Part shown: one piece after another, positions 1-41,974 of the stretch
Layout of the letters: each line of letters opens with the position of its first letter
How positions within the stretch are numbered: position 1 is the stretch's first letter
DNA from: Escherichia coli
GTDB taxonomy: Bacteria; Pseudomonadota; Gammaproteobacteria; Enterobacterales; Enterobacteriaceae
Direction: 5' to 3' (one strand)
Length of the DNA: 41,974 nucleotides
Assembly (NCBI GenBank): GCA_026712335.1
Contig: GCA_026712335.1_4695.1
The notes under the pieces: generated by a model
What the model was told of the DNA's origin: nothing
The model's database searches: none
The model's input: the letters and a program-made list of their open reading frames with translations, nothing else
Position numbers and translations under genes: made by a program

Positions 1-1
1 C

Positions 2-271
2 GTCAATAAGAATGCTGGGTGGGCTGAGGTCTGGAAAGGCTCTGCTGGTGGTGGTGTCTCGGTAGGTCTCTCACAGGATGTTCGTTGGAGAACCATCTGG
101 ATTCAGACCAATGGTCGCTGGAACGCCGTTCCTATTGGTGGCAATGCGGCTTACTTCATCTCGTCTGATGGTGGTTGGTTGAAGTTCACAATCTCCAACA
201 ACGGCAGAACTTTCCGTAACGACAAAGACGACCGTTCAGTCCCTACGCGAATCTTAGTTCAAAACCAATAA
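2..271 (+). CDS. 17: Tail fiber protein gp17, 3' fragment (overlap copy of 41511..41780, differs at 2 codons)
   Basis: Near-identical to the end of ORF 39855..41780; C-terminus resembles the T7 gp17 tip (KGSAGGGVSV...); stop TAA 269..271. Confidence 0.8.
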   Translation, partial: VNKNAGWAEVWKGSAGGGVSVGLSQDVRWRTIWIQTNGRWNAVPIGGNAAYFISSDGGWLKFTISNNGRTFRNDKDDRSVPTRILVQNQ

Positions 272-565
272 GGACAACATATAGACCACGGATGGTCTCA
301 ACAATAAGGAGGACACAATGTTGTCTTTAGATTTTAACANTCGCTGGAACGCCGTTCCTATTGGTGACAATGCGGCTTACTTCATCTCGTCTGCTGGTGG
401 TTGGTTGAAGTTCACAATCTCCAACAACGGCAGAACTTTCCGTAACGACAAAGACGACCGTTCAGTCCCTACGCGAATCTTAGTTCAAAACCAATAAGGA
501 CAACATATAGACCACGGATGGTCTCAACAATAAGGAGGACACAATGTTGTCTTTAGATTTTAACA
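115..565. repeat. Direct duplicate 115..339 = 341..565 with single N at 340 (scaffold overlap, probable artifact)
   Basis: Read directly: the two ~225 bp copies differ only at the two tail-fiber SNP positions; N at junction. Confidence 0.9.
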
Positions 566-750
566 ACGAGGTAGTGAAGGCTGCACCGATTGTAGGGACA
601 GGCGTAGCCGATGGTGCTGCCCGTCTGTTCTTCGGCCTGTCACTCAACGAGTGGTTCTATGTAGCCGCAATTGCCTACACAGTGGCTCAAATTGGTGCCA
701 AGGTAGTCGATGTGATTATCAAATGGAAGAAGGAGGGCAAAGATGTCTAA
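544..750 (+). CDS. 17.5: Type II holin gp17.5
   Basis: 68 aa, closely matches T7 gp17.5 (MLSLDFNNE...FGLSLNEWFYVAAIAYTV...); one TM segment; RBS AGGAGG upstream. Confidence 0.93.
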   Translation: MLSLDFNNEVVKAAPIVGTGVADGAARLFFGLSLNEWFYVAAIAYTVAQIGAKVVDVIIKWKKEGKDV

Positions 751-1012
751 CGATAAATCATTAATCCAATTCCTTGAGATGCTGGATACTGAGATGGCTC
801 AACGTATGCTGAAAGACCTTCAGGATGACGATAAGCGCACACCTCAACTGTACAACGCAATCGGGAAACTGTTAGAGCGCCACAAGTTCCAAGTCTCCAA
901 GTTACAGCCAGACCGTAACATCCTTGGTGGACTGGCAGATGGACTCGAAGAGTACCAGAACATGGTAGGTGCCGATGGTCTCACTGAAGATGAGAAGTAC
1001 ACGCTGAACTGA
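743..1012 (+). CDS. 18: Terminase small subunit gp18
   Basis: 89 aa, same length and clear similarity to T7 gp18 (SLI.FLEMLDT.MAQRML.DL...LGGLA..LEEY); start overlaps holin stop. Confidence 0.92.
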   Translation: MSNDKSLIQFLEMLDTEMAQRMLKDLQDDDKRTPQLYNAIGKLLERHKFQVSKLQPDRNILGGLADGLEEYQNMVGADGLTEDEKYTLN

Positions 1013-1020
1013 TGGAATAA

Positions 1021-1065
1021 CTCAAGGCCACTACATCTAGTGGTCTTTATGATATTTCAACACAA
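1021..1065 (+). promoter_or_regulatory. Putative RNase III processing hairpin upstream of Rz (second copy ~1227..1271)
   Basis: Hairpin of the T7 R-site type (CTCAAGG...TCTTTATGAT); position equals T7 R18.5. Confidence 0.45.
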
Positions 1066-1448
1066 CTCACGGTGACGCTACGTGAAATCTGAAAATACGG
1101 GAGGGTAGTTATGCTCAAGAATTTAAAGAGCTACGCCATAATCGCTGCGTTTGCCTTGGGTATTACCCTTGCGTATAACCACGGATATGACAAAGCTAAC
1201 ACTAAATGGGAACAGGAGGTGCACAATGAGTACGTTAAGAAANTAGTGGTCTTTATGATATTTCAACACAACTCACGGTGACGCTACGTGAAATCTGAAA
1301 ATACGGGAGGGTAGTTATGCTCAAGAATTTAAAGAGCTACGCCATAATCGCTGCGTTTGCCTTGGGTATTACCCTTGCGTATAACCACGGATATGACAAA
1401 GCTAACACTAAATGGGAACAGGAGGTGCACAATGAGTACGTTAAGAAA
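1038..1448. repeat. Direct duplicate 1038..1242 = 1244..1448 with N at 1243 (scaffold overlap)
   Basis: Read directly; duplicates the Rz start region. Confidence 0.9.
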
Positions 1449-1760
1449 GTTAAGGCGACTGAGGATAAACAGATTGCTATCAATGAAGTCTCACGACAAT
1501 ACCAAGAAGACCTTGCGGCGCTGGAAGGCAGCACTGATAGGGTCATTAATGATTTGCGTAACGATGGTAAGCGCTTGCGCGTCAAACTATCAGCCACCTC
1601 ACGAGAACTCCAAGCTAACGGTGGATGCCTCGTTGATGGTCGAGCCGAACTTGACGAAGAGTTTAGTAAGCGTCTTATCGGAGTAACTCAAAGAGGGGAT
1701 GCGTGGATTAAGGCGCTCCAAAATACAATAACTGAAATGCAATCTAAGAAGGAGAAATAA
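1317..1760 (+). CDS. 18.5: Rz-like spanin (inner-membrane subunit) gp18.5
   Basis: 147 aa; N-terminal TM helix; strong similarity to T7 gp18.5 (KWKQEVHNEYVK...YQEDLAALEGSTDR...GRAELD...GDAWI.ALQ.TI.E.Q); a duplicated start also at 1111. Confidence 0.9.
   Translation: MLKNLKSYAIIAAFALGITLAYNHGYDKANTKWEQEVHNEYVKKVKATEDKQIAINEVSRQYQEDLAALEGSTDRVINDLRNDGKRLRVKLSATSRELQANGGCLVDGRAELDEEFSKRLIGVTQRGDAWIKALQNTITEMQSKKEK
1432..1686 (+). CDS. 18.7: Rz1-like outer-membrane lipoprotein spanin gp18.7, embedded in Rz in the +1 frame
   Basis: Internal ATG of ORF 1357..1686 preceded by GGAGG; MSTLRKLR...WKAALIGSLMICV..SAC lipobox-like; matches T7 gp18.7 (SLMVEPNLT). Confidence 0.85.
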   Translation: MSTLRKLRRLRINRLLSMKSHDNTKKTLRRWKAALIGSLMICVTMVSACASNYQPPHENSKLTVDASLMVEPNLTKSLVSVLSE

Positions 1761-1761
1761 T

Positions 1762-2319
1762 ATGGCTACTACAAACTCAAGAACCCGCACACTATGGACC
1801 ATCAATGGTCGCTCGCCAGACAGTCGTGATGTGTATGACCTCAACAATATTGGTATTCGTGTTGGGCGTATCGACATCCCAGCTTCGGAGATGGTTAAGG
1901 TAGAGGGGTACTCTAAGGTTGAATACGTTGTTCAACTTAGCGATGGCACCACTGAGCAACATGCTACGTTCGAGACCCTTATGTCCACTTGGGGTGGCTC
2001 CGTCGAGTCTAAACCGGGTAGCGGGTTCATGACGGTGTTCCTGAATGAGCAAAGCGCTGAGCGACTCGGTATGGTTCGAATCGACGTATACAAAGAGTGG
2101 ACTGGTGCTGACCCTGAACCTGAAGGTGGTATGGCTTCCTTAGTTGGTGCAACGCTTTCTGCGTCTGATAGTGAATTTGGTACACAGTTCGTGGACAGCG
2201 AAGGGAAGAGCGCTTCCGTTATGTTCCAACCTAGTAACATCGACGGGGCTGTATCTAAGACCGACACTATCAAGGCTCTAGAGAAGCGCATTGCTGCCTT
2301 AGAGAAACCTGCCAAGTAA
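1762..2319 (+). CDS. Hypothetical protein (185 aa) between Rz and large terminase; no counterpart in T7 that I recall
   Basis: Clean ORF with strong RBS AAGGAG 8 nt upstream; TAATATG junction with Rz stop; no recognisable motif. Confidence 0.65.
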   Translation: MATTNSRTRTLWTINGRSPDSRDVYDLNNIGIRVGRIDIPASEMVKVEGYSKVEYVVQLSDGTTEQHATFETLMSTWGGSVESKPGSGFMTVFLNEQSAERLGMVRIDVYKEWTGADPEPEGGMASLVGATLSASDSEFGTQFVDSEGKSASVMFQPSNIDGAVSKTDTIKALEKRIAALEKPAK

Positions 2320-2334
2320 CAATAGGAGGCCACA

Positions 2335-4092
2335 ATGTCTACTCAAGCAAACAAGAATGCGCTCATCGTGGCGCAACTTAAGGGTGACTTCGTGGCCTTC
2401 CTGTTCGTCTTATGGAAGGCTCTGAACTTACCTAAACCAACCAAGTGTCAGATTGATATGGCACGTACACTCGCTAACGGCGACCACAAGAAGTTTATCC
2501 TTCAGGCGTTCCGTGGTATCGGCAAGTCCTTTATCACCTGTGCGTTCGTCGTGTGGGTCTTATGGCGAGACCCTCAACTTAAGGTTCTCATCGTGTCTGC
2601 CTCTAAGGAACGTGCTGATGCTAACTCCATCTTCATCAAGAACATCATCGACCTCCTTCCGTTCCTCTCTGAGTTGAAACCTCGACCGGGACAGCGTGAC
2701 TCCGTGATTAGCTTCGATGTTGGCTTGGCTAAACCCGACCACTCACCCTCTGTGAAGTCTGTAGGTATCACTGGTCAGTTAACTGGTAGCCGTGCTGACA
2801 TCATTATCGCAGATGACGTTGAGGTTCCCGGTAATAGCTCTACGAGTTCTGCTCGTGAGAAGCTCTGGACGTTGGTAACTGAGTTCGCTGCATTACTTAA
2901 GCCGCTGCCTACCTCTCGTGTTATCTACCTTGGCACACCTCAAACTGAGATGACGCTCTACAAGGAACTTGAGGATAACAAAGGGTACAGCACAGTAATC
3001 TGGCCAGCACAGTATCCACGTAATGACGCTGAGGCTCTCTATTATGGCGACCGACTGGCTCCTATGCTCAAGCAAGAGTATGATGAAGGCTATGAGTTAC
3101 TTCGCGGTCAACCTACTGACCCTGTTCGATTCGATATGGATGACCTCCGTGAACGTGAACTCGAATATGGTAAAGCTGGCTACACACTTCAGTTCATGCT
3201 TAACCCGAACCTTAGTGATGCCGAGAAGTACCCGCTACGACTCCGTGATGCTATCGTGTGCGCTGTGGACCCTGAACGTGCCCCATTGTCTTACCAGTGG
3301 TTGCCGAACCGTCAGAACCGCAATGAGGAACTCCCTAACGTTGGTCTGAAGGGTGACGACATCCATGCGTTCCATACGTGCTCTTCTCGTACCGCTGAGT
3401 ATCAGTCTAAGATTCTGGTCATTGACCCAAGTGGTCGTGGTAAGGATGAGACCGGGTACGCAGTCCTCTACTCACTTAATGGTTATATCTACTTGATGGA
3501 AGTCGGTGGGTTCCGTGGTGGTTACGATGATGCTACCCTAGAGAAGCTCGCTAAGAAGGCCAAGCAGTGGAAGGTACAGACAGTAGTCCACGAGTCCAAC
3601 TTCGGTGACGGTATGTTCGGTAAGATTTTCTCTCCGATTCTCCTGAAGCACCATAAGTGTGCCTTAGAGGAAATCCGTGCTAAGGGCATGAAGGAGATGC
3701 GAATCTGCGATACTATCGAACCGTTGATGGGTGCCCACAAGCTGGTCATTCGTGATGAGGTTATCCGTGAGGACTACCAGACTGCTCGTGACCTTGATGG
3801 GAAACATGATGTCCGCTACAGTGCGTTCTATCAGATGACCCGTATGACCCGTGAGCGAGGCGCTGTGGCACACGATGACCGCATTGATGCTATCGCATTG
3901 GGTATCGAGTTCCTTCGTGAAGGGATGCTTGTGGACAGCCGTGTAGGTGAAGAAGAGATGACCCTTGAGTTCCTTGAACACCACATGGAGAAACAGACCA
4001 TTGGTGGTGATGCTATCCATAGCTACGATGTTGGTGGCGTGGACATCTACTATGAGGATGATGGAGACTCTAGCTGCTTCATTGAGTGGTAA
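2335..4092 (+). CDS. 19: Terminase large subunit gp19
   Basis: 585 aa; near-collinear with T7 gp19; Walker A FRGIGKS; RBS AGGAGG. Confidence 0.97.
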
Positions 4093-4179
4093 TAGATAAG
4101 TATGCGGGAAAGGTGCATAGGTAAGCACTTAGTACCGCTACGTTACCGTTAAGTAACTTACTGATATACATGAAGAAAT

Positions 4180-4202
4180 TAATACGACTCACTATTGGGA
4201 AG
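4180..4202 (+). promoter_or_regulatory. Phage RNAP promoter (phiOR-like)
   Basis: TAATACGACTCACTATT GGGAAG; 17/17 to the internal consensus. Confidence 0.8.
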
Positions 4203-4358
4203 GGCACCCTAAGACAACTTAAAGACACTTAAAGACTGCATATGCAAAGTGCATACTTAGTGACTAACTCTTAGAGACCTTACAGTGAGGGATGATGGTA
4301 ATAGTAATTACATCCCTACTATCAGTGTAACCATCAAGTATAACAAGGAGGACGCTCT

Positions 4359-4514
4359 ATGCGCTTACTATCCGTGCTCAAGACACTGGCAACGCATCGA
4401 GTGACCTACAAATTTCTCGTTGTACTTGCTGCTTCCATTGGCCTCGCATCTAGTGCTGAACACATCGGTGAACTGGAGACTCTGCTTTGTTCTCTACTCA
4501 CTTGTGTTTCTTAG
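4359..4514 (+). CDS. Small hypothetical protein (51 aa), gene 19.5 position
   Basis: ATG with strong RBS AAGGAGG; downstream of phiOR-like promoter; below the ORF-track size cutoff. Confidence 0.5.
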   Translation: MRLLSVLKTLATHRVTYKFLVVLAASIGLASSAEHIGELETLLCSLLTCVS

Positions 4515-4589
4515 ACTACTCATTGGCGCTTAGTGCGCTCTTAGTGATTATGGTCGATATTCATCTTCCCTATAATCACTGTAAGAAGT

Positions 4590-5060
4590 CAACTCTAAGA
4601 GTAACCCTTATGTACCCTCTATGGTCTACAGGGTCTCTTAGGGTCTCTCACGTAGTCTCACCTTATGATATAGCCTCTGTGGTTAACCTTATGAGACTTG
4701 ATGTACCCCTTTAAGAATCCTACAGAAAAATCTGAGTGAGTATCTCATAGTTCATAAACACCGAGTCCCCCCCCCTATGGCCTCCTTCAGTCCACCCAAA
4801 GAGCCTTCCTCTATGGTAACTCATGGTTTACCTGAAGTCAATCCTTTTGTGAGACATTGGGTTAACTCTAGGTGTAACCACTAGATATTGTGCTTAGTGA
4901 TACCTTATGACCACTATATGTAGTCCTCTCTGTGTCCCTATCTGTAAGTGACCCTAGAGTTATCACCTTATGTCACCTCCTTATGTCTATCCTTATGGCT
5001 GCCTATCCTTATGTTAACCTTCAGTCAGTGCCTTATGTTTATCAGTGACCAATAGGCTTC
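4590..5060. repeat. Terminal-region array of CCTTATG heptamers (at least 8 copies), analogous to the CCTAAAG array at T7 ends
   Basis: Read directly: ACCTTATGA, CACCTTATG, TCCTTATG (x3), GCCTTATG etc.; noncoding; contains a T7 left-end-like motif TCTCATAG at 4743. Confidence 0.7.
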
Positions 5061-5443
5061 GTCACAAAGGGAAATCACTATCTCACTCTGTTTAGCAGTC
5101 CCTGNCCCCCCCCCTATGGCCTCCTTCAGTCCACCCAAAGAGCCTTCCTCTATGGTAACTCATGGTTTACCTGAAGTCAATCCTTTTGTGAGACATTGGG
5201 TTAACTCTAGGTGTAACCACTAGATATGGTGCTTAGTGATACCTTATGACCACTATATGTAGTCCTCTCTGTGTCCCTATCTGTAAGTGACCCTAGAGTT
5301 ATCACCTTATGTCACCTCCTTATGTCTATCCTTATGGCTGCCTATCCTTATGTTAACCTTCAGTCAGTGCCTTATGTTTATCAGTGACCAATAGGCTTCG
5401 TCACAAAGGGAAATCACTATCTCACTCTGTTTAGCAGTCCCTG
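4767..5443. repeat. Direct duplicate 4767..5104 = 5106..5443 with N at 5105, beginning at a C9 homopolymer (scaffold overlap or doubled terminal repeat)
   Basis: Read directly; copies differ by one SNP (T at 4889 vs G at 5228). Confidence 0.85.
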
Positions 5444-5516
5444 AGTGATGAGAGGGACAAGTAGAATCGACTGAGTGCCTATAGTGCCTTAAAGGTGGCT
5501 GATAGTCAATAGCCTT

Positions 5517-5539
5517 TAATGCGACTCACTATTGAGGAA
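5517..5539 (+). promoter_or_regulatory. Phage RNAP promoter-like element (phiOL-like, origin-associated)
   Basis: TAATGCGACTCACTATT GAGGAA; deviates at -13 and +2. Confidence 0.6.
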
Positions 5540-5570
5540 TAGCTAATACTGGTCATCCTCTCTTTATGTC

Positions 5571-5600
5571 CACTATAAGAGACTATAAGAGACTATAAGA
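5571..5600. repeat. Tandem 10-bp repeat (C/G)ACTATAAGA x3 downstream of the phiOL-like promoter
   Basis: Read directly; position corresponds to the T7 primary origin region. Confidence 0.7.
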
Positions 5601-5640
5601 CCACTTAAAGAGAGACTTTGAGATTCTTTAAGATTGAGGG

Positions 5641-5669
5641 TTGACATTGATAATAGCTTATGAGACTAT
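5641..5669 (+). promoter_or_regulatory. Putative host sigma70 early promoter (A1-like)
   Basis: -35 TTGACA at 5641; 17-nt spacer; weak -10 GACTAT. Confidence 0.45.
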
Positions 5670-5775
5670 AGCAACCGTTGAGAGACACAGCGCTACCAAC
5701 CACTAGACAAGACCTAGAGTTATCTGGTGAGGCGGGAATGTCTCAAGTAGTCATCAACCAGACACACGAAAGTGG

Positions 5776-5804
5776 TTGACTCAACGAAAGCAATAACGTA
5801 GTAT
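5776..5804 (+). promoter_or_regulatory. Putative host sigma70 early promoter (A2-like)
   Basis: -35 TTGACT, 17-nt spacer, -10 TAGTAT. Confidence 0.65.
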
Positions 5805-5814
5805 AGCAGTCGTC

Positions 5815-6267
5815 AACAACTGGTCGCCCTCTGAAACAACATGAGGTGTCACGGTGAGAAACAAAAGTAGTTGACAAGTAGCAACAACAAGATGTAAGAT
5901 GTACGACATAACGTTCTTGTGAAGTCCTACACTGAAAGGGACTCGGTGCTAACAAACCTGCACTTAAAGCTCTTTAACAATTTGGTGACAATAGCACTCT
6001 TGAGATGGCGGCACTAGCGATTAACTCAAGGTGACTCGAANAACAACTGGTCGCCCTCTGAAACAACATGAGGTGTCACGGTGAGAAACAAAAGTAGTTG
6101 ACAAGTAGCAACAACAAGATGTAAGATGTACGACATAACGTTCTTGTGAAGTCCTACACTGAAAGGGACTCGGTGCTAACAAACCTGCACTTAAAGCTCT
6201 TTAACAATTTGGTGACAATAGCACTCTTGAGATGGCGGCACTAGCGATTAACTCAAGGTGACTCGAA
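5815..6267. repeat. Direct duplicate 5815..6040 = 6042..6267 with N at 6041 (scaffold overlap)
   Basis: Read directly; duplicates the A3-like promoter. Confidence 0.9.
5871..5900 (+). promoter_or_regulatory. Putative host sigma70 early promoter (A3-like; duplicate copy at 6098..6127)
   Basis: -35 TTGACA, 18-nt spacer, -10 TAAGAT. Confidence 0.65.
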
Positions 6268-6292
6268 AGAGAAGCCTTTATGATAATCACTG
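6247..6292 (+). promoter_or_regulatory. Putative RNase III site (R0.3-like)
   Basis: AACTCAAGGTGACTC...GCCTTTATGATAATCAC hairpin, same family as T7 R0.3. Confidence 0.5.
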
Positions 6293-6315
6293 TAACCAAC
6301 ATCGAGGCAATCATC

Positions 6316-6774
6316 ATGATTCACACTAAAGAGCAAGCTAATGTTTTCTATGTACTGGTAAGCGCATTCCGTTCTAACCTCGACGATGAGGTCAACATGA
6401 GTCGCCACCGCCACATGGTTAACAACCTGCGCAACGCACCGGGTCTTTATGGTAGCGTTGAGTCTACCGATTTAACTGGCTGTTACCGCGAAGCCATCTC
6501 AAGTGCACCAACTGAAGAGAAAACAATCCGTGTACGTTGTAAAGACAAGGCACAGGTTCTCAATGTCGCACGTCTGGCATGTAATGAGTGGGAACAAGAT
6601 TGCGTGCTGGTCTATAAATCACAGACTCACACGGCTGGCTTAGTGTACGCTAAAGGCATCGACGGGTACAAAGCTGAACGTCTACATGGTAGCTTCCAAG
6701 AAGTCCCACGCACCGAGGCACTGAAAGGCTGCTTCACTATTGATGAGTTCGGTCGCCGCTGGCAAGTACAGTAA
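6316..6774 (+). CDS. 0.3: S-adenosylmethionine hydrolase/lyase (T3-type gene 0.3, anti-restriction)
   Basis: 153 aa from the internal ATG with RBS GAGG; strong match to T3 SAMase as recalled (ANVFYVLVSAFRSNL...YKSQTHTAGLVYAKGIDGYKAERL...FTIDEFGRRWQVQ); unrelated to T7 Ocr. Confidence 0.85.
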   Translation: MIHTKEQANVFYVLVSAFRSNLDDEVNMSRHRHMVNNLRNAPGLYGSVESTDLTGCYREAISSAPTEEKTIRVRCKDKAQVLNVARLACNEWEQDCVLVYKSQTHTAGLVYAKGIDGYKAERLHGSFQEVPRTEALKGCFTIDEFGRRWQVQ

Positions 6775-6780
6775 GTGATA

Positions 6781-6826
6781 AACTCAAGGTCGCTCAATAT
6801 GAGTGGCCTTTCATGATTATCATTTA
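6781..6826 (+). promoter_or_regulatory. Putative RNase III site
   Basis: AACTCAAGGTCGCTC...GTGGCCTTTCATGATTATCA hairpin. Confidence 0.55.
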
Positions 6827-6847
6827 ACATGCAATAGGACTAACACC

Positions 6848-7048
6848 ATGAGTAAACTTCTGGCAACATCTAAAATCAAAGGTCAATGCACTGTAACACT
6901 GCGAGAGTATGATCACGGGGCAATGGGTAGCACCTACGTTGTACGATACGGTAAACAAGTCACGCATTGGGTGAACGAGGTTTTGGCGCAGGAAGAATAC
7001 CAAGCCTGCGTGATACACCAAGCAACATGTGCAGGCTGGAATGACTGA
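6848..7048 (+). CDS. Hypothetical early protein (66 aa)
   Basis: Internal ATG of ORF 6803..7048; lies between RNase III sites in the early region. Confidence 0.5.
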   Translation: MSKLLATSKIKGQCTVTLREYDHGAMGSTYVVRYGKQVTHWVNEVLAQEEYQACVIHQATCAGWND

Positions 7049-7093
7049 TGGCGCGATTTGCACGCACTGGACAATAGCCTTTTAGTCTAACCA

Positions 7094-7140
7094 GTGATAA
7101 ACTCAAGGTCGCTCCTAGCGAGTGGCCTTTATGATTATCA
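7094..7140 (+). promoter_or_regulatory. Putative RNase III site
   Basis: AAACTCAAGGTCGCTCCTAGCGAGTGGCCTTTATGATTATCAC, identical in form to the T7 R0.5 hairpin. Confidence 0.6.
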
Positions 7141-7169
7141 CTTTTGAAACAACGCACGGGATTAATATC

Positions 7170-7307
7170 ATGCTGAAACATTACGTTATGCCTATCCATA
7201 CCAAGAACGGCGCTACAGTTTGCACACCTGATGGCTTCGCAATGAAACAGCGAATCGAACGCCTTAAGCGTGAACTGCGCACCAACCGCAAGCTCAACAA
7301 CATCTAA
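7170..7307 (+). CDS. gp0.6-like small early protein
   Basis: 45 aa MLKHYVMPIHTKNGATVCTPDGFAMKQRIERLKREL... matches T7 gp0.6A as recalled. Confidence 0.7.
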   Translation: MLKHYVMPIHTKNGATVCTPDGFAMKQRIERLKRELRTNRKLNNI

Positions 7308-7332
7308 ATCTAACTAAATAGGACACAATCTA

Positions 7333-8418
7333 ATGAACTACACCGACATTCAGGCACGTCTGGAAATCATCAAGTCTCTTCCGATTAGTGACTTGGACAA
7401 GCGCCAGCCTCTTCTGGTTGCACTGGCTGCTGACATCGTGAACGGTGAAACATGCGATGGTAACGATACAAACGGGTCGCAGTGTCTTGAGTATCAGGAC
7501 TGGTGGAACACCTTGGGCGCTCTCATGCGTGATGCAGGTTTTCGTATGTTGGGTAATGGTCATTTTAGTGCGGCCTACTCGCACGAAATGTTACCGGGTC
7601 GAGTCATCAAGGTTGGCTTTAAGAAAGAGGATTCAGGCGCAGCATACACTGCATTCTGTAGGATGCACCAAGGCCGAGCGGGTATCCCTAACATCTATCA
7701 CGTAGCACGTCATGCAGGTTGCTATACGGTCGTACTGGACCGCTTACATAGCTGTGACGACGATAATTATGACCATGAGGTATACGCTGACCTCGCACGT
7801 TACTTTGTGGAGTCGGATTGCCATGACGCAAGCGACTTTGCACCGGGTGACTACGAGTTCATCGAGACTTGCAAAATGATTCGTGAGTTCTTCAAAGGGA
7901 TTGCATCTTTCGACATGCACAGCGGGAACATTATGTTCGACGATAACGATGTTCCGTACATCACTGACCCAGTCAGCTTCTCACATGACCGTGAACGTGA
8001 GGACGGTTTCCCTCTGGACCCTGAAGCACTGCTGGCCGAGGTCGAGGCTGTAGCGCAAGAACGCATGATTGAACGATGTCGCAACCGCAAGGCCAAGCGT
8101 GACCCTAACGGCTCCTTTCAGGTTAACCGCAAGGCCGCAATGAAACGCCGCAAGCGTAACCGTAAGTTACACGTCAAAGGTATGGCACAGTTTGTTAAAG
8201 GTCGCATCGAACGCAGGGCCATTGATAGGAACGAACGCCGCGCTGAGATGCTCATGGGGTCTGCATGGAATAACTTCTGGTTCCGCAATGGTCCCTCAGC
8301 GGCACGCAAGGTTGAACAAGTGAACGGCCTCAAGTGGCAACTAGGGGACCGCCTAGCAATCCAAGCGGGTCTCCCTCTGAACATTGACAAGTTACTTGAC
8401 GCACAACTGCAAGGCTGA
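7333..8418 (+). CDS. 0.7: Serine/threonine protein kinase / host shutoff protein gp0.7
   Basis: 361 aa; collinear with T7 gp0.7 (GNGHFSAAYSH...VIKVGFKKEDSGAAYTAFCRM...FDMHSGNIMF...VPYITDPVSFS). Confidence 0.93.
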   Translation: MNYTDIQARLEIIKSLPISDLDKRQPLLVALAADIVNGETCDGNDTNGSQCLEYQDWWNTLGALMRDAGFRMLGNGHFSAAYSHEMLPGRVIKVGFKKEDSGAAYTAFCRMHQGRAGIPNIYHVARHAGCYTVVLDRLHSCDDDNYDHEVYADLARYFVESDCHDASDFAPGDYEFIETCKMIREFFKGIASFDMHSGNIMFDDNDVPYITDPVSFSHDREREDGFPLDPEALLAEVEAVAQERMIERCRNRKAKRDPNGSFQVNRKAAMKRRKRNRKLHVKGMAQFVKGRIERRAIDRNERRAEMLMGSAWNNFWFRNGPSAARKVEQVNGLKWQLGDRLAIQAGLPLNIDKLLDAQLQG

Positions 8419-8427
8419 TAAGGTGTA

Positions 8428-8470
8428 TCTTCAAGGTCGGCACTGACTGCTGGCCTTTATAGATAAACTT
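8428..8470 (+). promoter_or_regulatory. Putative RNase III site (R1-like)
   Basis: Hairpin TTCAAGGTCGGCACTGACTGCTGGCCTTTATAGATAAAC upstream of gene 1. Confidence 0.55.
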
Positions 8471-8491
8471 TCTTAACAACGTGAGGCAACA

Positions 8492-11354
8492 ATGACTAAC
8501 GTAATCAACGCACCAAAGAACGACTTCTCTGACATCGCTAACGCAATCATGCCATACAACATTCTGGCTGACCATTACGGCGCACAGCTTGCAGCTACGC
8601 AGTTACAGCTTGAGCACGAAGCGCACACCGAAGGCGAGAAGCGTTTTCTTAAGGCAATGGAACGTCAAATCAAAGCGGGTGAGTTCGGTGATAACGCAGT
8701 GGCTAAACCGCTCCTGTCATCTCTCGCACCGAAGTTTATCGAGGCGTGGAACGATTGGTTCACTGAAGTGGAAGCGAAGCGTGGCAAGCGTCCAGTAGCC
8801 TACAATCTGGTACAGAAGGTTGCACCTGAAGCTGCTGCATTTATCACACTGAAGGTCACACTCGCTTGCTTGACGAAAGAAGAGTTCACCAACCTGCAAT
8901 CGGTCGCCACTAAGATTGGTCGCAGTATTGAGGATGAACTGCGTTTTGGTCGCATCCGTGACGAAGAAGCGAAGCACTTTAAGAACCACGTACAGGAGGC
9001 ACTGAACAAGCGCGTTGGTATCGTCTACAAGAAAGCATTCATGCAAGCTGTAGAAGGCAAGATGCTTGATGCTGGTCAACTGCAAACCAAGTGGACCACA
9101 TGGACACCTGAAGAATCAATTCACGTTGGTGTGCGCATGTTGGAACTGCTCATTGGGTCTACTGGTCTCGTTGAGTTACACCGCCCGTTCGCTGGGAACA
9201 TCGAGAAGGATGGCGAGTACATCCAACTGACCGAACAATACGTTGACCTGTTATCTAAACGTGCTGGTGCACTGGCTGCAATCGCTCCAATGTATCAGCC
9301 TTGCGTGGTCCCACCTAAGCCTTGGACTTCTCCGGTCGGTGGTGGCTATTGGGCTGCTGGTCGCAAGCCTCTCTCTCTGGTTCGCACTGGTAGCAAGAAG
9401 GGACTTGAGCGTTACAACGATGTGTACATGCCTGAAGTTTACAAGGCCGTGAACATCGCACAGAATACTCCTTGGAAGATTAACAAGAAGGTTCTGGCAG
9501 TGGTCAACGAGATTGTGAACTGGAAGCATTGCCCGGTTGAAGATGTACCCGCTCTGGAACGTGGAGAACTCCCGGTCAAACCTGATGACATCGACACGAA
9601 CGAAGCGGCTCTGAAAGCGTGGAAGAAAGCGGCCTCCGCAATCTACCGCAAAGAGAAGGCACGAGTGTCACGCCGCATGAGCATGGAGTTCATGTTAGGT
9701 CAGGCCAATAAGTTCGCACAGTTCAAAGCTATCTGGTTCCCAATGAACATGGACTGGCGCGGTCGTGTGTATGNGAGAACTCCCGGTCAAACCTGATGAC
9801 ATCGACACGAACGAAGCGGCTCTGAAAGCGTGGAAGAAAGCGGCCTCCGCAATCTACCGCAAAGAGAAGGCACGAGTGTCACGCCGCATGAGCATGGAGT
9901 TCATGTTAGGTCAGGCCAATAAGTTCGCACAGTTCAAAGCTATCTGGTTCCCAATGAACATGGACTGGCGCGGTCGTGTGTATGCTGTGCCGATGTTTAA
10001 CCCGCAAGGCAACGACATGACCAAAGGCTTGCTGACGTTGGCTAAAGGTAAACCAATCGGTGTCGATGGGTACTACTGGCTGAAGATTCACGGTGCTAAC
10101 ACTGCTGGCGTGGACAAGGTGGACTTTGCAGAACGCATCAAGTTCATTGATGACAACCATGAGAACATCATGAGCGTTGCGGCTGACCCGATTGCTAACA
10201 CTTGGTGGGCCGAGCAAGATTCTCCGTTCTGCTTCCTCGCGTTCTGCTTCGAGTATGCAGGTGTGCAACACCACGGGATGAACTACAACTGCTCTCTTCC
10301 GCTGGCGTTCGATGGTAGCTGCTCCGGTATTCAGCACTTCTCCGCGATGCTCCGTGATGAGATTGGTGGTCGTGCGGTTAACCTGCTGCCAAGCAAAGAG
10401 GTACAAGACATCTACCGCATCGTAGCGGAACGTGTCAACGAGATTCTGAAGCAAGATGTAATAAATGGCACCGACAACGAAGTCGAAACCGTGACCAATA
10501 AGGACACAGGGGAAATCACTGAGAAGCTCAAGCTGGGCACGAAGGAACTGGCTGGTCAATGGTTAGCATACGGTGTTACTCGTAAGGAGACTAAGCGTTC
10601 CGTTATGACCTTGGCGTATGGTTCCAAAGAGTATGGCTTCCGTGACCAAGTGCTAGAGGATACAATTCAGCCAGCTATCGACGATGGCAAGGGCTTGATG
10701 TTCACTCAACCGAACCAAGCGGCTGGCTACATGGCTAAACTGATTTGGAACGCGGTAACGGTGACAGTGGTCGCTGCGGTTGAAGCAATGAACTGGCTGA
10801 AGTCTGCTGCTAAACTGCTGGCTGCTGAAGTCAAGGACAAGAAGACAAAAGAGGTTCTGCGCAAACGCTGTGCGGTACATTGGGTTACTCCTGATGGCTT
10901 CCCGGTCTGGCAGGAATACAAGAAGCCAGTACAGACACGCTTGAACCTGATGTTCTTAGGCCAGATTCGTCTACAGCCTACCGTGAACACCAACAAGGAT
11001 AGCGGAATTGATGCTCGTAAGCAGGAGTCAGGCATCGCACCTAACTTTGTCCACTCAATGGATGGTAGCCACCTGCGCATGACTGTGGTCCGCTCCAATG
11101 AGGTCTACGGTGTGGAATCGTTCGCACTGATTCACGACTCCTTTGGTACTATCCCTGCTGATGCTGGCAACCTGTTTAAAGCAGTGCGTGAAACGATGGT
11201 CAACACTTACGAAGAGAACGATGTACTTGCAGACTTCTATGAGCAATTTGCTGACCAGTTGCACGAATCACAGCTTGACAAGATGCCTGAGATGCCAGCT
11301 AAAGGTTCTCTGGACCTGCAAGAAATCCTTAAGTCAGACTTTGCGTTTGCCTAA
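8492..11354 (+). CDS. 1: Single-subunit DNA-dependent RNA polymerase gp1 (ORF split by duplication artifact 9564..9984; true length about 883 aa)
   Basis: ORFs 8492..9796 and 9765..11354 together are collinear with T7/T3 RNAP (PCVVPPKPW, WFPMNMDWRGRVYAV, ALIHDSFGT, C-terminal SDFAFA); removing one 211-bp copy restores frame. Confidence 0.97.
9564..9984. repeat. Direct duplicate 9564..9773 = 9775..9984 with N at 9774 inside the RNAP gene (scaffold overlap artifact)
   Basis: Read directly; copies identical; period 211 is not a multiple of 3. Confidence 0.92.
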
Positions 11355-11361
11355 CGGAATC

Positions 11362-11384
11362 TAATACGACTCACTATTGGGAGC
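11362..11384 (+). promoter_or_regulatory. Phage RNAP promoter (phi1.1A-like)
   Basis: TAATACGACTCACTATT GGGAGC. Confidence 0.8.
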
Positions 11385-11443
11385 CTTCGGGCTTCCTAAA
11401 CTTTAAGATACTTTAAGTTCTAACTTTAAGAGGAAACACAATC

Positions 11444-12001
11444 ATGTTTACTTTAATCACTTCAGTAGGCGCTCTCGTATCAACCATTCTTGCAGCAACA
11501 TACTATAATCGTTCAAAGGTATTTCTCACTAAGCTAATCAAAGAAGAGAAGAACTCTCATGCACTCAAAGAGAGACTTGAAGATGGTTGGCGAGAGAAGC
11601 AGGAACTAGCTGGTCGAATCCGTACCTTAGAGTTCGAACAACAATATGACATGTCGAACCAACGAGAACTCATCGAGCGTCTACGCGCTGAGGCAGTGGA
11701 GTACCGCAAGGAACTTAAAGAGGCAAAGAGTACCATCCGTGAGTACACTCACAGTGACATCACGTCTATCAAGTTTACTGCTCACATACCGGATGCTGGC
11801 TGGAAGCGCACTGAGTTCAAGCTGGGTCTTGGCTCATGTGGTAAGCAAGTCACTTGCCTACATTGGGTTGAACAAGCCGACCGCTATCTGCTGACACAGA
11901 CGTGCACTGATGGTGAGCGCAAAGAGTTCACCTATTATAAGAAAGATGTAGCGGGTCGCATTGAGATTGCACGTAAGGTTGCAGACAATACGACTCACTA
12001 A
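11444..12001 (+). CDS. Hypothetical protein (185 aa; N-terminal hydrophobic segment plus predicted coiled coil); gene 1.05 position
   Basis: ORF after the phi1.1A-like promoter; start MFTLITSVGALVSTILAATYY; no T7 counterpart; T3-lineage phages carry a gene here. Confidence 0.6.
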   Translation: MFTLITSVGALVSTILAATYYNRSKVFLTKLIKEEKNSHALKERLEDGWREKQELAGRIRTLEFEQQYDMSNQRELIERLRAEAVEYRKELKEAKSTIREYTHSDITSIKFTAHIPDAGWKRTEFKLGLGSCGKQVTCLHWVEQADRYLLTQTCTDGERKEFTYYKKDVAGRIEIARKVADNTTH

Positions 12002-12008
12002 TGGGAGA
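11986..12008 (+). promoter_or_regulatory. Phage RNAP promoter (phi1.1B-like)
   Basis: CAATACGACTCACTAAT GGGAGA, overlapping the stop of the upstream ORF. Confidence 0.75.
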
Positions 12009-12014
12009 CACTGA

Positions 12015-12060
12015 AAGTTAAACTCAAGGTCATCACATTTGGTGGCCTTCATGATTAACT
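12015..12060 (+). promoter_or_regulatory. Putative RNase III site (R1.1-like)
   Basis: AAACTCAAGGTCATCACATTTGGTGGCCTTCATGATTAAC hairpin. Confidence 0.55.
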
Positions 12061-12090
12061 GTCATTAACTACACAGAAGGAAATAACATT

Positions 12091-12240
12091 ATGCGTACCA
12101 ACTTTGAACCAACCACTAAGCGCAACAACGTAAGCAATGAACACGGTGCTGAATGGCAGGAACGTAAAGACCGCATGAAGAAACGCCACAAGACACAACG
12201 TGGCAACGCTGAGAAACGTAACTGGAAGGAGGCACTCTAA
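12091..12240 (+). CDS. 1.1: gp1.1-like small basic protein (49 aa)
   Basis: MRTNFEPTTKRNN...KRHKTQRGNAEKRNWKEAL; resembles T7 gp1.1; below ORF-track cutoff. Confidence 0.7.
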   Translation: MRTNFEPTTKRNNVSNEHGAEWQERKDRMKKRHKTQRGNAEKRNWKEAL

Positions 12241-12512
12241 TGGGTCGCTTATACAGTGGTAACTTAATAGCATATAAAGACGCTATCGAACGACTTAAAG
12301 AAGACCACGATGCAAATGTGGTCGTTGAGACTTATCGCTATGAGGACTTCGCACAGCGTCGGATGGTAGCCGGAGAGACACTTCGAGTGACCTTGCGGAA
12401 TGGCTTAATGCTGACCGCTAAGTGTTTCGAACAGTCAGACGAAGACGTTCGCTGTAATGCACAGACTGAATGGCTCCGTAAGGTTCACAGTGACCTGAAG
12501 CACTGGAAGTAA
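12240..12512 (+). CDS. 1.2: gp1.2 (host dGTPase inhibitor family)
   Basis: 90 aa; N-terminus MGRLYSGNL identical to T7 gp1.2, C-terminal DLKHWK similar. Confidence 0.8.
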   Translation: MGRLYSGNLIAYKDAIERLKEDHDANVVVETYRYEDFAQRRMVAGETLRVTLRNGLMLTAKCFEQSDEDVRCNAQTEWLRKVHSDLKHWK

Positions 12513-12532
12513 TACGACTCACTATTGCGAAA
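12510..12532 (+). promoter_or_regulatory. Phage RNAP promoter (phi1.3-like)
   Basis: TAATACGACTCACTATT GCGAAA. Confidence 0.7.
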
Positions 12533-12580
12533 GAGTTAAACTAAAGGTCATCTTAATGGTGGCCTTTGTGATTAACTTTT
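12533..12580 (+). promoter_or_regulatory. Putative RNase III site (R1.3-like)
   Basis: GAGTTAAACTAAAGGTCATCTTAATGGTGGCCTTTGTGATTAAC hairpin. Confidence 0.55.
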
Positions 12581-12613
12581 GTTTACTTAATAACCAACAA
12601 TAGGAGTTCCATC

Positions 12614-13645
12614 ATGGAAATCACATTCAAGACTAACCCTTTTAAAGCTGTATCCTACGTTGAGTCTGCCATTAAGAAAGCACTCGACAAAGCTGGCTAC
12701 CTGATTGCTGACACTAAGCATGATGGTGTACGTGGTAACATCGTGGTTGACAATACGGCTGACTGCCTGTGGCTATCCCGCGTCTCCAAGACCATACCCG
12801 CGCTTGAGCACCTTAATGGGTTCGACCAACGCTGGGCTAATGTTCTCAAAGATGACCGCTGGATTTTCCCTGATGGCTTCATGCTGGATGGTGAACTGAT
12901 GGTCAAAGGCGTAGACTTCAACACAGGGTCTGGACTACTGAGAACCAAGTGGCTCAAGAAGACAAACTGTGGATTTGATATTGGTGGAGTAGAGCCTCTC
13001 AAGGGGAGTAAAGTAGACTTCTGCTTAGACCCTAAGAAACTTAAGGTTGTCCTGTATGCTGCTATGCCGTATCACGATATGGTAGAAGGCAAAGAGTACG
13101 GCGTTATGTCCCTCCTGATGCAAGAGCATGTGCGTTCCCTCATTCCGGTTCTTAGTGAACACTTCCCGGAAATCACTTGGGAACTATCTGAGGCCAAAGA
13201 AGTCTACGACATGGTAGAACTTCAGGAACTCTACGAGAAAGCCCGTGCCGATGGTCATGAAGGTCTGGTCGTCAAAGACCCGCTGGAAGTCTACAAGCGT
13301 GGCAAGAAGTCTGGCTGGTGGAAGATGAAGCCTGAGAATGAAGCTGATGGTGTCATCGTTGGACTCAATTGGGGTACTCCGGGTCTGGCTAATGAAGGTA
13401 AAGTGATTGGCTTCGAGGTTCTCTTGGAGTCCGGTCGTGTAGTCTCTGCCAACAACATTAGCCAAGCGTTGATGGATGAGTTCACTGCTGCCGTCAAACA
13501 TGCTGAGTCTGTGGGTATGGGTATGCCGTACACTGGCTTCGCCTGTCAGGTTGCCTACATGGAGGAAACTCCAGACGGCTCTCTGCGTCACCCATCGTTC
13601 GTTATGTTCCGTGGAACTGAGGATAACCCAAAGGAGAAAATGTAA
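12614..13645 (+). CDS. 1.3: ATP-dependent DNA ligase gp1.3
   Basis: 343 aa; adenylation motif KHDGVRG (KxDG); collinear with T7 ligase. Confidence 0.93.
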   Translation: MEITFKTNPFKAVSYVESAIKKALDKAGYLIADTKHDGVRGNIVVDNTADCLWLSRVSKTIPALEHLNGFDQRWANVLKDDRWIFPDGFMLDGELMVKGVDFNTGSGLLRTKWLKKTNCGFDIGGVEPLKGSKVDFCLDPKKLKVVLYAAMPYHDMVEGKEYGVMSLLMQEHVRSLIPVLSEHFPEITWELSEAKEVYDMVELQELYEKARADGHEGLVVKDPLEVYKRGKKSGWWKMKPENEADGVIVGLNWGTPGLANEGKVIGFEVLLESGRVVSANNISQALMDEFTAAVKHAESVGMGMPYTGFACQVAYMEETPDGSLRHPSFVMFRGTEDNPKEKM

Positions 13646-13827
13646 TGCTTATCTTTGACGAGAACGGTTGGAGAGTGTATCAACACCCACACCTGATGAT
13701 ATTCCACATATCAAAGTGGATGGAAGGAGATGACCGGAGAAGCTACGGGAGAACTTGGGACTACTTTACTGTCCATGAGTGCCATAGTATTAAGGAAGTC
13801 AAAGAGTACCTACGAAACAATATGTAA
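13645..13827 (+). CDS. Hypothetical protein (60 aa)
   Basis: ATG overlapping ligase stop (TAATG) with AAGGAG RBS; followed directly by the terminator hairpin. Confidence 0.5.
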   Translation: MLIFDENGWRVYQHPHLMIFHISKWMEGDDRRSYGRTWDYFTVHECHSIKEVKEYLRNNM

Positions 13828-13835
13828 AGACAAAT

Positions 13836-13866
13836 GGTCAGTCCTTAACGGGGCTGGCCTTTTTGC
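13836..13866 (+). terminator. Rho-independent terminator (early terminator TE-like)
   Basis: GGTCAGTCC TTAAC GGGGCTGGCC stem-loop followed by TTTTT; same position as T7 TE after gene 1.3. Confidence 0.7.
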
Positions 13867-13870
13867 GTTT

Positions 13871-13893
13871 CTATACGACTCACTATGGAGGAA
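13871..13893 (+). promoter_or_regulatory. Phage RNAP promoter-like element (variant, class II)
   Basis: CTATACGACTCACTATG GAGGAA; lacks the T at -1. Confidence 0.55.
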
Positions 13894-13900
13894 CTACCTC

Positions 13901-13981
13901 ATGCTATTTCTAATTGCTGCTGCTATCTTTGCCACGTTTGCCTTCGTTATCATTGACGACAACTGCTGGCCGGATTGCTAA
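13901..13981 (+). CDS. Small hydrophobic peptide (26 aa)
   Basis: MLFLIAAAIFATFAFVIIDDNCWPDC; ATG 8 nt after GGAGGA; the longer track ORF 13730..13981 spans the terminator and promoter. Confidence 0.4.
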   Translation: MLFLIAAAIFATFAFVIIDDNCWPDC

Positions 13982-14002
13982 TACGACTCACCTATGGAGG
14001 AC
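13979..14002 (+). promoter_or_regulatory. Degenerate phage promoter-like element with a 1-nt insertion
   Basis: TAATACGACTCAC-C-TATGGAGG; insertion shifts the -12..-8 block. Confidence 0.35.
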
Positions 14003-14008
14003 ACAACT

Positions 14009-14272
14009 ATGTTAAGACTTCACTTCAACAAATCTAATGGCATCTTCTCTGCGCGTGGCGCTGACCGCTCTACTGTTCTGGCCTCTGAGAAACACGCAGT
14101 CATCCCTAAAGTGCTTGGCTCGACCATTGAGTTAGCACCTCGTGTTCACGCTGTAATCACCACTGGCTTATATAAAGAAGCGACCACTGGCTCCCGGCCT
14201 TTCATTCCGGTTCTCGTCACCCGTTTTCCTAAAGTCCGTCTGGTAATTGCACGTATCAAGGAGGTGTTCTAA
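14009..14272 (+). CDS. gp1.6-like protein (87 aa)
   Basis: ATG 7 nt after GGAGGA; same size as T7 gp1.6 (88 aa); sequence similarity not confirmed from memory. Confidence 0.6.
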   Translation: MLRLHFNKSNGIFSARGADRSTVLASEKHAVIPKVLGSTIELAPRVHAVITTGLYKEATTGSRPFIPVLVTRFPKVRLVIARIKEVF

Positions 14273-14583
14273 TGGTCTGCATGGCATGTTTAGAGAATGA
14301 TGACCGCTACCCTCACACCTGTGAACCTGTAGCTAAACCACAAGATATAGAGGGTGTTCGCAAGCCGAGCCACTATATGTTGTTTGATGACATTGAGGCT
14401 ATCGAGGTGATTGCCCGTTCGATGACCCGTGAACAGTTCAAAGGGTACTGCTTAGGGAATATCCTTAAGTACCGCCTCCGTGCTGGTAAGAAATCCGAAC
14501 TGGCATTCTTAGAGAAGGACATGGCGAAAGCTGGGTTCTACGGTGAACTGTACGAGAAACATAAAGGTAAATGCCATGCTTAA
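14272..14583 (+). CDS. Hypothetical protein (103 aa), possibly related to the C-terminal region of T7 gp1.7
   Basis: ATG overlapping upstream stop, RBS AAGGAGGTG; motif GNILKYRLRAGKK; shorter than T7 gp1.7 (196 aa). Confidence 0.55.
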   Translation: MVCMACLENDDRYPHTCEPVAKPQDIEGVRKPSHYMLFDDIEAIEVIARSMTREQFKGYCLGNILKYRLRAGKKSELAFLEKDMAKAGFYGELYEKHKGKCHA

Positions 14584-14674
14584 ACCTAGCGAATGGTGTG
14601 AGCGTATGTTTGAAAAGACAGGCAACACCGACTACCTTGAATTATATAATCACTGGAAGGAGAGAGGACAATGA
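14576..14674 (+). CDS. Small ORF (32 aa), gene 1.8 position
   Basis: ATG overlaps upstream stop; stop overlaps gene 2 start (ATGA); below the ORF-track size cutoff. Confidence 0.35.
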
Positions 14675-14862
14675 GCACTCTGAATAAAGGGTCACTGGTA
14701 AACGGTGACAAGAAGTTCTTCGCTACGGTAGAAGGCCAAGGCCAATCGTTCGAAGTACCTGTGTTCGCTACGTCTCTTGAAGAGGCCAATGAGTTAGCTG
14801 AGTGGCAATACGTCCCTGCTGGCTTCGCTGTAACACGCATCCGTCCAGACCGTAAGGTTTAA
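14671..14862 (+). CDS. 2: Host RNA polymerase inhibitor gp2
   Basis: 63 aa; strong match to T7 gp2 (GSL...KKF.ATVE...[26 protein letters not shown]). Confidence 0.9.
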
Positions 14863-14882
14863 TAGGACTCACTAATGGGAGA
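14860..14882 (+). promoter_or_regulatory. Phage RNAP promoter (phi2.5-like)
   Basis: TAATAGGACTCACTAAT GGGAGA. Confidence 0.75.
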
Positions 14883-14929
14883 CACAGCGTTTCCCACTTT
14901 TAACTTTCAGAAACTAAAGGAGAATCATT

Positions 14930-15628
14930 ATGGCATTCGCAAAACGTAAAGTATTCACTTCCGCTCGTGGTGTTGCTGAACCTTACTGCTATCTGGCAAA
15001 GCCGGACTTCGGTAGTGGTGACTTCAAGAACGAACGTGGTGTCTACAAAGTATCACTGACTGTATCCAACGACGACCCTCGCTGTCAGAAGATGATTGAC
15101 GAGATTGTCGAAGCCCATGAGACGGACTACGCTGCTCGACTCGAAGAGTACGAAGCGAACCCGCCGAAGGTTGTCAAGGGTAAGAAACCGCTGAAGCCAT
15201 ATGTTGGCGACATGCCTTTCATGGATAACGAAGATGGAACCACTACGTTCAACTTCAAGTGCTACGGCTCGTTCACTGACAAGAAGACTGGTGAGAACAA
15301 ACCAATCGACTTGGCTATCGTGGACTCCAAAGGTAAGCGCATTCGTGGTGAGCGTCCAGCTATCTCTGGTGGCTCTGAACTGAAGATTAAATACACTCTG
15401 TTCCCTTATGGCTGGTCTGCTGTGGCAGGTGCTTCCGTTAAGCTGCAACTGGATTCCGTGATGCTGATTAAGCTGGTTGAGTTCGGTGGTGGTGATGACG
15501 ATTGGGGTGATGAAATCGAAGAAGACGGCTACGAAGCTGATGAAGCACAGACCCGCAAGCCTCAAAACGACTCTGGCTGGAATGAAGAACCAGAAGAGGA
15601 CGATGAAGACGAAGACGGTGACTTCTAA
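14930..15628 (+). CDS. 2.5: Single-stranded DNA-binding protein gp2.5
   Basis: 232 aa, same length as T7 gp2.5; acidic C-terminal tail ending DGDF. Confidence 0.95.
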   Translation: MAFAKRKVFTSARGVAEPYCYLAKPDFGSGDFKNERGVYKVSLTVSNDDPRCQKMIDEIVEAHETDYAARLEEYEANPPKVVKGKKPLKPYVGDMPFMDNEDGTTTFNFKCYGSFTDKKTGENKPIDLAIVDSKGKRIRGERPAISGGSELKIKYTLFPYGWSAVAGASVKLQLDSVMLIKLVEFGGGDDDWGDEIEEDGYEADEAQTRKPQNDSGWNEEPEEDDEDEDGDF

Positions 15629-16074
15629 TGGCTAAGGGTTATGCAGGTCGAGGCACTCGTGTGGGTGCCTTTCGCTCTGGCTTGGAGGATAAGGTAAGTA
15701 AGCAACTCGAAGGGAAGAACATTAAGTTCGACTACGAGCGCTGGCGTGTACCATATGTTGTTCCTGCAAGCAACCATACCTATTGCCCGGACTTCCTGTT
15801 ACCTAATGGCATCTTTGTGGAAACCAAAGGTCTGTGGGATAGTGACGACCGCAAGAAACACTTACTGATTCGTGAACAGTATCCTGAACTTGATGTGCGC
15901 ATCGTGTTCTCTTCAAGCCGCTCCAAGCTGTACAAAGGGTCTCCGACCAGCTACGGTGAGTGGTGCGAGAAGCATGGCATTCTGTTTGCTGATAAATTAA
16001 TTCCAGTTGATTGGCTGAAAGAGCCTTCTAAGGATGTTCCATTCGATAAATTTAAAGAGGTGAAGAAGAAATGA
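15628..16074 (+). CDS. 3: Endonuclease I (Holliday junction resolvase) gp3
   Basis: 148 aa; size, position and similarity to T7 gp3 (YERWRVPYV...YCPDFLLPNGIFVETKG). Confidence 0.92.
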   Translation: MAKGYAGRGTRVGAFRSGLEDKVSKQLEGKNIKFDYERWRVPYVVPASNHTYCPDFLLPNGIFVETKGLWDSDDRKKHLLIREQYPELDVRIVFSSSRSKLYKGSPTSYGEWCEKHGILFADKLIPVDWLKEPSKDVPFDKFKEVKKK

Positions 16075-16526
16075 GTAAGGTACAATTCAAACCACGCGCT
16101 GTGACAGAAGCAATCTTTGTCCACTGTAGCGCAACCAAGGCGTCCATGAATGTTGGACTGCGTGAAATCCGTCAGTGGCATAAAGAACAGGGCTGGCTTG
16201 ATGTAGGCTACCACTTCATTATTCGCCGTGATGGTACAATCGAAGAAGGCCGTCCGGTCGATGTCGTTGGGTCTCACGTTAAGGACTGGAACAGTAAGTC
16301 TGTCGGTGTGTGCCTCGTTGGTGGTATCGACGATAAGGGCAAACACGAAGCTAACTTTACGCCAGCACAGATGCACTCTCTTAAAGAGAAACTAGCAGAC
16401 CTGCTGGACATGTATCCAGATGCTGAAGTGAAAGCTCACCATGACGTTGCGCCTAAAGCGTGTCCGTCTTTCAACTTGAGTCGCTGGCTTAAGACTGGCG
16501 AATTAGTAACTAGTGATTGGGGTTAA
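16071..16526 (+). CDS. 3.5: Lysozyme / N-acetylmuramoyl-L-alanine amidase gp3.5
   Basis: 151 aa; near-collinear with T7 lysozyme (AIFVHCSATK...IRQWHKEQGWLDVGYHFII.RDG...HHDVAPKACPSF). Confidence 0.96.
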   Translation: MSKVQFKPRAVTEAIFVHCSATKASMNVGLREIRQWHKEQGWLDVGYHFIIRRDGTIEEGRPVDVVGSHVKDWNSKSVGVCLVGGIDDKGKHEANFTPAQMHSLKEKLADLLDMYPDAEVKAHHDVAPKACPSFNLSRWLKTGELVTSDWG

Positions 16527-16530
16527 TACT

Positions 16531-16623
16531 ATGATGATTATTCACGAGATGGGCCTGTATGATTTGATTTATCGCCTCGCATTCATGCTGGCAATGGTCT
16601 ACATTCTGACCCGCAAGGATTAA
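16531..16623 (+). CDS. Small hydrophobic ORF (30 aa)
   Basis: MMIIHEMGLYDLIYRLAFMLAMVYILTRKD; compact spacing. Confidence 0.35.
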   Translation: MMIIHEMGLYDLIYRLAFMLAMVYILTRKD

Positions 16624-16643
16624 TAGAACTCACTATGGGAGGA
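16621..16643 (+). promoter_or_regulatory. Phage RNAP promoter-like element (variant) upstream of gene 4
   Basis: TAATAGAACTCACTATG GGAGGA; differs at -12, -11 and -1. Confidence 0.55.
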
Positions 16644-16693
16644 CCGAAAGGTTTCTCCCTTTGTTCGCTAAAATTGTATAAGGAGTAACCACT

Positions 16694-18503
<1,810 letters not shown>

Positions 18504-18647
18504 GGACAATGATTGGTTGCTGACAACTCAATGTAGCTGCCCTTGGGATGCACCTTGTGTGTGTCCTGAGCGTGTACAGCATGGAGACTTACTAACTCCT
18601 GAACAGGCGTACATATACGGTCATTGGGAGCCAAAGAATAAATAAAT

Positions 18648-18670
18648 CAATACAACTCACTAATGGGACA
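18648..18670 (+). promoter_or_regulatory. Phage RNAP promoter (phi4.3-like)
   Basis: CAATACAACTCACTAAT GGGACA. Confidence 0.65.
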
Positions 18671-18713
18671 GACACTCTGTTCCCACTTATCAATCCACTT
18701 AAGGAGAATCACA

Positions 18714-18926
18714 ATGTTTAAATTCATCAACACTCTTGGTAAGCTGGTAGTTAAAATGTACTTCCGTGAAGCTAAACGTCTGAACGACAAGGCACGTAAG
18801 GATGCAGAACAGGCTCAACGCTTGGCTAAACAGGCGCGTCTGCTGTCTGAAGATGCAAGCGCTGGCGTTACGTCTGCTGCTAATATTGCAGCGAAAGCAA
18901 CCGACCTGAACAAGTTCTTCCTGTAA
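18714..18926 (+). CDS. gp4.3-like protein (70 aa)
   Basis: ATG after AAGGAG; MFKFINTLGKLVVKMYFREAKRLNDKARK... resembles the T7 gene 4.3/4.5-region protein as recalled. Confidence 0.6.
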   Translation: MFKFINTLGKLVVKMYFREAKRLNDKARKDAEQAQRLAKQARLLSEDASAGVTSAANIAAKATDLNKFFL

Positions 18927-19105
18927 TGGTTACGATAACCCTTGTGCTCACTCTGATAACTGTGAGCGGACAAACAATAAGTCAAGTCCCTATCACGGCA
19001 CCAAAGGCTGAGGCATACGAGATATGCGAACAGCAAGGGCGCTCATGGTCTAAGGACTTGATGAAGAACGGCAGGGTTTTCACTGCCAACTACAACTGTA
19101 TCTAA
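18926..19105 (+). CDS. Small ORF (59 aa) with signal-peptide-like N-terminus
   Basis: MVTITLVLTLITVSGQTIS...; ATG overlaps upstream stop (TAATG); just below the ORF-track cutoff. Confidence 0.35.
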   Translation: MVTITLVLTLITVSGQTISQVPITAPKAEAYEICEQQGRSWSKDLMKNGRVFTANYNCI

Positions 19106-19120
19106 TAGGAGTAATATAAC

Positions 19121-19423
19121 ATGGCTATTAAATTCCCCGGTAACACTATCCGTCTGTCTGACACCATCGACCAGTATGCTCGTCGAGTGCACATCAACGT
19201 TCGCAATGGCAAGGTAACTCTGGTCTACCGTTGGAAAGACCACAAGTCCACCAAGGCTCACACACAGCGTGTGACTCTGGATGACACACAGGCAGGTCGT
19301 CTGCTGGCTTCCGTTGCTGTAGCTGCTTCCGTTGCTGTAGGTGAAGACAATGTTCGTCAGGCTCTGCTGGGTAAGACCGTGGAGTCTGAGGGAAACATGC
19401 TTGCTGACAAGTGTGAAGAGTAA
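19121..19423 (+). CDS. Hypothetical protein (100 aa)
   Basis: ORF with RBS AGGAG; internal repeat ASVAVAASVAVG. Confidence 0.55.
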   Translation: MAIKFPGNTIRLSDTIDQYARRVHINVRNGKVTLVYRWKDHKSTKAHTQRVTLDDTQAGRLLASVAVAASVAVGEDNVRQALLGKTVESEGNMLADKCEE

Positions 19424-19425
19424 GA

Positions 19426-19470
19426 GTTAAACTAAAGGTCATCTCCGGGTGGCCTTCGTGATTAACTTTT
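19426..19470 (+). promoter_or_regulatory. Putative RNase III site
   Basis: GAGTTAAACTAAAGGTCATCTCCGGGTGGCCTTCGTGATTAAC hairpin, near-identical to the 12533 site. Confidence 0.55.
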
Positions 19471-19479
19471 GTATGAAAT

Positions 19480-19502
19480 CTATTCAACTCACTAATGGGA
19501 GA
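19480..19502 (+). promoter_or_regulatory. Weak phage RNAP promoter-like element
   Basis: CTATTCAACTCACTAAT GGGAGA; 12/17 to consensus. Confidence 0.4.
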
Positions 19503-19510
19503 ACAACACT

Positions 19511-19912
19511 ATGCGTAATCGTAATGTAATCGAAGCTGAAATCGCTAAACTGGAAGCTGAACTGGCAGACATCAAGGAATACGAATGTGCTCGTGACTCC
19601 GCTGTCCACATCCTGAAGAACTTAGGGTGGACTCGTGTTCGCGGTAAGTGGGTGCAACCAGTGAATCGTCCTGACCTGAAGGTATTCGATAAGGACACCA
19701 TGACCCACATTAAGGCTGGTGACTTCTGCACATCAACTGAGACATCCTCTCTATGGTTCGTGCGCACTGTCGCTGGCAACATCTGCTGGTGCTCACGAGT
19801 GTCCCGCATTGCTCCTAATGGAACCTTAGTGACCAGCAACAACGTTGGAATCAAAGCTGAGAACCTGAAGGTAATCAACGTGAAAGACTATATGGGATAC
19901 ACCCATCGTTAA
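19511..19912 (+). CDS. Hypothetical protein (133 aa), gp4.7 position
   Basis: ORF immediately upstream of DNA polymerase; size matches T7 gp4.7 (135 aa). Confidence 0.6.
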   Translation: MRNRNVIEAEIAKLEAELADIKEYECARDSAVHILKNLGWTRVRGKWVQPVNRPDLKVFDKDTMTHIKAGDFCTSTETSSLWFVRTVAGNICWCSRVSRIAPNGTLVTSNNVGIKAENLKVINVKDYMGYTHR

Positions 19913-19931
19913 ACTTTAAGGAGTAAACACA

Positions 19932-22046
19932 ATGTTACTATCCGACATCGAAACAAACGGGTTGCTGCACAACGTTAGTCAATTTCACTGTGCGGTGACT
20001 TACGACTACACAACCGACCAGTACATCCGTTATCGGCCTGATGACTTTGGGGCATACATTGATGCACTCGAAGCTGAGGTTGCTCGCGGTGGTCTCATTG
20101 TGTTTCACAACGGGCATAAGTATGACGTTCCGGTTATCGAGAAGCTGGCAAAGCTGATTCTTAATCGTGACGTTAAGTTCCCGAAAGAGAACGTCTTGGA
20201 CACCTTAGTGATGTCCCGACTGATTTACTCTAACATCAAAGACACCGATGCTGGTCTGCTCCGTGCTGGCAAGCTACCGGGACAACGCTTTGGGTCTCAC
20301 GCTCTGGAAGCATGGGGCTACCGCTTGGGTGAAATGAAGGGTGAGTACAAGGACGACTTTAAGAAGTCACTGGAAGAGTCTGGTGAAGAATACGTTGATG
20401 GGATGGAGTGGCTGTTCTTCAATGAAGACATGATGGAATATAACGTTCAAGACGTTGTAGTCACCAAGGCACTCTTTGAGAAACTGTGTAGTAACACTTT
20501 CTATTTCCCTAACGAGACACCCGCTGGAAGCACAGAAGCAGACCGTTTCTGGAATGGTAGCATTGAGGCTGTCAAACTGGAACATGATGCTGCATGGTTG
20601 TTAGCTAAGATGGAACGTAATGGTTTCCCGATTGACATTAAGTCTCTTGAGAACCTGTACGCAGAACTCGCTGGTAGACGTGGTGAGCTACTCGTAGAGT
20701 TAACCAATACGTTTGGCTCATGGTACTCCGCTAAGGGCGGTACTGAAGCATTCAGGCATCCTCGTACCGGAAAGCCGCTCACCAAGTATCCTCGTGTGAA
20801 GTATCCGAAACAGGGTGGCATCTTTAAGAAGCCGAAGAACAAGAAGCAACGTGAAGGTCTGGAACCTTGTGAACTGGACACTCGTGATTATGTAGAGGGC
20901 GCTCCGTATACTCCTGTAGAGCACGTTGTATTTAACCCTGCAAGTCGTGAACACATCACCCGTGTGCTTACCAAGGCTGGTTGGGTTCCCGTTGAGTTCA
21001 CCCCAAGTGGTGCACCAAAGGTAGATGATGAGGTCTTAGAGCACGTTAAGGTAGACGACCCGGATGCACAGCGTTGCATTGAGTTGATTAAAGAATACCT
21101 TATGATTCAGAAGCGTATCGGTCAGGTTGCTGAAGGTGATAACGGCTGGCTCCGAATGATTGGAGAAGATGGTCGTATTCACGGAAGCGTTAACCCTAAC
21201 GGTGCGGTAACTGGACGTGCAACCCATAGCTTCCCTAACGTGGCACAGGTGCCTTCAATCCGTGCTGCATATGGTGAACCTTGCCGTGCTGCTTTCGGTG
21301 CCGAGCATAACCTGAAAGACGGTAAGCCAGACCCTTGGATTCAAGTGGGTGTGGATGCGTCCGGCCTTGAGCTACGTTGCTTAGGTCACTTCATGTATCG
21401 TTATGATGAGGGTGAGTACGTTGAGACTATCCTCACTGGTGACATCCATACGAAGAACCAATTGGCTGCGGGTCTACCAACTCGTGACAACGCTAAGACG
21501 TTTATCTATGGGTTCCTCTATGGTGCTGGTGCTGCGAAGATTGGACAGATTGTTGGTGGTACTGCCGAAGATGGTAAGCGACTCATCAAGAACTTCCTTG
21601 ACCAAACTCCTGCTATCGCTGCGTTACGTGAAGCAATCACAGGGACACTCGTCAAGGACTCCAAGTGGGTTGGCGGTGAACAGAAAGTAACTTGGAAGCG
21701 CCGTTGGGTTCGTGGCTTGGATGGTCGTAAAGTCCACGTCCGTAGTCCTCATGCTGCGTTGAACACCTTGTTGCAGTCCGCTGGTGCTCTTATTTGTAAA
21801 CTGTGGATTGTTGAGACTGAACGTCTGTTACTGGAAGCTGGCCTTAAGCATGGCTGGGATGGTGACTTTGCGTACATGGCTTGGGTCCACGATGAGATTC
21901 AGGTAGCTGCCCGTACTCAAGAGATTGCCGATAAGATTGTCGAGTTGGCACAGCAAGCAATGCGTAATGTGGGAGACCACTTTAACTTTAGATGTCAGTT
22001 AGATACCGAAGGTAAGACTGGCGCAAACTGGAAAGATTGTCACTAA
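19932..22046 (+). CDS. 5: DNA polymerase gp5
   Basis: 704 aa, same length as T7 gp5; extensive identity (LIVFHNGHKYDVP, FGSHALEAWGYRLGEMKGEYKDDFK, YGFLYGAG, AYMAWVHDEIQV). Confidence 0.98.
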   Translation: MLLSDIETNGLLHNVSQFHCAVTYDYTTDQYIRYRPDDFGAYIDALEAEVARGGLIVFHNGHKYDVPVIEKLAKLILNRDVKFPKENVLDTLVMSRLIYSNIKDTDAGLLRAGKLPGQRFGSHALEAWGYRLGEMKGEYKDDFKKSLEESGEEYVDGMEWLFFNEDMMEYNVQDVVVTKALFEKLCSNTFYFPNETPAGSTEADRFWNGSIEAVKLEHDAAWLLAKMERNGFPIDIKSLENLYAELAGRRGELLVELTNTFGSWYSAKGGTEAFRHPRTGKPLTKYPRVKYPKQGGIFKKPKNKKQREGLEPCELDTRDYVEGAPYTPVEHVVFNPASREHITRVLTKAGWVPVEFTPSGAPKVDDEVLEHVKVDDPDAQRCIELIKEYLMIQKRIGQVAEGDNGWLRMIGEDGRIHGSVNPNGAVTGRATHSFPNVAQVPSIRAAYGEPCRAAFGAEHNLKDGKPDPWIQVGVDASGLELRCLGHFMYRYDEGEYVETILTGDIHTKNQLAAGLPTRDNAKTFIYGFLYGAGAAKIGQIVGGTAEDGKRLIKNFLDQTPAIAALREAITGTLVKDSKWVGGEQKVTWKRRWVRGLDGRKVHVRSPHAALNTLLQSAGALICKLWIVETERLLLEAGLKHGWDGDFAYMAWVHDEIQVAARTQEIADKIVELAQQAMRNVGDHFNFRCQLDTEGKTGANWKDCH

Positions 22047-22063
22047 TACAGGAGAAACATATC

Positions 22064-22357
22064 ATGGCTATTACTAAACGTTTTAAAGTATCATTCGAAA
22101 TGACCGTTAAGGTTGACTCTGAGACCGAAGTTATGATTCAGGAACGCATCTTGGATTTGGCTCGTAGCGTTCGTGATGGTGAGGAAGTTAGCGCACAGGA
22201 CAAAGAGTTGCTCGTTCAGGCTCTGACTTATGGTGCCGATGGTGTTGTTGCCTTTGCTGTTAAGCAGGGCATTCGTAATGAAATCCGTGAGATGGGCATT
22301 GAGCACCACGGTGAGGGCATTAAGTTTGCACCTGCAACTATCCGTGAGGTGAAGTAA
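22064..22357 (+). CDS. gp5.5-like protein (T7 gp5.5 is H-NS binding)
   Basis: 97 aa from ATG with RBS GGAG; MAITKRFKVSFE...ATIREVK resembles T7 gp5.5 as recalled. Confidence 0.7.
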   Translation: MAITKRFKVSFEMTVKVDSETEVMIQERILDLARSVRDGEEVSAQDKELLVQALTYGADGVVAFAVKQGIRNEIREMGIEHHGEGIKFAPATIREVK

Positions 22358-22566
22358 TGGGTGATTATCTACGTGTACTGGCGGCTATCAAAAGCTGCCC
22401 TAAGACCTTTCAGTCGAACTATGTGCGCAACAATGCGTCACTGGTGGCTGAGGCTGCGAGTCGTGGCCATATCTCTTGCCTATCAGTCGATGGGCGTAAT
22501 GCTGGCGCTTGGGAAGTAACAGGCGCTGGTGTCCGATTCCTGAAGAAGATGGGAGGTTGCGTATGA
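22357..22566 (+). CDS. 5.7: gp5.7
   Basis: 69 aa, near-identical to T7 gp5.7 (AIKSCPKTFQSNYVRNNASLVAEAASRGHISCL). Confidence 0.9.
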   Translation: MGDYLRVLAAIKSCPKTFQSNYVRNNASLVAEAASRGHISCLSVDGRNAGAWEVTGAGVRFLKKMGGCV

Positions 22567-22745
22567 GTATATCTAAAAGCGACACTGTAACGATGCCTCG
22601 TGAAGCATGGAATGATGTTAACGCATATATTGAGTTCCTTGAGGGTCGCCTAGCGAAGCTGAATGCTCTTGAGGCCCACGGTGTAGACAATTGGTGTGGC
22701 TACGATGATGCTGTAGCTGAACTCTTTACGGAGGATGACCTATGA
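22563..22745 (+). CDS. gp5.9-like protein (RecBCD inhibitor family)
   Basis: 60 aa from ATG overlapping gp5.7 stop; position and partial similarity to T7 gp5.9. Confidence 0.6.
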   Translation: MSISKSDTVTMPREAWNDVNAYIEFLEGRLAKLNALEAHGVDNWCGYDDAVAELFTEDDL

Positions 22746-23656
22746 GCGCATTAACTCTGAAGGAGTTCTATGAGTTACGCCAAGGGAAATCAGATAAGGG
22801 TGTTCTCGTAATGGATGGTGACTGGTTGGTATTCCAAGCGATGGCAGCAAGTGAAGTCGAGACCGATTGGGGCGATGATTGCTGGACCTTAGAGTGTGAC
22901 CACGGGAAAGCGTGGAACATTCTGGTTGACTCTATCAAGTCCTATGCGAGCCGTAAGAAGGCTTGGCGTGATGCACCTATCGTACTGGCCTTCACTGACG
23001 CTGTGAACTGGCGCAAGGAACTGGTGGACCCAACCTATAAGGAGAACCGTAAGGCATCCCGTAAGCCTGTAGGCTACCGTGCGTTCGTCGAGCGTGTTCA
23101 AGCCTTTGAGGACTGGACGTCTATCCTTGAGCCTCGCTTAGAGGGTGATGACGTAATGGGAATCATTGGGTCTGGTGCTAAACACTTTGGTTTCAAGAAG
23201 GCTGTACTGGTCTCCTGTGATAAGGACTTTAAGACCATCCCTGATTGTGACTTCTTGTGGTGTACCACTGGTAACATCTTGACTCAAGACCAGACGACTG
23301 CCGACTACTGGCACATCTATCAGACCATCAAAGGTGACTTGACAGATGGCTATGGTGGCATTCCGGGCTGGGGAGAGACTACCGCTGAGTGGCTGGAGAA
23401 CCCGTATGCCTTTGAACAGGTTGAGAAAACTTTCAAGTCTGGTGCTCGTAAGGGACAGACAGTTCTCGAATGGAAAAAGGTTGACATGGGTGAGCGAACC
23501 CTATGGGAAGCTATTGTGACACTTGGTGCAAAAGCTGGGATGACCGAAGAGGAAATCATTAAGCAAGGCCAGATGGCTCGCATCCTGCGTTTCGAAGAGT
23601 ACAACTTTATCGACAAGGAGATTTACCTATGGTCGCCGGAACAGTTGCGTTCGTAG
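22742..23656 (+). CDS. 6: 5'-3' exonuclease gp6
   Basis: 304 aa; collinear with T7 gp6 (VMDGDWLVFQAM, PIVLAFTD.VNWRKELVDP.YK.NRK, DFLWCTTGNILTQ, IIKQGQMARILRF.EYNFIDKEIYLW). Confidence 0.96.
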   Translation: MSALTLKEFYELRQGKSDKGVLVMDGDWLVFQAMAASEVETDWGDDCWTLECDHGKAWNILVDSIKSYASRKKAWRDAPIVLAFTDAVNWRKELVDPTYKENRKASRKPVGYRAFVERVQAFEDWTSILEPRLEGDDVMGIIGSGAKHFGFKKAVLVSCDKDFKTIPDCDFLWCTTGNILTQDQTTADYWHIYQTIKGDLTDGYGGIPGWGETTAEWLENPYAFEQVEKTFKSGARKGQTVLEWKKVDMGERTLWEAIVTLGAKAGMTEEEIIKQGQMARILRFEEYNFIDKEIYLWSPEQLRS

Positions 23657-23715
23657 TGTTCGCAATCGTAGCCTTCTCTATGGTGTGGGCTGCATTTATA
23701 GCTAAGAGTGTGTAA
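23629..23715 (+). CDS. Small hydrophobic ORF (28 aa), gene 6.3 position
   Basis: MVAGTVAFVVFAIVAFSMVWAAFIAKSV; overlaps 3' end of gene 6 in another frame. Confidence 0.35.
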   Translation: MVAGTVAFVVFAIVAFSMVWAAFIAKSV

Positions 23716-23743
23716 CTCTAGGCATTCTTCTCGATAGTGAAAT

Positions 23744-23766
23744 CAATACGACTCACTATTGAGAGG
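23744..23766 (+). promoter_or_regulatory. Phage RNAP promoter (phi6.5-like)
   Basis: CAATACGACTCACTATT GAGAGG. Confidence 0.75.
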
Positions 23767-23817
23767 GGTGCCTATATGATACCTACTTTAAGTTTAACTT
23801 TAAGGAGAACATTAATT

Positions 23818-24063
23818 ATGTTAACCCCTATCAAGAAGTATATGGAGAACCCACAAGATATTCCTAATGTTCCTCGGAGTGTTATGGAGTACCTACAGGT
23901 TCAGTACAATGCTGGATATGCTATTCAGTCAGGACTAATCAACCGATTAAAACAGGCTGGATGGTCTGAAAGCTACATCGCTGGGTTCCTCGCGGGTCTC
24001 AACTATGCGTCTCAAACTCTGGACGACATGGAGGCAATCCGTAAGGAACAGGCTGAGTCCTAA
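23818..24063 (+). CDS. gp6.5-like protein (81 aa)
   Basis: ATG after TAAGGAG; the track's longer ORF start lies inside the promoter. Confidence 0.65.
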   Translation: MLTPIKKYMENPQDIPNVPRSVMEYLQVQYNAGYAIQSGLINRLKQAGWSESYIAGFLAGLNYASQTLDDMEAIRKEQAES

Positions 24064-24078
24064 TCGTATGGAGGTCTT

Positions 24079-24354
24079 ATGTGCTTTTCACCAAAGATTA
24101 AGACACCTAAAGTAAAGACTGAATCCATCCGAGCTATCGACCCTGCTCCACTGACTGAGGAACCGAAAGGTATTCTCTTTGGTGGCGAAGAGGACAATGA
24201 TAGCGGAACCTCTTCTGAGGTGCCAACGGGTGGCAAGAAGTCCCTGAAGGTGAAACTGGATGACTCCGTTGAGAAGTCCAAGAAGGCAGACTCCGATGCT
24301 GCCAAGAAGAAGTCTAAATCTGGTATCCGTACCAGTATCTTTAAGAAGAAATAA
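24079..24354 (+). CDS. 6.7: gp6.7 (virion-associated protein)
   Basis: 91 aa; N-terminus MCFSPKIKTPK identical to T7 gp6.7. Confidence 0.85.
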   Translation: MCFSPKIKTPKVKTESIRAIDPAPLTEEPKGILFGGEEDNDSGTSSEVPTGGKKSLKVKLDDSVEKSKKADSDAAKKKSKSGIRTSIFKKK

Positions 24355-24368
24355 ATAGGAGGTCTATC

Positions 24369-24671
24369 ATGGGTTGGGGTAAAAAGATTCGCAAATCAGT
24401 TAAGAAGGCTATCAAGAAAGTAACCAAGCCTATCGAGAAGGTAGTCAAGGAAACTGGTAAGGCAGTCGAGAAGGTCGGGAAGGAAGCTGGTAAGGTCGTT
24501 GGTGGCGTTCAAGCTGCACCTCCTGCTGCACAAATTATCGAGCCACCGAGTAAAGACGATGTAGACTCCGATGATGATGCACAGACTGAATCCGGTAAGA
24601 AGAAAGCCCGTGCTGGCGGTAAGAAATCACTGAGTGTCGCTCGTAGTTCTGGCGGTGGTCTTAATATCTAA
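24369..24671 (+). CDS. 7.3: gp7.3 (tail/host-range associated virion protein)
   Basis: 100 aa; lysine-rich N-terminus; C-terminus DAQTESGKKKARAGGKKSLSVARSSGGGLNI matches T7 gp7.3. Confidence 0.85.
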   Translation: MGWGKKIRKSVKKAIKKVTKPIEKVVKETGKAVEKVGKEAGKVVGGVQAAPPAAQIIEPPSKDDVDSDDDAQTESGKKKARAGGKKSLSVARSSGGGLNI

Positions 24672-24685
24672 CAAGGAGGCGCTAA

Positions 24686-26293
24686 ATGGCAAGCTCACAG
24701 AAACGTGAAGGCTTCGCTGAGAATGGTGCCAAGGCGGTGTATGACGCATTGAAGAACGACCGGAACTCCTATGAGACCCGTGCGGAAAACTGTGCGAAGT
24801 ACACCATCCCTTCGTTGTTCCCTAAAGACTCCGACAACGCCTCTACTGACTACACCACTCCGTGGCAAGCAGTTGGCGCTCGTGGCTTGAACAACTTGGC
24901 CTCTAAGCTCATGCTCGCTCTGTTCCCTATGCAGACGTGGATGAAGCTGACCATCTCTGAGTTCGAAGCGAAACAATTGGTTGCACAGCCAGCCGAACTA
25001 GCGAAGGTCGAAGAAGGTCTCTCAATGGTCGAGCGAATCTTGATGAACTACATCGAGTCCAACTCGTACCGTGTGACACTCTTTGAGACCCTCAAGCAGT
25101 TGGTCGTTGCAGGTAACGCTCTGCTCTACATTCCTGAACCTGAAGGTACTTACAATCCCATGAAGCTATACCGCCTGTCTTCTTATGTTGTCCAACGAGA
25201 CGCATTCGGCACGGTGCTACAGATTGTAACCTTAGATAAGACTGCCTATGCAGCACTTCCAGAAGACGTTCGAAACTCTATGGACTCCGGTCAGGAACAT
25301 AAAGGCGACGAAATGATTGATGTGTACACTCACATTTATCTTGCCGAAGAATCTGGTGAGTACCTCAAGTACGAAGAGATTGATGGTGTTGAAGTCGATG
25401 GTACAGATGCTTCTTATCCGGTGGACGCTTGTCCTTATATCCCGGTTCGCATGGTACGCATTGATGGAGAATCATATGGTCGTTCTTACTGTGAGGAATA
25501 CTTAGGTGACTTACGGTCCCTTGAGAACCTCCAAGAAGCTATCGTTAAGATGTCAATGATTAGTGCTAAAGTTATTGGCTTGGTTAACCCGGCTGGTATC
25601 ACACAGGTTCGTCGTTTGACCAAAGCACAGACTGGTGACTTCGTGTCTGGTCGTCCAGAAGACATCTCGTTCCTTCAGCTTGAAAAGGCCGCAGACTTCT
25701 CTGTAGCGAAAGCTGTGAGTGAACAGATTGAGGGCCGACTGTCCTATGCCTTTATGTTGAACTCCGCTGTGCAACGCACTGGTGAGCGTGTGACTGCCGA
25801 AGAGATTCGATATGTTGCATCTGAACTCGAAGATACCCTTGGTGGTGTCTATTCGATTCTCTCACAGGAACTTCAGTTGCCAATGGTTCGTGTCCTGCTG
25901 AAGCAACTTCAAGCGACCAATCAGATTCCTGAGCTACCGAAAGAGGCCGTTGAGCCTACTATCAGTACCGGGATGGAAGCACTGGGTCGTGGTCAAGACC
26001 TCGATAAGCTGGAACGTTGTATTGCTGCTTGGTCTGCTCTTGCTCCTATGCAGAATGACCCGGACATCAACATTGCGACCATTAAGTTGCGCATTGCGAA
26101 CGCTATCGGCATCGACACTTCCGGTATCCTTAAGACACCTGAAGAGAAACAACAGGAGATGGCTGAGGCTGCACAGGGTACGGCTATGGAGAACGCTGCT
26201 GCGTCTGCTGGTGCTGGTGCTGGTGCACTTGCCACTGCAAGCCCTGAGAACATGCAAGCGGCTGCTGAACAGGCTGGAATGGTTCCAAATTAA
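24686..26293 (+). CDS. 8: Portal (head-tail connector) protein gp8
   Basis: 535 aa; long identical stretches to T7 gp8 (IPSLFPKDSDNASTDY.TPWQAVGARGLNNLASKLMLALFPMQTWM). Confidence 0.98.
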   Translation: MASSQKREGFAENGAKAVYDALKNDRNSYETRAENCAKYTIPSLFPKDSDNASTDYTTPWQAVGARGLNNLASKLMLALFPMQTWMKLTISEFEAKQLVAQPAELAKVEEGLSMVERILMNYIESNSYRVTLFETLKQLVVAGNALLYIPEPEGTYNPMKLYRLSSYVVQRDAFGTVLQIVTLDKTAYAALPEDVRNSMDSGQEHKGDEMIDVYTHIYLAEESGEYLKYEEIDGVEVDGTDASYPVDACPYIPVRMVRIDGESYGRSYCEEYLGDLRSLENLQEAIVKMSMISAKVIGLVNPAGITQVRRLTKAQTGDFVSGRPEDISFLQLEKAADFSVAKAVSEQIEGRLSYAFMLNSAVQRTGERVTAEEIRYVASELEDTLGGVYSILSQELQLPMVRVLLKQLQATNQIPELPKEAVEPTISTGMEALGRGQDLDKLERCIAAWSALAPMQNDPDINIATIKLRIANAIGIDTSGILKTPEEKQQEMAEAAQGTAMENAAASAGAGAGALATASPENMQAAAEQAGMVPN

Positions 26294-26313
26294 TACGACT
26301 CACTAATGGGAGA
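26291..26313 (+). promoter_or_regulatory. Phage RNAP promoter (phi9-like, late)
   Basis: TAATACGACTCACTAAT GGGAGA. Confidence 0.8.
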
Positions 26314-26369
26314 GACAATACGTCCTCCCTTTGAGTTCAACTTTATGAAATCTAAAGGAGATAACAATT

Positions 26370-27281
26370 ATGGCTGGTGAATCTAACGCTGACGTATACG
26401 CATCTTTTGGTGTGAACTCTGCGGTTGTAGGTGGGTCTACTCCTACTGACCACGAACAGGCTATGCTTGAACTCGACGTTGCTGCCCGTGATGGTGATGA
26501 CGCAATCGAGTTAGTTGGCAATGATGACCCTTATGGTAATCCAGACCCGTTTGGTGAAGAAGACGAGAATCGTACTGAGATTCGTATCTCCACTGATGGT
26601 GAACCTGAAGAGACCGAAGAGGGCGAGATTGATTACTCCGAAGGCAACGAAGAAGGTTCCGAAGAGTTTGAACCTGTGGGTGACGTTCCAGACGAACTGA
26701 ATGAAGCCTCAAGTCAACTCGAAGAGCATGAAGCTGGCTTCGAAGAGATGGTCAATCAGGCTGCTGAACGTGGTCTGTCCGAAGAAACTATCGTCCGTAT
26801 CCAACAGGAATATGGTGAAGATGGTCTGTCCGAAGAGTCCTATGAAGAACTGGCTAAGGCTGGCTACTCTAAGTCCTTCGTTGACTCCTACATCCGTGGT
26901 CAGGAAGCACTGGTAGAACAGTATGTTCAGTCCGTTATGGAGTACGCTGGCGGTGAAGCACAGTTCCAAGCAATCTACAATCACCTCGAAGTGTCCAACC
27001 CGGATGCTGCCGAGTCTCTGATTAGTGCCTTGGAGAATCGTGACCTCGCAACAGTTAAGGCTATCGTTAATCTCGCTGGTGCAAGCCGTGCGAAGACTTT
27101 CGGTAAACCTGCTGCCCGTAGTATCTCTAAACGTGCCGTCCCTGCTGCACCTGTACGAGCCAAACAGTCTGGCTTTGAGTCACAGGCTGAGATGATTGCT
27201 GCAATGTCTGACCCTCGCTACCGTTCGGACTCTAAGTTCCGTGCTGAAGTTGAGCGTAAGATGATGTACAGTAACTTCTAA
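26370..27281 (+). CDS. 9: Capsid assembly scaffolding protein gp9
   Basis: 303 aa; acidic; collinear with T7 gp9 (MAGESNADVYASFGVNSAV, FVDSYIRGQEALVEQYV). Confidence 0.95.
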   Translation: MAGESNADVYASFGVNSAVVGGSTPTDHEQAMLELDVAARDGDDAIELVGNDDPYGNPDPFGEEDENRTEIRISTDGEPEETEEGEIDYSEGNEEGSEEFEPVGDVPDELNEASSQLEEHEAGFEEMVNQAAERGLSEETIVRIQQEYGEDGLSEESYEELAKAGYSKSFVDSYIRGQEALVEQYVQSVMEYAGGEAQFQAIYNHLEVSNPDAAESLISALENRDLATVKAIVNLAGASRAKTFGKPAARSISKRAVPAAPVRAKQSGFESQAEMIAAMSDPRYRSDSKFRAEVERKMMYSNF

Positions 27282-27284
27282 AAT

Positions 27285-27307
27285 TAATACGACTCACTAT
27301 TGGGAGA
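27285..27307 (+). promoter_or_regulatory. Phage RNAP promoter (phi10-like, late)
   Basis: TAATACGACTCACTATT GGGAGA. Confidence 0.85.
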
Positions 27308-27475
27308 GAGATGGAATCCCACGATTGGAGGTCACACAGACCATTAAGTTGCTGTGACATCTGGCTTCCGGGCTTGTCGTGGGAATGCTCCCTTTGAGTG
27401 ATACACAATGAGAACCAACTCGTTTCAAGTAGTACCTCACACATTAAACTTTAAATCAACAGAAGGAGATTCAAC

Positions 27476-28519
27476 ATGGCTAGCATGAATGGTGGACAAC
27501 AGATGGGTAAAGACCAAGGTAAAGGTATGAGCGCTGGTGATAAACTGGCTCTGTTCCTGAAGGTCTTCGGTGGTGAAGTTCTGACTGCATTTACCCGTAC
27601 CTCCGTAACTATGAACAAACACCTTGTTCGCTCTATCCAGTCCGGTAAGTCCGCGCAGTTCCCTGTGCTGGGTCGTACCAAAGCTGCTTACCTGCAACCG
27701 GGTGAGAACCTCGATGACAAACGTAAAGACATGAAGCACACTGAGCGTACCATTAACATTGATGGTCTGCTGACTGCTGACGTTCTGATTTACGACATCG
27801 AAGACGCAATGAACCACTATGACGTGCGCTCCGAGTATACCGCACAGTTGGGTGAATCTCTTGCGATGGCTGCTGATGGCGCGGTTCTGGCTGAAATGGC
27901 TAAACTGTGTAACCTGCCGTCTGCGTCTAACGAGAACATCGCTGGTCTCGGTAAGGCTCATGTACTGGAAGTTGGCAAGCAGTCTGAGCTTCGGGGAGAC
28001 CAAGTTAAGCTGGGTCAGGCTATTATCGCACAGTTAACTCTGGCTCGTGCCAAGCTGACTGGCAACTATGTTCCGTCTGCTGACCGTGTGTTCTACACCA
28101 CTCCAGACAACTACTCTGCTATTCTGGCTGCTCTGATGCCTAACGCTGCAAACTATCAGGCTCTGATTGACCCGTCTACTGGCTCTATCCGCAACGTTAT
28201 GGGCTTCGAAGTTATTGAGGTTCCGCATCTGACTGCTGGTGGTGCTGGCGAAGACCGTCCAGAAGAGGGTGCAAATCCGACTGGTCAGAAACATGCGTTC
28301 CCTGAGACTTCCTCTGGTGACACCCGTGTTGCTCTGGACAACGTTGTCGGTCTGTTCAATCACCGCTCTGCCGTTGGTACTGTTAAGCTGAAAGATATGG
28401 CACTGGAACGTGCTCGTCGAGCTAACTTCCAAGCAGACCAGATTATCGCTAAGTATGCTATGGGTCACGGTGGTCTGCGCCCTGAAGCATGTGGTGCGCT
28501 GGTTTTCAACAAGGCTTAA
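27476..28519 (+). CDS. 10: Major capsid protein gp10A
   Basis: 347 aa; N-terminus [11 protein letters not shown] and the body near-identical to T7 gp10A. Confidence 0.98.
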   Translation: MASMNGGQQMGKDQGKGMSAGDKLALFLKVFGGEVLTAFTRTSVTMNKHLVRSIQSGKSAQFPVLGRTKAAYLQPGENLDDKRKDMKHTERTINIDGLLTADVLIYDIEDAMNHYDVRSEYTAQLGESLAMAADGAVLAEMAKLCNLPSASNENIAGLGKAHVLEVGKQSELRGDQVKLGQAIIAQLTLARAKLTGNYVPSADRVFYTTPDNYSAILAALMPNAANYQALIDPSTGSIRNVMGFEVIEVPHLTAGGAGEDRPEEGANPTGQKHAFPETSSGDTRVALDNVVGLFNHRSAVGTVKLKDMALERARRANFQADQIIAKYAMGHGGLRPEACGALVFNKA

Positions 28520-28653
28520 CTTCTCGCAAACTCGTAGGGGACACTGAGTCCCTTACTGAAGTTGAGCAAGAGCTAACGCCACAACAGAAAGCTGCCCGTA
28601 CCCGTGCGGCAAACAAGGCTCGAAAGGAAGCTGAGTTAGCTGCTACTGAATGA
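27476..28653 (+). CDS. 10: Minor capsid protein gp10B via -1 programmed frameshift at G GUU UUC (28501..28507)
   Basis: Slippery heptamer 12 nt before the 10A stop; -1 frame open for 48 codons to TGA 28651..28653; T7 does the same. Confidence 0.6.
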
Positions 28654-28662
28654 TAACTATAT

Positions 28663-28708
28663 GAAACCCCTTGGGTGCCTTCGCGGGTGCTTGAGGGGTT
28701 TTTTTTCG
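28663..28708 (+). terminator. Late transcription terminator (Tphi-like hairpin plus U-tract)
   Basis: AACCCCTTGGGTGCCTTCGCGGGTGCTTGAGGGGTTTTTTTT; resembles T7 Tphi. Confidence 0.85.
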
Positions 28709-28729
28709 CTACAACAGGAGGATACCAAC

Positions 28730-29320
28730 ATGCGTTCCTATGAAACAACCCTAGAGACAGGCGAAGAGTTGGCTGCGGTCAATGACATCTTGGCCTCTAT
28801 CGGTGAACCGCCAGTCTCCACTTTGGAGGGTGACTCTAACGCCGATGTTGCCAACGCCCGTCGAGTTCTCAATAAGATTAACCGACAGATTCAGTCTAAG
28901 GGCTGGACGTTCAACATTGAGGAAGGTCAGCAGTTGCTGCCTGATGTGTTCAACGGATTGATTCCCTATATGTCTGACTACCTGTCCGTACTGTCTGAAG
29001 GAGGCGCGACCGCTTACGTTAACCGTGGTGGTTACGTCTATGACCGGACTACAGGAACCGATGTGTTCCAGAACCCTATCACTGTGACCATCATTAAACT
29101 GAGAGAGTTCTACGAGATGCCTGAATGCTTCCGCTTCTGGATTGTAACTAAAGCTGCCCGTCAGTTTAACAACAGGTTCTTCGGTGCACCTGAGATTGAC
29201 GCTGTGTTGGCTGAAGAAGAACAGGAAGCGAAGATGCAGTGTCACGAGTACGAACTTGACTTCGGTAACTTCAACATGCTTGATGGTGATGCCTTCACTG
29301 GTGGTCTGCTGTCTCGTTAA
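28730..29320 (+). CDS. 11: Tail tubular protein A gp11
   Basis: 196 aa from ATG with RBS AGGAGG; near-collinear with T7 gp11 ([41 protein letters not shown]). Confidence 0.96.
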
Positions 29321-29339
29321 TAACTTAAGGAGGTCTCTA

Positions 29340-31718
29340 ATGGCTCTTATTTCACAATCCGTCAAGAACCTGAAGGGCGGTATCAGTCAACAGCCGAACA
29401 TCTTAAGGTTCCCCGAACAGGGTTCCGAACAGATTAACGGTTGGTCTTCGGAGACTGAGGGTCTTCAGAAGCGTCCACCTTTTGTCTTCACTAAGACCAT
29501 TGGAGACCAGAATGCCCTTGGTACAAAACCGCTCATCCATTTAATCAACCGAGATAGCGTAGAACAGTATTACGTTGTGTTCACAGGACAGGCAGTCCGA
29601 GTGTTCGACCTCAATGGCAAAGAGTACACAGTGAAAGGTGACTTGAGCTACGTGAAGGTAGGAAACCCTCGTGACGACCTGCGAATGGTAACGGTGGCTG
29701 ACTACACGTTTATCGTTAACCGAAACATGGTTGTGCGTGCCGATAAGACACCGCTCTATACTCTGAAAGAGAACGGAGACTGTTTGATTAACGTTCGTGG
29801 TGGACAGTATGGGAGAACACTTGCATTCACAATAAACAACGTTCGCATTGAGTACAAGATTGCACAAGGTGACAAGCCTGAACATGTACAAGAGACCGAT
29901 GCACAATGGCTCGTTAAGAAACTTGCAGGTCTTGCTCGTGCTCACGGCTCCTTCAAGGACTGGAGGTTCGACGAAGGGTCTGGCTTCATACACATAATCG
30001 CTCCGGGTAACAGTCAGATTAACCAGTTGTCCACCGAGGATGGCTATGCTAACCAGTTGATGAACGCTGTAATGCACACAAGCCAGTCATTCAGTAAGTT
30101 GCCAATCGAGGCTCCTAATGGGTACACTGTGAAGATTGTTGGTGACACCTCTAAGACTTCCGACATGTTCTATGTCCAGTATGACAACGTTAAGAAAGTC
30201 TGGAAGGAAGTCGCCGGATGGGGAGTTGAGAAGGGTCTCAATGGTGACACCATGCCACATGCTTTGGTACGCCAACCAGACGGCTCATTCACTATGCAAT
30301 CCCTTCCGTGGTCACAGCGTACCTGTGGCGACATGGACACTAACCCTACTCCGTCTATTGTTGACCAGTCGATTAACGATGTGTTCTTCTTTCGTAACCG
30401 CTTAGGGTTCCTCGCTGGTGAGAACATTGTAATGTCCCGTACATCAAAGTATTTCTCACTGTTCCCTGCGTCCGTGGCTAACCTGTCCGACGATGACCCA
30501 ATTGACGTGGCTGTGTCCCATAACCGAATCTCTATCCTGAAGTACGCTGTACCGTTCTCCGAAGAGTTGCTCCTATGGTCAGACCAAGCACAGTTCGTGT
30601 TGTCTGCTCAAGGTATCCTCTCACCGAAGTCAGTAGAGTTGAACCTCACGACAGAGTTCGATGTGTCAGACCGAGCGAGACCTTTTGGCGTTGGGCGTGG
30701 TGTGTACTTTGCGTCACCTCGTGCTTCCTATACGTCACTTAACCGTTACTATGCGGTACAGGATGTTAGCTCCGTGAAGTCTGCTGAGGATATGAGTGCT
30801 CACGTTCCAAGTTACATTCCGAACGGTGTGTTCTCCATTCGTGGCTCCGGTACTGAGAACTTTATCTCCGTGCTCTCTGCGAACGCTCCGAGTAAAATCT
30901 TCCTGTACAAATTCCTGTACCTCAACGAAGAGATTGCTCAACAGTCGTGGTCACATTGGGAACTTGGAAGTAACGTAACGGTTCTGGCTTGTGACTCTAT
31001 CGGCTCAACGATGTACCTTGTGTTGCGCAACCAGTCCCACACTTGGATGTGCCGAGCACACTTTACGAAGAACTCCATTGACTTCAACGATGAACCATAT
31101 CGGCTGTACATCGACAACAAGATAAAGTATGTGATTCCTAAAGGTGCCTACAACGATGACACTTACACTACCACTGTGAAGCCTGTAGACATCTATGGGA
31201 TGCAATATTGGACTGGTAGGTTCTACATTGTGGCCTCTGATGGTCTGGTCTCGTGGTTCGACCCTCCGCGTGGTGGTTGGCCTAATGGTGTCCCTGTGTT
31301 GTCAATGAGTGGGAACCGTGAGGATGAGACAATCTACGTTGGCTTGGCTATCAACTTCCGTTATGTGTTCTCTAAGTTCCTCATCAAGAAGACTGCTGAT
31401 GATGGCTCGACAGCTACCGAGGATATTGGGCGCTTGCAGTTACGCCGAGCGTGGGTGAACTATGAGGACTCTGGTGCATTCACTGTAGAAGTGGAGAACA
31501 CCTCTCGACTGTTCAGCTATGACATGGCGGGTGCTCGCTTGGGTTCCAATGCGTTACGCTCTGGTGGGCTTAATGTTGGTACTGGTCAGTTCCGCTTCCC
31601 GGTCGCTGGCAACGCACAGTTGAATGAAGTACGTATTATCTCTGACCATACTACGCCACTGAACGTTATTGGTTGTGGCTGGGAGGGTAACTACCTGCGT
31701 CGTTCTTCTGGTATCTAA
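29340..31718 (+). CDS. 12: Tail tubular protein B gp12
   Basis: 792 aa from ATG with RBS AAGGAGG; MALISQSVKNLKGGISQQP, C-terminus GCGWEGNYLRRSSGI as in T7 gp12. Confidence 0.97.
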   Translation: MALISQSVKNLKGGISQQPNILRFPEQGSEQINGWSSETEGLQKRPPFVFTKTIGDQNALGTKPLIHLINRDSVEQYYVVFTGQAVRVFDLNGKEYTVKGDLSYVKVGNPRDDLRMVTVADYTFIVNRNMVVRADKTPLYTLKENGDCLINVRGGQYGRTLAFTINNVRIEYKIAQGDKPEHVQETDAQWLVKKLAGLARAHGSFKDWRFDEGSGFIHIIAPGNSQINQLSTEDGYANQLMNAVMHTSQSFSKLPIEAPNGYTVKIVGDTSKTSDMFYVQYDNVKKVWKEVAGWGVEKGLNGDTMPHALVRQPDGSFTMQSLPWSQRTCGDMDTNPTPSIVDQSINDVFFFRNRLGFLAGENIVMSRTSKYFSLFPASVANLSDDDPIDVAVSHNRISILKYAVPFSEELLLWSDQAQFVLSAQGILSPKSVELNLTTEFDVSDRARPFGVGRGVYFASPRASYTSLNRYYAVQDVSSVKSAEDMSAHVPSYIPNGVFSIRGSGTENFISVLSANAPSKIFLYKFLYLNEEIAQQSWSHWELGSNVTVLACDSIGSTMYLVLRNQSHTWMCRAHFTKNSIDFNDEPYRLYIDNKIKYVIPKGAYNDDTYTTTVKPVDIYGMQYWTGRFYIVASDGLVSWFDPPRGGWPNGVPVLSMSGNREDETIYVGLAINFRYVFSKFLIKKTADDGSTATEDIGRLQLRRAWVNYEDSGAFTVEVENTSRLFSYDMAGARLGSNALRSGGLNVGTGQFRFPVAGNAQLNEVRIISDHTTPLNVIGCGWEGNYLRRSSGI

Positions 31719-31745
31719 ATGAAACACCCCGACTCAATTAGTGAA

Positions 31746-31768
31746 CAATACGACTCACTATTGGGGAG
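31746..31768 (+). promoter_or_regulatory. Phage RNAP promoter (phi13-like, late)
   Basis: CAATACGACTCACTATT GGGGAG. Confidence 0.8.
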
Positions 31769-31794
31769 GGGTTTATACTTAAAGGAGAAACTCT

Positions 31795-32208
31795 ATGTTA
31801 ATAATCAGACCTACTAAAGAATCAGACTTTGCTAGGTTCACTCCGTCACCTGAAGACATCGCTGAGGCACATGCCTACGGGATTGAACCATCATTTCCAC
31901 CAGCTAACGAGTGTGTCACTATGTCACTTCATGGTATGCCAGTAGCTATAGGCGGTAACTGTGGGGACCAAGTGTGGTTCGTAACGTCCGCTCGTGTGTG
32001 GAAACTAAGTATGAAGACCCGAAGAGAGTTCCGAAAGCTCATTCTGGAGTATCGAGATACCATGCTCAAACAGTATCCGATTATCTGGAACTACGTTTGG
32101 GTCGGCAACAAGTCCCACATTAGGTTCTTGAAGTCTATCGGTGCGGTGTTCCATAATGAGTTTACTGGTGACAGTAATCAATTCCAACTATTCACAATAG
32201 GAGGTTAA
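31795..32208 (+). CDS. 13: Internal virion protein A gp13
   Basis: 137 aa; position and size match T7 gp13. Confidence 0.8.
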   Translation: MLIIRPTKESDFARFTPSPEDIAEAHAYGIEPSFPPANECVTMSLHGMPVAIGGNCGDQVWFVTSARVWKLSMKTRREFRKLILEYRDTMLKQYPIIWNYVWVGNKSHIRFLKSIGAVFHNEFTGDSNQFQLFTIGG

Positions 32209-32210
32209 CT

Positions 32211-32816
32211 ATGTGCTGGATGGCTGCAATCCCTATCGCTATGCAAGGCGCTTCCATGATTATGGGAGGTATGCAGGGTGAACAGGCAAAGGCCGCACAG
32301 ATTGACCAAGGTCGTCGCCAAAGTTGGCAGATGGTAAAGGAGATGAATTATAACGATGCTAATCTCAAGTTAGAATCGCGTGACCTCATTGACTCCACTG
32401 TACAGGAGATGACCCAAGCGAATATGAACCGTGTGAGAAACATGGGGACTATCCGAGCGGCAATCGGTGAAGGGATGCTTGAAGGTAACTCTATGGACCG
32501 CGTACAACGCGTTACCGAGGGTGACTTCCTTCGAGAGTCTCAAGGTCTCACTGAGAACTACCAACGTGACTATAGTGTCATCTTAGGGAAGCGTTTAGCT
32601 AACCACGAGAACACAGTGAGTCAGATTAAAGAAATCAACAACTCTGAGCCACGGCTTAAAGGCAAGCTGGAACAAATTATCGACCCATTAGGCTTAGGCT
32701 TAACGAAGCTGGTTGATGTTGCAACTGCTGGTAGTCCTCTAACCAATAAGTTAGGTAAGAAGGCTGCTGCTAAGGTCAAGGCTTCAGATGCCAAGTCAAC
32801 AGGCCAAGGTAAATAA
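32211..32816 (+). CDS. 14: Internal virion protein B gp14
   Basis: 201 aa; MCWMAAIPIA...IRAAIGEGMLEGNSMDR..RVTEGDF matches T7 gp14. Confidence 0.92.
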   Translation: MCWMAAIPIAMQGASMIMGGMQGEQAKAAQIDQGRRQSWQMVKEMNYNDANLKLESRDLIDSTVQEMTQANMNRVRNMGTIRAAIGEGMLEGNSMDRVQRVTEGDFLRESQGLTENYQRDYSVILGKRLANHENTVSQIKEINNSEPRLKGKLEQIIDPLGLGLTKLVDVATAGSPLTNKLGKKAAAKVKASDAKSTGQGK

Positions 32817-32830
32817 AGGAGGTACAGTTT

Positions 32831-35110
32831 ATGAGTAAGTTAGCTCAAGCATTGGGTAGCATGAATGCTCCGACTACCAGTCGTCTGCGTGGCACTGGTC
32901 GTATGGAAGTTAAGGCCGCAGCAGTCTATGAAGACCCTAAGTATGCCAAGAAGTCCGCACTGATTGGGACTGTGGGTAAACTTGCTGAGATGGGTGCGGA
33001 TGCCTATATGAAGTATGACCAGCACCAGAAGGACAAGGCAGACGAACGCTCAAACGAGATTATTCGTAAGCTGACTCCTGAACAACGCCGAGAGGCCATT
33101 AAGAATGGAACCCTGTTATATCAGGACGACCCATACGCAATGGAAGCACTTAAGGTGAAGACTGGTCGTAACGCTGCGTATCTCGTTGATGACGAGGTAG
33201 CACAGAAGGTTAAGAACGGTGAGTTCCGAACCCGTCAAGAGATGGAAGAGTTTCGTCATAGTCGCCTACAGGAATCCGCTAAGAATTATGCTGAACAGTT
33301 TGGTATCGACGAGACCGATGAGCACTACCAGAAGGGATTCAACTCTGACATCACCGAGCGTAACATTGCTCTCTATGGCGCTCATGATAACTTCCTGAGT
33401 GACCAAGCTAAGAAGGGTGCTGTCATCAACAGTCGCGTAGAGTTGAACTCCGTGTTGAACGACCCGGAAACCCTGCGCTCTCCGCATGCTGGTGAGTTCT
33501 TTGAGAACTACTTCAGTGCCGGATTGACTACAGGAAGTATCCCTAGTGATGACCAAGCGTTCACAATGATTAGCCAAGGTCTCTCTGACGTGGTTAACCG
33601 TGAGGGCGGTGGTCAGTTCCTGCAACAGATTGAGAACCGAAAGGTAAAACTGCATGGCAAGGAGACTACCTTCAAGGAACTGATGGGTGCCGAACAGTGG
33701 AACAATCTGATGGTTAAGGCTCAACATAATGAGTTCCAGTTGAATGCTAAGAAGACCGAGGCGTTCCAACTTAATGTGAACTCTGCGTTGAACCAAGAGA
33801 ACGTGAACACTGGCTGGGAACAGTTGCAATCCATAAAAGCTGAACTGGACACACTGCAACCGGGCGAAGAGATGACACCTGAACGTCAGGCGTTAATCAA
33901 TGCACAGACGCAGATGCAGGACAGGATGAAGCTGGAGACCGCTGAGTTAGCCAAGCAGATGGACAAGCAACAGAAGTCGATGAACAAGATGAACGTCATT
34001 GACGCACAGTTCCAGAAGCGGCTCAATGGTCAGTATGTGTCTACTGCGTATGGCGATATGCCTACCAACGAGAACACTGGTGAGTTCACCCATAGTGACA
34101 TGGTTAACTATGCGAACAAGAAGCTGGCTGACATTGACGCTATGGACATCCCTGATGCACAGAAGGACCGCATGAAGTTGGACTACCTCAAGGCTGACTC
34201 CGAGAAGGGCGCTTTCCGTACTGCGGTTGGTGAACTGATTGGTGACGCTGAGAAGGAATGGACGTCCGCTGTGATTAACGGGAAGATGCCAGAAGATGGT
34301 GGTGTGGCTCTTAATGCCCTGCGACGTGTTCGTAATGCTGACCCTGAGTTATTCGCTGCACTCTATCCTGATAAAGCCGAGATGTTCCTCACTATGGACA
34401 TGATGGACAACCAAGGGATTGACCCGCAGATTCTCTTAGATGCGGATAAGGCTCGTAAGTCTCTTACCAAAGAGATGCAGTACGAGGATGACAAGGCGTG
34501 GACTTCCCTGAAGAACAACTCCGAGTCTCCTGAACTGTCCCGTATGCCAGCTACATTGGATGCAGGTGCTCGTAAGATTTATGACTCCGTTAAGTACCGC
34601 ACAGGTAATGCTGATTCGGCAATGCAACAGGTCGATAAGTATCTCAAAGAGAACACAACGACTCTCACTGCTGATGACGTTGATGGTGATACCATTGGTG
34701 TCTTGACGAGAAACTCTTTGCGTGTGACTGATGACCCGGACTCTTGGAAACAAGGTAAGGACATTATCGACACAGCCGCTAAGAAACTCGCTGAGACTAA
34801 CCCTTGGGTTACTAACAAGCAACTCACTGTGTTCGAGCGTGGTGACTCTATCTACCTGATGGACACGACCGGACAGGTAAACATTCGGTATGACAAGCAG
34901 TTGCTCTCTAAGATGTATCAAGAGAACCAAGCGAAGCTGGATGAGGAAGCCCGTAATAAGGCACTCAAAGATGCCAACAAGCGAACCCTACATACACGAG
35001 CTATGAACCGCAAGCGTGAACGTGAAGCTAAGAAGCCTAAGCGCTCTGGCAGCATGTACGATAGCGTGAGTGGCAAAGGTATTCTGGATACGCTGACTGG
35101 TAAAGACTAA
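32831..35110 (+). CDS. 15: Internal virion protein C gp15
   Basis: 759 aa; position between gp14 and gp16; size close to T7 gp15 (747 aa). Confidence 0.9.
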   Translation: MSKLAQALGSMNAPTTSRLRGTGRMEVKAAAVYEDPKYAKKSALIGTVGKLAEMGADAYMKYDQHQKDKADERSNEIIRKLTPEQRREAIKNGTLLYQDDPYAMEALKVKTGRNAAYLVDDEVAQKVKNGEFRTRQEMEEFRHSRLQESAKNYAEQFGIDETDEHYQKGFNSDITERNIALYGAHDNFLSDQAKKGAVINSRVELNSVLNDPETLRSPHAGEFFENYFSAGLTTGSIPSDDQAFTMISQGLSDVVNREGGGQFLQQIENRKVKLHGKETTFKELMGAEQWNNLMVKAQHNEFQLNAKKTEAFQLNVNSALNQENVNTGWEQLQSIKAELDTLQPGEEMTPERQALINAQTQMQDRMKLETAELAKQMDKQQKSMNKMNVIDAQFQKRLNGQYVSTAYGDMPTNENTGEFTHSDMVNYANKKLADIDAMDIPDAQKDRMKLDYLKADSEKGAFRTAVGELIGDAEKEWTSAVINGKMPEDGGVALNALRRVRNADPELFAALYPDKAEMFLTMDMMDNQGIDPQILLDADKARKSLTKEMQYEDDKAWTSLKNNSESPELSRMPATLDAGARKIYDSVKYRTGNADSAMQQVDKYLKENTTTLTADDVDGDTIGVLTRNSLRVTDDPDSWKQGKDIIDTAAKKLAETNPWVTNKQLTVFERGDSIYLMDTTGQVNIRYDKQLLSKMYQENQAKLDEEARNKALKDANKRTLHTRAMNRKREREAKKPKRSGSMYDSVSGKGILDTLTGKD

Positions 35111-35133
35111 CAGACCACGATAGGAGGTTCCAA

Positions 35134-38100
35134 GTGGATAAGTATAACCCGAACGAATCGCATGAATATGATGCGTTATTTCAACAAGCTGCTGACACAC
35201 ATGGAGTCTCCTATGGCCTTCTTCGGAAGGTCGGTTGGGTAGAGTCCCGCTTTAAACCTACGGCTCAATCACCAACAGGGCCACGAGGTGTCATGCAGTT
35301 CACTAAGGCAACTGGTCAGGCTTATGGTCTCCAGAACGATGAGGACTTCGCTGACCCGGCTAAGTCCATTGATGCTGGTGCTCGTTACCTTGCAGACCTC
35401 GTTAAGAAATACAATGGGGATGAACTTAAAGCTGCCCTAGCGTACAACCAAGGTGAAGGGAGCAACGGTAAGCCACAACTGGAAGCCTACGATTCTGGTA
35501 ACTTTGCTGGCATCGGTGATGAAGGTCGTAACTATCTGCGTTCACTTCTGGATGTCGCTAAGTCACCTAAGAGTGGGGACATCGAGTCATTCGGTGGTAT
35601 CACCCCAAAGGGTAAAGGGATTCCGTTTGATGCTGCGATGAGTGGTATCGGGAAGAAAGGAAAGGTAACAACTGAACTCCCTGAGTCTCACGAAATGTCC
35701 TTTCAAGGTAAAGAACAGGCCGCTCCCAATCAGCCGTTCGGAAAAGATTATTGGGAAGCCAAAGGTACAACTCTTGACGAAGCAAACGAGCGTTCAACCT
35801 TCTTCGGATTCGGTAGTGCTGCTGAAGCAGAACTCTCAAACTCAACCTTGGGTGTTGCCTTCCGTGCTGGTAAGCGTGACAATGGTTTTGATGTGCTCAC
35901 TGATGTACTTCAACCGACACGGTTTAACAGCCACATTTGGTCGCCTGAAGAACTCGATAAGATTCGCAAAGAAGTGAAGAACCCTGCGTACATGAACGTT
36001 GTGCTTGGTGGTTCCGCTGAGAACCTTGACGAGCTAATCAAGATGGCTAATGAGAACTTCGAGTTGGACTCTAAGGCTGCTGATGCGGGTCTAGGTGCCA
36101 AGCTGTCTGCTGGTCTTATTGGTGCTGGTGTTGACCCGTTGACCTACGTTCCTATCGCTGGGACTGCGGCTAAAGGGTTCAAGCTGGTTAACAAGGCGTT
36201 GATTGTAGGTGCTCAAGCTGGTGCACTTAACGTTGCCTCTGAAGGTCTGCGTACATCGGTTGCTGGTGGTGATGCACATTATGCTGAAGCTGCCCTTGCT
36301 GGGATGTTACTGGCTGGTGGACTGACTTCTGTGGCAGATGGCGTTGCTGCGGGTCTCCGTAAGTCTGGTGCTGAACAGATTGAGAACCCCTTTGCTGCTG
36401 CACAGATGCGCTTTGAGACTCGTGAGACTGCACGTAACACTGGTGGTTATGACGCAAGCCGTATGCCTCCTAGTGAAGACCGAGTGTTCTCACAGCACAA
36501 CGGCGTTGAGTATGCACCACTGGAAACTGAACCGGGTGCTGTAGTGTTGCGTGATGGTTCCATTATCAGTGACACAAACTTGGCTAACCCGATGACAGCC
36601 AAAGAGTTCGAAGAAGTAGACCCTGAACGTGCTGCGTGGGGCTTGCCTATGCGTGGATTGAGTGAAATCGGCTTGAGGACTTTACGTTCTGAACATGCTG
36701 AAATCCGTGGTCTCGCTAAGGACTTAGTGCGTTCACCTACAGGTATGGAGTCAGGCTCACATGGTAAGTTTGGTTCCACTACATCGGACATCATAGAGCG
36801 ACTGCGCAGTCTCAATCATCGAACCTACAATAACCTATATGGTGCAATGAAGGAAGCGATGGCTGACCCTGAGTGGTCTGTTGGTATGTTCAAGAGTGGT
36901 GCTCAAGGTGCCCGTCAACAAATCTATCGTCGTACTAGTGAGGCTATCGAGAGACCTGAACTTCAGGCCAACTTGACCAAGGCAGAACGTAAGGTGATGG
37001 ACATCGTGAAGGAACACTATGACCTCAAGCGTGAGATGATGGAGAACCCGTCGATGTTCGGTAACAAGGCCACCTCTATCTTCCCTAACAGTCGTCACAA
37101 AGGGACTTACGTTCCTCATGTGTACTCACGGGAAGCCAAGCAGTTGTACTCACAGGCTCTTGGGGGCACTGATGGTTTACAGGAAGCAGTTGCTGCAAGC
37201 CTGATGGCATCATATCATGCACGCCCTGAAGTTAAGGCCCGTATTGATGAGATGCTGGCAGAGCAGTTACGGGTATCCAAACCAGCGGGTAAGACTGCGG
37301 GTACTACACCCAATAAGCCCTCTTCTGTCAACACAGCAAGTTACCAGATGAAACTGGACGATACAGCTACACAGGCAAGTGATAAGGTATTGGAACTAAA
37401 AGACGTCATGACCAACGCTGAGAAGCGAGTTGCGGACCGTGAAAGGAAACTCCAGAACTCCAAGGACAGACTGGCTTCGCATGAGGCTAAACTGAAGGAG
37501 TTGGAAGAAAAACTAGCTGCTAAACCTAATAGCAAAACCATTCCTGTTAAGATTGAGAGCCGGAAGCAGATGATTGAGACCCAGAAGTCTCACATCCGTA
37601 TTAACACAGAGCGTCTCGACTACATGAAAGGACAGGCTGCTAAGGTCCAAGACAGAATCACCAAAGCAACCGCCGAAGCTGAGGAAGCCGCCTCTGCTGC
37701 CAAAGGGCAGAAGACTACTGGTGGCGGTGAAGACACTATCGTTGGTGAAGCCACATCGGGTAATGCACCTCAATCAGTACAAGAGGTGACTATGGATATG
37801 GTCGAGAAGTACGCTATGGACAAGGCTTACGGTATTACGAAGACCGATGAGTTCAACTCTTCAAGTGTCATTGACGATAACATTGAGGGTCTCGTTGGGA
37901 TTGAGAACAACTCATTCCTTGAAGCCCGTAACCTGTTTGATTCTGACGTGCCAATCACTCTACCGAACGGGCAACAGTTCTCTGTGAATGACCTCCGTGA
38001 CTTCGATATGAAGCATGTGATGCCAGCATATGACCGCCGTGTTGATGGTGATATTGCTATCATGGGAGGCACAGGTAAGACTACTGCTGAACTCAAGGAC

Positions 38101-39782
38101 GCTATTATGGCTCTTGATAAGAAGTCTGAAGGTAAAGGTACAATGAAAGGTGAAGTGGAAGCACTTAAGGATGTCGTTAAGATTGNGTGAATGACCTCCG
38201 TGACTTCGATATGAAGCATGTGATGCCAGCATATGACCGCCGTGTTGATGGTGATATTGCTATCATGGGAGGCACAGGTAAGACTACTGCTGAACTCAAG
38301 GACGCTATTATGGCTCTTGATAAGAAGTCTGAAGGTAAAGGTACAATGAAAGGTGAAGTGGAAGCACTTAAGGATGTCGTTAAGATTGTCACTGGTCGTG
38401 CTCGACGCAATCAGGATACTGTAGGTGACACTATGGTCCGTGCTCTGTCCGATATGTCCTTCTTCACGAAGAACGCATATATGGGCTTGCAGAACCTAAC
38501 CGAAATCTCCGGTATGTTGCAGAAGGGTAATATCCGTGCGATGCTTCATGGCATTCCGGTACTGCGTGACTTAGCGTTCCGCAACAAGCCAGTCTCTGGT
38601 AGTGAACTCAAAGAACTCCACTCTATGGTGTTCGGTAAAGAGTTTGATGACTTAGTCCGACCTACTCGTCAAGACATCATTCAGCGACTCCGTGAGTCCA
38701 CTGATACACCTGATGTTGCCGCAAAGGTTGTTGGTTCTATCAAGCACACAACTCAAGAACTGGCGGCTCGCTCACCTCTCACCAAGTTCCTCAATGGTAC
38801 GTCAAACTACCTTCTGGACATGGCCCGACAGGGTGTGATGGGTGATGTGGTAACTCATGCTATCACTGGAAAGGGTGCCAACAAGTGGATTAAAGGTGAC
38901 ATGTTGAAGTCTGCGAGTATCTCTAAGGAACAGTGGGAAGGCATTCAGGCTCTCATCCGTGAGAACGTTACCCGTGGGGAAGATGGTAAGTTTACCTTCA
39001 AGGATAAGAAGGCTCTGGCTAATGACCCTCGTGCTATGGACTTGTGGCGTTTGGCTGACAAGGTTGCTGATGAAACGATGCTTCGACCTCATAAGGTTTC
39101 CTTACAGGATTCCCATGCGTTTGGTGCCACCGCTAAGTTAGTCCTTCAGTTTAAGTCGTTTGTCATCAAGTCGATGAACTCTAAGTTTATCCGCTCCGGT
39201 CACGAAGCCTTTAAGAACCAGCGTGCTATGGACATGGCGCTGACCTATGCAATCTCTGGTGGTATCGCTGGCTCCTACTATGTGGCACAGGCCCACTTGA
39301 AGGCTGCTGGTCTTCCTAAAGAGCAACAGAAGGATTACTTGAAGAAAGCTCTCGACCCGAAGATGATTGCCTACGCTGCGGCCTCCCGAAGTTCACACTT
39401 AGGGTCGCCTCTGAGTATCGCTAACTTCGCTATGGGTGCTGCTGGTTACGACCAAGGTCTTATGGTTCGCTCTACGATTCTACCGAAAGGTGATGACAAG
39501 CGTGAGCGCAACAAGGCGGTGACTTCTCGTGACATGGGTGATTCCATTATGGGCGCTATTGGTGAACAGGTTCCTGCTCTTGGCTTCGCTGGTGCTGCTC
39601 TAGCTACTGGTCGAAATGCTTATGGTGTCCTTACGGCTCCTAACAAACCGACCGAGCGTGAGATGATGACTGGCTTAATGAATGCTCACCGAGAGATGAT
39701 TCCTAACGATCCAATCTCTCAACAGATGCTCATTAAGTTCTATGAGGCCAACGGTGTTCACATTAAGGCTGACAAGAAGTAA
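35134..39782 (+). CDS. 16: Internal virion protein D gp16 with N-terminal lytic transglycosylase domain (ORF split by duplication artifact 37984..38388; about 1481 aa after de-duplication; GTG start)
   Basis: ORFs 35134..38190 and 38187..39782 together are collinear with T7 gp16; SLT motifs ESRF...MQFTKAT...AYNQGEG; C-terminus YEANGV; removing one 203-bp copy restores frame. Confidence 0.95.
37984..38388. repeat. Direct duplicate 37984..38185 = 38187..38388 with N at 38186 inside gp16 (scaffold overlap artifact)
   Basis: Read directly; copies identical; period 203 is not a multiple of 3. Confidence 0.92.
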
Positions 39783-39783
39783 A

Positions 39784-39806
39784 CAATACGACTCACTATT
39801 GGGAAG
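39784..39806 (+). promoter_or_regulatory. Phage RNAP promoter (phi17-like, late)
   Basis: CAATACGACTCACTATT GGGAAG. Confidence 0.8.
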
Positions 39807-39854
39807 GCTCTCACAGCTTCCCTCCTATTATATCTAACCGAAAGGAGGCTACAG

Positions 39855-41780
39855 ATGGCTAACAAAATTTCCACTGTACGTACTTACCCGCTGAACGGTG
39901 CCGTGAACTTCACGATTACCTTTGAGTATTTAGCACGTAAGTTCGTCCAAGTGACACTCATCGGGAAAGACCGTAAAGAGTTGGTTCTCAATCAGGACTA
40001 TCGCTTTACCACTAAGACCCAAATCACAACCTCCCGTGCGTGGACTGCTGCCGATGGTTATCAGATGATTGAGATTCGTCGATTCACTTCTGCAACCGAC
40101 CGTCTGGTTGACTTTGCTGATGGCTCAATCCTTCGTGCGTATGACCTTAACATCTCACAGATTCAGACGCTGCACGTAGCTGAAGAGGCACGAGACCTAA
40201 CTGCGGATACCATTGGTGTCAACAATGATGGTCACTTGGATGCCCGTGGTCGTAAGATTGTGAACCTAGCGTTCGCTACCAGTGACTACGATGCTGTCCC
40301 TCTGAAGCAAGTAAAAGAGCGCGAGTCGTCTGCTTGGAACGCTGTTAACAAGGCCAATGAACACGCTAACCGCTCTAACACTGAGGCTAACCGATCGCGA
40401 GATGAAGCTGACCGTGCAAAACGTGAAGCTGACCGCTCAACCCAACAGGCAGGTGTCTCTACGGCACAGGCGGTTGAGTCCAAGAAGCAAGCTGACCGTT
40501 CCAACTCTGAGGCTAACCGAGCTAAAGGTTATGCTGATAGTATGACCGCAAGTGTAGCTGAGGCCAAGAAGCAAGCTGACCGTTCTAACTCTGAGGCCAA
40601 TCGTGCCCGTGATGAGGCCAATCGTGCTGCCGGAGAAGTGACTAAGGCTGCTGCTGAGGTTGCCAAAGCCGCTGCACACGTTGCTACCGCTGATGGACAT
40701 GCTGACAGAGCCAACACTGAGGCAAACCGCTCCAAGAGTGAAGCTGACCGTGCAAAGACCGAGGCTGACAAGTTAGGGAATATGAATAACTTAGCGGGAA
40801 CCATTAAAGCGGTTAATGGTGAGAACGTTGTTTTTAAGAATGATGTTGTAGCACCCGGACAGATTACTGGTGAAAAGGAAGTAAGGGCTGGCGCAGGTCA
40901 ATCGTTTAGCGTGTTAACAAGGAACTCGTTGCAGCTTGTGAACCAGAACTTCGCTGATAGAAATATGAGGTTCTTCGTATGGGGGAATGACCAAGGACGT
41001 GCAAACGTATTTGAGTTAGGTGGTAGCGGTAATGGGTACTATATGTATATCCAGAAGGCTAACCTTAACGACACATTTTGCCAGATGCGAGTGAATGGAC
41101 ATATGGAGGCTGCTGGTGGGCTTACGGTTGGACAATCAGGTGACTTCACTGGAATCTTACAGACTCGCTCACAGAACCTGCTGATGATTAACTCTGCTCG
41201 TCGACATATTCAAATGAAAACCAGCGATAACTACACCGATGGTTATCTTTACAAAGACCCCGGCGCTGGGGCGTGGAGGCTTAACTTTGGTCAGGCAGCT
41301 AACAGGGAGTATACGTTTGATTCAAATGGTACATTAACATCCAACTCAGGCTGGTACATTCCACCAGATGGTAACTTATACATCACGAAGTATGATTCTT
41401 ACATCGACGGTTGGGTCAACAAACGCCTTGGAGAACATGCCTACAATAAAAGCGAAGTAAACAACCTAGTCAATGGACGGTTAACTCAAGCGCAAGCTGA
41501 TGGTCGATACGTCAATAAGAATGCTGGGTGGGCTGAGGTCTGGAAAGGCTCTGCTGGTGGTGGTGTCTCGGTAGGTCTCTCACAGGATGTTCGTTGGAGA
41601 ACCATCTGGATTCAGACCAATGGTCGCTGGAACGCCGTTCCTATTGGTGACAATGCGGCTTACTTCATCTCGTCTGCTGGTGGTTGGTTGAAGTTCACAA
41701 TCTCCAACAACGGCAGAACTTTCCGTAACGACAAAGACGACCGTTCAGTCCCTACGCGAATCTTAGTTCAAAACCAATAA
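39855..41780 (+). CDS. 17: Tail fiber protein gp17 (641 aa, with expanded central repeat region)
   Basis: N-terminal domain FEYLARKFV.VTLIG.DRK...DGSILRAYDLN..QIQT.HVAEEARDLT.DTIGVNNDGHLDARGR.IVNLA and C-terminal tip match T7 gp17. Confidence 0.96.
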   Translation: MANKISTVRTYPLNGAVNFTITFEYLARKFVQVTLIGKDRKELVLNQDYRFTTKTQITTSRAWTAADGYQMIEIRRFTSATDRLVDFADGSILRAYDLNISQIQTLHVAEEARDLTADTIGVNNDGHLDARGRKIVNLAFATSDYDAVPLKQVKERESSAWNAVNKANEHANRSNTEANRSRDEADRAKREADRSTQQAGVSTAQAVESKKQADRSNSEANRAKGYADSMTASVAEAKKQADRSNSEANRARDEANRAAGEVTKAAAEVAKAAAHVATADGHADRANTEANRSKSEADRAKTEADKLGNMNNLAGTIKAVNGENVVFKNDVVAPGQITGEKEVRAGAGQSFSVLTRNSLQLVNQNFADRNMRFFVWGNDQGRANVFELGGSGNGYYMYIQKANLNDTFCQMRVNGHMEAAGGLTVGQSGDFTGILQTRSQNLLMINSARRHIQMKTSDNYTDGYLYKDPGAGAWRLNFGQAANREYTFDSNGTLTSNSGWYIPPDGNLYITKYDSYIDGWVNKRLGEHAYNKSEVNNLVNGRLTQAQADGRYVNKNAGWAEVWKGSAGGGVSVGLSQDVRWRTIWIQTNGRWNAVPIGDNAAYFISSAGGWLKFTISNNGRTFRNDKDDRSVPTRILVQNQ

Positions 41781-41826
41781 GGACAACATATAGACCACGG
41801 ATGGTCTCAACAATAAGGAGGACACA

Positions 41827-41974
41827 ATGTTGTCTTTAGATTTTAACAACGAGGTAGTGAAGGCTGCACCGATTGTAGGGACAGGCGTAGCCGATGGTGC
41901 TGCCCGTCTGTTCTTCGGCCTGTCACTCAACGAGTGGTTCTATGTAGCCGCAATTGCCTACACAGTGGCTCAAA
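41827..41974 (+). CDS. 17.5: Holin gp17.5, 5' fragment (wrap-around copy of 544..691)
   Basis: Identical to the start of ORF 544..750; window ends inside the gene. Confidence 0.85.
   Translation, partial: MLSLDFNNEVVKAAPIVGTGVADGAARLFFGLSLNEWFYVAAIAYTVAQ

Follow-up and report, generated by a model that had tools for sequence, protein, structure and literature searches.

Six N-separated duplications in a T7-like phage record from an Escherichia coli assembly are very probably unmerged contig overlaps

The stretch of DNA analysed here (41,974 nucleotides in all, referred to below as the window) raises the question of whether the direct duplications that interrupt it at six positions belong to the phage that it encodes or were introduced when the record was assembled. 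Exactly six characters in the window are not A, C, G or T; all are single Ns (positions 340, 1243, 5105, 6041, 9774 and 38186), and each sits without a spacer between two tandem copies that are 99.1–100% identical. Once these duplicates are set aside, the longest remaining self-match in the window is 52–59 bp at 85–90% identity, which excludes a chance origin. The N count and the alignment of the copies confirm the claim of an earlier note on this DNA that six Ns separate near-identical copies of 202–338 bp, and self-alignment bore out its statement that the tail, 41510–41974, repeats the head of the record (1 to ~690). In our view, both the duplications at the six Ns and the repeat of the head at the tail reflect an assembly artefact in which overlapping contigs were joined by an N and not merged; we place the probability of this reading at about 97%. 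The features are listed in Table 1.

Table 1. Positions of the joins, repeats and genes in the window.
Feature	Position	Strand	Description
Join 1	115–339 and 341–565, around N340		225 bp, period 226; 2 mismatches (141/367 G/A, 168/394 A/C); gp17 3' end and holin start
Join 2	1038–1242 and 1244–1448, around N1243		205 bp, period 206; exact; gp18/gp18.5 intergenic region and gp18.5 start
Join 3	4767–5104 and 5106–5443, around N5105		338 bp, period 339; 1 mismatch (4889/5228 T/G); non-coding
Join 4	5815–6040 and 6042–6267, around N6041		226 bp, period 227; exact; non-coding early region upstream of gene 0.3
Join 5	9564–9773 and 9775–9984, around N9774		210 bp, period 211; exact; within RNA polymerase gene
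Join 6	37984–38185 and 38187–38388, around N38186		202 bp, period 203; exact; within gp16
Wrap-around	41510–41974		465 bp, equal to the de-duplicated head (1–339 plus 566–691); circular closure inside gp17/holin
Piece c1	1–339	+	Wholly inside the end of the last piece, c7 (41510–41848); two sites differ
Terminal-repeat homologue	4743–4938	+	Homologue of the 194-bp direct repeat of Kvp1/BA14; TCTCATAGTT... to ...CTCTGTGTCCC; single copy
C9 homopolymer	4767–4775	+	Exactly where piece c4 (5106) starts; C8–C10 in siblings
T7-type single-subunit RNA polymerase gene	8492–11354	+	As-is 8492–9796 (434 aa) and 9765–11354 (529 aa); merged 883 aa
gp16, internal virion/ejectosome protein with N-terminal SLT transglycosylase domain	35134–39782	+	As-is 35134–38190 (1018 aa) and 38187–39782 (531 aa); merged 1,481 aa
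gp17 tail fibre	39855–41780	+	641 aa

The phage is a T7-like Berlinvirus (Autographiviridae, Studiervirinae) which is about 96% identical to Enterobacter phage PZJ0206. Over 20 kb it shares 94–96.6% identity with PZJ0206, 285P and BA14 and is collinear with them, and it has a single-subunit RNA polymerase (RNAP), a T7-like gene order and 12 T7-type promoters, all of which are on the + strand. PZJ0206 (MT625440) and Escherichia phage 285P (GQ468526), with 96.6 and 95.4% nucleotide identity over 20 kb, respectively, and coverage of about 100%, have the same gene order and an RNAP of 883 aa, but neither contains any of the duplications seen in the window. Compared with these two phages, mosaicism or divergence is seen in the C-terminal half of gp17, in the early region and in parts of gp16, and gp7.3 is 22 aa shorter. 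When the copies are merged, PZJ0206 and 285P each align through the joins at 340, 1243, 9774 and 38186 as one HSP, whereas the record as it stands gives two HSPs that overlap in the subject; 285P, Kvp1 and BA14 behave in the same way at 5105 and 6041.

Only two genes are broken by the joins, those for RNAP and gp16. The periods of the duplicates within them are, as the earlier note had claimed, not multiples of three, and both ORFs are split in the record as it stands. Collapsing the duplicates, a check proposed in that note, gave a full-length RNAP and an uninterrupted gp16, both of which are 100% identical to intact ORFs in another assembly, JAJCTR. The merged lengths match those of PZJ0206 (883 and 1,481 aa), from whose RNAP the merged enzyme has seven differences; the size of gp16 differs from that in T7. 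The joins at 340 and 1243 merely create partial additional copies of the gp17/holin and gp18.5 starts, and gp18.5 is found intact at 1317–1760. A 185-aa ORF in the adjacent region (1762–2319) has no Pfam hit and matches solely PHROG families of unknown function.

Five further NCBI assemblies (JAJCTU, JAJCTT, JAJCTQ, JAJCTP and JAJCTR; referred to as siblings) contain essentially the same phage at >99.9% identity. Outside the gp17 tip and gp7.3 (24369–24671), in which the siblings have differing in-frame deletions, only some two dozen positions in 40 kb separate them from the window. The merged form of each join is present in one to five siblings and the as-is form in none, such that these independent assemblies of the same genome hold one copy per join. 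The single-copy form of join 1 occurs at six loci in the five sibling assemblies, and JAJCTU010000048.1 (40,620 bp) crosses the six joins and the wrap-around, all in single copy, with the other siblings crossing subsets of them. The siblings also contain single-N joins of their own, with duplicates of 213–374 bp, at positions other than those in the window (window-equivalent 3948–4238, 4767–4979, 24282–24655, 27508–27741, 40559–40843, 41466–41736 and 41497–41869). Elsewhere in these assemblies a single N stands for about 55 bp of missing sequence, for a 4-bp overlap or for a single base, which indicates that this pipeline wrote an N at joins of any kind. Exact 36–38-mers, one of them across N9774, were absent from IMG/VR, metagenome contigs and GTDB genome contigs, and no record matched the gp17 of the window exactly. 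A search of the literature for the JAJCT accession series found no primary paper and no named assembler; all it yielded was the identity of a neighbouring record, JAJCTX, which is 'Ecl_5.VN', a K. pneumoniae ST340 from South Africa in 2021 (PMC11234735).

Removal of one copy and the N at each join leaves 40,562 bp, and subtraction of the 465-bp wrap-around gives a circular unit of 40,097 bp, in agreement with the earlier estimate of roughly 40.0 kb for the de-duplicated genome. The record is circularly permuted. In the wrap alignment, positions 1–339 match 41510–41848 with the two mismatches of join 1, and positions 341–691 match 41624–41974 exactly over 351 bp. The first piece, c1, is a redundant contig that carries an alternative haplotype of the gp17 tip and is not a link in the chain; it encodes G599/D608, against D599/A608 in c7.

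These observations can be explained if seven contigs (c1–c7), assembled from short reads of one T7-like phage, were strung together into a scaffold. The assembly graph would have behaved as a circle, closed by the terminal repeat and by reads from concatemers, and the contigs would have broken at several points with neighbours still overlapping by 202–351 bp. A joining step would have ordered and oriented them correctly but left the overlaps unmerged, with a single N as a marker, so that each overlap appears twice in the record and the final contig repeats sequence of the first two. Co-existing gp17-tip haplotypes may account for the breaks at join 1 and the wrap-around, and the length-variable C8–C10 tract near the physical left end may account for that at join 3. 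One JAJCTR piece begins at the same point as c4, at the C9 tract, which was the only notable sequence feature when the piece ends were inspected. The breaks at the remaining joins are possibly a result of low coverage. We do note that overlaps of 202–351 bp exceed the k − 1 overlaps of common de Bruijn assemblers, which counts against this account. SSPACE and ABySS put a single n where an expected overlap is not found. A literature search for a documented single-N convention for negative gaps found only general scaffolder logic, and a negative gap is merged by scaffolders only when the overlap is detected (PMC4076250).

Among the listed signs of false duplication is a gap that separates two duplicates on the same scaffold (Ko et al. 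2022, Genome Biol, PMC9516828). At all six Ns in the window the gap character lies flush between abutting copies, there are no further Ns, and merging makes the genes whole again and the sequence collinear with the relatives. As in the cases of Ko et al. (PMC9516828), the pairs share a scaffold with a gap between them, are fixed by collapsing and are a cause of false gene disruption or gain; c1 resembles their 'heterotype' kind, in which two haplotypes are kept as paralogues. Unlike their vertebrate genomes, the present example is a 40-kb phage contig set with contig-end overlaps of 200–350 bp joined by a single N. The restored ORFs, the relatives and the sibling assemblies all support the earlier proposal that contig-end overlaps were joined unmerged. 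The duplicates are an ordinary artefact and not a biological feature, with the exception of a probably real mixture of tail-fibre variants behind one join.

The practical use of this result lies in curation. Read literally, the record has a broken RNAP and gp16, spurious gene fragments, arbitrary ends and a length inflated by about 1.9 kb. As the single-N artefact is also present in at least five of the sibling assemblies at NCBI, any gene counts or 'duplications' taken from these would be wrong.

Could the copies instead be genuine tandem duplications, with the Ns as low-quality base calls at their junctions? They are near-perfect and strictly tandem, and T7-like phages placed under selection do acquire duplications of this tandem kind. 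However, this reading, which we consider extremely improbable, needs six independent events, each centred on one of the only six Ns in the record, and places an N at every junction. The periods of 211 and 203 bp would frameshift the essential RNAP and gp16, the near-identical siblings and all relatives have one copy, and the siblings show the same pattern of an N with a duplicate at other sites. T7-like genomes also carry direct terminal repeats, and either the 338-bp duplicate at 5105 or the 465-bp wrap-around might be such a repeat recorded twice through joined genome ends. The 338-bp copy is a size outlier, and its first base lies only 24 nt into the sequence homologous to the left end of Kvp1/BA14. 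This homologue (4743–4938) aligns end to end with the annotated 194-bp repeats of Kvp1 (FJ194439) and BA14 (EU734171) and shares their conserved TCTCATAGTT left end and ...CTCTGTGTCCC right end, but in contrast to them it is internal, present once and not among the reported duplicates. It takes the form of a concatemer junction, lying between right-end unique and left-end unique sequence, and is single and internal because the assembly was circularized. Piece c3 is unbroken across right-end unique sequence, the complete repeat homologue and 166 nt of left-end unique sequence before the N is reached, so the boundaries of the 338-bp duplicate match neither end of the repeat. The start of the duplicate coincides with the C9 homopolymer, and its end lies 166 nt beyond the homologue; it was rejected as a terminal repeat because of this mismatch with 4743–4938. 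The wrap-around falls within gp17/holin, some 3 kb away from the predicted ends, and neither it nor the 338-bp duplicate (4767–5104) has its copies at the physical ends. Moreover, JAJCTU is single copy through both the 5105 join and the wrap-around. That either of them is a terminal repeat is, in our judgement, barely conceivable. We predict that the virion ends lie at 4743 and 4938, with a terminal repeat of about 196 bp; as this repeat is internal and collapsed to one copy in the window, the virion DNA should be about 40.3 kb.

It is possible, but we think it rather unlikely, that the scaffold is a chimera of at least two co-existing phage variants, the merged sequence being a haplotype mosaic that corresponds to no single real genome. 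Such a reading is compatible with unmerged overlaps and would refine that explanation, not replace it. Piece c1 differs from c2 and c7 at two amino-acid-changing gp17 sites, both alleles of which recur in siblings, three gp17-tip haplotypes occur in one assembly (JAJCTP), and c3 and c4 are mismatched at 4889/5228. Against this, four of the six overlaps are exact, the siblings depart from the window at few sites outside the gp17 tip and gp7.3 (see above), and steps in identity to PZJ0206 occur throughout the single 28-kb piece c6. The joins were compared with mosaic boundaries against PZJ0206 and 285P, since coincidence would have pointed to a chimera; as identity steps are frequent within c6, a step near join 6 is no evidence of chimerism and was given no weight.

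With the joins read as unmerged overlaps, the variation at the gp17 tip can be considered in its own right. The tip is hypervariable both among and within the sibling assemblies. A stretch of 190 nt (41551–41740) contains 11 polymorphic sites among the copies and siblings, all with amino-acid-changing alleles, and two haplotypes are present in the window record. The sites form three patches which align with the BC, FG and HI loops of T7 gp17, the aligned T7 residues being S477/G479/G480, P511, I517/A518/D520 and A539/D540/S541. In a study of host-range substitutions in the tip domain of T7 gp17, G479, D520, D540, S541 and A539 are named as exterior-loop positions that drive specificity or give gain of function (Huss et al. 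2021, eLife, PMC8043750). The polymorphic residues of this fibre differ from the substitutions of Huss et al. in being natural or in-culture polymorphisms, observed in sequence among and within bacterial-isolate assemblies, in a Berlinvirus fibre of 641 aa. We are inclined, though only slightly, to the interpretation that the phage in the window sample, and in each sibling sample, is a mixture of variants in the course of diversifying at the gp17 receptor-binding tip. If so, a lytic T7-like phage would have been multiplying and adapting within a series of clinical Enterobacterales isolates, or passing from one to another, prior to their sequencing. The microdiversity of the tail-fibre tip is a modest clue to how phages may adapt in cultures of clinical isolates.

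Repeat finding, exact-match tests, local alignment and self-BLAST of the window were used to map its internal duplicates. The only non-ACGT characters are six single Ns (joins 1–6, parting pieces c1–c7), and at all six the copies abut the N on both sides, as listed in the table. In addition, the tail of the window repeats its head: 1–339 matches 41510–41848 with 2 mismatches and 341–691 is identical to 41624–41974. Self-BLAST returned no further self-match longer than 59 bp in the window, so chance is not an issue for the duplicates. The earlier note had described the six duplicates and this wrap, and all are present where it placed them.

Pieces, duplicates and variable features (window coordinates unless a locus or contig is named)
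Feature	Coordinates	Detail
c1	1–339	
c2	341–1242	
c3	1244–5104	
c4	5106–6040	
c5	6042–9773	
c6	9775–38185	
c7	38187–41974	
N340 copies	115–339, 341–565	225 bp, 2 mismatches
N1243 copies	1038–1242, 1244–1448	205 bp, 0 mismatches
N5105 copies	4767–5104, 5106–5443	338 bp, 1 mismatch
N6041 copies	5815–6040, 6042–6267	226 bp, 0 mismatches
N9774 copies	9564–9773, 9775–9984	210 bp, 0 mismatches
N38186 copies	37984–38185, 38187–38388	202 bp, 0 mismatches
Sibling duplicates (window-equivalent)	3948–4238, 4767–4979, 24282–24655, 27508–27741, 40559–40843, 41466–41736, 41497–41869	
gp17 tip, head copies	42–231, 367–457	sibling loci L007, L010–L015
gp17 tip, patch 1		S566Y, G568R, G569R
gp17 tip, patch 2		D599G, I605T, S606A, A608D
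gp17 tip, patch 3		K627Q, D628A, D629Y/N/V/A
gp7.3, siblings	L016 14438–14806, L017 14438–14707, L020 313–636	
Sibling JAJCTU010000048.1		40,620 bp
Sibling JAJCTR010000043.1		41,342 bp
Sibling JAJCTT		contigs 41, 49, 57
Sibling JAJCTQ		contigs 50, 52, 53
Sibling JAJCTP		contig 53
Sibling assemblies		GCA_026712295/305/325/415/435; JAJCTP–JAJCTU; loci L007–L020

By its sequence, the window represents a T7-like phage (genus Berlinvirus). A 20 kb portion shares 96.6, 95.4 and 94% identity with Enterobacter phage PZJ0206, Escherichia phage 285P and BA14, respectively, at ~100% coverage; the gene order is that of T7, and all 12 T7-type promoters lie on the + strand. Compared with virion DNA, the record is circularly permuted, starting with the 3' end of gp17, followed by holin, gp18, gp18.5 and gp19 (2335–4092), then the genome-end region and early genes 0.3, 0.7 and RNA polymerase (RNAP). 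Genes gp18.5 and gp19 are separated by a conserved 185-aa ORF (1762–2319, +) without a Pfam hit; its PHROG matches are all to function-unknown families (phrog_20446), and its counterpart in 285P is annotated 'unknown'.

As deposited, RNAP is split into 434 and 529 aa and gp16 into 1018 and 531 aa; the duplicate periods (211 and 203 bp, respectively) are not multiples of 3. Removing one copy and the N at each join restored full-length proteins, as the earlier note had anticipated; they measure 883 and 1,481 aa. PZJ0206 is annotated with the same two lengths, and both restored proteins are 100% identical to the intact JAJCTR ORFs. With the merged sequence, alignments to PZJ0206 and 285P pass through joins 340, 1243, 9774 and 38186 in one HSP, whereas with the unmerged record they break into two HSPs that overlap on the subject by the length of the duplicate. 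The same contrast was seen at joins 5105 and 6041 with 285P, Kvp1 and BA14.

Exact-protein look-ups showed that five NCBI WGS assemblies, here termed siblings, contain contigs of the same phage (>99.9% identity). In JAJCTU all six joins and the wrap are single-copy and read straight through. The single-copy form of each join occurs in one to five siblings (0–4 mismatches), and the duplicated junction in none of them. The single-N artefact itself is present in all siblings. Their own single Ns with 213–374-bp duplicates sit at positions other than those of the window, and further single Ns lie over a ~55-bp gap, over a 4-bp overlap, or replace exactly one base. From these other sites and varied contexts, the single N is a generic marker that the submitters' pipeline writes at joins, and the duplicates represent overlaps between contigs that were left unmerged. 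This reading fits a general rule of scaffolders under which a negative gap is merged only on overlap detection (PMC4076250). The gene, relative and sibling-assembly tests support the reading of the earlier note: the six duplicates are an assembly and scaffolding artefact and not a biological feature.

The Ns, the frameshifts and the siblings together rule out real tandem duplications. A terminal repeat was also considered for the 338-bp duplicate and the wrap. Kvp1 and BA14 carry annotated 194-bp terminal repeats, and alignment places their homologue at window 4743–4938 (TCTCATAGTTCATAAAC... to ...CTCTGTGTCCC), with right-end unique sequence before it and left-end unique sequence after it. The 338-bp duplicate starts 24 nt within this homologue and ends 166 nt past it; on these boundaries it is not the terminal repeat, and the wrap is rejected since it sits in gp17/holin. 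A mosaic of haplotypes is plausible as a refinement of the unmerged-overlap reading: c1 differs, and position 4889 has T where all other copies have G. Four of the overlaps, on the other hand, match exactly. Steps in identity relative to PZJ0206 are frequent within the single 28-kb piece c6, and are therefore no sign of chimerism.

The overlaps from c2 to c7 in succession are 205, 338, 226, 210 and 202 bp, a c7/c2 overlap of 351 bp closes the circle, and c1 is contained entirely in the end of c7. Pieces c2–c7 minus overlaps sum to 40,097 bp; subtracting the 465-bp wrap from the collapsed length of 40,562 bp gives the same value, in agreement with the roughly 40.0 kb proposed previously. The repeat homologue is in the concatemer-junction form, in one copy. 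With a single copy in the 40,097-bp unit, virion DNA is predicted to be ~40.3 kb (40,097 plus about 196), and the physical ends and ~196-bp terminal repeat would be internal to the record.

The causes of the contig breaks are inferred. Both c4 and a JAJCTR piece begin exactly at a C9 homopolymer (4767–4775; C8–C10 in siblings), and JAJCTP and JAJCTT41 break at 4736–4740, shortly before the predicted left end. Three sibling assemblies have contig breaks clustered within 30 nt of that end, beside the variable tract. Join 1 and the wrap fall in a hypervariable gp17 stretch; the breaks at 1243, 6041, 9774 and 38186 have no evident cause.

The value of the artefact lies in its consequence for curation, with microdiversity of the gp17 tip and gp7.3 as a side observation. 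When the window's three copies are compared with one another and with the siblings, 11 sites vary within 41551–41740 (190 nt), all with amino-acid-changing alleles, and the allele combination differs in nearly every copy. Two haplotypes occur in the window (c1 versus c2/c7) and three in JAJCTP. Given this variability, the best reading of c1 is as a contig of one haplotype within a mixed population. On alignment to the solved T7 gp17 tip (4A0T/7BOZ), the variants at 566–629 form three patches matching the BC, FG and HI loops (T7 S477/G479/G480, P511, I517/A518/D520 and A539/D540/S541). They include equivalents of G479, D520, A539, D540 and S541, exterior-loop positions that Huss et al. (PMC8043750) identify with host specificity or gain of function. 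The gp17 shaft (40357–40769) carries three diverged direct repeats of ~77 nt (64–74% identity) encoding a recurring ...EANR/ADR... motif.

The length of gp7.3 (24369–24671) varies among near-identical siblings via in-frame deletions: 122 aa in JAJCTR, PZJ0206 and 285P, 100 aa in the window (22 missing) and 89 aa in JAJCTT41 (22 + 11 missing). The deletions appear to have different end points. Outside these two regions, siblings and window differ at only some two dozen positions across the 40 kb, and the siblings are >99.9% identical to one another. The coding differences are nearly all amino-acid-changing (about 19, with 2 synonymous); among them are RNAP M418T and G424S, no more than 30 nt from the c5 end, and four differences in gp16. 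In JAJCTU, codon 519 of RNAP contains an N. The gp16 of the window and PZJ0206 (1,481 aa) is longer than that of 285P (1,315 aa). The additional ~166 aa (~37100–37700, about residues 660–860) are Lys/Glu/Ala-rich and coiled-coil-looking, with no nucleotide match in 285P.

Within one accession series, at least five WGS assemblies contain the same lytic T7-like phage on contigs of its own, a recurrence that suggests contamination in the laboratory, a carrier state or exposure of the isolates to phage. JAJCTX, a neighbouring accession, is listed as K. pneumoniae 'Ecl_5.VN' from South Africa, 2021 (PMC11234735).

Follow-up and report, generated by a model that had tools for sequence, protein, structure and literature searches.

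The tip of the tail-fibre protein gp17 of bacteriophage T7 is the closest described system to the locus analyzed here, and host-range substitutions in this tip, as well as mixed tip populations under coevolution (e.g. PMC9797572), are already well documented. In T7, selection at five tip positions depends starkly on the host; Asp-520 is one of them, and its loop "is oriented downward toward the receptor" (PMC8043750). The normalised functional scores of D520A were 1.62, 0.15 and 0.61 on E. coli 10G, BL21 and BW25113, respectively (PMC8043750), and G480R was enriched on 10G with a score of 6.3 (Huss et al. 2021, PMC8043750). D520A, G521R and N501H were the three variants obtained from plaques on a UTI strain, and with these variants the onset of insensitivity of that strain was delayed from 1-2 h to 11-13 h (PMC8043750). 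D520Q is cited there as switching specificity (Heineman 2008, as cited in PMC8043750). Continuous evolution of T7 on LPS mutants gave D520E, G521R/S, G479R and G480E/V, all of which map to the surface that recognises LPS (Holtzman et al. 2020, PMC6962156). In experimental coevolution of T7 with E. coli, many mutations arose in gp17, gp12 and gp11 (PMC9797572).

We analyzed a stretch of 41,974 nucleotides, which we call the window, from an assembly labelled Escherichia coli at NCBI. The window was shown to be the genome of a lytic T7-like phage of the genus Berlinvirus (Autographiviridae, Studiervirinae). The closest relative was Enterobacter phage PZJ0206, with 96.4% identity over 24 kb, and the identity with phage 285P was 95.3%. 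A search of IMG/VR for related loci returned four phages only, all of which were already known. The two genes needed for what follows are these:

39855..41780, plus strand: tail-fibre gene 17, 641 aa (P0003, MCY4705013.1), the single real copy, with the majority haplotype Asp599, Ala608, Gly609

544..750, plus strand: the intact class II holin gene 17.5; two incomplete copies begin at 318 and 41827

All three features of a T7-type gp17 were found, namely the N-terminal domain, a tip like that of 4A0T/4A0U, and the gene order. The N-terminal domain matched Pfam PF03906 (Phage_T7_tail) over residues 1-154 (E = 7.6e-50; 169 bits vs a cut-off of 25.2). The tip matched residues 452-553 of T7 gp17 (PDB 4A0T/4A0U) by phmmer with E = 4e-25, query residues 126-226 being aligned with residues 127-228 of the chain, and the lone one-residue gap of the alignment lies upstream of both variant sites described below. 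The residues W474, I495, W496, I497, Y515, W523, L524, F526, I528, F535 and I548 of T7, listed by Huss et al. as the hydrophobic core, were identical in this alignment without exception (11/11). The gene order, that is, gene 16, gene 17, holin 17.5 and the terminase small subunit 18, is that of T7-type phages and is the same in the annotated PZJ0206. The holin protein (P0012) is exactly common to BA14, Kvp1, 285P and FE44.

The window contains six Ns, at 340, 1243, 5105, 6041, 9774 and 38186. After every one of them the letters restart 202-338 nt upstream of that N, and the lengths of the overlaps are, in order, 225, 205, 338, 226, 210 and 202 nt. Base-by-base comparison showed that the overlap copies are identical at all Ns barring rare mismatches. 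In a repeat search, all long direct repeats of the window were of the type "X N X", with a spacing equal to their length plus one. The stretch 41624..41974 equals 341..691 (351 nt, 0 mismatches), and the record closes on itself. These results show that the window is built as a circular scaffold: single Ns separate its seven pieces, and the overlaps are left unmerged. When the redundancy is removed, about 40.1 kb (~40,097 bp) remains. The parts of the scaffold that concern the tail fibre, and two of the other overlaps, are listed here:

1..339, plus strand: redundant scaffold piece 1; it carries the minority haplotype and copies the 3' end of gp17, the intergenic region and the opening 22 nt of the holin gene

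340..340, no strand: the N joining pieces 1 and 2, a junction that stands for no genomic base; the sequence resumes at the equivalent of 115

341..691, plus strand: start of piece 2, equal to the end of piece 7 at 41624..41974, with the majority alleles at 367 and 394

41510..41848, plus strand: the stretch of piece 7 duplicated by piece 1, with the majority alleles 41650 A and 41677 C

318..497, plus strand: artefactual chimeric ORF in which the holin start is fused to the fibre tip across N340 (MLSLDFNXRWNAVPIGD...)

1038..1448, plus strand: unmerged overlap around N1243, 205 nt written twice with 0 mismatches, in the Rz gene, where PZJ0206 is single-copy

4767..5443, plus strand: overlap at N5105 in the non-coding terminal-repeat region, unmerged, so that 338 nt appear twice

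Piece 1 is entirely contained in piece 7, which itself has a direct overlap with piece 2, the 351 nt mentioned above. In PZJ0206 the locus is single-copy and colinear; window positions 1-339, 341-1242 and 1244-1800 all fall within one locus there, in intervals that overlap. Duplicates flank the gap character at all six Ns. The 3' end of gene 17 is thus written three times because overlapping scaffold ends were never merged; the genome has one copy, and the triplication is an assembly artefact. The same junctions produce further false genes, namely a duplicated Rz start at 1111..1281 and split ORFs of RNA polymerase and gp16, so that anyone annotating this record should expect duplicated, split and chimeric genes from its N-joined overlaps. 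We also considered whether the 338-nt overlap at N5105 is the terminal repeat of the phage, and rejected this, since the Kvp1 repeat maps to 4744-4938 and covers only part of the overlap.

Within this redundancy, the preliminary description had reported a G/A and an A/C difference, read as Gly/Asp and Asp/Ala, between the copies of the fibre tip. This was exact in both position and residue. Piece 1 (1..339) equals 41510..41848 except for 141 G vs 41650 A and 168 A vs 41677 C, and 115..339 equals 341..565 barring the same two sites (367 A, 394 C); no other mismatch occurs in the overlap. The in-frame reading of piece 1 is PIGGNAAYFISSDGGW and that of both other copies is PIGDNAAYFISSAGGW, with the translations ...AVPIGGNAAYFISSDGGW... 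and ...AVPIGDNAAYFISSAGGW..., respectively. A search of the whole window with a 48-nt pattern, allowing up to 3 mismatches, found exactly three places vs 0 expected by chance. The two sites are as follows:

141, plus strand: G (GGC, Gly) vs A at 367 and 41650 (GAC, Asp); gp17 residue 599, equivalent to T7 P511, interior EF loop

168, plus strand: A (GAT, Asp) vs C at 394 and 41677 (GCT, Ala); gp17 residue 608, equivalent to T7 D520, exterior FG loop

The loops were assigned by the T7 alignment together with the source-data labels of Huss et al. 2021, whose per-residue tables give 509-512 as "Interior Loop EF" and 518-522 as "Exterior Loop FG" (PMC8043750). By these assignments the 168/41677 site lies in a receptor-facing exterior loop and the 141/41650 site does not. 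The preliminary description had placed both differences in the receptor-binding tip; of the two, only the first of these sites is on the receptor-facing surface, and the loop of the second faces the shaft.

We determined the polarity of the two differences in an alignment of 20 related tips and T7. For the 168 site, GAT for Asp was common to the five closest tips (PZJ0206, SYGE1, JeanTinguely, Sekstaphage-1 and SEqdws-315), T7 also has Asp, and Ala occurs in the majority haplotype only. At the 141 site, Asp, which is the majority allele, is present in 19 of the 20 Berlinvirus-type relatives, and Gly is private to piece 1 in that alignment. That is, each of the two copies appears to carry one derived residue at a different site.

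A third haplotype was found by a protein search with the tip (143 aa), which returned P0001 (MCY4705133.1), a partial protein of 80 aa that carries the label E. coli and is encoded on a contig of 283 nt. It equals the window tip except that it reads PIGDN...SSDRGW, that is, Asp, Asp, and then Arg at the equivalent of T7 G521. Its cluster mate P0002 (MCY4704972.1) is a partial protein that is the exact translation of piece 1, and its contig, 41,974 nt long, is the window itself. The accessions of P0001 and P0002 are 161 apart, which we took to mean that both come from one assembly. An earlier protein search with a 226-aa query at E <= 1e-10 gave no match, and degenerate DNA patterns covering all four allele combinations gave no match in viral, metagenome or genome contig collections. 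Exact-protein look-ups of gp17, of the piece 1 fragment and of P0001 likewise yielded no contig. Judging from the aligned tips, every haplotype is probably one step from an ancestor with Asp599, Asp608 and Gly609, and the two differences would then not represent a double mutant. The majority haplotype would carry D608A, the equivalent of T7 D520A, in the exterior FG loop, which is turned toward the host lipopolysaccharide; piece 1 would carry D599G in the interior EF loop beside the shaft, at the position of P511 in T7; and the 283-nt contig would carry G609R, the equivalent of T7 G521R.

We then compared the lengths of these pieces with a simulation of a de Bruijn graph (k = 141) built from the haplotypes found. 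The SSDRGW haplotype has unique k-mers over exactly 283 nt, between the equivalents of 28 and 310, which matches the 283-nt contig and the ends of P0001. Those unique to Q545K, a variant on another short contig of the assembly, span 281 nt (2k-1) and match that contig and the ends of its 93-aa protein P0008. For piece 1, the unique k-mers begin at base 1 of the window. Exactly 140 nt precede the first SNP, so base 1 opens the first 141-mer containing 141 G; the record begins at base 1 because of the polymorphism at 141. From this geometry we infer that piece 1 represents an arm of the assembly graph with the minority haplotype. It exceeds a simple k = 141 arm by 31 nt (339 vs 308), and k = 141 as the sole source of all lengths was rejected, as it accounts neither for the 339 nt of piece 1 nor for the overlaps of 202-338 nt.

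Taken together, these findings make it likely, in our judgement, that the two mismatches are real polymorphisms of a phage population and that piece 1 is a minority arm in an unmerged scaffold of the phage genome. As to coexistence, the evidence is that of assembled sequence: one assembly contains three haplotypes, and their geometry agrees with branches of the graph. The alleles may coexist in the sample. We suppose that the trimeric gp17 tip binds the LPS core, and that removing or adding a charge in the FG loop may change the set of LPS forms recognised. Variation of the host LPS, or resistance arising in culture, could then select several single-step tip variants that coexist.

The phage is also present in related deposits. 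The gp17 90% cluster has nine members, all from E. coli-labelled assemblies of one accession series, the sources being those with locus tags LI077, LI079, LI080, LI081 and LI086 and the window's own assembly. We compared the variants of these siblings, and those of the 281-, 283- and 321-nt contigs, as protein. The changes are given here, with tip residues in T7-equivalent numbers unless marked as own numbering:

LI086 gp17 (P0004): G480R, Asp to Gly at the P511 equivalent (as in piece 1), S518A, K539Q, D541V

LI081 gp17: K539Q, D540A, D541Y

LI079 gp17: S477Y, S518A, D541V; A117V (own numbering)

281-nt contig of the window's assembly (P0008): Q545K (own numbering)

281-nt contig of LI080: N309Y (own numbering)

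The consensus of LI086, an independent library, thus has Gly599, and for this reason Gly599 is not a random error. In addition, a contig of the window's assembly (P0006, 321 nt) and one of LI077 (P0007, 1,689 nt) both stop at ...NAVPIG, directly before codon 599, as expected if the graph branches at a polymorphic site. The combined evidence shows that D599G is real and widespread in the series: it is the only change in piece 1, is joined by four others in LI086, and coincides with a contig break in LI077.

The presence of the same phage with different gp17 alleles in at least five sibling assemblies (LI077, LI079, LI080, LI081, LI086) also offers another source for the minority haplotypes, namely carry-over between sibling libraries by index hopping or bench contamination; Gly599 is fixed in LI086. 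The linkage does not agree with this. Within single 141-mers of piece 1, Gly599 is linked to the wild-type residues at the 480-, 518-, 539- and 541-equivalents, and LI086 is mutant at all four. The piece 1 haplotype differs from every listed sibling consensus, and SSDRGW is likewise the consensus of none of them. We consider carry-over to be an unlikely origin of these haplotypes.

If the polymorphisms are real, they might still be neutral, having drifted in a large lytic population with no consequence for host range. The interior-loop change bears on this question. In T7, the interior loops hold a salt-bridge network of D489, R491, R493, R508 and D512, which is thought to fix the orientation of the tip on the shaft; P511G and P511D are tolerated, and P511G was neutral in the deep mutational scan (PMC8043750), a result that favours neutrality. 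In the window phage, D489, R491 and R493 are kept, whereas 508 is Pro and 512 is Asn, and the Asp at the 511-equivalent is the sole acidic residue of the 511/512 pair. At least one Asp was present at this pair in all 21 aligned sequences; it was absent only in piece 1 and LI086. D599G may alter the orientation or stability of the tip, and the change may be adaptive, compensatory or a hitch-hiker.

The distribution of the sibling changes argues against neutrality. Nine of the 12 variable gp17 sites among sibling alleles fall in the 89-aa tip (Fisher p = 2e-6), and 8 of these 9 are in the BC or FG exterior loops or at 539-541, adjoining the HI loop, and thus receptor-proximal (hypergeometric p = 6e-5). 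The other proteins varied little. Terminase, DNA polymerase, scaffolding protein, Rz and exonuclease identical to those of the window were each found on at least 6 contigs, portal, ligase and kinase each on at least 5, and SSB on at least 7. Among the matches listed, the only variant of a replication or packaging protein was the exonuclease of LI079, while gp12 had three single changes, and gp15, the capsid protein and gp19.x had one or two each. Judged from these substitutions, the concentration of changes in the tip is the pattern expected from selection on receptor recognition, and would seem to reflect it. Moreover, three of the changes found here (D520A, G521R and G480R) equal T7 substitutions with measured host-dependent effects. 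We therefore think it very unlikely that the polymorphisms as a whole are neutral.

According to a still less favoured explanation, the differences are errors of sequencing or consensus: piece 1 would be a low-coverage piece, possibly from one read pair, and the population would be homogeneous. Piece 1 is indeed only 339 nt long and fully redundant. The preliminary description had argued against error from the fact that both differences are nonsynonymous and adjacent, an argument that proved statistically weak. Among random substitutions in the coding stretch 77% are nonsynonymous, two such hits by chance have P of about 0.4-0.6, and for two random sites a distance of 27 nt or less occurs in 15% of cases. 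The density of mismatches, 2 in 339 nt here vs 1 in 1,532 nt of the other overlaps, is an excess that is not significant (Fisher p = 0.086), and that one other mismatch, 4889 T vs 5228 G, is itself a lone difference in the overlap around N5105. The conclusion that a mixed population is likelier than an error at a contig end was nevertheless upheld on other grounds. Error would have to restore, at the tip position that varies most, precisely the ancestral codon GAT, and the chance that two random errors in 339 nt do so at one of the sites is about 0.002. Gly599 is the LI086 consensus and two contigs break exactly before its codon; a third haplotype is present in the same assembly; and the geometry of the arms fits branches of a k = 141 graph. 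An assembler usually retains such a branch only if its k-mers recur. Error thus seems hardly credible to us.

That the record holds three near-identical copies could also suggest a true biological repeat of the fibre tip, such as a duplication or the template/variable pair of a diversity-generating system, but this reading has a negligible probability, for the copies are confined to an N junction and the point where the record wraps around, all long direct repeats of the window are of the "X N X" type, the relatives are single-copy, the junction gives a nonsense chimeric ORF, and no further copy exists that could serve as template. A diversity-generating retroelement in particular was rejected, because the window has no extra copy of the region and the Gly to Arg change of the third haplotype starts from GGT, which is without adenine on the coding strand, while the changes made by such an element are restricted to adenines. 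By synteny, the genome is colinear with ordinary T7-like phages, which lack reverse transcriptase.

Returning to the preferred reading, that is, real polymorphisms in one phage population, a broader interpretation can be put forward only tentatively, and we rate it as possible rather than probable. In this interpretation, at least six E. coli-labelled deposits record a persistent carrier-state or coevolving Berlinvirus whose tip re-solves LPS recognition at T7 positions, here the 480-, 518-, 520-, 521- and 539-541-equivalents, and D599G is an adaptive change away from the contact surface. If so, D599G would shift host range through the way in which the tip sits on the shaft.

What is new here is that the phenomenon known from T7 is found in a Berlinvirus inside E. 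coli-labelled deposits, with a residue-for-residue parallel to T7. If our reading is correct, the deep-mutational-scanning map of T7 would extend to another genus without engineering, at D520A, G521R and G480R, and this would support use of the map for predicting and engineering host range across the subfamily. It would also mean that genome deposits labelled as bacteria can hide evolving populations of lytic phage.

Finally, we compared the locus with the known systems. With the T7 variants D520A and G521R it shares a homologous tip domain (53% identity over the tip), the same FG-loop positions and the same two residue changes. In T7, D520A and G521R were isolated together from one selection, and here both are recorded in one assembly. 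Unlike the T7 host-range variants, the present ones belong to the genus Berlinvirus and are haplotypes in a deposited E. coli assembly with no engineered library; the loop reads SSDGGW in the window phage and ASDGGW in T7, and the host effects were measured for the T7 analogues only. The assembly resembles the de Bruijn bubble contigs of mixed populations, which likewise have mini-contigs of 2k-1 = 281 nt with single SNPs, main contigs that break at polymorphic sites, and single-N joins with duplicated flanks. It differs from simple bubble arms in that its junction overlaps (202-338 nt) exceed k and in the 31 surplus nt of piece 1. The distribution of the changes resembles the coevolution of T7 with E. 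coli (Shaer Tamar and Kishony 2022, PMC9797572), in which there were likewise many independent nonsynonymous tail-fibre changes and few in gp12 and other proteins. The phage of that study was T7 itself, which rules the study out as the source of the window.

The window corresponds to one contig, 41,974 nt long, in an NCBI assembly labelled as Escherichia coli, whose proteins run from MCY4704972 to MCY4705156. Single Ns were found at window positions 340, 1243, 5105, 6041, 9774 and 38186, and each of them joins two scaffold pieces. At all six joins, end overlaps of 202-338 nt were left unmerged, which makes the record exceed the genome in length by about 1.9 kb. The following false ORFs also result from the joins.

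318..497, chimeric false ORF
1111..1281, duplicated start of Rz
at 9774, split RNA polymerase gene
at 38186, split gp16 gene

At least five sibling assemblies, identified by the locus tags LI077, LI079, LI080, LI081 and LI086, contain the same strictly lytic T7-like phage. Its occurrence in these as well as in the assembly of the window suggests that phage-infected or phage-challenged cultures were sequenced and deposited as bacterial genomes. In the sibling assemblies, single substitutions were found in gp12 (window 29340-31718; Y to C, M to L and Q to R), gp15 (S to L), the capsid protein (E to K and G to V) and gp19.x (R to H and N to D). In LI079, gp17, the tail-fibre protein, was broken into two ORFs of 476 and 180 aa, and frameshifted or truncated ends were also seen in gp11, the capsid protein and gp6 (database proteins P0009, P0011, P0136, P0065 and P0196). 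These split and truncated genes could reflect either poor assembly or defective genomes in the LI079 sample.

The assembly of the window itself contained two extra minority variants of gp17, Q545K and G609R, which are known only as proteins. They are borne on contigs of 281 and 283 nt, and the changes are predicted to lie at window positions 41487 and 41679, respectively. The stretch at 40351-40769 contains degenerate direct repeats, each 61-77 nt long, whose starts are 21 to 210 nt apart. These repeats code for heptad-like repeats of the EANRS/EADRA type in the shaft of gp17, and megablast matches to relatives were interrupted in this part of the gene.

Sequences resembling T7-type phage RNA polymerase promoters (TAATACGACTCACTAT...; AATACAACTCACTAATGGGA...) were observed at the following positions.

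4181-4203, T7-type promoter-like sequence
5517-5540, T7-type promoter-like sequence
18644-18705, T7-type promoter-like sequence
19476-19537, T7-type promoter-like sequence
26287-26348, T7-type promoter-like sequence

One of these promoter-like sequences immediately precedes the terminal-repeat region. Within the homolog of the right terminal repeat of the related phage Kvp1 (window 4744-4938), a run of nine Cs (4767-4775) was observed at the exact start of scaffold piece 4, and this run is likely to be a trouble spot for sequencing or assembly. The same homolog contains the sole further mismatch among the overlapping pieces, a non-coding site that reads T at 4889 in piece 3 and G at 5228 in piece 4. 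This difference could be due to a further polymorphism or to an error; the base at this site is G in the closest relative, Enterobacter phage PZJ0206, and in D226 and ETEP21B.

What the first reader, a model, noticed from the sequence alone, without database searches (positions are those of the whole stretch)
1762..2319. Extra 185-aa ORF inserted between the lysis cassette (Rz/Rz1) and the large terminase
In T7 the large terminase gene follows Rz within about 20 bp. Here a 558-bp ORF with a strong RBS (AAGGAG, 8-nt spacing) sits in that slot. Its start overlaps the Rz stop (TAATATG) and it ends 15 bp before the terminase RBS, so it reads as a translationally coupled insertion. The protein has no TM segment, no nuclease or kinase motif I can recognise, and a C-terminal amphipathic stretch (TDTIKALEKRIAALEKPAK). 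It is the best candidate in the window for an uncharacterised accessory function.
Basis: partly seen in the sequence, partly recalled or inferred. Interest (0 to 1): 0.65.

Follow-up and report, generated by a model that had tools for sequence, protein, structure and literature searches.

The report
Accessory gene 18.9 of T7-like phage
The ORF is a real, dispensable late gene that some T7-like phages carry between the spanin and terminase genes; its function is unknown, but its build (constant head, swappable tail-fibre-like ends) suggests a small add-on fibre on the virus particle.

Summary
The 185-aa ORF at 1762-2319 (+) exists as described, apart from two small errors. It is a real gene under purifying selection (dN/dS about 0.1). 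The window is a circularly permuted Berlinvirus (BA14/285P/PZJ0206 group) genome. The ORF is 100% identical to a 'hypothetical protein' of Enterobacter phage PZJ0206 and belongs to PHROG 20446. The family is tiny: 20 representatives among 1.84 billion proteins. Every member sits between Rz and the large terminase. It is accessory: Berlinvirus A7 lacks it, and phage Carena carries an in-frame 110-codon deletion. The family has a conserved ~120-aa N-terminal beta domain, an ADPEPE hinge and freely exchanged distal modules, mostly ending in a short C-terminal coiled coil. Wherever the distal modules of relatives match anything annotated, it is tail fibre proteins. A remotely related gene ('gp18.9' of Erwinia phage L1; Ningirsuvirus) fills the same slot. 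No known domain, fold or solved structure matches the N-domain convincingly, and no paper gives a function. Best guess (confidence 0.4): a non-essential, virion-attached mini-fibre or decoration protein. The virion link is inferred, not shown. The gene is already catalogued as a sequence but uncharacterised; interest is moderate.

The parts
39784..39804 (+). Phage RNA-polymerase promoter upstream of gene 17 (phi17). It is the nearest phage promoter upstream of the ORF, which places the ORF in a late transcript.
   Evidence: 12 T7-type promoter matches were found against 0 expected by chance. This one has 1 mismatch. No other lies between it and the ORF across the circular junction. Gene 17 is at 39855-41780.
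1024..1047 (+). Hairpin followed by a T-rich tail, between gene 18 (small terminase) and Rz. It may be a partial terminator or RNA-processing site within the late transcript.
   Evidence: A terminator is annotated at the same position in phage ETEP21B.
1317..1760 (+). Gene 18.5 (Rz, i-spanin). The embedded gene 18.7 (Rz1, o-spanin) lies at 1432-1686 in another frame.
   Evidence: BA14 annotation, coordinate offset 1196. The copy at 1111-1242 belongs to an assembly duplication.
1748..1753 (+). Shine-Dalgarno sequence AAGGAG inside the last codons of Rz. It serves the ORF; in ORF-less relatives the same element serves TerL.
1762..2319 (+). The ORF ('gene 18.9'-type accessory gene): 185 aa, 20 kDa, pI 4.8.
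   Evidence: PHROG 20446, E 6e-127; 100% identical to the PZJ0206 protein; dN/dS about 0.1.
1762..2124 (+). Conserved N-terminal domain (aa 1-121), predicted as about 8 beta strands plus one helix. It ends in the hinge A116-DPEPE-121 (nt 2107-2124).
   Evidence: Alignments place nearly all invariant residues here. AlphaFold2 pLDDT is about 80-90. This is the part shared by PHROG 20446 and PHROG 27102.
2125..2259 (+). Variable distal module, type A (aa 122-166). It is short, Ser/Gly-rich, predicted to contain strands, and modelled with low confidence.
   Evidence: at least 5 module types across relatives; pLDDT below 50.
2260..2307 (+). C-terminal short coiled-coil segment (aa 167-182, TDTIKALEKRIAALEK). 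It is conserved in module types A, B and D.
   Evidence: (helix 167-181).
2324..2329 (+). RBS (AGGAGG) of the large terminase, in the 15-nt spacer that travels with the cassette.
2335..4092 (+). Gene 19, large terminase (585 aa).
4180..4200 (+). phiOR phage promoter downstream of gene 19.
   Evidence: (0 mismatches) and the BA14 annotation.

Best explanation
The ORF is a 'gene 18.9'-type late accessory gene of T7-like phages. It is transcribed from the phi17 late promoter together with the tail fibre, holin, small terminase, spanin and large terminase genes. It is translated from the Shine-Dalgarno sequence embedded in the end of Rz. The product is a soluble, acidic 20-kDa protein with four parts: a conserved ~120-aa beta-rich N-terminal domain, an acidic proline hinge (ADPEPE), a short variable segment and a 2-3-heptad C-terminal coiled coil. 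I propose that it is a non-essential, virion-attached mini-fibre or decoration protein. In this model the constant N-domain docks on a conserved surface of the particle (capsid or tail), the coiled coil oligomerises it, and the exchangeable distal part projects outward. The projecting part would modulate adsorption, host range or adhesion. In the window phage the distal part is the minimal 'type A' version. Shown here: the gene is real, it lies in the late operon, the family is modular, the distal modules of relatives are homologous to tail fibres, and the gene is dispensable. Inferred only: presence in the virion, the docking role of the N-domain, oligomerisation, and any role in adsorption.
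Confidence: 0.4

Rival explanations
1. It is a non-structural soluble late protein that acts at or after lysis. It would be released with the progeny and bind envelope components or debris. Possible roles are masking receptors so that new virions are not wasted, functionally like T5 Llp, or assisting the spanin step.
For: The ORF is always immediately downstream of Rz/Rz1 and tightly packed with it. The weak fold resemblance is to carbohydrate-binding modules. Variable distal modules resembling receptor-binding parts of fibres would also suit a soluble receptor binder. The gene is dispensable.
Against: There is no signal peptide, lipobox or TM segment, so it cannot reach the envelope before lysis. 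Tight gene packing is the rule throughout T7-like genomes and is weak evidence for a functional link. No similarity to any lysis protein family was found.
Confidence: 0.17
2. It is an assembly helper that is not retained, or only partly retained, in the particle. Examples would be a chaperone or adaptor for tail-fibre attachment, or an accessory factor of the packaging motor encoded next to it.
For: It is co-transcribed with gene 17 and sits directly upstream of TerL. Tail-fibre-related modules occur in relatives. Fibre assembly proteins and fibritin-type whiskers are likewise non-essential or conditionally essential.
Against: The N-domain is kept in phages with quite different gp17 distal parts: a tailspike with Tail_spike_N in L005, and different gp17 C-termini in pEa_SNUABM_57 and YpEc11. 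The distal module varies among phages whose gp17 has the same length and near-identical ends. This is the opposite of the co-variation expected for a fibre chaperone. Close relatives assemble and package without the gene.
Confidence: 0.13
3. It is a counter-defence or decoy protein aimed at host systems that sense late phage proteins such as terminase, portal or capsid. Diversifying selection would explain the module swapping.
For: The gene shows a presence/absence pattern and rapid turnover of part of the protein, as many anti-defence genes do. It is an ORFan-like, narrow family located next to TerL.
Against: It is expressed late and is not among the early or middle genes where the T7-group counter-defence genes known to me lie. 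The distal modules are homologous to structural tail-fibre parts. Nothing else points this way; the PADLOC search found nothing, but that library covers defence systems, not anti-defence proteins.
Confidence: 0.1
4. It is a non-functional remnant or a spurious ORF.
For: It is absent from some close relatives and internally deleted in one.
Against: dN/dS is about 0.1. A strong RBS is conserved. The reading frame is intact in the relatives read here except the in-frame Carena deletion, and the gene matches in 58 phage records. The N-domain is conserved down to about 35-40% identity in metagenomic relatives at the same locus.
Confidence: 0.02

Closest known systems
PHROG 20446 / PHROG 27102 (uncharacterised proteins of Berlinvirus and Helsettvirus; e.g. 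BA14 ACF15774.1, 285P LXB_046, Yep-phi CDS00042, PZJ0206_3)
   Same: The window protein matches PHROG 20446 over its full length (E 6e-127) and matches PHROG 27102 through its N-domain (E 1e-46). It is 100% identical to the PZJ0206 protein. Members occupy the same Rz-TerL slot.
   Different: Nothing differs; this is the family the ORF belongs to. The family has no known function.
gp18.9 of Erwinia phage vB_EamP-L1 and its relatives (PHROG 5004; Ningirsuvirus Sibilus and JA10, Pantoea phage Bubbas, pEp_SNUABM_09)
   Same: These genes occupy the same slot between Rz and TerL and have a similar size, 204-226 aa. The N-domains are remotely related: hhalign gives E 1.8e-4 and probability 48% over 100 co-linear columns, and Foldseek gives E 2.3e-5 to the Sibilus protein. 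A metagenomic chimera, P0026, joins the Berlinvirus-type N-domain to the PHROG 5004 C-terminus. The distal part of L1 gp18.9 hits a tail-fibre PHROG.
   Different: The N-domain similarity is near the detection limit. The C-terminal module (..KVNE.I..LN.VR..) is unrelated to the window's ALEKRIAALEK coil. The function of this group is also unknown.
Non-essential virion add-on fibres and decoration proteins (T4 fibritin, phi29 gp8.5 head fibre, T5 pb10, T4 Hoc, PhiM1 alpha-paw)
   Same: The proposed mode of action is the same: a constant anchoring domain, a projecting variable or adhesive part, sometimes a terminal oligomerisation element (the fibritin foldon), and dispensability for plaque formation. 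The general properties come from the decoration-protein literature cited in PMC11440229 and from my own knowledge.
   Different: No sequence or convincing fold similarity to any of them was found. Virion association is not shown. The window protein is much shorter than fibritin.
T7 gp17 tail fibre
   Different: The ORF lacks the Phage_T7_tail attachment domain. It shows no profile similarity to the phage's own gp17. It is about a third of the size.

Membership tests
PHROG 20446 / 'gene 18.9-type' accessory proteins of T7-like phages | Significant full-length sequence match to the family profile | tested here: met
   E 6.3e-127 over residues 1-185 of a 185-position profile. Identity to named phage proteins is 91-100%.
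PHROG 20446 / 'gene 18.9-type' accessory proteins of T7-like phages | Location between Rz/Rz1 and the large terminase, on the same strand and closely packed | tested here: met
   Window, 14 phage records and three distant metagenomic members.
T7-type tail fibre (gp17 family) | N-terminal tail-attachment domain (Pfam PF03906, Phage_T7_tail) | tested here: not met
   No Pfam hit at E up to 1. hhalign against the window's own gp17 gives probability 0.5%.
T7-type tail fibre (gp17 family) | Fibre shaft and/or distal receptor-binding domain | tested here: inconclusive
T7-type tail fibre (gp17 family) | Presence in the virion as a trimer | not testable with these tools
   This needs virion proteomics or cryo-EM. 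No multimer prediction was available.
Capsid decoration proteins (Hoc, Soc, gpD, Dec, pb10, gp8.5, alpha-claw) | Sequence or fold membership in a described decoration family | tested here: not met
Capsid decoration proteins (Hoc, Soc, gpD, Dec, pb10, gp8.5, alpha-claw) | Dispensable for particle formation and plaque growth | tested here: met
   Natural absence in Berlinvirus A7 and an in-frame deletion of aa 43-152 in the isolated phage Carena. This is inferred from natural variants, not from an engineered knockout.
Capsid decoration proteins (Hoc, Soc, gpD, Dec, pb10, gp8.5, alpha-claw) | Bound to the capsid surface | not testable with these tools
   No proteome or structure of an ORF-bearing phage could be read.
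Lysis proteins (holin, antiholin, spanin, endolysin) | TM segment, signal peptide or lipobox, or a muralytic domain | tested here: not met
   The maximum KD19 is 0.49 and the protein has no Cys, hence no lipobox. No lysis family appears in Pfam or PHROGs.
Homing endonuclease / mobile cassette | HNH, GIY-YIG, LAGLIDADG or similar nuclease domain | tested here: not met
   No Pfam or NCBIfam hit. HNH genes of relatives lie elsewhere, downstream of TerL.
Known defence-system components (PADLOC) | Match to a defence-system protein model | tested here: not met
   No hits for the window protein or four relatives.

The most novel reading that the evidence does not exclude
Gene 18.9-type proteins (PHROGs 20446, 27102 and 5004) are an unrecognised class of exchangeable surface appendages of T7-like virions. 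A new beta-sandwich anchor domain would carry modules drawn from the tail-fibre gene pool. This would give these otherwise single-fibre podophages a second, rapidly swappable contact with the host surface or the environment.
Probability: 0.35. Interest if true: 0.55.

Novelty: new variant of a known kind. Interest (0 to 1): 0.4.

Why it matters
T7-like phages are the best-understood podophages and a main chassis for engineered and therapeutic phages. Their particle composition and host-recognition apparatus are usually treated as complete: gp17, plus the tail proteins. A dispensable, naturally module-swapping extra virion protein would be a second handle on host range or adhesion. It would also be a ready-made display and engineering site at a locus that tolerates insertion, deletion and exchange. 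If the protein is instead non-structural, it is still one of the few late-expressed accessory genes of this group with no assigned role. It also differs among otherwise closely similar diagnostic Yersinia pestis phages (Yep-phi, Yepe2, vB_YpP_T3, Altay-2017), whose host ranges are reported to differ.

Tried and rejected
- **Family libraries.** Pfam, NCBIfam and PADLOC scans of the ORF and of relatives gave nothing usable.
- **Solved structures.** A profile search of PDB sequences found only designed coiled-coil peptides at E 0.4 or above.
- **Other fold libraries.** afdb50 was not available.
- **Homologue search with the knob module alone.** It returned nothing, although the parent protein is in the database. 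I treat this as a failure of the word index. tblastn against phage genomes replaced it.
- **Repeated match to a bacterial adhesin.** The family profile matched the Big_13 repeats of a 1695-aa adhesin with a summed E of 1.7e-6. Every single repeat scores below 8 bits. I rejected it as evidence of homology.
- **Paralogy within the window.** phmmer against all six-frame ORFs of the window found none. hhalign against the phage's own gp17 found no relation.
- **Fibre-chaperone idea.** The distal module does not co-vary with gp17, which weakens it.
- **Literature.** Eight full-text searches and several papers yielded no functional statement on this gene. The one Berlinvirus particle proteome I could read is from a phage that lacks the gene. 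Three papers are not held: Yep-phi proteomics, Erwinia phage L1 and vB_PagP-SK1.
- **Minus-strand ORF.** The 133-aa ORF at 1932-2333 (-) was disregarded, because the substitution pattern fits the + frame.

Full report
**Observation.**
The window carries an ATG-initiated ORF at 1762-2319 (+) encoding 185 aa. AAGGAG lies at 1748-1753, 8 nt upstream of the ATG. Rz (gene 18.5, 1317-1760) ends with TAA at 1758-1760, so the ATG follows the stop after one base rather than overlapping it. The embedded Rz1 lies at 1432-1686. The ORF's TAA (2317-2319) lies 15 nt before the terminase ATG (2335), and the terminase RBS AGGAGG (2324-2329) sits inside that spacer. The product is acidic (pI 4.8), 20 kDa, without Cys and without any hydrophobic stretch; the maximum Kyte-Doolittle 19-aa window is 0.49.

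**What the window is.**
The region is 96-98% identical in DNA to Berlinvirus genomes: Enterobacter phage PZJ0206, and Escherichia phages nasanit, S523, 285P and BA14. The protein is 100% identical to PZJ0206_3. An exact look-up shows that the same protein sits on a 41,974-bp contig of an E. coli assembly, which is this window. The window is a circularly permuted phage genome.
- Its ends overlap: 341-640 equals 41624-41923.
- It contains six single N (340, 1243, 5105, 6041, 9774, 38186). Five sit at the joint of a perfect 202-339-nt tandem duplication; the N at 340 sits at the joint of a 226-nt-offset repeat that is not identical. I read these as assembly artefacts.
- None touches the ORF. One (1038-1448) duplicates the 5' end of Rz.
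- Twelve T7-type promoters are present against 0 expected by chance.
- The nearest promoter upstream of the ORF is phi17 at 39784, in front of gene 17 (39855-41780). The next downstream is phiOR at 4180.

The ORF therefore lies in the late transcript gene 17 - 17.5 - 18 - 18.5/18.7 - ORF - 19.

**It is a real gene.**
Among eight co-linear orthologues, Nei-Gojobori dN/dS is 0.08-0.15 for the divergent pairs. Against ETEP21B, for example, dN is 0.040 and dS 0.423. The N-terminal two thirds are more constrained than the distal third.

**Distribution and synteny.**
- tblastn finds the gene in 58 of 50,697 phage records. All those examined are Berlinvirus, plus one Helsettvirus, YpEc11.
- A word-indexed search of 5.8 billion proteins found 15 clusters.
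- An exhaustive profile search of 1.84 billion representatives found only 20 proteins.
- In every genome or contig examined, including the three most distant metagenomic members, the order is Rz - ORF - TerL with minimal spacing.
- One of these contigs has a quite different tailspike (Tail_spike_N).

The gene is accessory. Berlinvirus A7 (Shigella phage vB_ShiP-A7) lacks it. There the Rz stop overlaps the TerL start (TAATG), and the Shine-Dalgarno sequence inside the end of Rz serves TerL. In the window the same sequence serves the ORF, and TerL has its own RBS in the 15-nt spacer. The cassette is thus 'ORF plus spacer with RBS'. Phage Carena, an isolated and viable phage, carries an in-frame deletion of aa 43-152. 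T7 itself has nothing in this slot: Rz ends at 37348, and gene 19 starts about 20 nt later (from memory).

**Architecture.**
Alignments show three parts.
- A strongly conserved N-terminal domain of about 120 aa holds nearly all the invariant residues: G16, R17, D20-S21-R22, R36, D38-I39, G49-Y50, K52-VEY55, S83, G86-S87, I107-DV109, K111-E112.
- An acidic proline hinge follows (A/D-D-P-E-P-E).
- Everything after the hinge is exchanged between relatives.

At least five distal types occur.
- Type A (window, BA14 group) is 64 aa and ends in ..TIKALEKRIAALEKPAK.
- Type D (Altay-2017, YpEc11) is a divergent relative of A.
- Type B (vB_YpP_T3, PYps50T, pEa_SNUABM_57) is a roughly 100-aa knob-like module followed by a longer coiled coil.
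- Type C (Yepe2, Yep-phi, Berlin) is a Trp-rich module ending in ..LKALQDALGIT...
- P0010 carries a repeat-rich, helical module.

Three Y. pestis phages with gp17 of the same 569-aa length and near-identical ends carry types D, C and B respectively. The modules therefore move independently of the main fibre.

**What the distal modules are.**
- The knob module hits phrog_6578, a tail fibre family. By tblastn its only matches outside the family that fall on annotated features are annotated tail fibre proteins (one is a 'hypothetical protein'; several records carry no annotation): Xanthomonas phage RTH11 at 4e-8, Salmonella phage SP01 at 5e-4, and rV5-like phages.
- The P0010 module hits T7-type tail-fibre PHROGs in the shaft region immediately after the attachment domain: phrog_4242 positions 140-245 at E 5.5e-9, and three further tail-fibre PHROGs.
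- The window's own type A module has no such hit. Its only match is a marginal one (E 0.011) to a small 'head-tail connector' PHROG.

**Structure.**
AlphaFold2 was run with the 16-sequence family alignment. It models the N-domain with pLDDT of about 80-90 as roughly eight strands and one helix. The distal part has pLDDT below 50 except for the terminal helix. This holds for the window protein and for the 256-aa Yersinia version.
- Phage receptor-binding and tail-fibre domains and carbohydrate-binding modules are prominent among the top hits, although Y-family DNA-polymerase little-finger domains score equally well: the phi812 baseplate CBM protein, the T7 gp17 tip, the R2 pyocin fibre, the phi11 RBP and CBM6/35/36.
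- I take this as a theme, not an assignment.
- Foldseek against BFVD finds the family itself and, beyond it, uncharacterised proteins of Klebsiella phage Sibilus (E 2.3e-5) and Dickeya phage Dagda.

**A wider 'gene 18.9' group.**
Following the Sibilus lead, the same Rz-TerL slot holds a 204-226-aa gene in five further phages: Erwinia phage vB_EamP-L1 (annotated gp18.9), Ningirsuvirus Sibilus and JA10, Pantoea phage Bubbas and pEp_SNUABM_09. These belong to PHROG 5004.
- Their N-domains align co-linearly with the Berlinvirus family at the limit of detection: hhalign E 1.8e-4, probability 48%.
- A metagenomic protein, P0026, is a natural chimera of the Berlinvirus-type N-domain and the PHROG 5004 C-terminus.
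- The distal part of L1 gp18.9 again hits a tail-fibre PHROG (phrog_23820, 6.6e-5).

Together with the conserved position, I consider a common origin likely but not proven.

**Literature.**
No paper in the held library assigns a function, and 'gp18.9' occurs in none. The one Berlinvirus particle proteome I could read (vB_ShiP-A7, PMC8427288) is uninformative because that phage lacks the gene. The Yep-phi proteomics paper, the L1 paper and the SK1 paper are not held. PhiM1 (PMC11440229) shows that Autographiviridae can carry capsid decoration proteins with fibrous arms, but those are alpha-helical and unrelated.

**Interpretation.**
The best-supported reading is a dispensable, late-made, cytoplasmic protein built like a phage appendage. 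It has a constant domain, a hinge, a distal part exchanged with the tail-fibre module pool, and a short terminal coiled coil that could oligomerise it. I therefore propose a virion-attached mini-fibre or decoration protein that modulates adsorption, host range or adhesion (confidence 0.4). The virion association, the anchoring role of the N-domain and the oligomeric state are all inferences. The polarity could even be reversed, with a CBM-like N-domain as the binding head.

Rivals:
- a soluble late protein acting at or after lysis, for example receptor masking (0.17);
- an assembly helper for the fibre or packaging motor (0.13), weakened by the lack of co-variation with gp17;
- a late-acting counter-defence or decoy protein (0.10);
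- a non-functional remnant (0.02), contradicted by dN/dS.

**Novelty and score.**
The sequence is not new. It is annotated as hypothetical in dozens of genomes and catalogued as a PHROG. What this analysis adds is fourfold:
- the family is modular, with tail-fibre-type distal parts;
- it is naturally dispensable;
- its N-domain has no recognisable relative;
- a remotely related gene occupies the same slot in other Studiervirinae genera.

If the virion-appendage reading is right, this is a new variant of a known kind of system (phage accessory fibres and decoration proteins). A specialist would find it worth a proteomics or cryo-EM check but not very surprising. Interest is 0.4.

Noticed in passing
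window 340, 1243, 5105, 6041, 9774, 38186; repeats 1038-1448, 4767-5405, 5815-6267, 9564-9984, 37984-38388; 341-640 = 41624-41923: Six single N are present. Five sit at the joint of a perfect 202-339-nt tandem duplication; the N at 340 sits at the joint of a 226-nt-offset repeat that is only 80% identical over 300 nt. The two ends of the window also overlap. These look like unmerged read or contig overlaps of a circularised assembly of a linear phage genome, not biology. They create false partial copies of the gene 17 end, holin start, Rz start and other genes.
   Followed up: partly
whole window: The window is a contig of an E. coli genome assembly (protein MCY4689411.1, 'hypothetical protein LI081_22310 [Escherichia coli]', longest contig 41,974). 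It is in fact a complete lytic Berlinvirus genome closest to Enterobacter phage PZJ0206. It is a phage contaminating or infecting the sequenced culture, not a prophage.
   Followed up: partly
L032 2039-2719; L033 1475-2092; L034 2201-2818; L035/L036 1183-1797: A different, remotely related gene family (PHROG 5004, 'gp18.9' of Erwinia phage L1) occupies the same Rz-TerL slot in Elunavirus, Ningirsuvirus and unclassified Erwinia and Pantoea phages. A metagenomic protein (P0026, loci L007-L009) is a chimera of the two families.
   Followed up: yes
L004 1435-2091 (Yep-phi), L012 4435-5076 (Altay-2017), L020 4570-5058 (ETEP21B): Start codons of the orthologues appear mis-annotated. In Yep-phi and Altay-2017 the start is about 20 codons too far upstream, inside Rz. 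In ETEP21B it is 23 codons too far downstream, with a note of 'two transmembrane domains' that the hydropathy of the protein does not support.
   Followed up: partly
window 4093-4179 versus L012 6880-7338, L020 6864-7307, L021 6913-7359: Several relatives (Altay-2017, ETEP21B, Yepe2) carry an HNH homing endonuclease (gp7.7-like) gene directly downstream of the large terminase. The window has none there. This is a second presence/absence polymorphism flanking gene 19.
   Followed up: no
L010 8001-13088 (P0028): A 1695-aa bacterial Big_13-repeat adhesin, encoded next to a type I secretion system, matched the family profile through seven repeats. Each repeat scores below 8 bits, and the match spans the last strands of the N-domain, the DPEPE hinge and the start of the distal part. 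This is probably a chance pattern match or a hint of an Ig-like element.
   Followed up: partly
window 1024-1047: A 10-bp-stem hairpin with a T-rich tail lies between the small terminase gene and Rz. It is annotated as a terminator in phage ETEP21B. It would lower transcription of Rz, the ORF and TerL relative to gene 17.
   Followed up: no
L003 1013-1240 (phage Carena): The in-frame deletion in Carena joins ..RIDIPAS to VMFQPS... In the full-length sequence, 'AS' precedes both junction points (IPAS / SAS). This suggests deletion by slippage or recombination at a short repeat.
   Followed up: no

Follow-up and report, generated by a model that had tools for sequence, protein, structure and literature searches.

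The window analysed here, a stretch of 41,974 nucleotides filed under an Escherichia coli assembly (GCA_026712335.1), represents a Berlinvirus genome in circularly permuted form and shares 92-95% identity with nasanit, CarlSpitteler, P483, 285P and BA14. It contains 16 sites matching the 23-mer consensus TAATACGACTCACTATT/GGGAGA (the slash precedes +1) with 0-6 mismatches each, all of them on the plus strand, which is the strand of all long open reading frames and of the other features described below. For each site, the preceding stop codon is 0-90 nt away and a further gene follows. The shared element, from -17 to +6 (about 23 bp), has a nearly invariant GACTCAC core, TATT, TAAT or TATG at -4 to -1, and G at +1 in 16/16.

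A previous sequence-only reading had described 16 promoter-like 23-mers in this DNA, and all of them hold up as promoters for the phage polymerase in a relative of T7, and each corresponds to one annotated promoter of BA14 (GenBank EU734171, Berlinvirus) in the same order and at an orthologous position by BLAST offsets. Twelve of the 16 carry no more than three mismatches to the 21-mer, versus 0.00 expected from 100 shuffles. That reading had called for a weight-matrix scan, and a matrix built solely from the annotated promoters of BA14 singles out the same 16 sites, at 26.4-38.6 bits versus 9.3 bits for the best background match. None of the 16 falls within the assembly-artefact duplications of the window. 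The strict pattern offered for the family, (T/C)AATACGACTCACTA(T/A)TGGGA, fits six sites (4180, 11362, 11986, 26291, 27285 and 39784), and the remaining ten depart from it at 1-6 positions.

[quoted passage not shown] Both are next to the terminal-repeat region and have no large gene adjacent to them. Past the stop of gene 1 by 8 nt is phi1.05 (11362-11384; TAATACGACTCACTATT/GGGAGC; BA14 phi1.05 5645-5667), an early site without deviation through +5, with an AT-rich ACTTTAAG-repeat stretch next to it. It is followed by phi1.1 (11986-12008; CAATACGACTCACTAAT/GGGAGA; 37.2 bits; BA14 phi1.1 6270-6292) and by phi1.3 (12510-12532; TAATACGACTCACTATT/GCGAAA; 35.2 bits; BA14 phi1.3 6796-6818), the latter upstream of the ligase gene (12614-13645). 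A TE-like intrinsic terminator with a 10-bp stem and a T run (13836-13859; BA14 annotated TE 7987-8008) precedes phi1.5 (13871-13893; CTATACGACTCACTATG/GAGGAA; 28.9 bits; BA14 phi1.5 8020-8042), which has G at -1, a base kept in BA14, Berlin, nasanit and 285P, and whose start region is also a GGAGG ribosome-binding site.

Relative to phi1.5, the neighbouring phi1.6 (13979-14001; TAATACGACTCACCTAT/GGAGGA; 26.4 bits, the lowest of the 16; BA14 phi1.6 8128-8150) carries one additional C after -5 and, read without a gap, has C, T and A at -4, -3 and -2; its GGAGGA is the ribosome-binding site for an ATG at 14009. Further along are phi2.5 (14860-14882; TAATAGGACTCACTAAT/GGGAGA; 36.0 bits; BA14 phi2.5 9069-9091), gene 3.5 (amidase/lysozyme; a listed open reading frame at 16071-16526, matching BA14 gp3.5 10281-10736 by BLAST offset), and a phi3.8-like promoter upstream of gene 4 that again has G at -1 (16621-16643; TAATAGAACTCACTATG/GGAGGA; 27.0 bits; BA14 promoter 'phi' 10827-10849). 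Two more sites, phi4.3 (18648-18670; CAATACAACTCACTAAT/GGGACA; 32.6 bits; BA14 phi4.3 12791-12813) and phi4.7 (19480-19502; CTATTCAACTCACTAAT/GGGAGA; 30.7 bits; BA14 phi4.7 13625-13647), complete the early and middle group.

The first late promoter is phi6.5 (23744-23766; CAATACGACTCACTATT/GAGAGG; 34.8 bits; BA14 phi6.5 18157-18180). Downstream, phi9 (26291-26313; TAATACGACTCACTAAT/GGGAGA; 38.1 bits; BA14 phi9 20748-20770) overlaps the gene 8 stop, and phi10 (27285-27307; TAATACGACTCACTATT/GGGAGA; 38.6 bits; BA14 phi10 21740-21762), the perfect consensus and the highest score, lies upstream of the major capsid gene. After gene 10 comes a Tphi-like terminator with an 18-bp stem and a T run (28663-28702; BA14 terminator 23119-23156), followed by phi13 (31746-31768; CAATACGACTCACTATT/GGGGAG; 34.6 bits; BA14 phi13 26217-26239) and by phi17 (39784-39806; CAATACGACTCACTATT/GGGAAG; 36.6 bits; BA14 phi17 33556-33578), which overlaps the gene 16 stop upstream of the tail-fibre gene.

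Gene 1, for the single-subunit phage RNA polymerase (8492-11354), is interrupted and frameshifted as written: an N at 9774 is followed at 9775-9984 by an exact 210-nt repeat of 9564-9773. From this pairing of an N with an exact repeat, we infer that this 211-nt insertion (9774-9984) is an assembly artefact, and its deletion yields an open frame of 883 amino acids, 98.8% identical to BA14 gp1 and 76% to T7 RNAP. The repaired product keeps the T7 contact residues R96, K98, W422, R746, N748, R756 and Q758 and, judging from its sequence, is the polymerase that reads the 16 promoters. It differs from T7 RNAP in the intercalating hairpin (Q232P, N233F, V236N, V237I, G238E and Q239K).

The element, its co-orientation with the genes and the presence of a cognate RNAP gene in the same genome place these sites among the single-subunit RNAP promoters of the T7 group (Studiervirinae), and the consensus with T at -1 and the one-to-one positional orthology identify them as a Berlinvirus (BA14-type) promoter set. 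In BA14 the consensus is likewise TAATACGACTCACTATTGGGAGA, phi1.5 and phi3.8 also have G at -1, and phi1.6 shows the same CACCTAT; the two sets differ only by single bases at individual sites. For example, phiOL has TAATG here versus TTATA in BA14, phi1.3 has TATT versus TAAT, and phi4.3 starts with CAATACA versus AAATAGA. With high confidence, we regard the 16 elements as the complete promoter set for the own single-subunit RNA polymerase of a BA14/Berlin-type (Berlinvirus) relative of T7.

The class II and class III promoters of T7 itself (TAATACGACTCACTATAGGGAGA) are identical to the present set from -17 to -2 and show the same alternation of T or A at -2; the map positions are the same, as are the polymerase contacts R96, K98, R746, N748, R756 and Q758. 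T7 has 17 promoters versus 16 here. The two systems part at -1, where, in an ungapped reading, T occupies 14/16 sites, G two (13871 and 16621) and A none, whereas A is found in 16/17 T7 promoters. T at -1 had been proposed as a family trait, and it is consistent across the set; the accompanying statement that T7 has A there is right for all its promoters except phi2.5, which has T. The TATA/GGG of T7 promoters proper (Teseptimavirus), with its A at -1, is found at 0/16 sites.

This difference had been presented as a departure from T7, but it is not a new feature. Promoters of this kind are already annotated, and the difference at -1 has been in print since 2018, when Salem and Skurnik described a promoter consensus in fPS (Yersinia phage) that is one nucleotide off that of T7 (PMC5923468). 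Sets with T at -1, annotated as promoters, are also present in Berlin, nasanit, 285P and the Helsettvirus fPS-21. Across five Berlinvirus genomes, T is found at -1 in 12-14 of 14-16 sites per genome, and in 12/12 in fPS-21; A never occurs. Taken over these genomes, T at -1 is the consensus of the genus Berlinvirus and is common to its sister genus Helsettvirus. In fPS-21, TATT then G is found in 12/12 sites, as in the consensus here, although that phage has 12 promoters, lacks the TAAT variant and encodes a polymerase 83% identical to the present one. The Pectobacterium phage PP74, likewise a Berlinvirus, has the same consensus, TAATACGACTCACTATTGGGAA, and the PP74 RNA polymerase was shown to be active on it in vitro (Biotechnol J 2024, PMC11475235); one consensus promoter was assayed in that study, whose scope did not extend to graded natural variants.

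As had been suggested from the graded variants, the late promoters (phi6.5, phi9, phi10, phi13, phi17 and phiOR) score above the early and middle ones (Mann-Whitney one-sided p = 0.0055), occupying ranks 1, 2, 3, 5, 8 and 9 among the 16. Late sites are nearer to the consensus than early/middle sites, in the manner of class III and class II, and in T7 too the early and middle promoters deviate more than the late ones. Deviation at -17 does not mark the early and middle group as the earlier reading had claimed, since three of the five late sites listed there (23744, 31746 and 39784) have C at this position. The contrast is blurred by phi1.05, phi1.1 and phi2.5, which score like late promoters, and the late promoters differ among themselves. 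T7 shows a sharper grading, all six of its late promoters being identical. By analogy, the pattern fits a T7-style strength hierarchy, bearing in mind that a weight-matrix score is not promoter strength. The four weakest sites (phi1.5, phi1.6, phi3.8 and phiOL) may have poor or conditional promoter activity.

Some of these elements may have additional or other functions. Origins in T7 are associated with phi1.1A/B, phiOL and phiOR, and the T3 record carries a primary replication origin annotated immediately past its phi1.05. Together with the position of phiOL and phiOR beside the terminal repeat, away from any large gene, and with the AT-rich repeat stretch directly after phi1.05, this makes it quite possible, if a little short of an even prospect, that phiOL, phiOR and phi1.05 have their main function in DNA replication or concatemer processing, not in gene expression. 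A replication role would nevertheless be an added, second role, compatible with these three sites being polymerase promoters.

The meaning of T at -1 is a separate matter. This may be a low-information position that has drifted in the clade, with promoters functionally interchangeable with those of T7 and a T that has no functional meaning. In keeping with such drift, a single barcode of the A-1T variant in the Komura 2018 S2 file yields 73.3 RNA/DNA reads with T7 RNAP against a wild-type mean of 169, about 43% of normal output; T occurs in T7's own phi2.5; the promoters that closely follow gene 1 in T3 and K11 have C at -1; G is found there in two conserved promoters of Berlinvirus; and the specificity loop has the same contact residues as in T7. 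Against it stand the constancy of T, and the complete lack of A, in the Berlinvirus genomes and fPS-21; the statement, in the PP74 report, that polymerase output was abolished by 'even a single nucleotide change' (PMC11475235); and the finding of Mertens and Hausmann (1982), as cited in PMC13600099, that the BA14 system is functionally unlike the T7 and T3 systems. On balance, we lean against drift while granting it a substantial minority chance.

That the CACCTAT at 13979 is a sequencing or assembly error, as the earlier reading had allowed, or a decayed, non-functional copy is very improbable: it has the lowest score of the set and assembly artefacts do exist elsewhere in the window, but the site is distant from every N junction, the 25-mer GCTAATACGACTCACCTATGGAGGA is identical in nasanit, 285P and BA14, where its base-for-base identity to the annotated phi1.6 refutes an error, and ACGACTCACCTATGGAGG recurs in nine separate viral contigs of about 40 kb in IMG/VR. 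Conservation over diverged genomes argues for function of this site, and its promoter activity is putative.

Returning to the 16 elements as the promoter set of the phage's own polymerase, we propose that the early region, including gene 1, would be transcribed by the host polymerase, and that the gene 1 polymerase would then bind every 23-bp element. Positions -17 to -13 would be read by its AT-rich recognition loop and positions -12 to -5 by its specificity loop; neither the DNA nor the contact residues differ from T7 in this stretch. The polymerase would melt TATT or TAAT (-4 to -1) and begin transcription at a G located 17 bp past the element's first base; we infer start sites, and likewise relative promoter strengths, in this phage. 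For activity of the elements with their cognate polymerase, the in vitro result with PP74 gives indirect support. The layout is that of T7, T3 and BA14: phiOL and phiOR occupy the two ends of the genome, phi1.05 to phi4.7 stand ahead of DNA-metabolism genes, phi6.5 to phi17 ahead of virion genes, and the TE-like and Tphi-like terminators come after the ligase gene and gene 10, respectively. The gene 3.5 protein of T7 binds the phage polymerase, and weak promoters are damped more than strong ones. By analogy, gene 3.5 would have a regulatory role here as well, and early and middle sites, being farther from the consensus, would be weaker and would be shut down first, for example through binding of the polymerase by the gp3.5 lysozyme.

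The reported abolition of PP74 output by a single change and the 1982 cross-transcription result with BA14 are the pointers to a switch at -1. It is a tentative and rather unlikely proposition that the -1 base pair (T versus the A of T7) is a real specificity switch insulating Berlinvirus from T7-type transcription. Such insulation may exist despite identical positions -17 to -2 and identical specificity-loop contacts. If -1 does act as a specificity switch, a region of the polymerase outside the specificity loop would make the discrimination, for which the candidates are the intercalating hairpin or positions fixed differently between the -1T and -1A clades (e.g., A247T, H300G, H772R and Q786M).

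The 16 promoter-like 23-mers (-17 to +6) recognized in the window are the ordinary promoter set of a Berlinvirus, which is already known, was annotated before and has been partly validated; the sequence-only reading, which saw in them a phage promoter family with T at -1 and graded class II variants, was essentially right in both observation and interpretation. A 23-mer mismatch scan of the window returned 16 sites with 0-6 mismatches, none on the - strand, and agreed with that reading in count and in every start. The GenBank record of phage BA14 (EU734171) likewise annotates 16 phage promoters as 23-mers, and BLAST offsets between the two genomes pair each window site with one of them: phiOR (4180), phiOL (5517), phi1.05 (11362), phi1.1 (11986), phi1.3 (12510), phi1.5 (13871), phi1.6 (13979), phi2.5 (14860), a phi3.8-like site matching the unnamed promoter before gene 4 (16621), phi4.3 (18648), phi4.7 (19480), phi6.5 (23744), phi9 (26291), phi10 (27285), phi13 (31746) and phi17 (39784), all on the + strand. 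The sequences agree as well, including CACTATT/GGGA and CACTAAT/GGGA (the slash marks the boundary between -1 and +1) and the CACTATG/G of phi1.5 and the pre-gene-4 promoter.

The set is complete and sharply bounded, as a position weight matrix trained only on the 16 annotated promoters of BA14, a separate genome, scored the same 16 sites at 26.4-38.6 bits, while the next-best position on either strand reached 9.3 bits (window background: mean -44.7 bits, sd 11.5). A scan of this kind had been proposed with the window's own sites as training set. A 21-mer search of the window allowing up to 3 mismatches found 12 sites, all on the + strand, where 100 dinucleotide-preserving shuffles gave 0.00 expected. 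Significance is confined to the full-length element: the core ACGACTCACTA alone, at up to 2 mismatches, gave 18 matches in the window against 13.1 expected, which is chance level. An indel-tolerant regular expression returned only 4 sites owing to its non-overlapping best-match behaviour and was set aside. The strict pattern once described as common to the whole family is carried by six sites only. At +1, all 16 have G.

The scores fit the T7 model, in which gp3.5 lysozyme shuts down the weaker class II promoters before the others; a gene 3.5 orthologue lies at 16071-16526. A TE-like terminator between the ligase gene and phi1.5 (13836-13859) and a strong Tphi-like hairpin after gene 10 (28663-28702) match their annotated positions in BA14. 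In the weight-matrix ranking, the late promoters (6.5, 9, 10, 13, 17 and OR) occupy places 1, 2, 3, 5, 8 and 9 of 16, and the six lowest scores belong to phi4.3, 4.7, 1.5, OL, 3.8 and 1.6. The proposed deviation of early and middle sites from consensus stands as a tendency, with late sites scoring higher (one-sided Mann-Whitney p = 0.0055), but the early site at 11362 is perfect through +5, and C at -17, taken as an early/middle mark, is present in three of the five late promoters named in the sequence-only reading. This contrast would agree with the T7 strength model, a score not being a strength; in T7, where six late promoters are identical, it is sharper.

Hairpins were observed at the predicted transcript starts of seven of the 16 sites (5534-5560, 11379-11396, 14877-14895, 16638-16658, 18665-18683, 26308-26329 and 39801-39822), in which the +1 GGGA or GGAG pairs with a downstream TCCC (MFE -8 to -12 kcal/mol; z -1.8 to -4.1 versus shuffles). 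A similar stem-loop stands at the 5' end of the phi10 leader in T7. Just after phi1.05, an AT-rich stretch with repeated ACTTTAAG motifs (11385-11443) occupies the place equivalent to the annotated primary replication origin of T3, and is therefore likely a replication origin primed by phi1.05 transcription.

The statement that T7 has A at -1 holds for 16 of its 17 promoters (NC_001604, annotated +1 positions), the exception being phi2.5 (TATT/AGGGAA). When -1 was tallied by a repeat scan that ignored this position, T was found in 14 of 16 sites, and G in the other 2, in each of the window, BA14, nasanit and 285P; Berlin has T in 12 of 14 and G in 2, the Helsettvirus fPS-21 has T in 12/12, and A occurs in none of the six genomes. 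In the window, T at -1 stands for 14 sites read without gaps and fails at 13871 and 16621, which carry G. The fPS-21 polymerase is 83% identical to that of the window, and the -1T sites are annotated as promoters in its record. According to PMC11475235 (2024), TAATACGACTCACTATTGGGAA was predicted as the promoter of the Berlinvirus PP74 (from Pectobacterium), the PP74 polymerase-promoter pair showed high activity both in a coupled cell-free assay and with purified enzyme, and CACTATT/AG-type promoters occur in the more distant phages Jarilo, Mysterion and RHEph02 (Table 1). Together with T3 and K11, whose promoters directly behind gene 1 have C at -1, these phages indicate that the base at -1 is variable in the wider family. 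The literature search matched no paper to the exact string CACTATTGGGAGA, and other Berlinvirus papers (PMC8427288, PMC13063978, PMC7693777, PMC8762354) contain at most software promoter counts.

The 1-nt insertion noted at 13979 is a conserved allele and no sequencing error, since BA14 phi1.6, TAATACGACTCACCTATGGAGGA, equals window 13979-14001 at every base, the phi1.6 25-mer of the window is also in nasanit and 285P, and ACGACTCACCTATGGAGG was found in nine separate IMG/VR contigs of roughly 40 kb. Compared with phi1.5 (CAC-TATGGAGGAA), phi1.6 is best described as carrying an additional C. GGAGGA, the start region of both, doubles as a Shine-Dalgarno sequence, with an ATG 8-13 nt downstream; the T7 counterparts do likewise with GGAGGT and GGAGAC.

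Over its first 25 kb, the window shows 92-95% megablast identity to the Escherichia phages nasanit, CarlSpitteler, P483, 285P and BA14 (Berlinvirus). A cloning-vector T7 promoter as source was ruled out, as TATA/GGG is at no site and the window consists entirely of phage genome. The window starts in the gene 17/17.5 region, passes gene 19, crosses from the genome end to its start at about 4770-5440, and from there runs through the whole T7-like gene order as far as gene 17. Positions 1-339 recur at 41510-41848 and 341-691 at 41624-41974, so that the last ~465 nt repeat the beginning (99.4-100% identity), which indicates that a genome of about 40.1 kb was assembled in circularly permuted form. 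Immediately past phiOL (5540-5600) come short tandem ACTATAAGAG repeats; such arrays are typical beside the terminal repeats of T7-group genomes. The tail fibre gene 17 contains a diverged tandem repeat family at 40351-40769 (units 21/42/126 nt; copies 61-77 nt, 61-74% identical), whose encoded segment, rich in A-[ND]-R-[SA] motifs, is presumably located in the fibre shaft.

Six single-N junctions (340, 1243, 5105, 6041, 9774 and 38186) look like unmerged contig overlaps, with 202-338 nt repeated on both sides of each N, exactly at four junctions and with 1-2 mismatches at two. None of the 16 promoter sites is touched by these overlaps, which lengthen the window artificially by about 1.4 kb and make gene 1 (RNA polymerase) and gene 16 look frameshifted. 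Gene 1 as written falls into two frames (8492-9796 and 9765-11354), the N at 9774 being followed by an exact copy of 9564-9773 (9775-9984); minus those 211 nt it reads open for 2652 nt (883 codons), and its product shares 98.8% identity with BA14 gp1 and 76% with T7 RNAP. R96, K98, R746, N748, R756, Q758 and W422 (T7 numbering) are conserved, matching the identity of the -17 to -2 DNA with T7. We take R96 and K98 to contact the promoter through the AT-rich recognition loop and R746, N748, R756 and Q758 through the specificity loop (Cheetham and Steitz 1999; Rong et al. 1998). Relative to T7 RNAP, changes are present in the intercalating hairpin (Q232P, N233F, V236N, V237I, G238E, Q239K), and 26 positions, including A247T, H300G, H772R and Q786M, are fixed differently between six -1T polymerases and T7, T3 and K11; drawn from 9 sequences, these are only a candidate list.

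Whether the base at -1 is neutral for promoter function or sets polymerase specificity can be viewed in two ways. For neutrality, G stands at -1 in two conserved promoters of the genus, and T7 RNAP gave 73.3 RNA/DNA reads on TAATACGACTCACTATTGG, about 43% of the wild-type mean of 169 (Komura 2018 S2; one barcode). For specificity, PMC11475235 states that PP74 output is abolished by "even a single nucleotide change", in a variant that may or may not be the T7 promoter, and PMC13600099 cites Mertens and Hausmann 1982 for BA14 differing functionally from T7 and T3 in cross-transcription. A possible orthogonality of Berlinvirus and T7 polymerase-promoter pairs through -1 alone is the sole part with residual novelty.

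As GenBank records (BA14, fPS-21) and the literature already contain the promoter set, the T at -1 and the layout, the finding has little discovery value. In practice it serves annotation, as it settles this genome's transcription map and points to assembly artefacts behind the apparent gene 1 and gene 16 frameshifts. If -1 alone makes Berlinvirus and T7 pairs orthogonal, this would be of interest to builders of orthogonal expression systems.

Follow-up and report, generated by a model that had tools for sequence, protein, structure and literature searches.

The DNA of T7-group phages replicates as concatemers in which adjacent units share one copy of the terminal repeat. When sequence records are compared exactly from end to end, this repeat measures 160 bp in T7 and 194 bp in BA14, and in both phages its boundaries take the form ...GAGTGnnTA/TCTCAYAG on the left and ...CTCTCTGTGTCCCT/ATCTGT on the right (slashes mark the boundaries). 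Primer walking to the ends of virion DNA has been used to check the termini of Kvp1, whose repeats are 194 bp long (PMC2579914).

Here we describe the corresponding region of a phage genome contained in a stretch of DNA of 41,974 nucleotides, which was analysed at its full length and is called the window below. The genome is that of a Berlinvirus (Autographiviridae, Studiervirinae), a T7-group podovirus, and the record gives it in circularly permuted form. Its identity over 24 kb is 96.4% with the Enterobacter phage PZJ0206, 95.3% with 285P and 93.8% with BA14. It is highly probable that this record is a Berlinvirus assembly in permuted circular form, in which positions 4743-4939 represent a direct terminal repeat of ~197 bp, present as one collapsed copy, and in which a 338-bp duplicate close by is a contig-overlap artefact. 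The parts of this reading that sequence comparison supports directly are the homology of both repeat boundaries, together with the surrounding order of genes and promoters, and the artefactual nature of the duplicated blocks that surround each undetermined base (N) in the window.

Assembly layout and duplicated blocks

Single Ns occur at six positions of the window (340, 1243, 5105, 6041, 9774 and 38186), and every one of them sits between two copies of one sequence, a layout that we write as X-N-X. The blocks measure 225, 205, 338, 226, 210 and 202 bp, respectively, with 2, 0, 1, 0, 0 and 0 mismatches between the two copies. The ends of the window are redundant as well. Its last 351 bases (41624-41974) are an exact repeat of 341-691, and the segment 1-339 equals 41510-41848 save for two SNPs (141 G/A and 168 A/C), this 339-nt first segment being a redundant short contig. 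The repeat at the window ends, taken with the X-N-X joins, therefore identifies the window as seven overlapping contigs laid end to end, which close into a circle of ~39,871 bp.

A preliminary description of this DNA had pointed out the motif TCTCATAG at 4743, a C9 run, a 338-bp duplicate that starts at this run and a single difference between its copies (4889 T vs 5228 G), all of which are present. It had also mentioned five other duplicates, and these too exist, with an identical X-N-X layout around the Ns at 340, 1243, 6041, 9774 and 38186.

Comparison with relatives reveals one copy at each join. At all six, the two copies and the sequence on their outer sides align to a single, overlapping stretch in both BA14 and PZJ0206, and S523 covers query positions 4300-5900 with 1258 bp, compared to 1601 bp in the query. 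As the sequence is written, no open reading frame crosses 9774 or 38186: the insertions there, of 211 and 203 nt, are not divisible by three and shift the frame of the genes for RNA polymerase and gp16, respectively. When the N and the second copy are removed, an 883-aa RNA polymerase reading frame and a 1428-aa gp16 reading frame are restored. This frameshift argument covers the joins at 9774 and 38186 and is inapplicable to the join at 5105, which lies in non-coding DNA and where duplicate and N together amount to 339 nt. Thus, three features expected of contig-overlap artefacts are found: the X-N-X layout at six of six Ns, one copy per join in BA14 and PZJ0206 and, around 5105, in S523, and duplicates that are biologically untenable if taken literally.

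The 338-bp duplicate accordingly falls among these blocks by its layout, with 4767-5104 recurring at 5106-5443 around the single N at 5105. Judged from these comparisons, it is an unmerged contig overlap and not a terminal repeat, and it is unrelated to the mechanism that would form the ends. One contig ends at 5104 and the next starts at the C9 run, and the two were strung together across an N where they should have been merged, as happened at the five other joins.

With a genuine tandem duplication of the block, the genome would carry two right-end cut sites and most of the repeat twice, with ...CAGTCCCTG (...GCAGTCCCTG) running directly into CCCCCCCCCTATGG. Such an insertion of non-coding DNA (339 nt with the N) would not be lethal by frameshift, and the copies do differ at one base. 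However, the N lies exactly between the copies, five other joins have the same layout, with essential genes lost at two of them if the duplication were real, and every relative that spans the region has a single copy. Copy 2 and three relatives agree at the one differing base and leave copy 1 as a singleton, a pattern that would be expected if an error or minor variant lay close to the end of a contig. A true duplication is therefore most improbable.

Specifically, the sole mismatch between the two copies of the 338-bp block is 4889 T vs 5228 G, and G is found at the equivalent of 4889 in copy 2, PZJ0206, D226 and RN5i1, which leaves the T of copy 1 alone. The simpler reading of these alignments is that 4889 T may be an end-of-contig error or a minor variant. 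We also considered whether this SNP could mark the left versus the right copy of a repeat, and rejected the idea because G is common to copy 2 and the three relatives and because mismatches (2 in 225 bp) also separate the copies around 340.

To find an independent assembly of this phage, IMG/VR, metagenome contigs and GTDB genomes were scanned for exact matches to patterns of 24 and 34 nt, but none was found in these collections. In the same searches by exact pattern, the right edge of the 338-bp block had no match, and the left-end pattern matched only BP12A-like and Kvp1-like contigs.

Boundaries of the inferred terminal repeat

Position 4743 of the window aligns with base 1 of T7, T3 and BA14, and Kvp1 was deposited starting one base in. 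The resemblance to the T7 left end that the preliminary description had recognized is therefore real. Some ten records start at the equivalent of 4743 or one base off (JSS1, JSS2, vB_CECAV_058, Kvp1, pO103, LPST144, FE44, PP74, PcCB251 and Sarma103). On the other side, position 4939 (...GTGTCCCT) corresponds to the final base of T7, of BA14 and of several other relatives. Records ending within one base of this position are those of LPST144, LPST153, FE44, PcCB251 and Kvp1, while BSP161 stops ~3 nt short of it and PYPS50 1 nt short. At both boundaries the window has the same form as T7 and BA14, reading AAAAATCTGAGTGAGTA/TCTCATAG and CTCTCTGTGTCCCT/ATCTGTA.

The two motifs differ in what they can tell when taken alone. 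Because the 8-mer TCTCATAG by itself is without significance (2 matches in the window vs 1.46 expected), the argument for the termini rests on alignments of all 197 bp, and of the sequence on either side, with the mapped termini of relatives. For CTCTCTGTGTCCCTATCTGT, which is located at 4926-4945 and occurs a second time at 5265-5284 in the duplicate, no chance match is expected. This second motif, ...CTCTCTGTGTCCCT/ATCTGT, had been missed as a boundary by the preliminary description, and its alignment indicates that the repeat ends here on the right and gives way to the concatemer-junction motif.

The homology of the boundaries at 4743 and 4939 delimits an inferred repeat of 197 bp, and what is found at this locus agrees with a direct terminal repeat of the Studiervirinae in its left boundary, its right boundary, its location and its flanking heptamer arrays. 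We infer that the physical ends of the virion DNA lie at 4743 and 4939 and that the stretch between them would be duplicated at both ends of this DNA. The earlier suggestion of a probable physical terminus thus gains support from homology to the mapped ends of relatives. In the window, the single copy of the repeat with right-end unique sequence running straight into it is the concatemer-junction form expected from a circular assembly.

The window itself is without the mark of an end, and the assembly is circular, so one might argue that the DNA ends at other places or at variable ones, and that common ancestry alone accounts for the likeness to the termini of relatives. Against this stands the conservation of both boundary motifs and their outer flanks as far as T7, which belongs to another genus, as well as the presence of a T7-type terminase, phiOR and phiOL, all in canonical order. 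We give this possibility very little credence.

A further alternative holds that the 338-bp block itself is the direct terminal repeat, with a linear genome, repeated at both ends, joined head to tail in the record and the true ends located at 4767, where the C run starts, and at 5104/5443. The block does lie in the terminal region, where it overlaps most of the homologous repeat, and the PZJ0206 record was deposited with a terminal redundancy that also begins at the C run. However, the edges of the block do not coincide with the conserved termini, as it starts 24 nt downstream of 4743 and ends 165 nt past 4939, with its right edge in a non-conserved stretch. Moreover, its layout is identical to that of five joins that cannot be terminal repeats, and the ends of over ten relatives, in some cases checked by experiment, are at the equivalents of 4743 and 4939. 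There is hardly any likelihood that this account is correct. Of the two interpretations of the duplicate put forward in the preliminary description, contig-overlap artefact thus stands, on account of the six X-N-X joins, the one copy in relatives and the restored reading frames, whereas direct terminal repeat falls because 4767 and 5104 are not 4743 and 4939.

Genes, promoters and heptamer arrays around the repeat

The features of the region are collected in Table 1. Their order (gene 19, phiOR, gene 19.5, repeat, phiOL, host promoters, gene 0.3) is the canonical order of the T7 group. The terminase encoded by gene 19 is the enzyme that we take to cut at the boundaries of the repeat.

Table 1. 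Features of the terminal region and the two contigs that meet in it, with positions in the window.
Feature	Position	Strand	Description
Contig 3	1244-5104		3′ end is copy 1 of the 338-bp block
Gene 19, terminase large subunit	2335-4092	+	585 aa; Pfam Terminase-T7_RNaseH-like, E = 8e-40; length as BA14 gp19
phiOR-type phage RNA polymerase promoter	~4178-4200	+	CGACTCACTA at 4185-4194; matches annotated BA14 phiOR base for base; reads towards the repeat
Gene 19.5 homologue	4359-4514	+	51 aa; last gene before the right end; position and length as in BA14 and Kvp1
Right-end CCTTATG array	4606-4693	+	Three heptamers, left of the repeat
Inferred direct terminal repeat	4743-4939	+	197 bp, one collapsed copy; both boundaries from alignment with relatives
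Left-terminus motif TCTCATAG	4743-4750	+	Conserved AAAAATCTGAGTGAGTA just before; flank and motif kept in T7 and BA14
C9 homopolymer	4767-4775	+	24 nt inside the repeat; start of contig 4
Copy 1 of the 338-bp block	4767-5104		End of contig 3; continuous with genuine upstream sequence; 4889 T is the odd base
Sigma-70-like site	4813-4841	-	Leftward, inside the repeat; TTGACT, 17 nt, TACCAT; 9/12 in consensus scan
Right boundary of the inferred repeat	4926-4946	+	...CTCTCTGTGTCCCT, predicted cut after 4939, then ATCTGTA
Left-end CCTTATG array	4966-5037	+	Five heptamers, right of the repeat
N and copy 2 of the 338-bp block	5105-5443		Start of contig 4; redundant and artefactual; deletion restores the true sequence
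Contig 4	5106-6040		5′ end is copy 2 of the 338-bp block; begins at the C9 run
phiOL-type phage promoter	~5515-5537	+	Aligns with annotated BA14 promoter
Host (sigma-70) early promoters, A series	5776-5804 and 5871-5900	+	Host promoters are also annotated in this region of BA14
Gene 0.3, SAM lyase/hydrolase	6280-6774	+	First left-end gene; Pfam S-AdoMet_lyase, E = 1e-42

The heptamer CCTTATG has 21 matches in the window, compared to 3.6 expected, and 15 of the 21 fall within 4606-5376, including one inside the repeat. The second of the host promoters is artefactually duplicated at 6098-6127 by the join at 6041. The leftward sigma-70-like site may, tentatively, be the counterpart of the A0 promoter of T3 and T7, as T3 carries an annotated leftward A0 inside its own repeat at roughly the same position.

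Two observations were made outside the terminal region. Imperfect direct repeats of 61-77 nt are present at 40351-40769, with spacings that are multiples of 21 nt (21, 84, 126 and 210). With a phage promoter upstream of them at ~39789, they are presumably located in the tail-fibre gene 17, and they suggest a peptide motif with a phase of seven residues. Also, gp16 (~34,700-39,200, across the join at 38186) has 1428 aa once the join is collapsed, compared to 1315 aa in BA14 and 1481 aa in PZJ0206, and therefore the size of this internal virion protein varies within the genus.

The C run as an assembly breakpoint

The C9 run is, besides its duplicate at 5106-5114, the only C or G homopolymer of at least seven bases in the window. 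Among relatives the run varies in length from C5 to C9, with C5 in BA14, C6 in Kvp1 and D226, and C9 in PZJ0206. Two public records break at this place. The PhiV-1 record (MT542512.1) starts and ends inside the run, beginning with CCCCCCCCTATGG and ending with ...GTGTTTCCCCCCCC. The PZJ0206 record (MT625440.1), read as its reverse complement, begins at the run and has an exact terminal redundancy of 392 bp (1-392 and 40135-40526), which is not the homologous ~197-bp repeat and is probably an assembly overlap. The chance that a random cut in a 40-kb genome hits a 9-nt target is ~2e-4, and the breaks of PhiV-1 and PZJ0206 therefore mark the run as a recurrent cause of assembly breaks. By extension, we infer that it also caused the contig break in the window.

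The start of contig 4 is located only 24 nt from the inferred left end, and a tie between the two was considered. It was rejected in favour of the homopolymer, given that PhiV-1 and PZJ0206 break in the C run and not at TCTCATAG.

The breaks could also have a biological source. The C run may be truly variable in length within the phage population, either from genome to genome or from one repeat copy to the other, by slippage during duplication of the repeat at packaging, so that heterogeneity and not sequencing chemistry would explain the breaks in three independent Berlinvirus assemblies, and 4889 T/G could likewise be a real polymorphism. We regard this as unlikely.

Proposed formation of the ends

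Immediately past the repeat, at 4940-4946, the window reads ATCTGTA, as do BA14 and Kvp1, while T7 and T3 have ATCTGTT. In BA14 the homologous bases CTATCTGT are annotated as ‘concatemeric junction’. ATCTGTT on the non-template strand is the class II pause motif of T7 RNA polymerase and is reported to be intolerant of any base change (bioRxiv 10.1101/2021.01.11.426313). By this strict definition the site at 4940-4946 falls short of the motif, as it matches six of the seven bases, although the strictness was reported for the T7 enzyme and not for the cognate Berlinvirus polymerase. The position is that of a class II site, at the right edge of the repeat and co-oriented with transcription from phiOR. 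Either Berlinvirus polymerases accept the ATCTGTA variant, or pausing differs from that at ATCTGTT. That this phage’s own polymerase would pause at ATCTGTA is an assumption.

If end formation resembles that of T7, transcription from phiOR would proceed through gene 19.5 into the repeat and pause at the junction motif past 4939. Terminase (gp18/gp19) would then cut to yield a right end ...GTGTCCCT (4939) and the next left end TCTCATAG (4743). Copying of the repeat during maturation would leave both ends of each virion DNA with a repeat, and the virion genome would measure ~39,871 + 197 = 40,068 bp.

Implications for the record

The whole of this region is known T7-group biology plus a curation problem. 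The record can be corrected by deleting 340-565, 1243-1448, 5105-5443, 6041-6267, 9774-9984 and 38186-38388. Re-opening the resulting sequence at 4743 and closing it with a second copy of 4743-4939 would then give the virion genome of ~40,068 bp. Without this correction, artefacts make the genes for RNA polymerase and gp16 seem frameshifted, and an A-type promoter and a packaging cut site are each falsely shown twice. Curators should also be aware that breaks at the C run recur in public Berlinvirus records, and that a deposited terminal redundancy, such as the 392 bp of PZJ0206, is not necessarily the biological repeat.

Comparison with known systems

As is usual for unmerged contig overlaps in draft or scaffolded assemblies, the blocks described here consist of two contig-end copies around a placeholder N, at every join, with an overlap length that varies (202-338 bp) and occasional mismatches near contig ends. 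The join at 5105 differs from the other overlaps only in having its left edge at a homopolymer that also breaks two public assemblies.

The inferred repeat closely resembles those of other Berlinvirus members (BA14, Kvp1, PZJ0206 and vB_Eco_D226), which likewise lie between gene 19.5 and phiOL, begin with TCTCATAG, end with ...CTCTCTGTGTCCCT/ATCTGTA and are accompanied by CCTTATG arrays. Identity over 4767-4939 is 99.4% with PZJ0206 and 98.8% with D226. The differences from these relatives are slight, with a length of 197 bp instead of 194 bp and few substitutions, although, to the right of the repeat, divergence sets in after ~100 nt.

The likeness to T7 is concentrated at the edges. The boundaries AAAAATCTGAGTGnnTA/TCTCAYAG and CTCTCTGTGTCCCT/ATCTGT are conserved on both sides, a C run lies ~25 nt from the left end, and phiOR and phiOL flank the repeat. 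Arrays of the heptamer CCTAAAG reportedly flank the T7 repeat, and the CCTTATG arrays parallel them with a different heptamer. In contrast, the repeat is 197 bp here and 160 bp in T7, and the interiors are largely unalignable. Finally, the base that follows ATCTGT is A here and T in T7, and the palindrome CCCCCATAGGGGG of T7 is absent from this locus.

Follow-up and report, generated by a model that had tools for sequence, protein, structure and literature searches.

In a survey of the BASEL collection published in 2021, gp0.3 was found to be Ocr in Teseptimavirus but, in all the other genera tested, a SAM hydrolase like that of T3, and type I restriction-modification was largely ineffective on the phages examined (PMC8594841); the Berlinviruses in that set are Bas67 and Bas68 (CarlSpitteler and ErnstBeyeler). 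The T7 Ocr, a DNA mimic, occupies the same locus and is likewise an early counter to type I restriction (PMC8594841), although the protein is unrelated to the SAMase and acts by another mechanism. The T3 enzyme (PDB 7OCK and 8BB1) has been dissected by mutagenesis and cryo-EM, which identified E68, Q94 and D95 as important in SAM binding and catalysis (bioRxiv 10.1101/2023.02.27.530186; eLife PMC7877911) and placed the contacts with the host SAM synthetase MetK at the N-terminus (I2, T4 and K5) and in the Q103/T104 loop (bioRxiv 10.1101/2023.02.27.530186; PMC7877911). The environmental phage enzymes Svi3-3 and Orf1 belong to the same Pfam family and catalyse the same reaction, acting as unimolecular lyases that produce methylthioadenosine (MTA) and homoserine lactone (PMC7877911), but that paper, on which we rely for the comparison, finds them barely recognisable as similar to T3-type enzymes. 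Within the subfamily, early genes have been described as the most diverse part of Studiervirinae genomes (2020; PMC7693777), and the paper on phage Kvp1 reported in 2008 that T3-like 0.3, 0.6 and 0.7 genes stand alongside Berlin-like promoters (PMC2579914).

An earlier note on the DNA analysed here, a stretch of 41,974 nt that we call the window, had combined a T3-like gene 0.3 with T7-type promoters and polymerase specificity, and had read the genome as mosaic, in its early anti-defence module, between the T7 and T3 lineages. We ran megablast searches with each half of the window against 50,697 phage records. The Escherichia phages nasanit, 285P, BA14 and CarlSpitteler, Enterobacter phage PZJ0206 and others matched at 93–96% nucleotide (nt) identity over 73–98% of each query half, and the taxonomy lines of the records place all the matched phages in the genus Berlinvirus. 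By nucleotide identity, the window represents a Berlinvirus genome of the BA14/285P/Kvp1/PZJ0206 group (Studiervirinae) in circularly permuted form. Genome-wide identity, the RNA polymerase (RNAP) and the promoter consensus TAATACGACTCACTAWTGGGAGA are all those typical of the genus. The window falls outside the T7 lineage (Teseptimavirus), with an RNAP 76% identical, other early genes 39–71% identical and no Ocr, and likewise outside the T3 lineage (Teetrevirus), with no match to T3-type promoters, N748 in its RNAP and an RNAP identity of 75%.

The sequence looks like a set of overlapping contigs that were left unmerged. It contains six single-N positions (340, 1243, 5105, 6041, 9774 and 38186), each flanked by exact or near-exact duplicates of 202–338 nt, and its ends overlap (341–691 equals 41624–41974). 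The stitching artefacts split gene 1, give a host promoter a second copy (5871/6098) and make the sequence about 1.8 kb too long. The features discussed below are collected in Table 1.

Table 1. Features of the window at gene 0.3, in the early region, in gene 1 and at the phage promoters.
Feature	Position	Strand	Basis or remark
phiOL-equivalent phage promoter, TAATGCGACTCACTATTGAGGAA	5517..5539	+	matches BA14 phiOL in distance from the left end
Best-matching sigma-70 early promoter before 0.3, TTGACA-18-TAAGAT	5871..5900	+	consensus scan, 10/12 matches
R0.3-like candidate hairpin (RNase III type) before 0.3, weak	6240..6292	+	resembles the 6772–6831 hairpin
Shine-Dalgarno GAGG	6305..6308	+	7-nt spacer to the 0.3 start codon; read from the sequence
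Gene 0.3, SAM lyase (T3-type SAMase)	6316..6774	+	ATG-to-TAA ORF, 152 codons + stop
Probable in-frame internal start 0.3B (Met28)	6397..6774	+	GAGG at 6388–6391; homology only
Crossover interval inside 0.3	6670..6700	.	mismatch maps, 51-nt block identities, 150-nt nearest-neighbour scan
RNase III-type hairpin after 0.3 (R0.5-like)	6772..6831	+	−24.8 kcal/mol, z = −4.4, 0/200 shuffles as good
Small early gene, 66 aa, phrog_6500	6848..7048	+	PHROG 1e-44; variable 0.3–0.7 interval
T7-0.6A-like small early gene, 45 aa	7170..7307	+	83% nt, 89% aa to T7 0.6A; phrog_8393 at 4.6e-28
Gene 1, single-subunit RNA polymerase	8492..11354	+	883 aa after removing artefact 9774–9984
Specificity loop, residues 739–770	10917..11012	+	alignment to T7 and T3
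phi1.05-equivalent phage promoter, TAATACGACTCACTATTGGGAGC	11362..11384	+	matches annotated BA14, Kvp1 and FE44 phi1.05
Remaining 14 phage promoters (starts)	4180, 11986, 12510, 13871, 13979, 14860, 16621, 18648, 19480, 23744, 26291, 27285, 31746, 39784	+	

The call of gene 0.3 at 6316–6774 in the earlier note was right, and so was its reading of the first early gene as a T3-like SAM-degrading enzyme and not Ocr. The product matched the Pfam family PF23780 (S-AdoMet_lyase) with E = 9e-43 and 145.8 bits, well over the cut-off of 28, across profile positions 1–132 of 133, and PHROG 2226 at 3.5e-53. On a database search it aligned along its full length with the T3 SAM lyase (7OCK_L/8BB1; E = 3.4e-91, about 91% identity, residues 1–152 on 1–152), a protein of the same length that is also encoded by the first early gene. 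Among aligned positions, the T3 residues I2, T4, K5, G55, Y57, E67, E68, Q94, D95, Q103 and T104 are all present, so that the catalytic and MetK-contact residues defined by mutagenesis are common to both proteins; the Gly/Tyr pair (G55 and Y57) is equivalent to G56 and Y58 of Svi3-3. The context of the putative internal start, EVNMSRHRHM, is the same in position and sequence as that of T3 0.3B, annotated as an 'in-frame internal initiation' CDS at 982–1359, and the Shine-Dalgarno of this start is likewise conserved. Differences from T3 amount to 13–14 substitutions (F3H, P7Q, C23D, S36N, T37N, A40N, V71I, A81V, P124H and a cluster at 132–137), and the two genes share only 82% nt identity, with dN of 0.076, dS of about 1.05 and dN/dS of about 0.07. 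Judged by these rates, 0.3 is under purifying selection relative to T3, and, judged by homology, gp0.3 is a T3-type SAM-degrading enzyme of the phage SAM lyase family. RefSeq records and PHROG 2226 call this family 'SAM-dependent methyltransferase', a wrong function that is spreading to new phage genomes.

The hairpin that follows gene 0.3 showed blastn similarity to T3 R0.3 and to T7 1429–1482, whereas the fold of the R0.3-like candidate before it, at 6240–6292, was not significant (z = −1.44). A third copy lies at 7067–7143, before the 0.6A-like gene, and resembles T7 1408–1480 (88%) and T3 R0.3/R0.5. The second copy of the sigma-70 promoter, at 6098–6127, is inside an artefactual duplicate (6042–6267 equals 5815–6040). 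The stretch from 0.3 to the kinase gene showed no homologue of Ocr; its ORFs encode the phrog_6500 protein and the T7-0.6A-like protein, and Rfam and tRNA scans across the window gave zero matches. The phrog_6500 gene is common to PZJ0206, nasanit, P483 and the Teetrevirus SH2. Variability in the early region is greatest in the 0.3–0.7 interval: downstream of 0.3, the window carries the phrog_6500 gene and the T7-0.6A-like ORF, unlike BA14, 285P, Kvp1 and FE44, which have a T3-like 0.6A there.

By analogy with T3, gene 0.3 would be first on the early transcript, made by the host RNA polymerase from left-end sigma-70 promoters, and the flanking RNase III-type hairpins would process that transcript around it. 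The protein would break SAM down into MTA and homoserine lactone; it would also bind MetK and thereby block SAM resynthesis. Lyase activity and the MetK block together are predicted, again on the T3 model, to collapse the SAM pool needed by type I restriction and BREX. The phage RNAP and its promoters are those of the Berlinvirus lineage, which has the −17 to −5 consensus and an N748-type loop in common with T7 but no greater overall similarity to T7 than to T3.

We found 16 phage promoters in the window, all on the plus strand and with at most six mismatches in 23 to the T7 consensus; the consensus of the window promoters themselves is the genus-typical one given above. The T7-type CGACT block that the earlier note had reported stands at −12 to −8 in 11 of the 16, and a search for the T3-type core across the window gave no match. 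The 16-nt core ATACGACTCACTAWTG, allowing up to two mismatches, was matched 15 times, against 0.04 expected by chance. From −17 to −5 the promoters read TAATACGACTCAC, identical to T7. The window consensus departs from the class III promoters of T7 at −1, with T in place of A; Berlinvirus promoters have T at this position throughout (CACTATTGGG or CACTAATGGG; for example, 27285–27307), versus A in T7 (CACTATAGGG).

Gene 1 appears as two ORFs because the assembly is faulty there: an N stands at 9774, and the 210 nt after it are an exact duplicate. Once reconstructed, the RNAP has 883 aa and one terminal stop, with the length and numbering of T7 RNAP. Its identity is 96–99.5% to the RNAPs of 20 Berlinvirus members, 76.3% to T7 and 75.4% to T3; by these values it is a third lineage, equidistant from T7 and T3. 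Residues R746, N748 (codon AAC at 10944), R756 and Q758, which we take to be the established specificity residues from the T7 RNAP–promoter structure, are all of the T7 type, and the AT-rich recognition loop reads EAKRGKRPV versus KAKRGKRPT in T7. The substitution N748D switches T7 RNAP to T3 specificity; residue 748 is D in T3, SH2 and IME305, where it is flanked by K745, M749 and I750. Resemblance to T7 RNAP ends with an overall protein identity of only 76% and with the loop differences I743V, F755I, I761V and E768G. The T7-like RNAP specificity asserted in the earlier note thus holds on the four residues, but the motif quoted for it does not discriminate. That motif, VNTNKDSG (10983–11006, residues 761–768), differs at two positions from both T7 (INTNKDSE) and T3 (INTLKDSG), and we rejected its use to mark T7 specificity; the two types are told apart by N748 and the residues flanking it.

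We examined how common the combination is in 20 sampled Berlinvirus genomes. All of them have the identical specificity loop, TRLNLMFLGQIRLQPTVNTNKDSGID, and TAATACGACTCACTA promoters with the CGACT block, and 18 have a SAMase at 0.3. Half of the genomes had been picked from the whole-genome match list blind to SAMase, and nine of these ten proved positive. In Yersinia phage Berlin (540–1279) and Salmonella phage PC127, tblastn in the early region found neither a SAMase nor an Ocr homologue; Berlin, which lacks the SAMase gene, is the type phage of Berlinvirus. Homologues of the SAMase are found in 471 phage records and with at least three promoter types: in Berlinvirus CGACT, alongside N748; in Teetrevirus ACCCT, alongside D748; and in Przondovirus KP32 GGTAG. 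The presence of a SAMase is independent of promoter type. The enzyme is found in T3 with a polymerase that recognises ACCCT and in the window with one that would recognise CGACT promoters.

The window allele of 0.3 is itself a composite. From nt 1 to about nt 368, it is 98–100% identical to the alleles of 285P, Kvp1 and BA14, and from about nt 373 of the gene to at least position 8500 of the window the sequence is 99–100% identical to PZJ0206. Fisher tests of the mismatch distributions on either side of the crossover gave p = 1e-21 and 5e-6. At the protein level, residues 1–127 are identical to those of BA14 and 285P, whereas the last 25 residues, EVPRTEALKGCFTIDEFGRRWQVQ, are those of the PZJ0206 allele and not the RIPKGAPIQGCFTVDEFGKYWQVA of BA14, 285P, Kvp1 and FE44, phages of the same genus with the same promoters and an identical RNAP specificity loop. 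The join of a 285P-type 5′ part to a PZJ0206-type 3′ end points to exchange among Berlinvirus alleles, or possibly to an assembly chimera. By the identities on both sides, the mosaicism that this recombination-prone early module shows in the window lies within the genus Berlinvirus. Each half of the chimeric gene occurs in isolated, viable phages; that a gp0.3 combining the two is functional is a prediction.

Across the genus, SAMase alleles are 69–93% identical to that of the window, compared with 96–99.5% for the RNAP, and the 0.3 locus is therefore unusually variable. In phage P694, a SAMase (5157–5615; 83% identical to that of the window) stands in tandem with a T7-type Ocr (5698–6060; 94% identical to T7), indicating that Ocr and SAMase are not mutually exclusive. 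The P694 SAMase joins a PZJ0206-type N-terminal part to a T3-type C-terminus. The 0.3 of nasanit (5080–5538) is 94% identical to T3 in nucleotides and 98.7% in amino acids, versus 70% nt for its RNAP gene, which indicates a recent replacement of the 0.3 allele from Teetrevirus to Berlinvirus. It is possible, though we hold this only tentatively, that Berlinvirus 0.3 is a diversifying, recombination-prone anti-defence hot spot, whose alleles are shuffled, replaced (nasanit), lost (Berlin and PC127) or stacked with Ocr (P694).

The mosaic between the T7 and T3 lineages proposed in the earlier note found no support in these comparisons. If recent, it would consist of a T3-lineage anti-restriction gene grafted onto a T7-lineage transcription system, and several observations look that way: gp0.3 is 91% identical to the T3 SAMase when neighbouring genes are only 48–75% identical to T3, the promoter consensus from −17 to −5 and residues 746, 748, 756 and 758 equal those of T7, and a transfer of this kind is clear in the sister phage nasanit. 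The RNAP, however, is outside the T7 lineage, about as far from T7 as from T3 and close to those of other Berlinviruses, and the window 0.3 has merely 82% nt identity to T3 and agrees over most of its length with the 285P, Kvp1 and BA14 alleles. A recent transfer of 0.3 from T3 to the window was thus rejected, unlike in nasanit, as this identity and a dS of about 1.05 make the gene old relative to T3. Synonymous divergence (pS) from T3 is nevertheless lowest in 0.3 (0.57, versus 0.64–0.93 in genes 0.7, 1, 1.1, 1.2, 1.3 and 1.6); we estimate the gap to gene 1 at about 2.4 standard errors, and either strong constraint or an ancient exchange between genera could account for the low value. The earlier note had itself allowed that its mosaic would fall if the phage belonged to a clade where the combination is standard. 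Berlinvirus is such a clade, since SAMase with CGACT promoters is present in 18 of 20 genomes and was published in 2008 and 2021. We regard a recent T7–T3 mosaic as highly improbable, and we are strongly confident that SAMase with CGACT promoters is the norm of the genus and that the window 0.3 is that of an ordinary Berlinvirus, not of a T7 × T3 hybrid.

Two further readings concern the chimeric allele. It could be an artefact of assembly, joining sequence from two Berlinvirus strains that occurred together, and not biological at all, since the window is visibly stitched, with its six single-N junctions, duplicated flanks of 202–338 nt and overlapping ends. The exact 152-aa gp0.3 sequence is, moreover, on record nowhere else, being absent from an index of 153 billion genes, and no phage record searched exceeded 93% identity across the entire gene. 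The crossover, however, is away from the N junctions, the nearest of which are at 6041 and 9774, isolate genomes such as P694 show comparable intragenic shuffling, and the reading frame and conserved residues are all intact; we consider an assembly origin rather unlikely, if still worth bearing in mind. The swapped C-terminus could also have weakened the lyase, leaving gp0.3 mainly as a MetK inhibitor or with some other SAM-independent anti-defence role. A catalytically dead T3 SAMase (E68Q/Q94A) retains partial anti-BREX activity through MetK binding (bioRxiv 10.1101/2023.02.27.530186), and over the last 25 aa there are 4 differences from T3 and 10 from BA14. We give this very little credence, however: the residues known to matter in catalysis are all conserved, the isolated phage PZJ0206 has the same C-terminus, and the low dN/dS extends across the gene. 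The reading that we retain is that of a SAM lyase allele probably formed by exchange within Berlinvirus.

For annotation, the phage belongs under Berlinvirus, and the proper label for its 0.3 is SAM lyase, anti-type I restriction and anti-BREX, and not 'SAM-dependent methyltransferase'. In Studiervirinae, promoter type varies independently of whether Ocr or a SAMase is present, so that the combination cannot be used for calling a T7/T3 hybrid. The pairing of SAMase with T7-like promoters is already known for Berlinvirus, and the only new elements are a minor chimeric allele and the hypervariability of 0.3 within the genus; beyond correct annotation, the significance of the locus is small. The diversity of 0.3 alleles within the genus offers a modest lead for the evolution of phage counter-defence. 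If 0.3 were indeed a hot spot, and if it were driven from the host side, for instance by MetK variants or SAMase-sensing defences, the chimeric allele of the window would be a snapshot of an arms race.

Follow-up and report, generated by a model that had tools for sequence, protein, structure and literature searches.

The 185-codon open reading frame (ORF) at positions 11444-12001 of the window, the whole 41,974-nt stretch of DNA analysed here, is by its sequence the BA14-type gene 1.05, a real and already catalogued gene. We lean towards a model in which it is an accessory gene that encodes a membrane-tethered beta domain and serves as an early host-interference effector. The window itself is a BA14-like Berlinvirus (Studiervirinae). 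The ORF starts with ATG, ends with a stop codon after its 185 codons and lies, like all features described below, on the + strand. Its product shares 99.5% identity with proteins of Escherichia phages CarlSpitteler and vB_Eco_D226 that are recorded as 'hypothetical proteins', and 98.4% with those of BA14 and Kvp1, which are annotated as gene 1.05. Full-length matches (100% coverage at 95-99.5% identity) were found in 19 records. The proteins of BA14, Kvp1, 285P and CarlSpitteler differ from it at one to five amino acids (97-99.5% full-length identity) and are encoded at the same locus between the same promoters; those records give no function. In BA14, the gene carries the label 'fusion protein with gene 1.05', and the promoters on either side of it are annotated as phi1.05 and phi1.1. 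The BA14 record (EU734171.1 5728-6285; L001 4001-4558) also calls the gene 1.05 product 'gp1.1', the same as the next gene, an annotation slip that was carried into search outputs.

An earlier note on this DNA had placed the ORF at the 'gene 1.05 position'. The locus is correct, but the relationship goes beyond position, since the C-terminal domain is homologous to T3 gp1.05 and the gene is named 1.05 in BA14, Kvp1 and 285P. Pfam family PF25755 (Phage_T3_1_05, 'Enterobacteria phage T3 gene 1.05 protein') matches aa 106-176 with an E-value of 2.1e-29, covering profile positions 2-72 of 73. Membership was assigned to scores above the curated gathering threshold, and the match scored 101.7 bits against a cut-off of 27. 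All core residues of the family are present, including F125, L127, G128, G130, C132, G133 and K134, and further along the domain Q152, K160, F162, Y164, G171, R172 and E174. Relatives are encoded in 503 phage records, 337 of which are Klebsiella phages. When 1.84 billion representative proteins were searched with a profile, 179 clusters at 50% identity were returned, and all 55 distant members tested belong to the same Pfam family.

Known functions did not accompany these matches. The four significant PHROG matches (E-value 8e-17 or lower) are each to a family of unknown function, and the other PHROG matches, to a tape-measure family (E-value 0.0026) and to phrog_6179 (E-value 0.24), lie above the 0.001 default. 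We found no annotated function for the protein in PHROGs, NCBIfam or PADLOC. PADLOC returned no matches and NCBIfam nothing meaningful, and no known anti-defence, defence or superinfection-exclusion family was matched. The note had named strong homology to a characterised, mundane protein as evidence against its reading; no such homology was found. The literature searched contained no functional study of any gene 1.05 family member. Among 185,579 genomes of bacterial and archaeal species, a single locus was found, on a 19,089-bp Sphingobium sp. contig, and the viral collection includes this very contig as an IMG/VR viral contig. The gene 1.05 family thus appears to be phage-restricted. As both gene and family are already in GenBank, Pfam and PHROGs, nothing here is categorically new. 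The contribution of the analysis lies in describing the family coherently as early, accessory and widespread, with at least 503 phage genomes and 179 diverged clusters represented.

The surroundings of the ORF agree with its description as a gene that follows the RNA polymerase (RNAP) gene and a phage promoter: the coordinates, the GAGG motif and the promoter scan all fit. The RNAP gene terminates at 11354, and the gene order in the window is RNAP, 1.05, 1.1, 1.2, ligase. A T7-RNAP-type promoter, TAATACGACTCACTATTGGGAGC, lies at 11362-11384 with its +1 at 11379, as located by sequence and pattern scan; in the summary of the analysis, the ORF is given as lying 8 nt after the T7-type promoter that follows the RNAP gene. 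The promoter had been called 'phi1.1A-like'. A T7-type promoter is indeed there, but its counterpart is annotated phi1.05 in the BA14 and T7M records, and it is phi1.1 that overlaps the stop codon of gene 1.05. One nucleotide past the phi1.05 transcription start, the transcript can form a 5' stem-loop with a UUCG tetraloop (GGAGCC-UUCG-GGCUUC, 11380-11395; fold energy -8.7 kcal/mol). In the alignment, this stem is preserved in BA14, JSS1, PP74 and NJ2 despite sequence changes.

Between the stem-loop and the start codon lies an AT-rich leader (33% GC over 11386-11443), which contains three ACTTTAAG repeats at 11400-11430 and is a candidate primary replication origin region. The T7M record annotates a primary origin from just past phi1.05 into the start of gene 1.05, and about five copies of the ACTTTAAG repeat also occur in Yep-phi (L073 700-760). 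By analogy with T3 and T7, the repeat-containing leader is a probable origin element. It is followed by a Shine-Dalgarno GAGG at 11430-11433, 10 nt 5' of the ATG, which is kept in all seven aligned phages.

At the other end of the gene, the coding sequence runs into the phi1.1 promoter (CAATACGACTCACTAATGGGAGA, 11986-12008), in agreement with the BA14 annotation. Positions 11987-12001 are dual coding: the phi1.1 core AATACGACTCACTAA is in frame and reads Asn-Thr-Thr-His-stop. The promoter triplets AAT ACG ACT CAC TAA are thus codons N182-T-T-H185-stop of gene 1.05. This NTTH tail is conserved in nearly all aligned Berlinvirus homologues and has a pLDDT below 50 in the AlphaFold2 model. Since the promoter encodes the tail, its conservation reflects a DNA-level constraint. 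Between phi1.1 and gene 1.1, an R1.1-like (RNase III-type) hairpin at 12012-12064 (fold energy -18.1 kcal/mol, z -2.4) coincides with an R1.1 site in the T7M record.

A strong, terminator-like hairpin with a T-run lies at 13836-13859, 3' of the ligase gene, and the BA14 annotation places TE after gene 1.3. Gene 1.05 lies upstream of this early terminator, so host RNAP should transcribe it in the early unit. From this layout and by analogy with T7, we presume that the gene would be transcribed early by host RNAP and in addition from its own phage-polymerase promoter, phi1.05. T7 has no gene here, as the note had stated: the 185 nt between its gene 1 and gene 1.1 hold only two promoters, phi1.1A and phi1.1B.

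Given this density of DNA signals, we considered whether the ORF is non-functional and merely held open by origin and promoter constraints. The last four codons are dictated by phi1.1, and the first five to six codons, which adjoin the AT-rich leader, are conserved in DNA. The rest of the gene behaves as a coding sequence. Against six relatives, the C-terminal domain has a dN/dS of 0 to 0.18, with 0.05-0.18 for the five pairs that have diverged further (dS 0.24-0.76). The N-terminal half has a dN/dS of 0.10-0.17 among relatives with the same module, and its values are saturated between module types. Low dN/dS at high dS means that conservation of the domain acts at the protein level, and the C-terminal domain is under strong purifying selection. 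A DNA-level cause of C-terminal conservation was therefore rejected, except for NTTH and perhaps the first codons. High synonymous divergence with conserved amino acids, a confident fold prediction, and 179 diverged clusters with stand-alone forms in other genomic contexts all argue against the non-functional reading, which we regard as highly improbable. The occurrence in 503 phage records and a dN/dS far below 1 likewise show a real coding sequence rather than a chance ORF.

The conserved part of the protein is the PF25755 domain, predicted from Pfam and AlphaFold2 as a six-stranded beta domain at aa 104-177 (11753-11974). In the full-length AlphaFold2 model (pLDDT 87.8), a helix at aa 2-102 is followed by six beta-strands at aa 106-177 and a disordered NTTH tail. 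When modelled alone with a 55-sequence alignment, the domain reached a pLDDT of 91.8 and a pTM of 0.77. Five residues are invariant across the family (G128, C132, Q152, G171 and R172), and nine others are nearly so (F125, L127, G130, G133, V136, L139, K160, F162 and Y164). Several of these lie in a G-x-G-(P/S)-C-G-K loop at aa 128-134.

Two candidate activities of the domain were rejected. The C-terminal region had been described as containing Cys and His residues. Three of each are present, which could suggest a zinc site as a variant of the non-functional reading, but they do not form a conserved metal-binding set, for which three or four conserved ligands would be expected: only C132 is invariant, no His is, C138, C154, H114 and H140 vary, and H185 is promoter-encoded. 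This variant is just as improbable. A P-loop NTPase was also considered, given G128-x4-G133-K134. The lysine is followed by Q, E, T or V rather than by the S/T of a Walker A motif, and the loop forms a beta-hairpin in an all-beta domain.

Foldseek against the PDB gave nothing at an E-value of 1e-3 or lower, and neither did a profile search of PDB sequences. In BFVD, the only matches were uncharacterised Autographiviridae proteins, including those from phages of Pseudomonas, Ralstonia, Delftia, Aeromonas, Dickeya and Providencia. Comparable shapes were Sm/SH3-like small beta-barrels such as Hfq, the WYL domains of BrxR, DriD and CapW, and the substrate-binding domain of SspB, over which 45-57 residues superposed at 2.2-3.9 A. 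Like these, the modelled PF25755 domain is small and all-beta, with a strongly bent sheet and a similar size. On the predicted model, the fold would be either new or a divergent small barrel. Since there is no significant fold match, no function can be transferred to the domain from its structure.

The N-terminal half of the protein is of a different nature. The hydrophobic N-terminus that had been noticed is evident: the 19-residue Kyte-Doolittle mean is 1.79 over aa 1-19, and aa 1-22 are uncharged and followed by NRSK..K..K. From hydrophobicity and charge bias, we predict a signal-anchor transmembrane helix at aa 2-21 (11447-11506). We classified 263 family proteins by N-terminal type. A long N-terminal extension is present in 181, and 163 of these start with a hydrophobic helix. 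Among the 163 anchored members, K/R residues average 0.01 before the helix and 3.9 in the 15 residues after it, and every one of them has the same charge bias. By the established positive-inside rule, this uniform bias predicts an N-out/C-in signal anchor. The window protein is thus predicted to be a bitopic inner-membrane protein, oriented N-out/C-in.

The other 18 long members have the coiled coil without the anchor helix (P0172, P0173, P0199, P0203 and P0205 among others), and many of them start with MFN. The remaining 82 of the 263 proteins consist of the bare domain (75-100 aa) and have no signal sequence. As a sign of an amphipathic membrane-binding helix, the hydrophobic moment was compared with that of shuffled sequences; neither the short T3 N-terminus nor the anchor-less 'MFN...' forms exceeded these significantly (p = 0.13 or worse). 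Given the predicted N-out/C-in anchor and the bare forms without signal sequence, the domain should work in the cytoplasm.

The segment that joins anchor and domain is a predicted coiled-coil stalk, a hypervariable module at aa 25-103 (11516-11752), as judged by periodicity and AlphaFold2. The charged, coiled-coil middle expected by the note was recovered: 44% of the residues are charged, the hydrophobic periodicity peaks at exactly 3.5 residues, a peak reached by about 1% of shuffles, and AlphaFold2 models one unbroken helix from aa 2 to aa 102 with a stalk pLDDT above 90. Pfam searches gave only sub-threshold coiled-coil matches for the window stalk, and only sub-threshold generic coiled-coil matches for the N-terminal halves of nine relatives. 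In the model we favour, the single anchor helix would insert N-out/C-in in the inner membrane, the stalk of about 80 residues (about 12 nm) should oligomerise the protein, and the beta domain would be held in the cytoplasm at the inner face of that membrane.

A transmembrane helix followed by a coiled coil is also the layout of an i-spanin, so the protein might instead be a lysis-type membrane protein (i-spanin-like or holin-like). In three high-GC loci, a bare domain gene lies just 3' of a spanin-like pair, which is a further point in favour of this reading. The window already has its own holin (544-747), Rz (1317-1745) and Rz1 (1480-1683) genes, however, and the Rz anchor is N-in/C-out, with its positive charges before it, the opposite of gp1.05. 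In addition, gp1.05 has no sequence similarity to Rz/Rz1 and no embedded lipoprotein ORF, and its gene is early rather than late. Membership in the i-spanin (Rz) family was rejected for its opposite charge bias, the missing partner o-spanin ORF and its early gene. We give a lysis role hardly any credence; like the non-coding reading, it is essentially excluded.

We compared the protein with its relatives in other phages. The most numerous group is the Przondovirus-type 'fusion protein' of about 186 aa (KP32, K11, Kp168), to which the preponderance of Klebsiella phages among the matching records corresponds. These proteins have the same arrangement of anchor, coiled coil and PF25755 domain at the same locus. 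Their domain is about 45-53% identical to that of the window, whereas their N-terminal module is unrelated to it in sequence. The gp1.05 of T3 and T7M (90 aa) has a homologous beta domain at the same locus within the same promoter bracket. The core motif F-K-L-G-L-G-P-C-G-K ... Q ... K-x-F-x-Y ... G-R-I-E is shared, and domain identity between T3 and the window is about 37-47%. Unlike the window protein, T3 gp1.05 has neither a transmembrane helix nor a coiled coil, and just 17 residues precede its domain.

Variation within Berlinvirus shows that the two halves of gene 1.05 have different histories and that N-terminal modules have been swapped between phages. Berlinvirus proteins whose N-terminal halves can hardly be aligned still have about 90% identity in the domain. 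The halves diverge very unequally at synonymous sites: for the N-terminal and C-terminal halves, respectively, dS is 0.13 and 0.64 against phage nasanit, and 0.81 and 0.24 against PYps49T. DNA-level conservation ends a few codons past the ATG and returns at the domain, and the flanks align between phages. The N-terminal module of the window type was found in 24 phage records, all of them BA14-like. The GC content of the N-terminal half is only slightly low and is uninformative on a foreign (moron) origin. No second copy of the PF25755 domain was found in the window.

A variant (P0029, 110 aa; Escherichia phage P151, PP083182.1 33376-33570) retains the anchor, some of the coiled coil and the ...GRIEIARKVADNTTH terminus. 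It has apparently lost nearly all of the PF25755 domain by an internal deletion or replacement.

The position of the gene differs among phage groups. In 48 Studiervirinae loci, it lies between the RNAP and ligase genes. In distant Autographiviridae (L056-L065, e.g. L064 3793-4101 and L058 4944-5516), a bare domain gene directly precedes the RNAP gene, and in some of these copies strands 4 and 5 are separated by an insertion. A few high-GC phages (L004 4392-5258, L006 2644-5246, L007 3998-5237) have the bare domain gene elsewhere, just 3' of an Rz/Rz1-like spanin pair. One of these three contigs is the Sphingobium sp. assembly contig. A 262-aa ORF downstream of the domain gene is conserved between L004 and L007.

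Gene 1.05 is an accessory cassette of T7-family phages and is dispensable. The cassette comprises the ORF, phi1.1 and the R1.1-type hairpin, and it is flanked by two promoters and two similar ribosome-binding leaders. It is absent from the Berlinvirus Yep-phi, where the ATG of gene 1.1 stands on the same leader as gene 1.05 does here. Loss of the cassette probably occurs by recombination between the promoter copies or the similar leaders.

Experimental data were found for only one family member, T3 gp1.05. Harcombe, Springman and Bull (2009; PMC2696425) evolved T3 without its ligase gene. In their line A, two alternative deletions (5659-6041 and 5665-6006) ran from promoter to promoter, spanned phi1.05, gene 1.05 and phi1.1, and predated exposure to the ligase-deficient host. 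In line B, F22S was fixed in gp1.05, and both the line A deletions and this substitution were scored as strictly compensatory (PMC2696425). In our alignment, T3 F22 matches F111 of the window protein, and both are the F of the conserved I-K-F strand. These results show that the T3 homologue is dispensable and that promoters mediate its loss, and they suggest that some activity of T3 gp1.05 carries a cost in the absence of ligase. As the T3 protein lacks anchor and stalk, the data concern the domain only. Loss of the T3 gene could act via the promoters or the origin rather than via the protein; the F22S line makes this less likely.

The T3 experiments make a link to DNA nick or ligation metabolism possible and provide a concrete, testable functional lead. 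The protein could be a replication or DNA-metabolism factor, which binds nucleic acid or a nick-processing protein and either couples replication to the membrane or changes how far ligase is required. We consider this unlikely. A more specific proposal, which we put forward as a long shot, is that PF25755 is a new-fold, phage-restricted effector against host nick processing or ligation, e.g. against the NAD-dependent ligase or a nick-generating activity, and that the phage's own ligase, two genes downstream, is needed for its tolerance. If true, this would account for the deletion of, or damage to, gene 1.05 in both T3 lines without ligase. The exchangeable N-terminal modules would then localise and multimerise the effector at the membrane, the site of DNA entry and replication in T7-family phages.

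In the model that we favour, the beta domain would be the conserved active part of the protein, as it stands alone in many phages and has an invariant Gly-rich Cys loop, Gln and Arg. The anchor and stalk would be an exchangeable delivery module that raises the concentration and valency of the domain at the membrane. The domain may bind and disable a conserved host component early in infection, in host takeover or counter-defence, a step in which our confidence is low. A host partner is preferred to a phage-specific one, since phages of Escherichia, Salmonella, Klebsiella, Yersinia and Pectobacterium all make use of this domain. Within the overall model, a role as a takeover or counter-defence effector is a tentative proposal that falls somewhat short of an even chance. 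The class I accessory proteins of T7 (Ocr gp0.3, gp0.4, gp0.6, gp0.7 and gp1.2) are comparable: like gp1.05, they are early, small, dispensable in the laboratory and patchy in distribution among relatives. They have no sequence or fold relationship to gp1.05, and none is known to be membrane-anchored with a coiled-coil stalk.

The note had proposed host takeover or superinfection and defence interplay for this gene; its observation is confirmed and that interpretation is partly supported. Under superinfection exclusion, an early inner-membrane protein would block genome entry of later related phages, like Imm and Sp of T4. The predicted membrane anchor and early expression fit this, as do dispensability in single infection and an N-terminal module that is highly variable between close phages, as would be expected in phage-versus-phage conflict. 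However, the conserved part would by prediction lie in the cytoplasm, and the protein is anchor-less in T3 and in those 82 of the 263 relatives. The variable part resembles a generic anchor and coiled coil rather than a recognition surface, and no annotated exclusion family was matched in PHROGs or Pfam. We therefore think exclusion rather unlikely and retain host interference as the preferred role.

Knowing whether the role of the gene is takeover, counter-defence or exclusion would aid phage engineering. The carriers are mostly Klebsiella phages, with others infecting Escherichia and Salmonella, and T7-like phages are used in phage-therapy work there. The family can be described as a conserved, putatively cytoplasmic domain whose fold may be new, joined in many lineages to interchangeable anchor and coiled-coil modules and carried in an easily lost, promoter-bracketed cassette.

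Finally, several features of the window concern its assembly. The assembly is circularly permuted: its first letter falls in the late region rather than at the left end of the genome. A 300-nt repeat is identical at the two ends (341-640 and 41624-41923), and the holin gene is partly duplicated at 41827-41973. Five perfect (100%) tandem duplications of 202-339 nt, with copies separated by a single N, were found at 1038-1448, 4767-5405, 5815-6267, 9564-9984 and 37984-38388. One of them interrupts the RNAP gene, whose reading frame is broken at 9774. The sixth N, at 340, is part of a repeat that is imperfect (80% between 115-414 and 341-640). The N-separated duplications look like contig overlaps that were joined unmerged, i.e. 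scaffolding artefacts, and the window is therefore about 2 kb longer than related genomes.

What the first reader, a model, noticed from the sequence alone, without database searches (positions are those of the whole stretch)
37270..37780. About 170-aa coiled-coil-rich insertion in internal virion protein gp16
After removing the duplication artifact, gp16 is about 1481 aa versus 1318 aa recalled for T7. The flanks align with T7 (KAR.DEML before; EVT.DMVEKYAMDKAYGI after), but the segment between them (RVSKPAGKTAGT...RKLQNSKDRLASHEAKLKELEEKLAAK...AEAEEAASAAKGQ) has no T7 counterpart and is heptad-like and charged. gp16 forms part of the DNA ejection channel, so an extra coiled-coil module could change channel length or host envelope compatibility.
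Basis: partly seen in the sequence, partly recalled or inferred. Interest (0 to 1): 0.6.

Follow-up and report, generated by a model that had tools for sequence, protein, structure and literature searches.

The report
Mobile coiled-coil arm in gp16
The DNA-injection protein gp16 of this T7-like phage really does carry an extra 170-residue module, predicted to be a long two-helix arm on flexible tethers. The module has recently been swapped, in frame and at one fixed site, between distantly related T7-like phages, and in other phages the same site holds an acetyltransferase-like domain instead.

Summary
Once a 203-nt assembly duplication at 38186-38388 is removed, gp16 is 1481 aa. It is collinear with T7 gp16 (1318 aa) except for 170 aa (aa 711-880, nt 37264-37773) that replace T7 Leu716-His717.

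AlphaFold2 predicts two helices (aa 734-796 and 803-861, pLDDT 90-98) joined by a short basic loop and tethered by low-confidence (pLDDT below 50), presumably flexible, linkers. The closest folds are generic antiparallel two-helix coiled coils.

It is not a misassembly: 16 independent phage genomes carry it.

It is a horizontally moving cassette:
- It occurs in only 20 of 1268 gp16-bearing phage records.
- It is scattered among close relatives in several Studiervirinae lineages.
- Its synonymous divergence between lineages is 0.05-0.4, against 1.4 to saturation in the flanking gp16.
- It is under purifying selection (median dN/dS 0.11), and the tip-proximal part is the most conserved.

Crossovers fall in the conserved KARIDE and DKAYGI blocks. 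The same site carries a GNAT-like cassette in other phages, and both cassettes in tandem in Shigella phage A7.

The site lies in gp16-C, which published models place in the cytoplasm, 20-45 residues upstream of residues where DNA-clamp and Druantia III escape mutations map. The function is only inferred: probably a protein-binding accessory arm delivered at DNA entry.

The parts
35134..38185 (+). gp16 (internal virion / ejection protein D), first part of the CDS, aa 1-1017
   Evidence: ORF list. phmmer to T7 gp16 with E=0. SLT domain PF01464 at aa 15-120. phrog_342 end to end.
38186..38388 (.). Assembly artefact: an 'n' plus the second copy of an exact 202-nt duplication, to be removed to restore gp16
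   Evidence: The restored protein is gapless against PZJ0206 gp16.
38389..39782 (+). gp16, second part of the CDS (aa 1018-1481 plus stop)
37246..37830 (+). Imported mosaic tract: the cassette plus short co-converted arms
   Evidence: Sliding nt identity: 90-100% to Teseptimavirus JacobBurckhardt/NC-A only inside this tract, and 93-100% to the backbone relative D226 only outside it. Junctions read base by base.
37231..37263 (+). Left conserved block (aa 700-710, EVKARIDEMLAE). The left crossover lies at about 37240-37252.
   Evidence: codon alignment of the junction.
37264..37332 (+). N-terminal tether (aa 711-733, QLRVSKPAGKTAGTTPNKPSSVN). P/S/T/K-rich and predicted disordered. This is the 'type-1' linker allele.
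   Evidence: pLDDT below 50. Composition. Two linker alleles seen in the alignments.
37333..37521 (+). Helix 1 of the hairpin (aa 734-796)
   Evidence: AF2 helix at model residues 30-92, pLDDT 90-98. Heptad score.
37522..37539 (+). Tip loop (aa 797-802, PNSKTI) inside a Lys/Arg-rich tip (AAKPNSKTIPVKIESRK)
   Evidence: Near-invariant across 12 variants.
37540..37716 (+). Helix 2 of the hairpin (aa 803-861)
   Evidence: AF2 helix at model residues 99-157. Foldseek superposes the model on antiparallel two-helix coiled coils at rmsd 2.2-3 A over 124-138 columns.
37717..37773 (+). C-terminal tether (aa 862-880, G/T-rich), predicted disordered
37774..37836 (+). Right conserved block (aa 881-901, SVQEVTMDMVEKYAMDKAYGI). 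It was co-transferred with the cassette. The right crossover lies at about 37815-37836.
   Evidence: The window matches JacobB/NC-A up to GGTATT and matches D226 after it.
37831..37905 (+). Conserved motif directly downstream (aa 900-924), containing G900/I917/G922/E924 = T7 G737/I754/G759/E761
   Evidence: Residue mapping. T7 clamp mutations G737D/I754T/E761K (PMC8954989). T3 Druantia III escape mutations I754N/G759D (bioRxiv 10.64898/2026.05.12.724681).

Best explanation
The segment is a real, self-contained, in-frame accessory cassette in the ejection protein gp16 of a Berlinvirus.

Structure (predicted): it encodes a long antiparallel two-helix coiled-coil arm of about 9 nm (my estimate from about 60 residues per helix). 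The arm has a Lys/Arg-rich tip and hangs on two tethers of about 20 residues. These tethers are modelled at low confidence and are presumably flexible. The cassette replaces a two-residue turn (T7 L716-H717) between two helices of the gp16-C domain.

How it arrived (shown by sequence comparison): it was acquired by homologous recombination through the conserved blocks on either side (KARIDE... and ...MVEKYAMDKAYGI). It belongs to a small pool of cassettes that T7-like phages exchange at this one hot spot. The other known member is a GNAT-like domain, and the two can be stacked.

Function (inferred):
- gp16-C is modelled as the cytoplasmic hub of the ejectosome, so the arm would be delivered into the host cytoplasm at the moment of DNA entry, before any phage gene is expressed.
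- The arm is under purifying selection, most strongly on its tip-proximal two-thirds including solvent-facing positions.
- I therefore infer that it is a binding arm (for a protein, or possibly DNA or membrane) that modifies early events at the entry site.
- The most likely role is evading or blocking a host factor or defence that acts on or senses gp16-C. An alternative is tuning the neighbouring DNA-clamp motif.
For: Identity and boundaries:
- T7 gp16 1-715 aligns to window 1-710 and 718-1316 to 881-1479.
- The de-duplicated protein is gapless against PZJ0206 gp16.

Fold:
- The insert-only AF2 model has helices 734-796 and 803-861 at pLDDT 90-98, with the tethers below 50.
- The same helices appear in the 607-aa context model.
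- The best Foldseek superpositions are antiparallel two-helix coiled coils: YscO, p85 iSH2, colicin E3/E9, SMC arm.

Rarity and gain:
- The cassette is in 20 of 1268 gp16-bearing phage records.
- In an evenly spaced sample of 60 of those records, 57 have no insertion at the site.

Horizontal spread:
- Hairpin dS between the window and the other sampled lineages (two Teseptimavirus-annotated backbone groups, the Klebsiella group, the Kayfunavirus ST31/CY1 pair) is 0.06-0.39. Flanking gp16 dS is 1.4 to saturation.
- Amino-acid identity is 87-93% in the hairpin against 52-72% in the flanks.
- Nucleotide identity steps up and down at about 37246 and 37830.
- The states none / hairpin / GNAT / both are interleaved among close relatives on the backbone tree.

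Selection:
- Median dN/dS is 0.11 over 69 pairs.
- The distal 71 residues have 21% variable columns against 62% at the base, Fisher p=4e-6.

Hot spot:
- A GNAT-like cassette (PF00583, 23.6 bits against a cut-off of 20.7) sits at the same site in pO103, PP74 and FOPMU1 (site verified in these three), matches gp16 in about ten further records, and stands in tandem with the hairpin in A7.

Packaging: the 1644-aa A7 gp16 was found in virions by mass spectrometry at 72.9% coverage (PMC8427288).

Topology and neighbourhood:
- gp16-C 411-1118 is modelled as cytoplasmic (PMC8954989).
- Clamp mutations map to G737/I754/E761 and Druantia III escape mutations to I754/G759. These residues are aa 900-924 in the window.
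Against: No function was tested, and no binding partner is known.

The hairpin has no detectable homologue with a known role. Searches that found nothing informative:
- exhaustive phmmer over 1.84 billion representatives, which returned only a fragment of the same cassette plus coiled-coil noise;
- a PDB profile search;
- the PDB and BFVD fold searches.

The cytoplasmic placement of gp16-C is a published model based on low-resolution density, not a solved structure.

I could not read the 7EYB coordinates, so I cannot confirm that T7 716/717 is solvent-exposed. The context AF2 model is poor (pLDDT 49.6).

Much of the sequence invariance among Berlinvirus and Teseptimavirus copies reflects how recent the spread is, not constraint. 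The selection argument rests mainly on the more divergent Kayfunavirus-type copies (Bas105, Kc166A).

The antiparallel packing is predicted, not observed.
Confidence: 0.6

Rival explanations
1. The arm has a structural or regulatory role inside gp16 itself. It tunes the adjacent DNA-clamp/ratchet motif (T7 G737-E761), and so the rate or extent of transcription-independent DNA entry. Alternatively it acts inside the capsid as an extra strut of the gp16 ring contacting packaged DNA.
For: - The insertion is 20 residues upstream of G900 (= T7 G737), and the right crossover includes that residue.
- Clamp mutations map there (PMC8954989).
- The tip and N-tether are net basic, which would suit DNA contact.
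- gp16-C binds DNA in vitro (PMC8954989).
Against: - About 97% of gp16s work without it, including 95-96% identical siblings.
- The same site accepts an unrelated GNAT-fold domain. That fits a display site better than a tuned mechanical element.
- The long flexible tethers decouple the arm from the host domain.
Confidence: 0.2
2. The cassette is a near-neutral passenger. A permissive loop tolerates junk-like helical sequence, which spreads only by hitch-hiking in the frequent recombination among co-infecting T7-like phages.
For: - No homologue, motif or known function.
- It is rare, at 1.6% of records.
- T7-like phages are known mosaics. PMC11680406 describes exchange of gp15-gp17.
Against: - Median dN/dS is 0.11, with surface positions in the distal arm invariant even at dS of about 1.
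- The imported tract is trimmed tightly to the cassette in several independent lineages, rather than being part of longer exchanged blocks.
- No frameshifted or decayed copies were seen among the 14 gp16 genes translated here.
Confidence: 0.12
3. One reading: the extra coiled coil lengthens or adapts the trans-envelope DNA channel to a different host envelope.
For: gp16 is an ejectosome component. Long helical hairpins do build periplasmic tubes in other systems (my general knowledge of membrane-fusion proteins). The topology of gp16-C is not solved at high resolution.
Against: - The periplasmic tube is gp15 plus gp16 residues 1-228. The insertion is at residue 711 in the domain modelled as cytoplasmic.
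- Carriers infect E. coli, Shigella, Enterobacter, Klebsiella, Kosakonia and Yersinia, as do their cassette-less siblings.
- A GNAT domain at the same site makes no sense as channel wall.
Confidence: 0.05
4. An assembly or annotation artefact, such as a chimeric contig or an intein-like element that is removed from the mature protein.
For: The window does contain six junction artefacts: each 'n' lies between exact 202-300-nt duplicates.
Against: - The cassette is 200 nt or more from the nearest junction.
- It is 99-100% identical in the independently sequenced PZJ0206 and is present in frame in 15 other phages.
- There are no Hint, intein or nuclease domains.
- The A7 protein is detected at full size (179.5 kDa, 72.9% peptide coverage; PMC8427288).
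Confidence: 0.01

Closest known systems
T7 gp16 (internal virion protein D, the lytic-transglycosylase ejection protein; PDB 7EYB, 7K5C, 6YT5, 9JYY; phrog_342)
   Same: Collinear over the whole length (E=0). It has an N-terminal SLT domain, the same gene order (gp15-gp16-gp17), and the conserved clamp-motif residues G737/I754/G759/E761.
   Different: T7 and T3 have a two-residue turn (L716-H717) where this protein has a 170-aa tethered helical hairpin. About 97% of gp16 homologues in the phage collection resemble T7 at this site.
GNAT-like cassette at the same gp16 site (pO103, PP74 and vB_Kpn_FOPMU1 checked here; ESh9, EcpYZU01 and others match by tblastn; in tandem with the hairpin in Shigella phage A7)
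   Same: - It sits at the same insertion point between KAR(V/I)DE.L and EKYAMDKAYGI.
- It has the same tethered, in-frame architecture.
- Its cross-lineage distribution is equally sporadic.
- It shares linker alleles ('type-2 frame', ENFLR junction motif) with some hairpin copies.
   Different: The cargo is unrelated: an alpha/beta acetyltransferase-like fold (PF00583 above cut-off) rather than a coiled coil. The window phage does not carry it.
Domain shuffling among podophage ejection proteins (for example lysozyme activity on the gp15 homologue gp35 of K1E/K1-5 rather than on gp16), reviewed in PMC8954989
   Same: Accessory modules are added to or moved between ejection proteins. These proteins are 'mosaically conserved'.
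   Different: Those cases, as I understand them, are whole-domain differences between distant phages. Here a discrete internal cassette is present or absent between 95%-identical phages, with defined crossover points and evidence of recent inter-genus transfer.
Generic antiparallel two-helix coiled-coil arms (type III secretion YscO, PI3K p85 iSH2, colicin E3/E9 receptor-binding hairpin, SMC arm)
   Same: The predicted fold superposes at rmsd 2.2-3 A over 124-138 columns. Several of these are binding or spacer arms.
   Different: There is no sequence relationship (8-17% identity) and no significant Foldseek E-value. The resemblance is of fold class only and carries no functional inference.
Virion-packaged, co-injected effectors (for example T4 IPI*, P1 DarA/DarB, N4 virion RNA polymerase), cited from my general knowledge and not tested here
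   Same: The concept is the same: a protein function delivered with the DNA, acting before phage gene expression.
   Different: Those are separate proteins or giant enzymes. Here the putative effector is an internal module of the ejectosome protein itself, and its activity is unproven.

Membership tests
[quoted passage not shown] | End-to-end collinearity with T7 gp16 | tested here: met
   phmmer E=0. Window 1-710 and 881-1479 align to T7 1-715 and 718-1316. phrog_342 covers window aa 1-1481 (profile positions 4-1234 of 1235).
[quoted passage not shown] | N-terminal SLT lytic transglycosylase domain with the catalytic Glu | tested here: met
   PF01464 E=1.2e-25 at aa 15-120. The ESRF motif Glu aligns with the Glu of T7 WTESRF, which I take to be the catalytic residue.
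[quoted passage not shown] | Gene lies between the gp15 and gp17 homologues | tested here: met
   A 759-aa ORF lies upstream at 32831-35110 and a 641-aa ORF downstream at 39855-41780. The same order is annotated in PZJ0206, BA14 and T7.
[quoted passage not shown] | Packaged in the virion and ejected | not testable with these tools
   This is shown only for a relative: the 1644-aa gp16 of A7, which carries the hairpin and GNAT cassettes, was identified in purified virions by MS (PMC8427288).
Antiparallel two-helix coiled coil (helical hairpin) | Two long helices with heptad-type hydrophobic periodicity | tested here: met
   AF2 helices of 63 and 59 residues at pLDDT 90-98. The home-made heptad a/d occupancy score peaks at 0.9-0.95.
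Antiparallel two-helix coiled coil (helical hairpin) | The helices pack against each other antiparallel | tested here: met
   Prediction only. The model superposes on solved antiparallel coiled coils at rmsd 2.2-3 A over 124-138 columns. There is no experimental structure.
Intein or homing-endonuclease type in-frame mobile element | Hint/splicing motifs or a nuclease domain; removed from the mature protein | tested here: not met
   No Hint, LAGLIDADG, HNH or GIY-YIG match even at E<=10. The A7 protein is detected at full length.
   The insertion is at the T7 716/717 position, inside gp16-C 411-1118 (PMC8954989).
Horizontally exchanged gene cassette (mosaic module) | Divergence within the module is far below that of its flanks between lineages, with sharp boundaries and a patchy distribution | tested here: met
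   dS is 0.05-0.4 within the module against 1.4 to saturation in the flanks. Boundaries lie at about 37246 and 37830. Carrier and non-carrier states are interleaved on the backbone tree. The module is in 20 of 1268 records.
GNAT acetyltransferase cassette of gp16 | Acetyltransf_1-type domain present in the insertion | tested here: not met
   The window insertion has only weak coiled-coil matches in Pfam. The GNAT module is found in A7, pO103, PP74 and FOPMU1, not in the window.

The most novel reading that the evidence does not exclude
The turn at T7 gp16 716/717 is a payload-display site. T7-like phages use the cytoplasm-facing hub of their ejectosome to carry swappable effector modules: a conserved binding arm, a GNAT-type acetyltransferase, or both. 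These modules are injected with the first DNA and act before any phage gene is expressed, for example by masking the gp16-C surface that Druantia III-type sensors respond to, or by neutralising or modifying a host factor at the entry site. On this reading the cassettes spread between genera because they are adaptive counter-defence cargo.
Probability: 0.3. Interest if true: 0.8.

Novelty: new variant of a known kind. Interest (0 to 1): 0.6.

Why it matters
gp16-C is the least understood part of the T7 ejectosome. It is invisible in the high-resolution post-ejection structures, yet genetics ties it to control of DNA entry and, recently, to sensing by a defence system.

A natural, discrete polymorphism exists 20 residues from those residues. 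It has three alternative states beyond 'empty': hairpin, GNAT, and both. This gives near-isogenic natural phages, and exact coordinates for engineering T7, with which to ask two questions. What does the cytoplasmic hub do? Can ejection proteins deliver effector cargo?

It also marks a permissive site in gp16 for engineering payloads into therapeutic T7-like phages.

For annotation, it explains why some 'internal virion protein D' genes are 1460-1640 codons long rather than about 1315.

Tried and rejected
**Searches for homologues of the hairpin**
- Pfam and PHROGs on the insert gave only sub-threshold coiled-coil noise.
- The word-indexed 5.8-billion-protein search returned one fragment of the same cassette, P0001, filed as a Klebsiella 'hypothetical protein'.
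- Exhaustive phmmer on 1.84 billion representatives gave P0001 plus one repetitive coiled-coil protein that I regard as noise.
- The scans of IMG/VR (window hairpin core as query) and of GTDB species genomes and JGI metagenomes (profile of 12 hairpin variants) either re-found reference phages or found nothing. These scans are pattern-seeded and can miss divergent copies.
- A PDB profile search gave nothing meaningful.
- Foldseek against PDB and BFVD gave no significant match.
- tblastn against the window itself found no paralogue, so the insert is not an internal duplication.

**Structure in context**
- AF2 of the 607-aa context with a 6-sequence alignment was too poor (pLDDT 49.6) to say where the arm projects from gp16-C.
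- The large protein databases hold few T7-like gp16s, so I could not build a deep alignment.

**Papers**
- I could not obtain three papers: the T7 core structure paper (PMC8449382), Swanson et al. 2021 (PMC8349896) and Chang et al. 2010 (PMC2825023).
- Exposure of residues 716/717 in 7EYB and the exact limits of the 127-codon clamp-mutation stretch therefore remain unchecked.

**Other checks**
- There is no sigma-70-like promoter, terminator or Rfam family in 36900-38100.
- The GC content of the cassette (0.47-0.49) does not stand out from its flanks.
- Literature searches found no description of this insertion. The A7 paper lists the 1644-aa protein without comment.

**Readings considered and rejected**
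- Intein: no motifs, and the full-length protein is detected in virions.
- Ancestral segment lost in T7: it is rare, its dS is far below that of the flanks, and its distribution is interleaved.
- Misassembly: it is present in independent genomes.
Full report
**1. What is in the sequence**

The window is the genome of a T7-like phage of the genus Berlinvirus. Over 24 kb it is 96.4% identical to Enterobacter phage PZJ0206 and 95.3% to coliphage 285P.

Gene 16 appears as two ORFs, 35134-38190 and 38187-39782. An exact 202-nt tandem duplication (37984-38185 = 38187-38388) surrounds an 'n' at 38186. All six 'n' characters in the window sit between such exact duplicates, so these are contig-joining artefacts.

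Removing 38186-38388 gives a single 1481-aa protein. It aligns without a gap, at 96.3% identity, to the annotated 1481-aa gp16 of PZJ0206.

**2.

- phmmer against all PDB chains aligns T7 gp16 (1318 aa) residues 1-715 with window residues 1-710, and 718-1316 with 881-1479.
- The extra piece is aa 711-880, nt 37264-37773. It is 170 residues long and replaces T7 Leu716-His717.
- The rest of the protein is a normal gp16. It has an SLT domain at aa 15-120, matches phrog_342 end to end, and lies between the gp15 and gp17 homologues.

**3. Anatomy of the insert**

| Part | Residues | Character |
|---|---|---|
| N tether | 711-733 | 23 residues, P/S/T/K-rich, pLDDT below 50 |
| Helix 1 | 734-796 | pLDDT 90-98 |
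| Tip loop | 797-802 (PNSKTI) | inside a Lys/Arg-rich tip |
| Helix 2 | 803-861 | pLDDT 90-98 |
| C tether | 862-880 | 19 residues, G/T-rich, pLDDT below 50 |

- These values come from composition analysis and the insert-only AlphaFold2 model.
- The same two helices appear in a larger but otherwise poor context model. There the insert sits between helix 698-713 and helix 882-903.
- Foldseek finds no significant relative. The model superposes at 2.2-3 A over 124-138 columns on solved antiparallel two-helix coiled coils (YscO, p85 iSH2, colicin E3/E9 hairpin, SMC arm). BFVD gave nothing better.
- The object is therefore a helical hairpin of about 9 nm (my estimate from helix length), with both ends together, hung on flexible tethers. 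That is the classic topology of a domain inserted into a surface turn.
- There is no intein, nuclease or other Pfam or PHROG domain. There is no promoter-like, terminator-like or Rfam element. There is no paralogue in the genome.

**4. It is real, rare and mobile**

*Distribution.* tblastn finds the hairpin in only 20 of 50,697 phage records, which is 16 phages plus RefSeq duplicates. It is always inside gp16, and no weaker hits appear even at E<=5. A query of the joined flanks finds a gp16 homologue in 1268 records. In an evenly spaced sample of 60, 57 have no insertion: their span is 456-480 nt.

*Carriers* fall in at least four backbone groups:
- Berlinvirus: the window, PZJ0206, Carena, P483, A7.
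- Teseptimavirus: JacobBurckhardt, NC-A, and vB_Yep_9, which has a very divergent backbone.
- Kayfunavirus: ST31, CY1, Kc166A, plus Bas105, whose record carries no genus but which groups with them on the backbone tree (ZH4 and PH1061 also carry the hairpin by tblastn, but their loci were not examined).
- A Klebsiella phage group: phi1_146025, phi1_146017.

On a tree of the gp16 backbone, carriers and non-carriers are interleaved. For example D226 (no cassette) is next to the window, and T7 (no cassette) lies between JacobBurckhardt and NC-A.

*Divergence.* Nei-Gojobori synonymous divergence of the hairpin core between the window and the other groups is:

| Compared with | Hairpin dS |
|---|---|
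| JacobBurckhardt, NC-A | 0.06-0.13 |
| vB_Yep_9 | 0.29 |
| Klebsiella group | 0.33-0.37 |
| ST31, CY1 | 0.27-0.39 |

The flanking parts of the same gene are at 1.4 to saturation. Amino-acid identity is 87-93% in the hairpin against 52-72% in the flanks.

Only within the Kayfunavirus-type clade does hairpin divergence track backbone divergence, with dS up to about 1.3. This suggests that the cassette has resided longest there.

*Boundaries.* Sliding nucleotide identity and the codon alignment place the imported tract at about 37246-37830. Inside it the window matches Teseptimavirus carriers at 90-100%. Outside it the window matches its Berlinvirus sibling D226. The crossovers lie in two blocks conserved in all gp16s:
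- left: ...AAGGCCCGTATTGATGAG (KARIDE);
- right: GAGAAGTACGCTATGGACAAGGCTTACGGTATT (EKYAMDKAYGI).

Transfer by homologous recombination during co-infection is the simplest mechanism. This is an inference.

**5. It is selected**

- Over 69 pairs with 0.2<dS<3, the median dN/dS of the hairpin is 0.11, with a range of 0.06-0.29.
- In an alignment of 12 distinct variants, the tip-proximal 71 residues have 21% variable columns, against 62% at the base. Fisher p=4e-6. Many solvent-facing residues are invariant.
- That pattern fits a specific interaction surface near the tip rather than a mere spacer.
- Caveat: much of the invariance among Berlinvirus and Teseptimavirus copies only reflects recent spread.

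**6. The site is a hot spot with a second kind of cargo**

- The 1644-aa gp16 of Shigella phage A7 carries, after the hairpin, a further module of about 155 aa. It matches Pfam Acetyltransf_1 above the curated cut-off: 23.6 bits against 20.7.
- That GNAT-like module matches 13 further phage records at 67-97% identity, nearly all annotated as gp16. Alignment of three of them (pO103, PP74 and FOPMU1) shows it alone at the same position. The records span Berlinvirus (pO103, PP74), Przondovirus (FOPMU1) and others whose taxonomy I did not check. A distant 32% match in an Acinetobacter phage is set aside.
- Two linker 'frames' exist. The type-2 frame (...ENFLR... / ...PAKPSERQKFGT.EKVEPKVDEE...) carries the GNAT module alone, the hairpin alone (P483, vB_Yep_9), or both in tandem joined by a repeated ENFLR motif (A7).
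- The window has the type-1 frame. A search with the type-2 frame found no third cargo.
- The A7 paper shows the 179.5-kDa protein in virions by SDS-PAGE and MS, with 111 peptides and 72.9% coverage. So such enlarged gp16s are packaged intact (PMC8427288).

**7. Where it sits in the machine**

In the published model, the periplasmic tunnel is gp15 plus gp16 residues 1-228. Residues 243-410 and 1119-1290 are putative membrane segments. gp16-C (411-1118) is fitted into the cytoplasmic toroid seen by cryo-ET, and it binds DNA (PMC8954989; bioRxiv 10.1101/2021.01.04.424714).

The insertion is in the middle of gp16-C. It lies 20-45 residues upstream of G737, I754 and E761, where missense changes allow transcription-independent entry of the whole genome; this is the 'clamp'. 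A 2026 preprint reports T3 escape mutants from Druantia III at gp16 I754N and G759D. [quoted passage not shown] These residues are conserved in the window as G900, I917, G922 and E924. G900 lies at the right-hand crossover.

**8. Interpretation**

*Shown:* a real, in-frame, horizontally exchanged and purifying-selected cassette. It encodes a predicted tethered antiparallel coiled-coil arm, at a hot spot in gp16-C that also takes a GNAT-like domain.

*Inferred:* the arm is presented in the host cytoplasm when the ejectosome forms, and it acts through binding. The most likely role is modifying how the host, or a defence system, sees or acts on gp16-C or the entering DNA.

*Less likely:*
- tuning of the neighbouring clamp, or a role inside the capsid;
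- a neutral passenger, which conflicts with dN/dS of 0.11 and with the tight trimming of the transferred tract;
- a misassembly, which is excluded by the independent genomes.

**9. Novelty**

I found no paper that describes this insertion or the hot spot. My literature access was partial, so this is not proof. Mosaicism of ejection proteins is known in general (PMC8954989; PMC11680406). I therefore rate this as a new variant of a known kind, not a new category.

The value lies in the handle it gives on the poorly understood cytoplasmic hub of the T7 ejectosome, and on the possibility that ejection proteins carry swappable effector cargo.

Noticed in passing
window 340, 1243, 5105, 6041, 9774, 38186 (each an 'n'); repeats 115-640, 1038-1448, 4767-5405, 5815-6267, 9564-9984, 37984-38388; also 41624-41923 = 341-640: Five of the six 'n' sit between two exact tandem copies of 202-226 nt (the one at 5105 within a 300-nt duplicate spaced 339 nt apart). 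The 'n' at 340 sits between a 300-nt block and an 80%-identical copy offset by 226 nt. These look like overlap-joining artefacts that break or inflate genes throughout the assembly. The last ~300 nt repeat the 341-640 block, which suggests terminal repeat or circular-permutation redundancy. The true genome is probably about 40.5 kb, like PZJ0206.
   Followed up: partly
L013 (Shigella phage A7 gp16), L021 (pO103), L022 (PP74), L023 (FOPMU1); equivalent to window ~37264-37773: A second cassette type occupies the same gp16 site in other T7-like phages. It is a module of about 155 aa that matches Pfam GNAT Acetyltransf_1 above the cut-off. It occurs alone in pO103, PP74 and FOPMU1 (checked here) and matches about ten further records by tblastn, and in tandem with the hairpin in A7 (gp16 1644 aa, shown in virions by MS). 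It is a possible injected acetyltransferase. I found no description of it in the literature.
   Followed up: partly
L003 (P483), L014 (vB_Yep_9), L013 (A7), L004 (Carena), L015 (CY1) versus the window 37264-37332 and 37717-37773: The tethers are themselves mosaic. There are two unrelated N-linker alleles and at least two C-linker alleles, combined in different ways with the same hairpin core. A repeated ENFLR(G/S) motif sits at module junctions and could be a recombination joint.
   Followed up: partly
P0001 (176 aa; UniRef 'hypothetical protein', Klebsiella pneumoniae): Outside the phage collection, the only copy of the hairpin in the very large protein databases is a fragment filed under a Klebsiella pneumoniae assembly. 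It has the type-2 C-linker. It is probably phage DNA within a bacterial assembly.
   Followed up: no
window 40351-40769 (inside the gp17 tail-fibre ORF 39855-41780): There are several imperfect direct repeats of 61-77 nt (61-74% identity) at spacings in multiples of 21 and 42 nt. They encode a repetitive Ala/Asn/Arg/Glu-rich stretch in the tail-fibre shaft.
   Followed up: no
window 11363, 11987, 12511, 13980, 14861, 18649, 26292, 27286 (+ strand): A family of eight T7-type phage-RNA-polymerase promoter-like sites (AATACGACTCACTAATGGGAGA). None lies in or next to the cassette.
   Followed up: no
window 37513-37773, minus strand: An 86-codon TTG-started ORF lies antisense to the cassette. The forward frame has dN/dS of 0.11, so the antisense ORF is most likely spurious.
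   Followed up: partly
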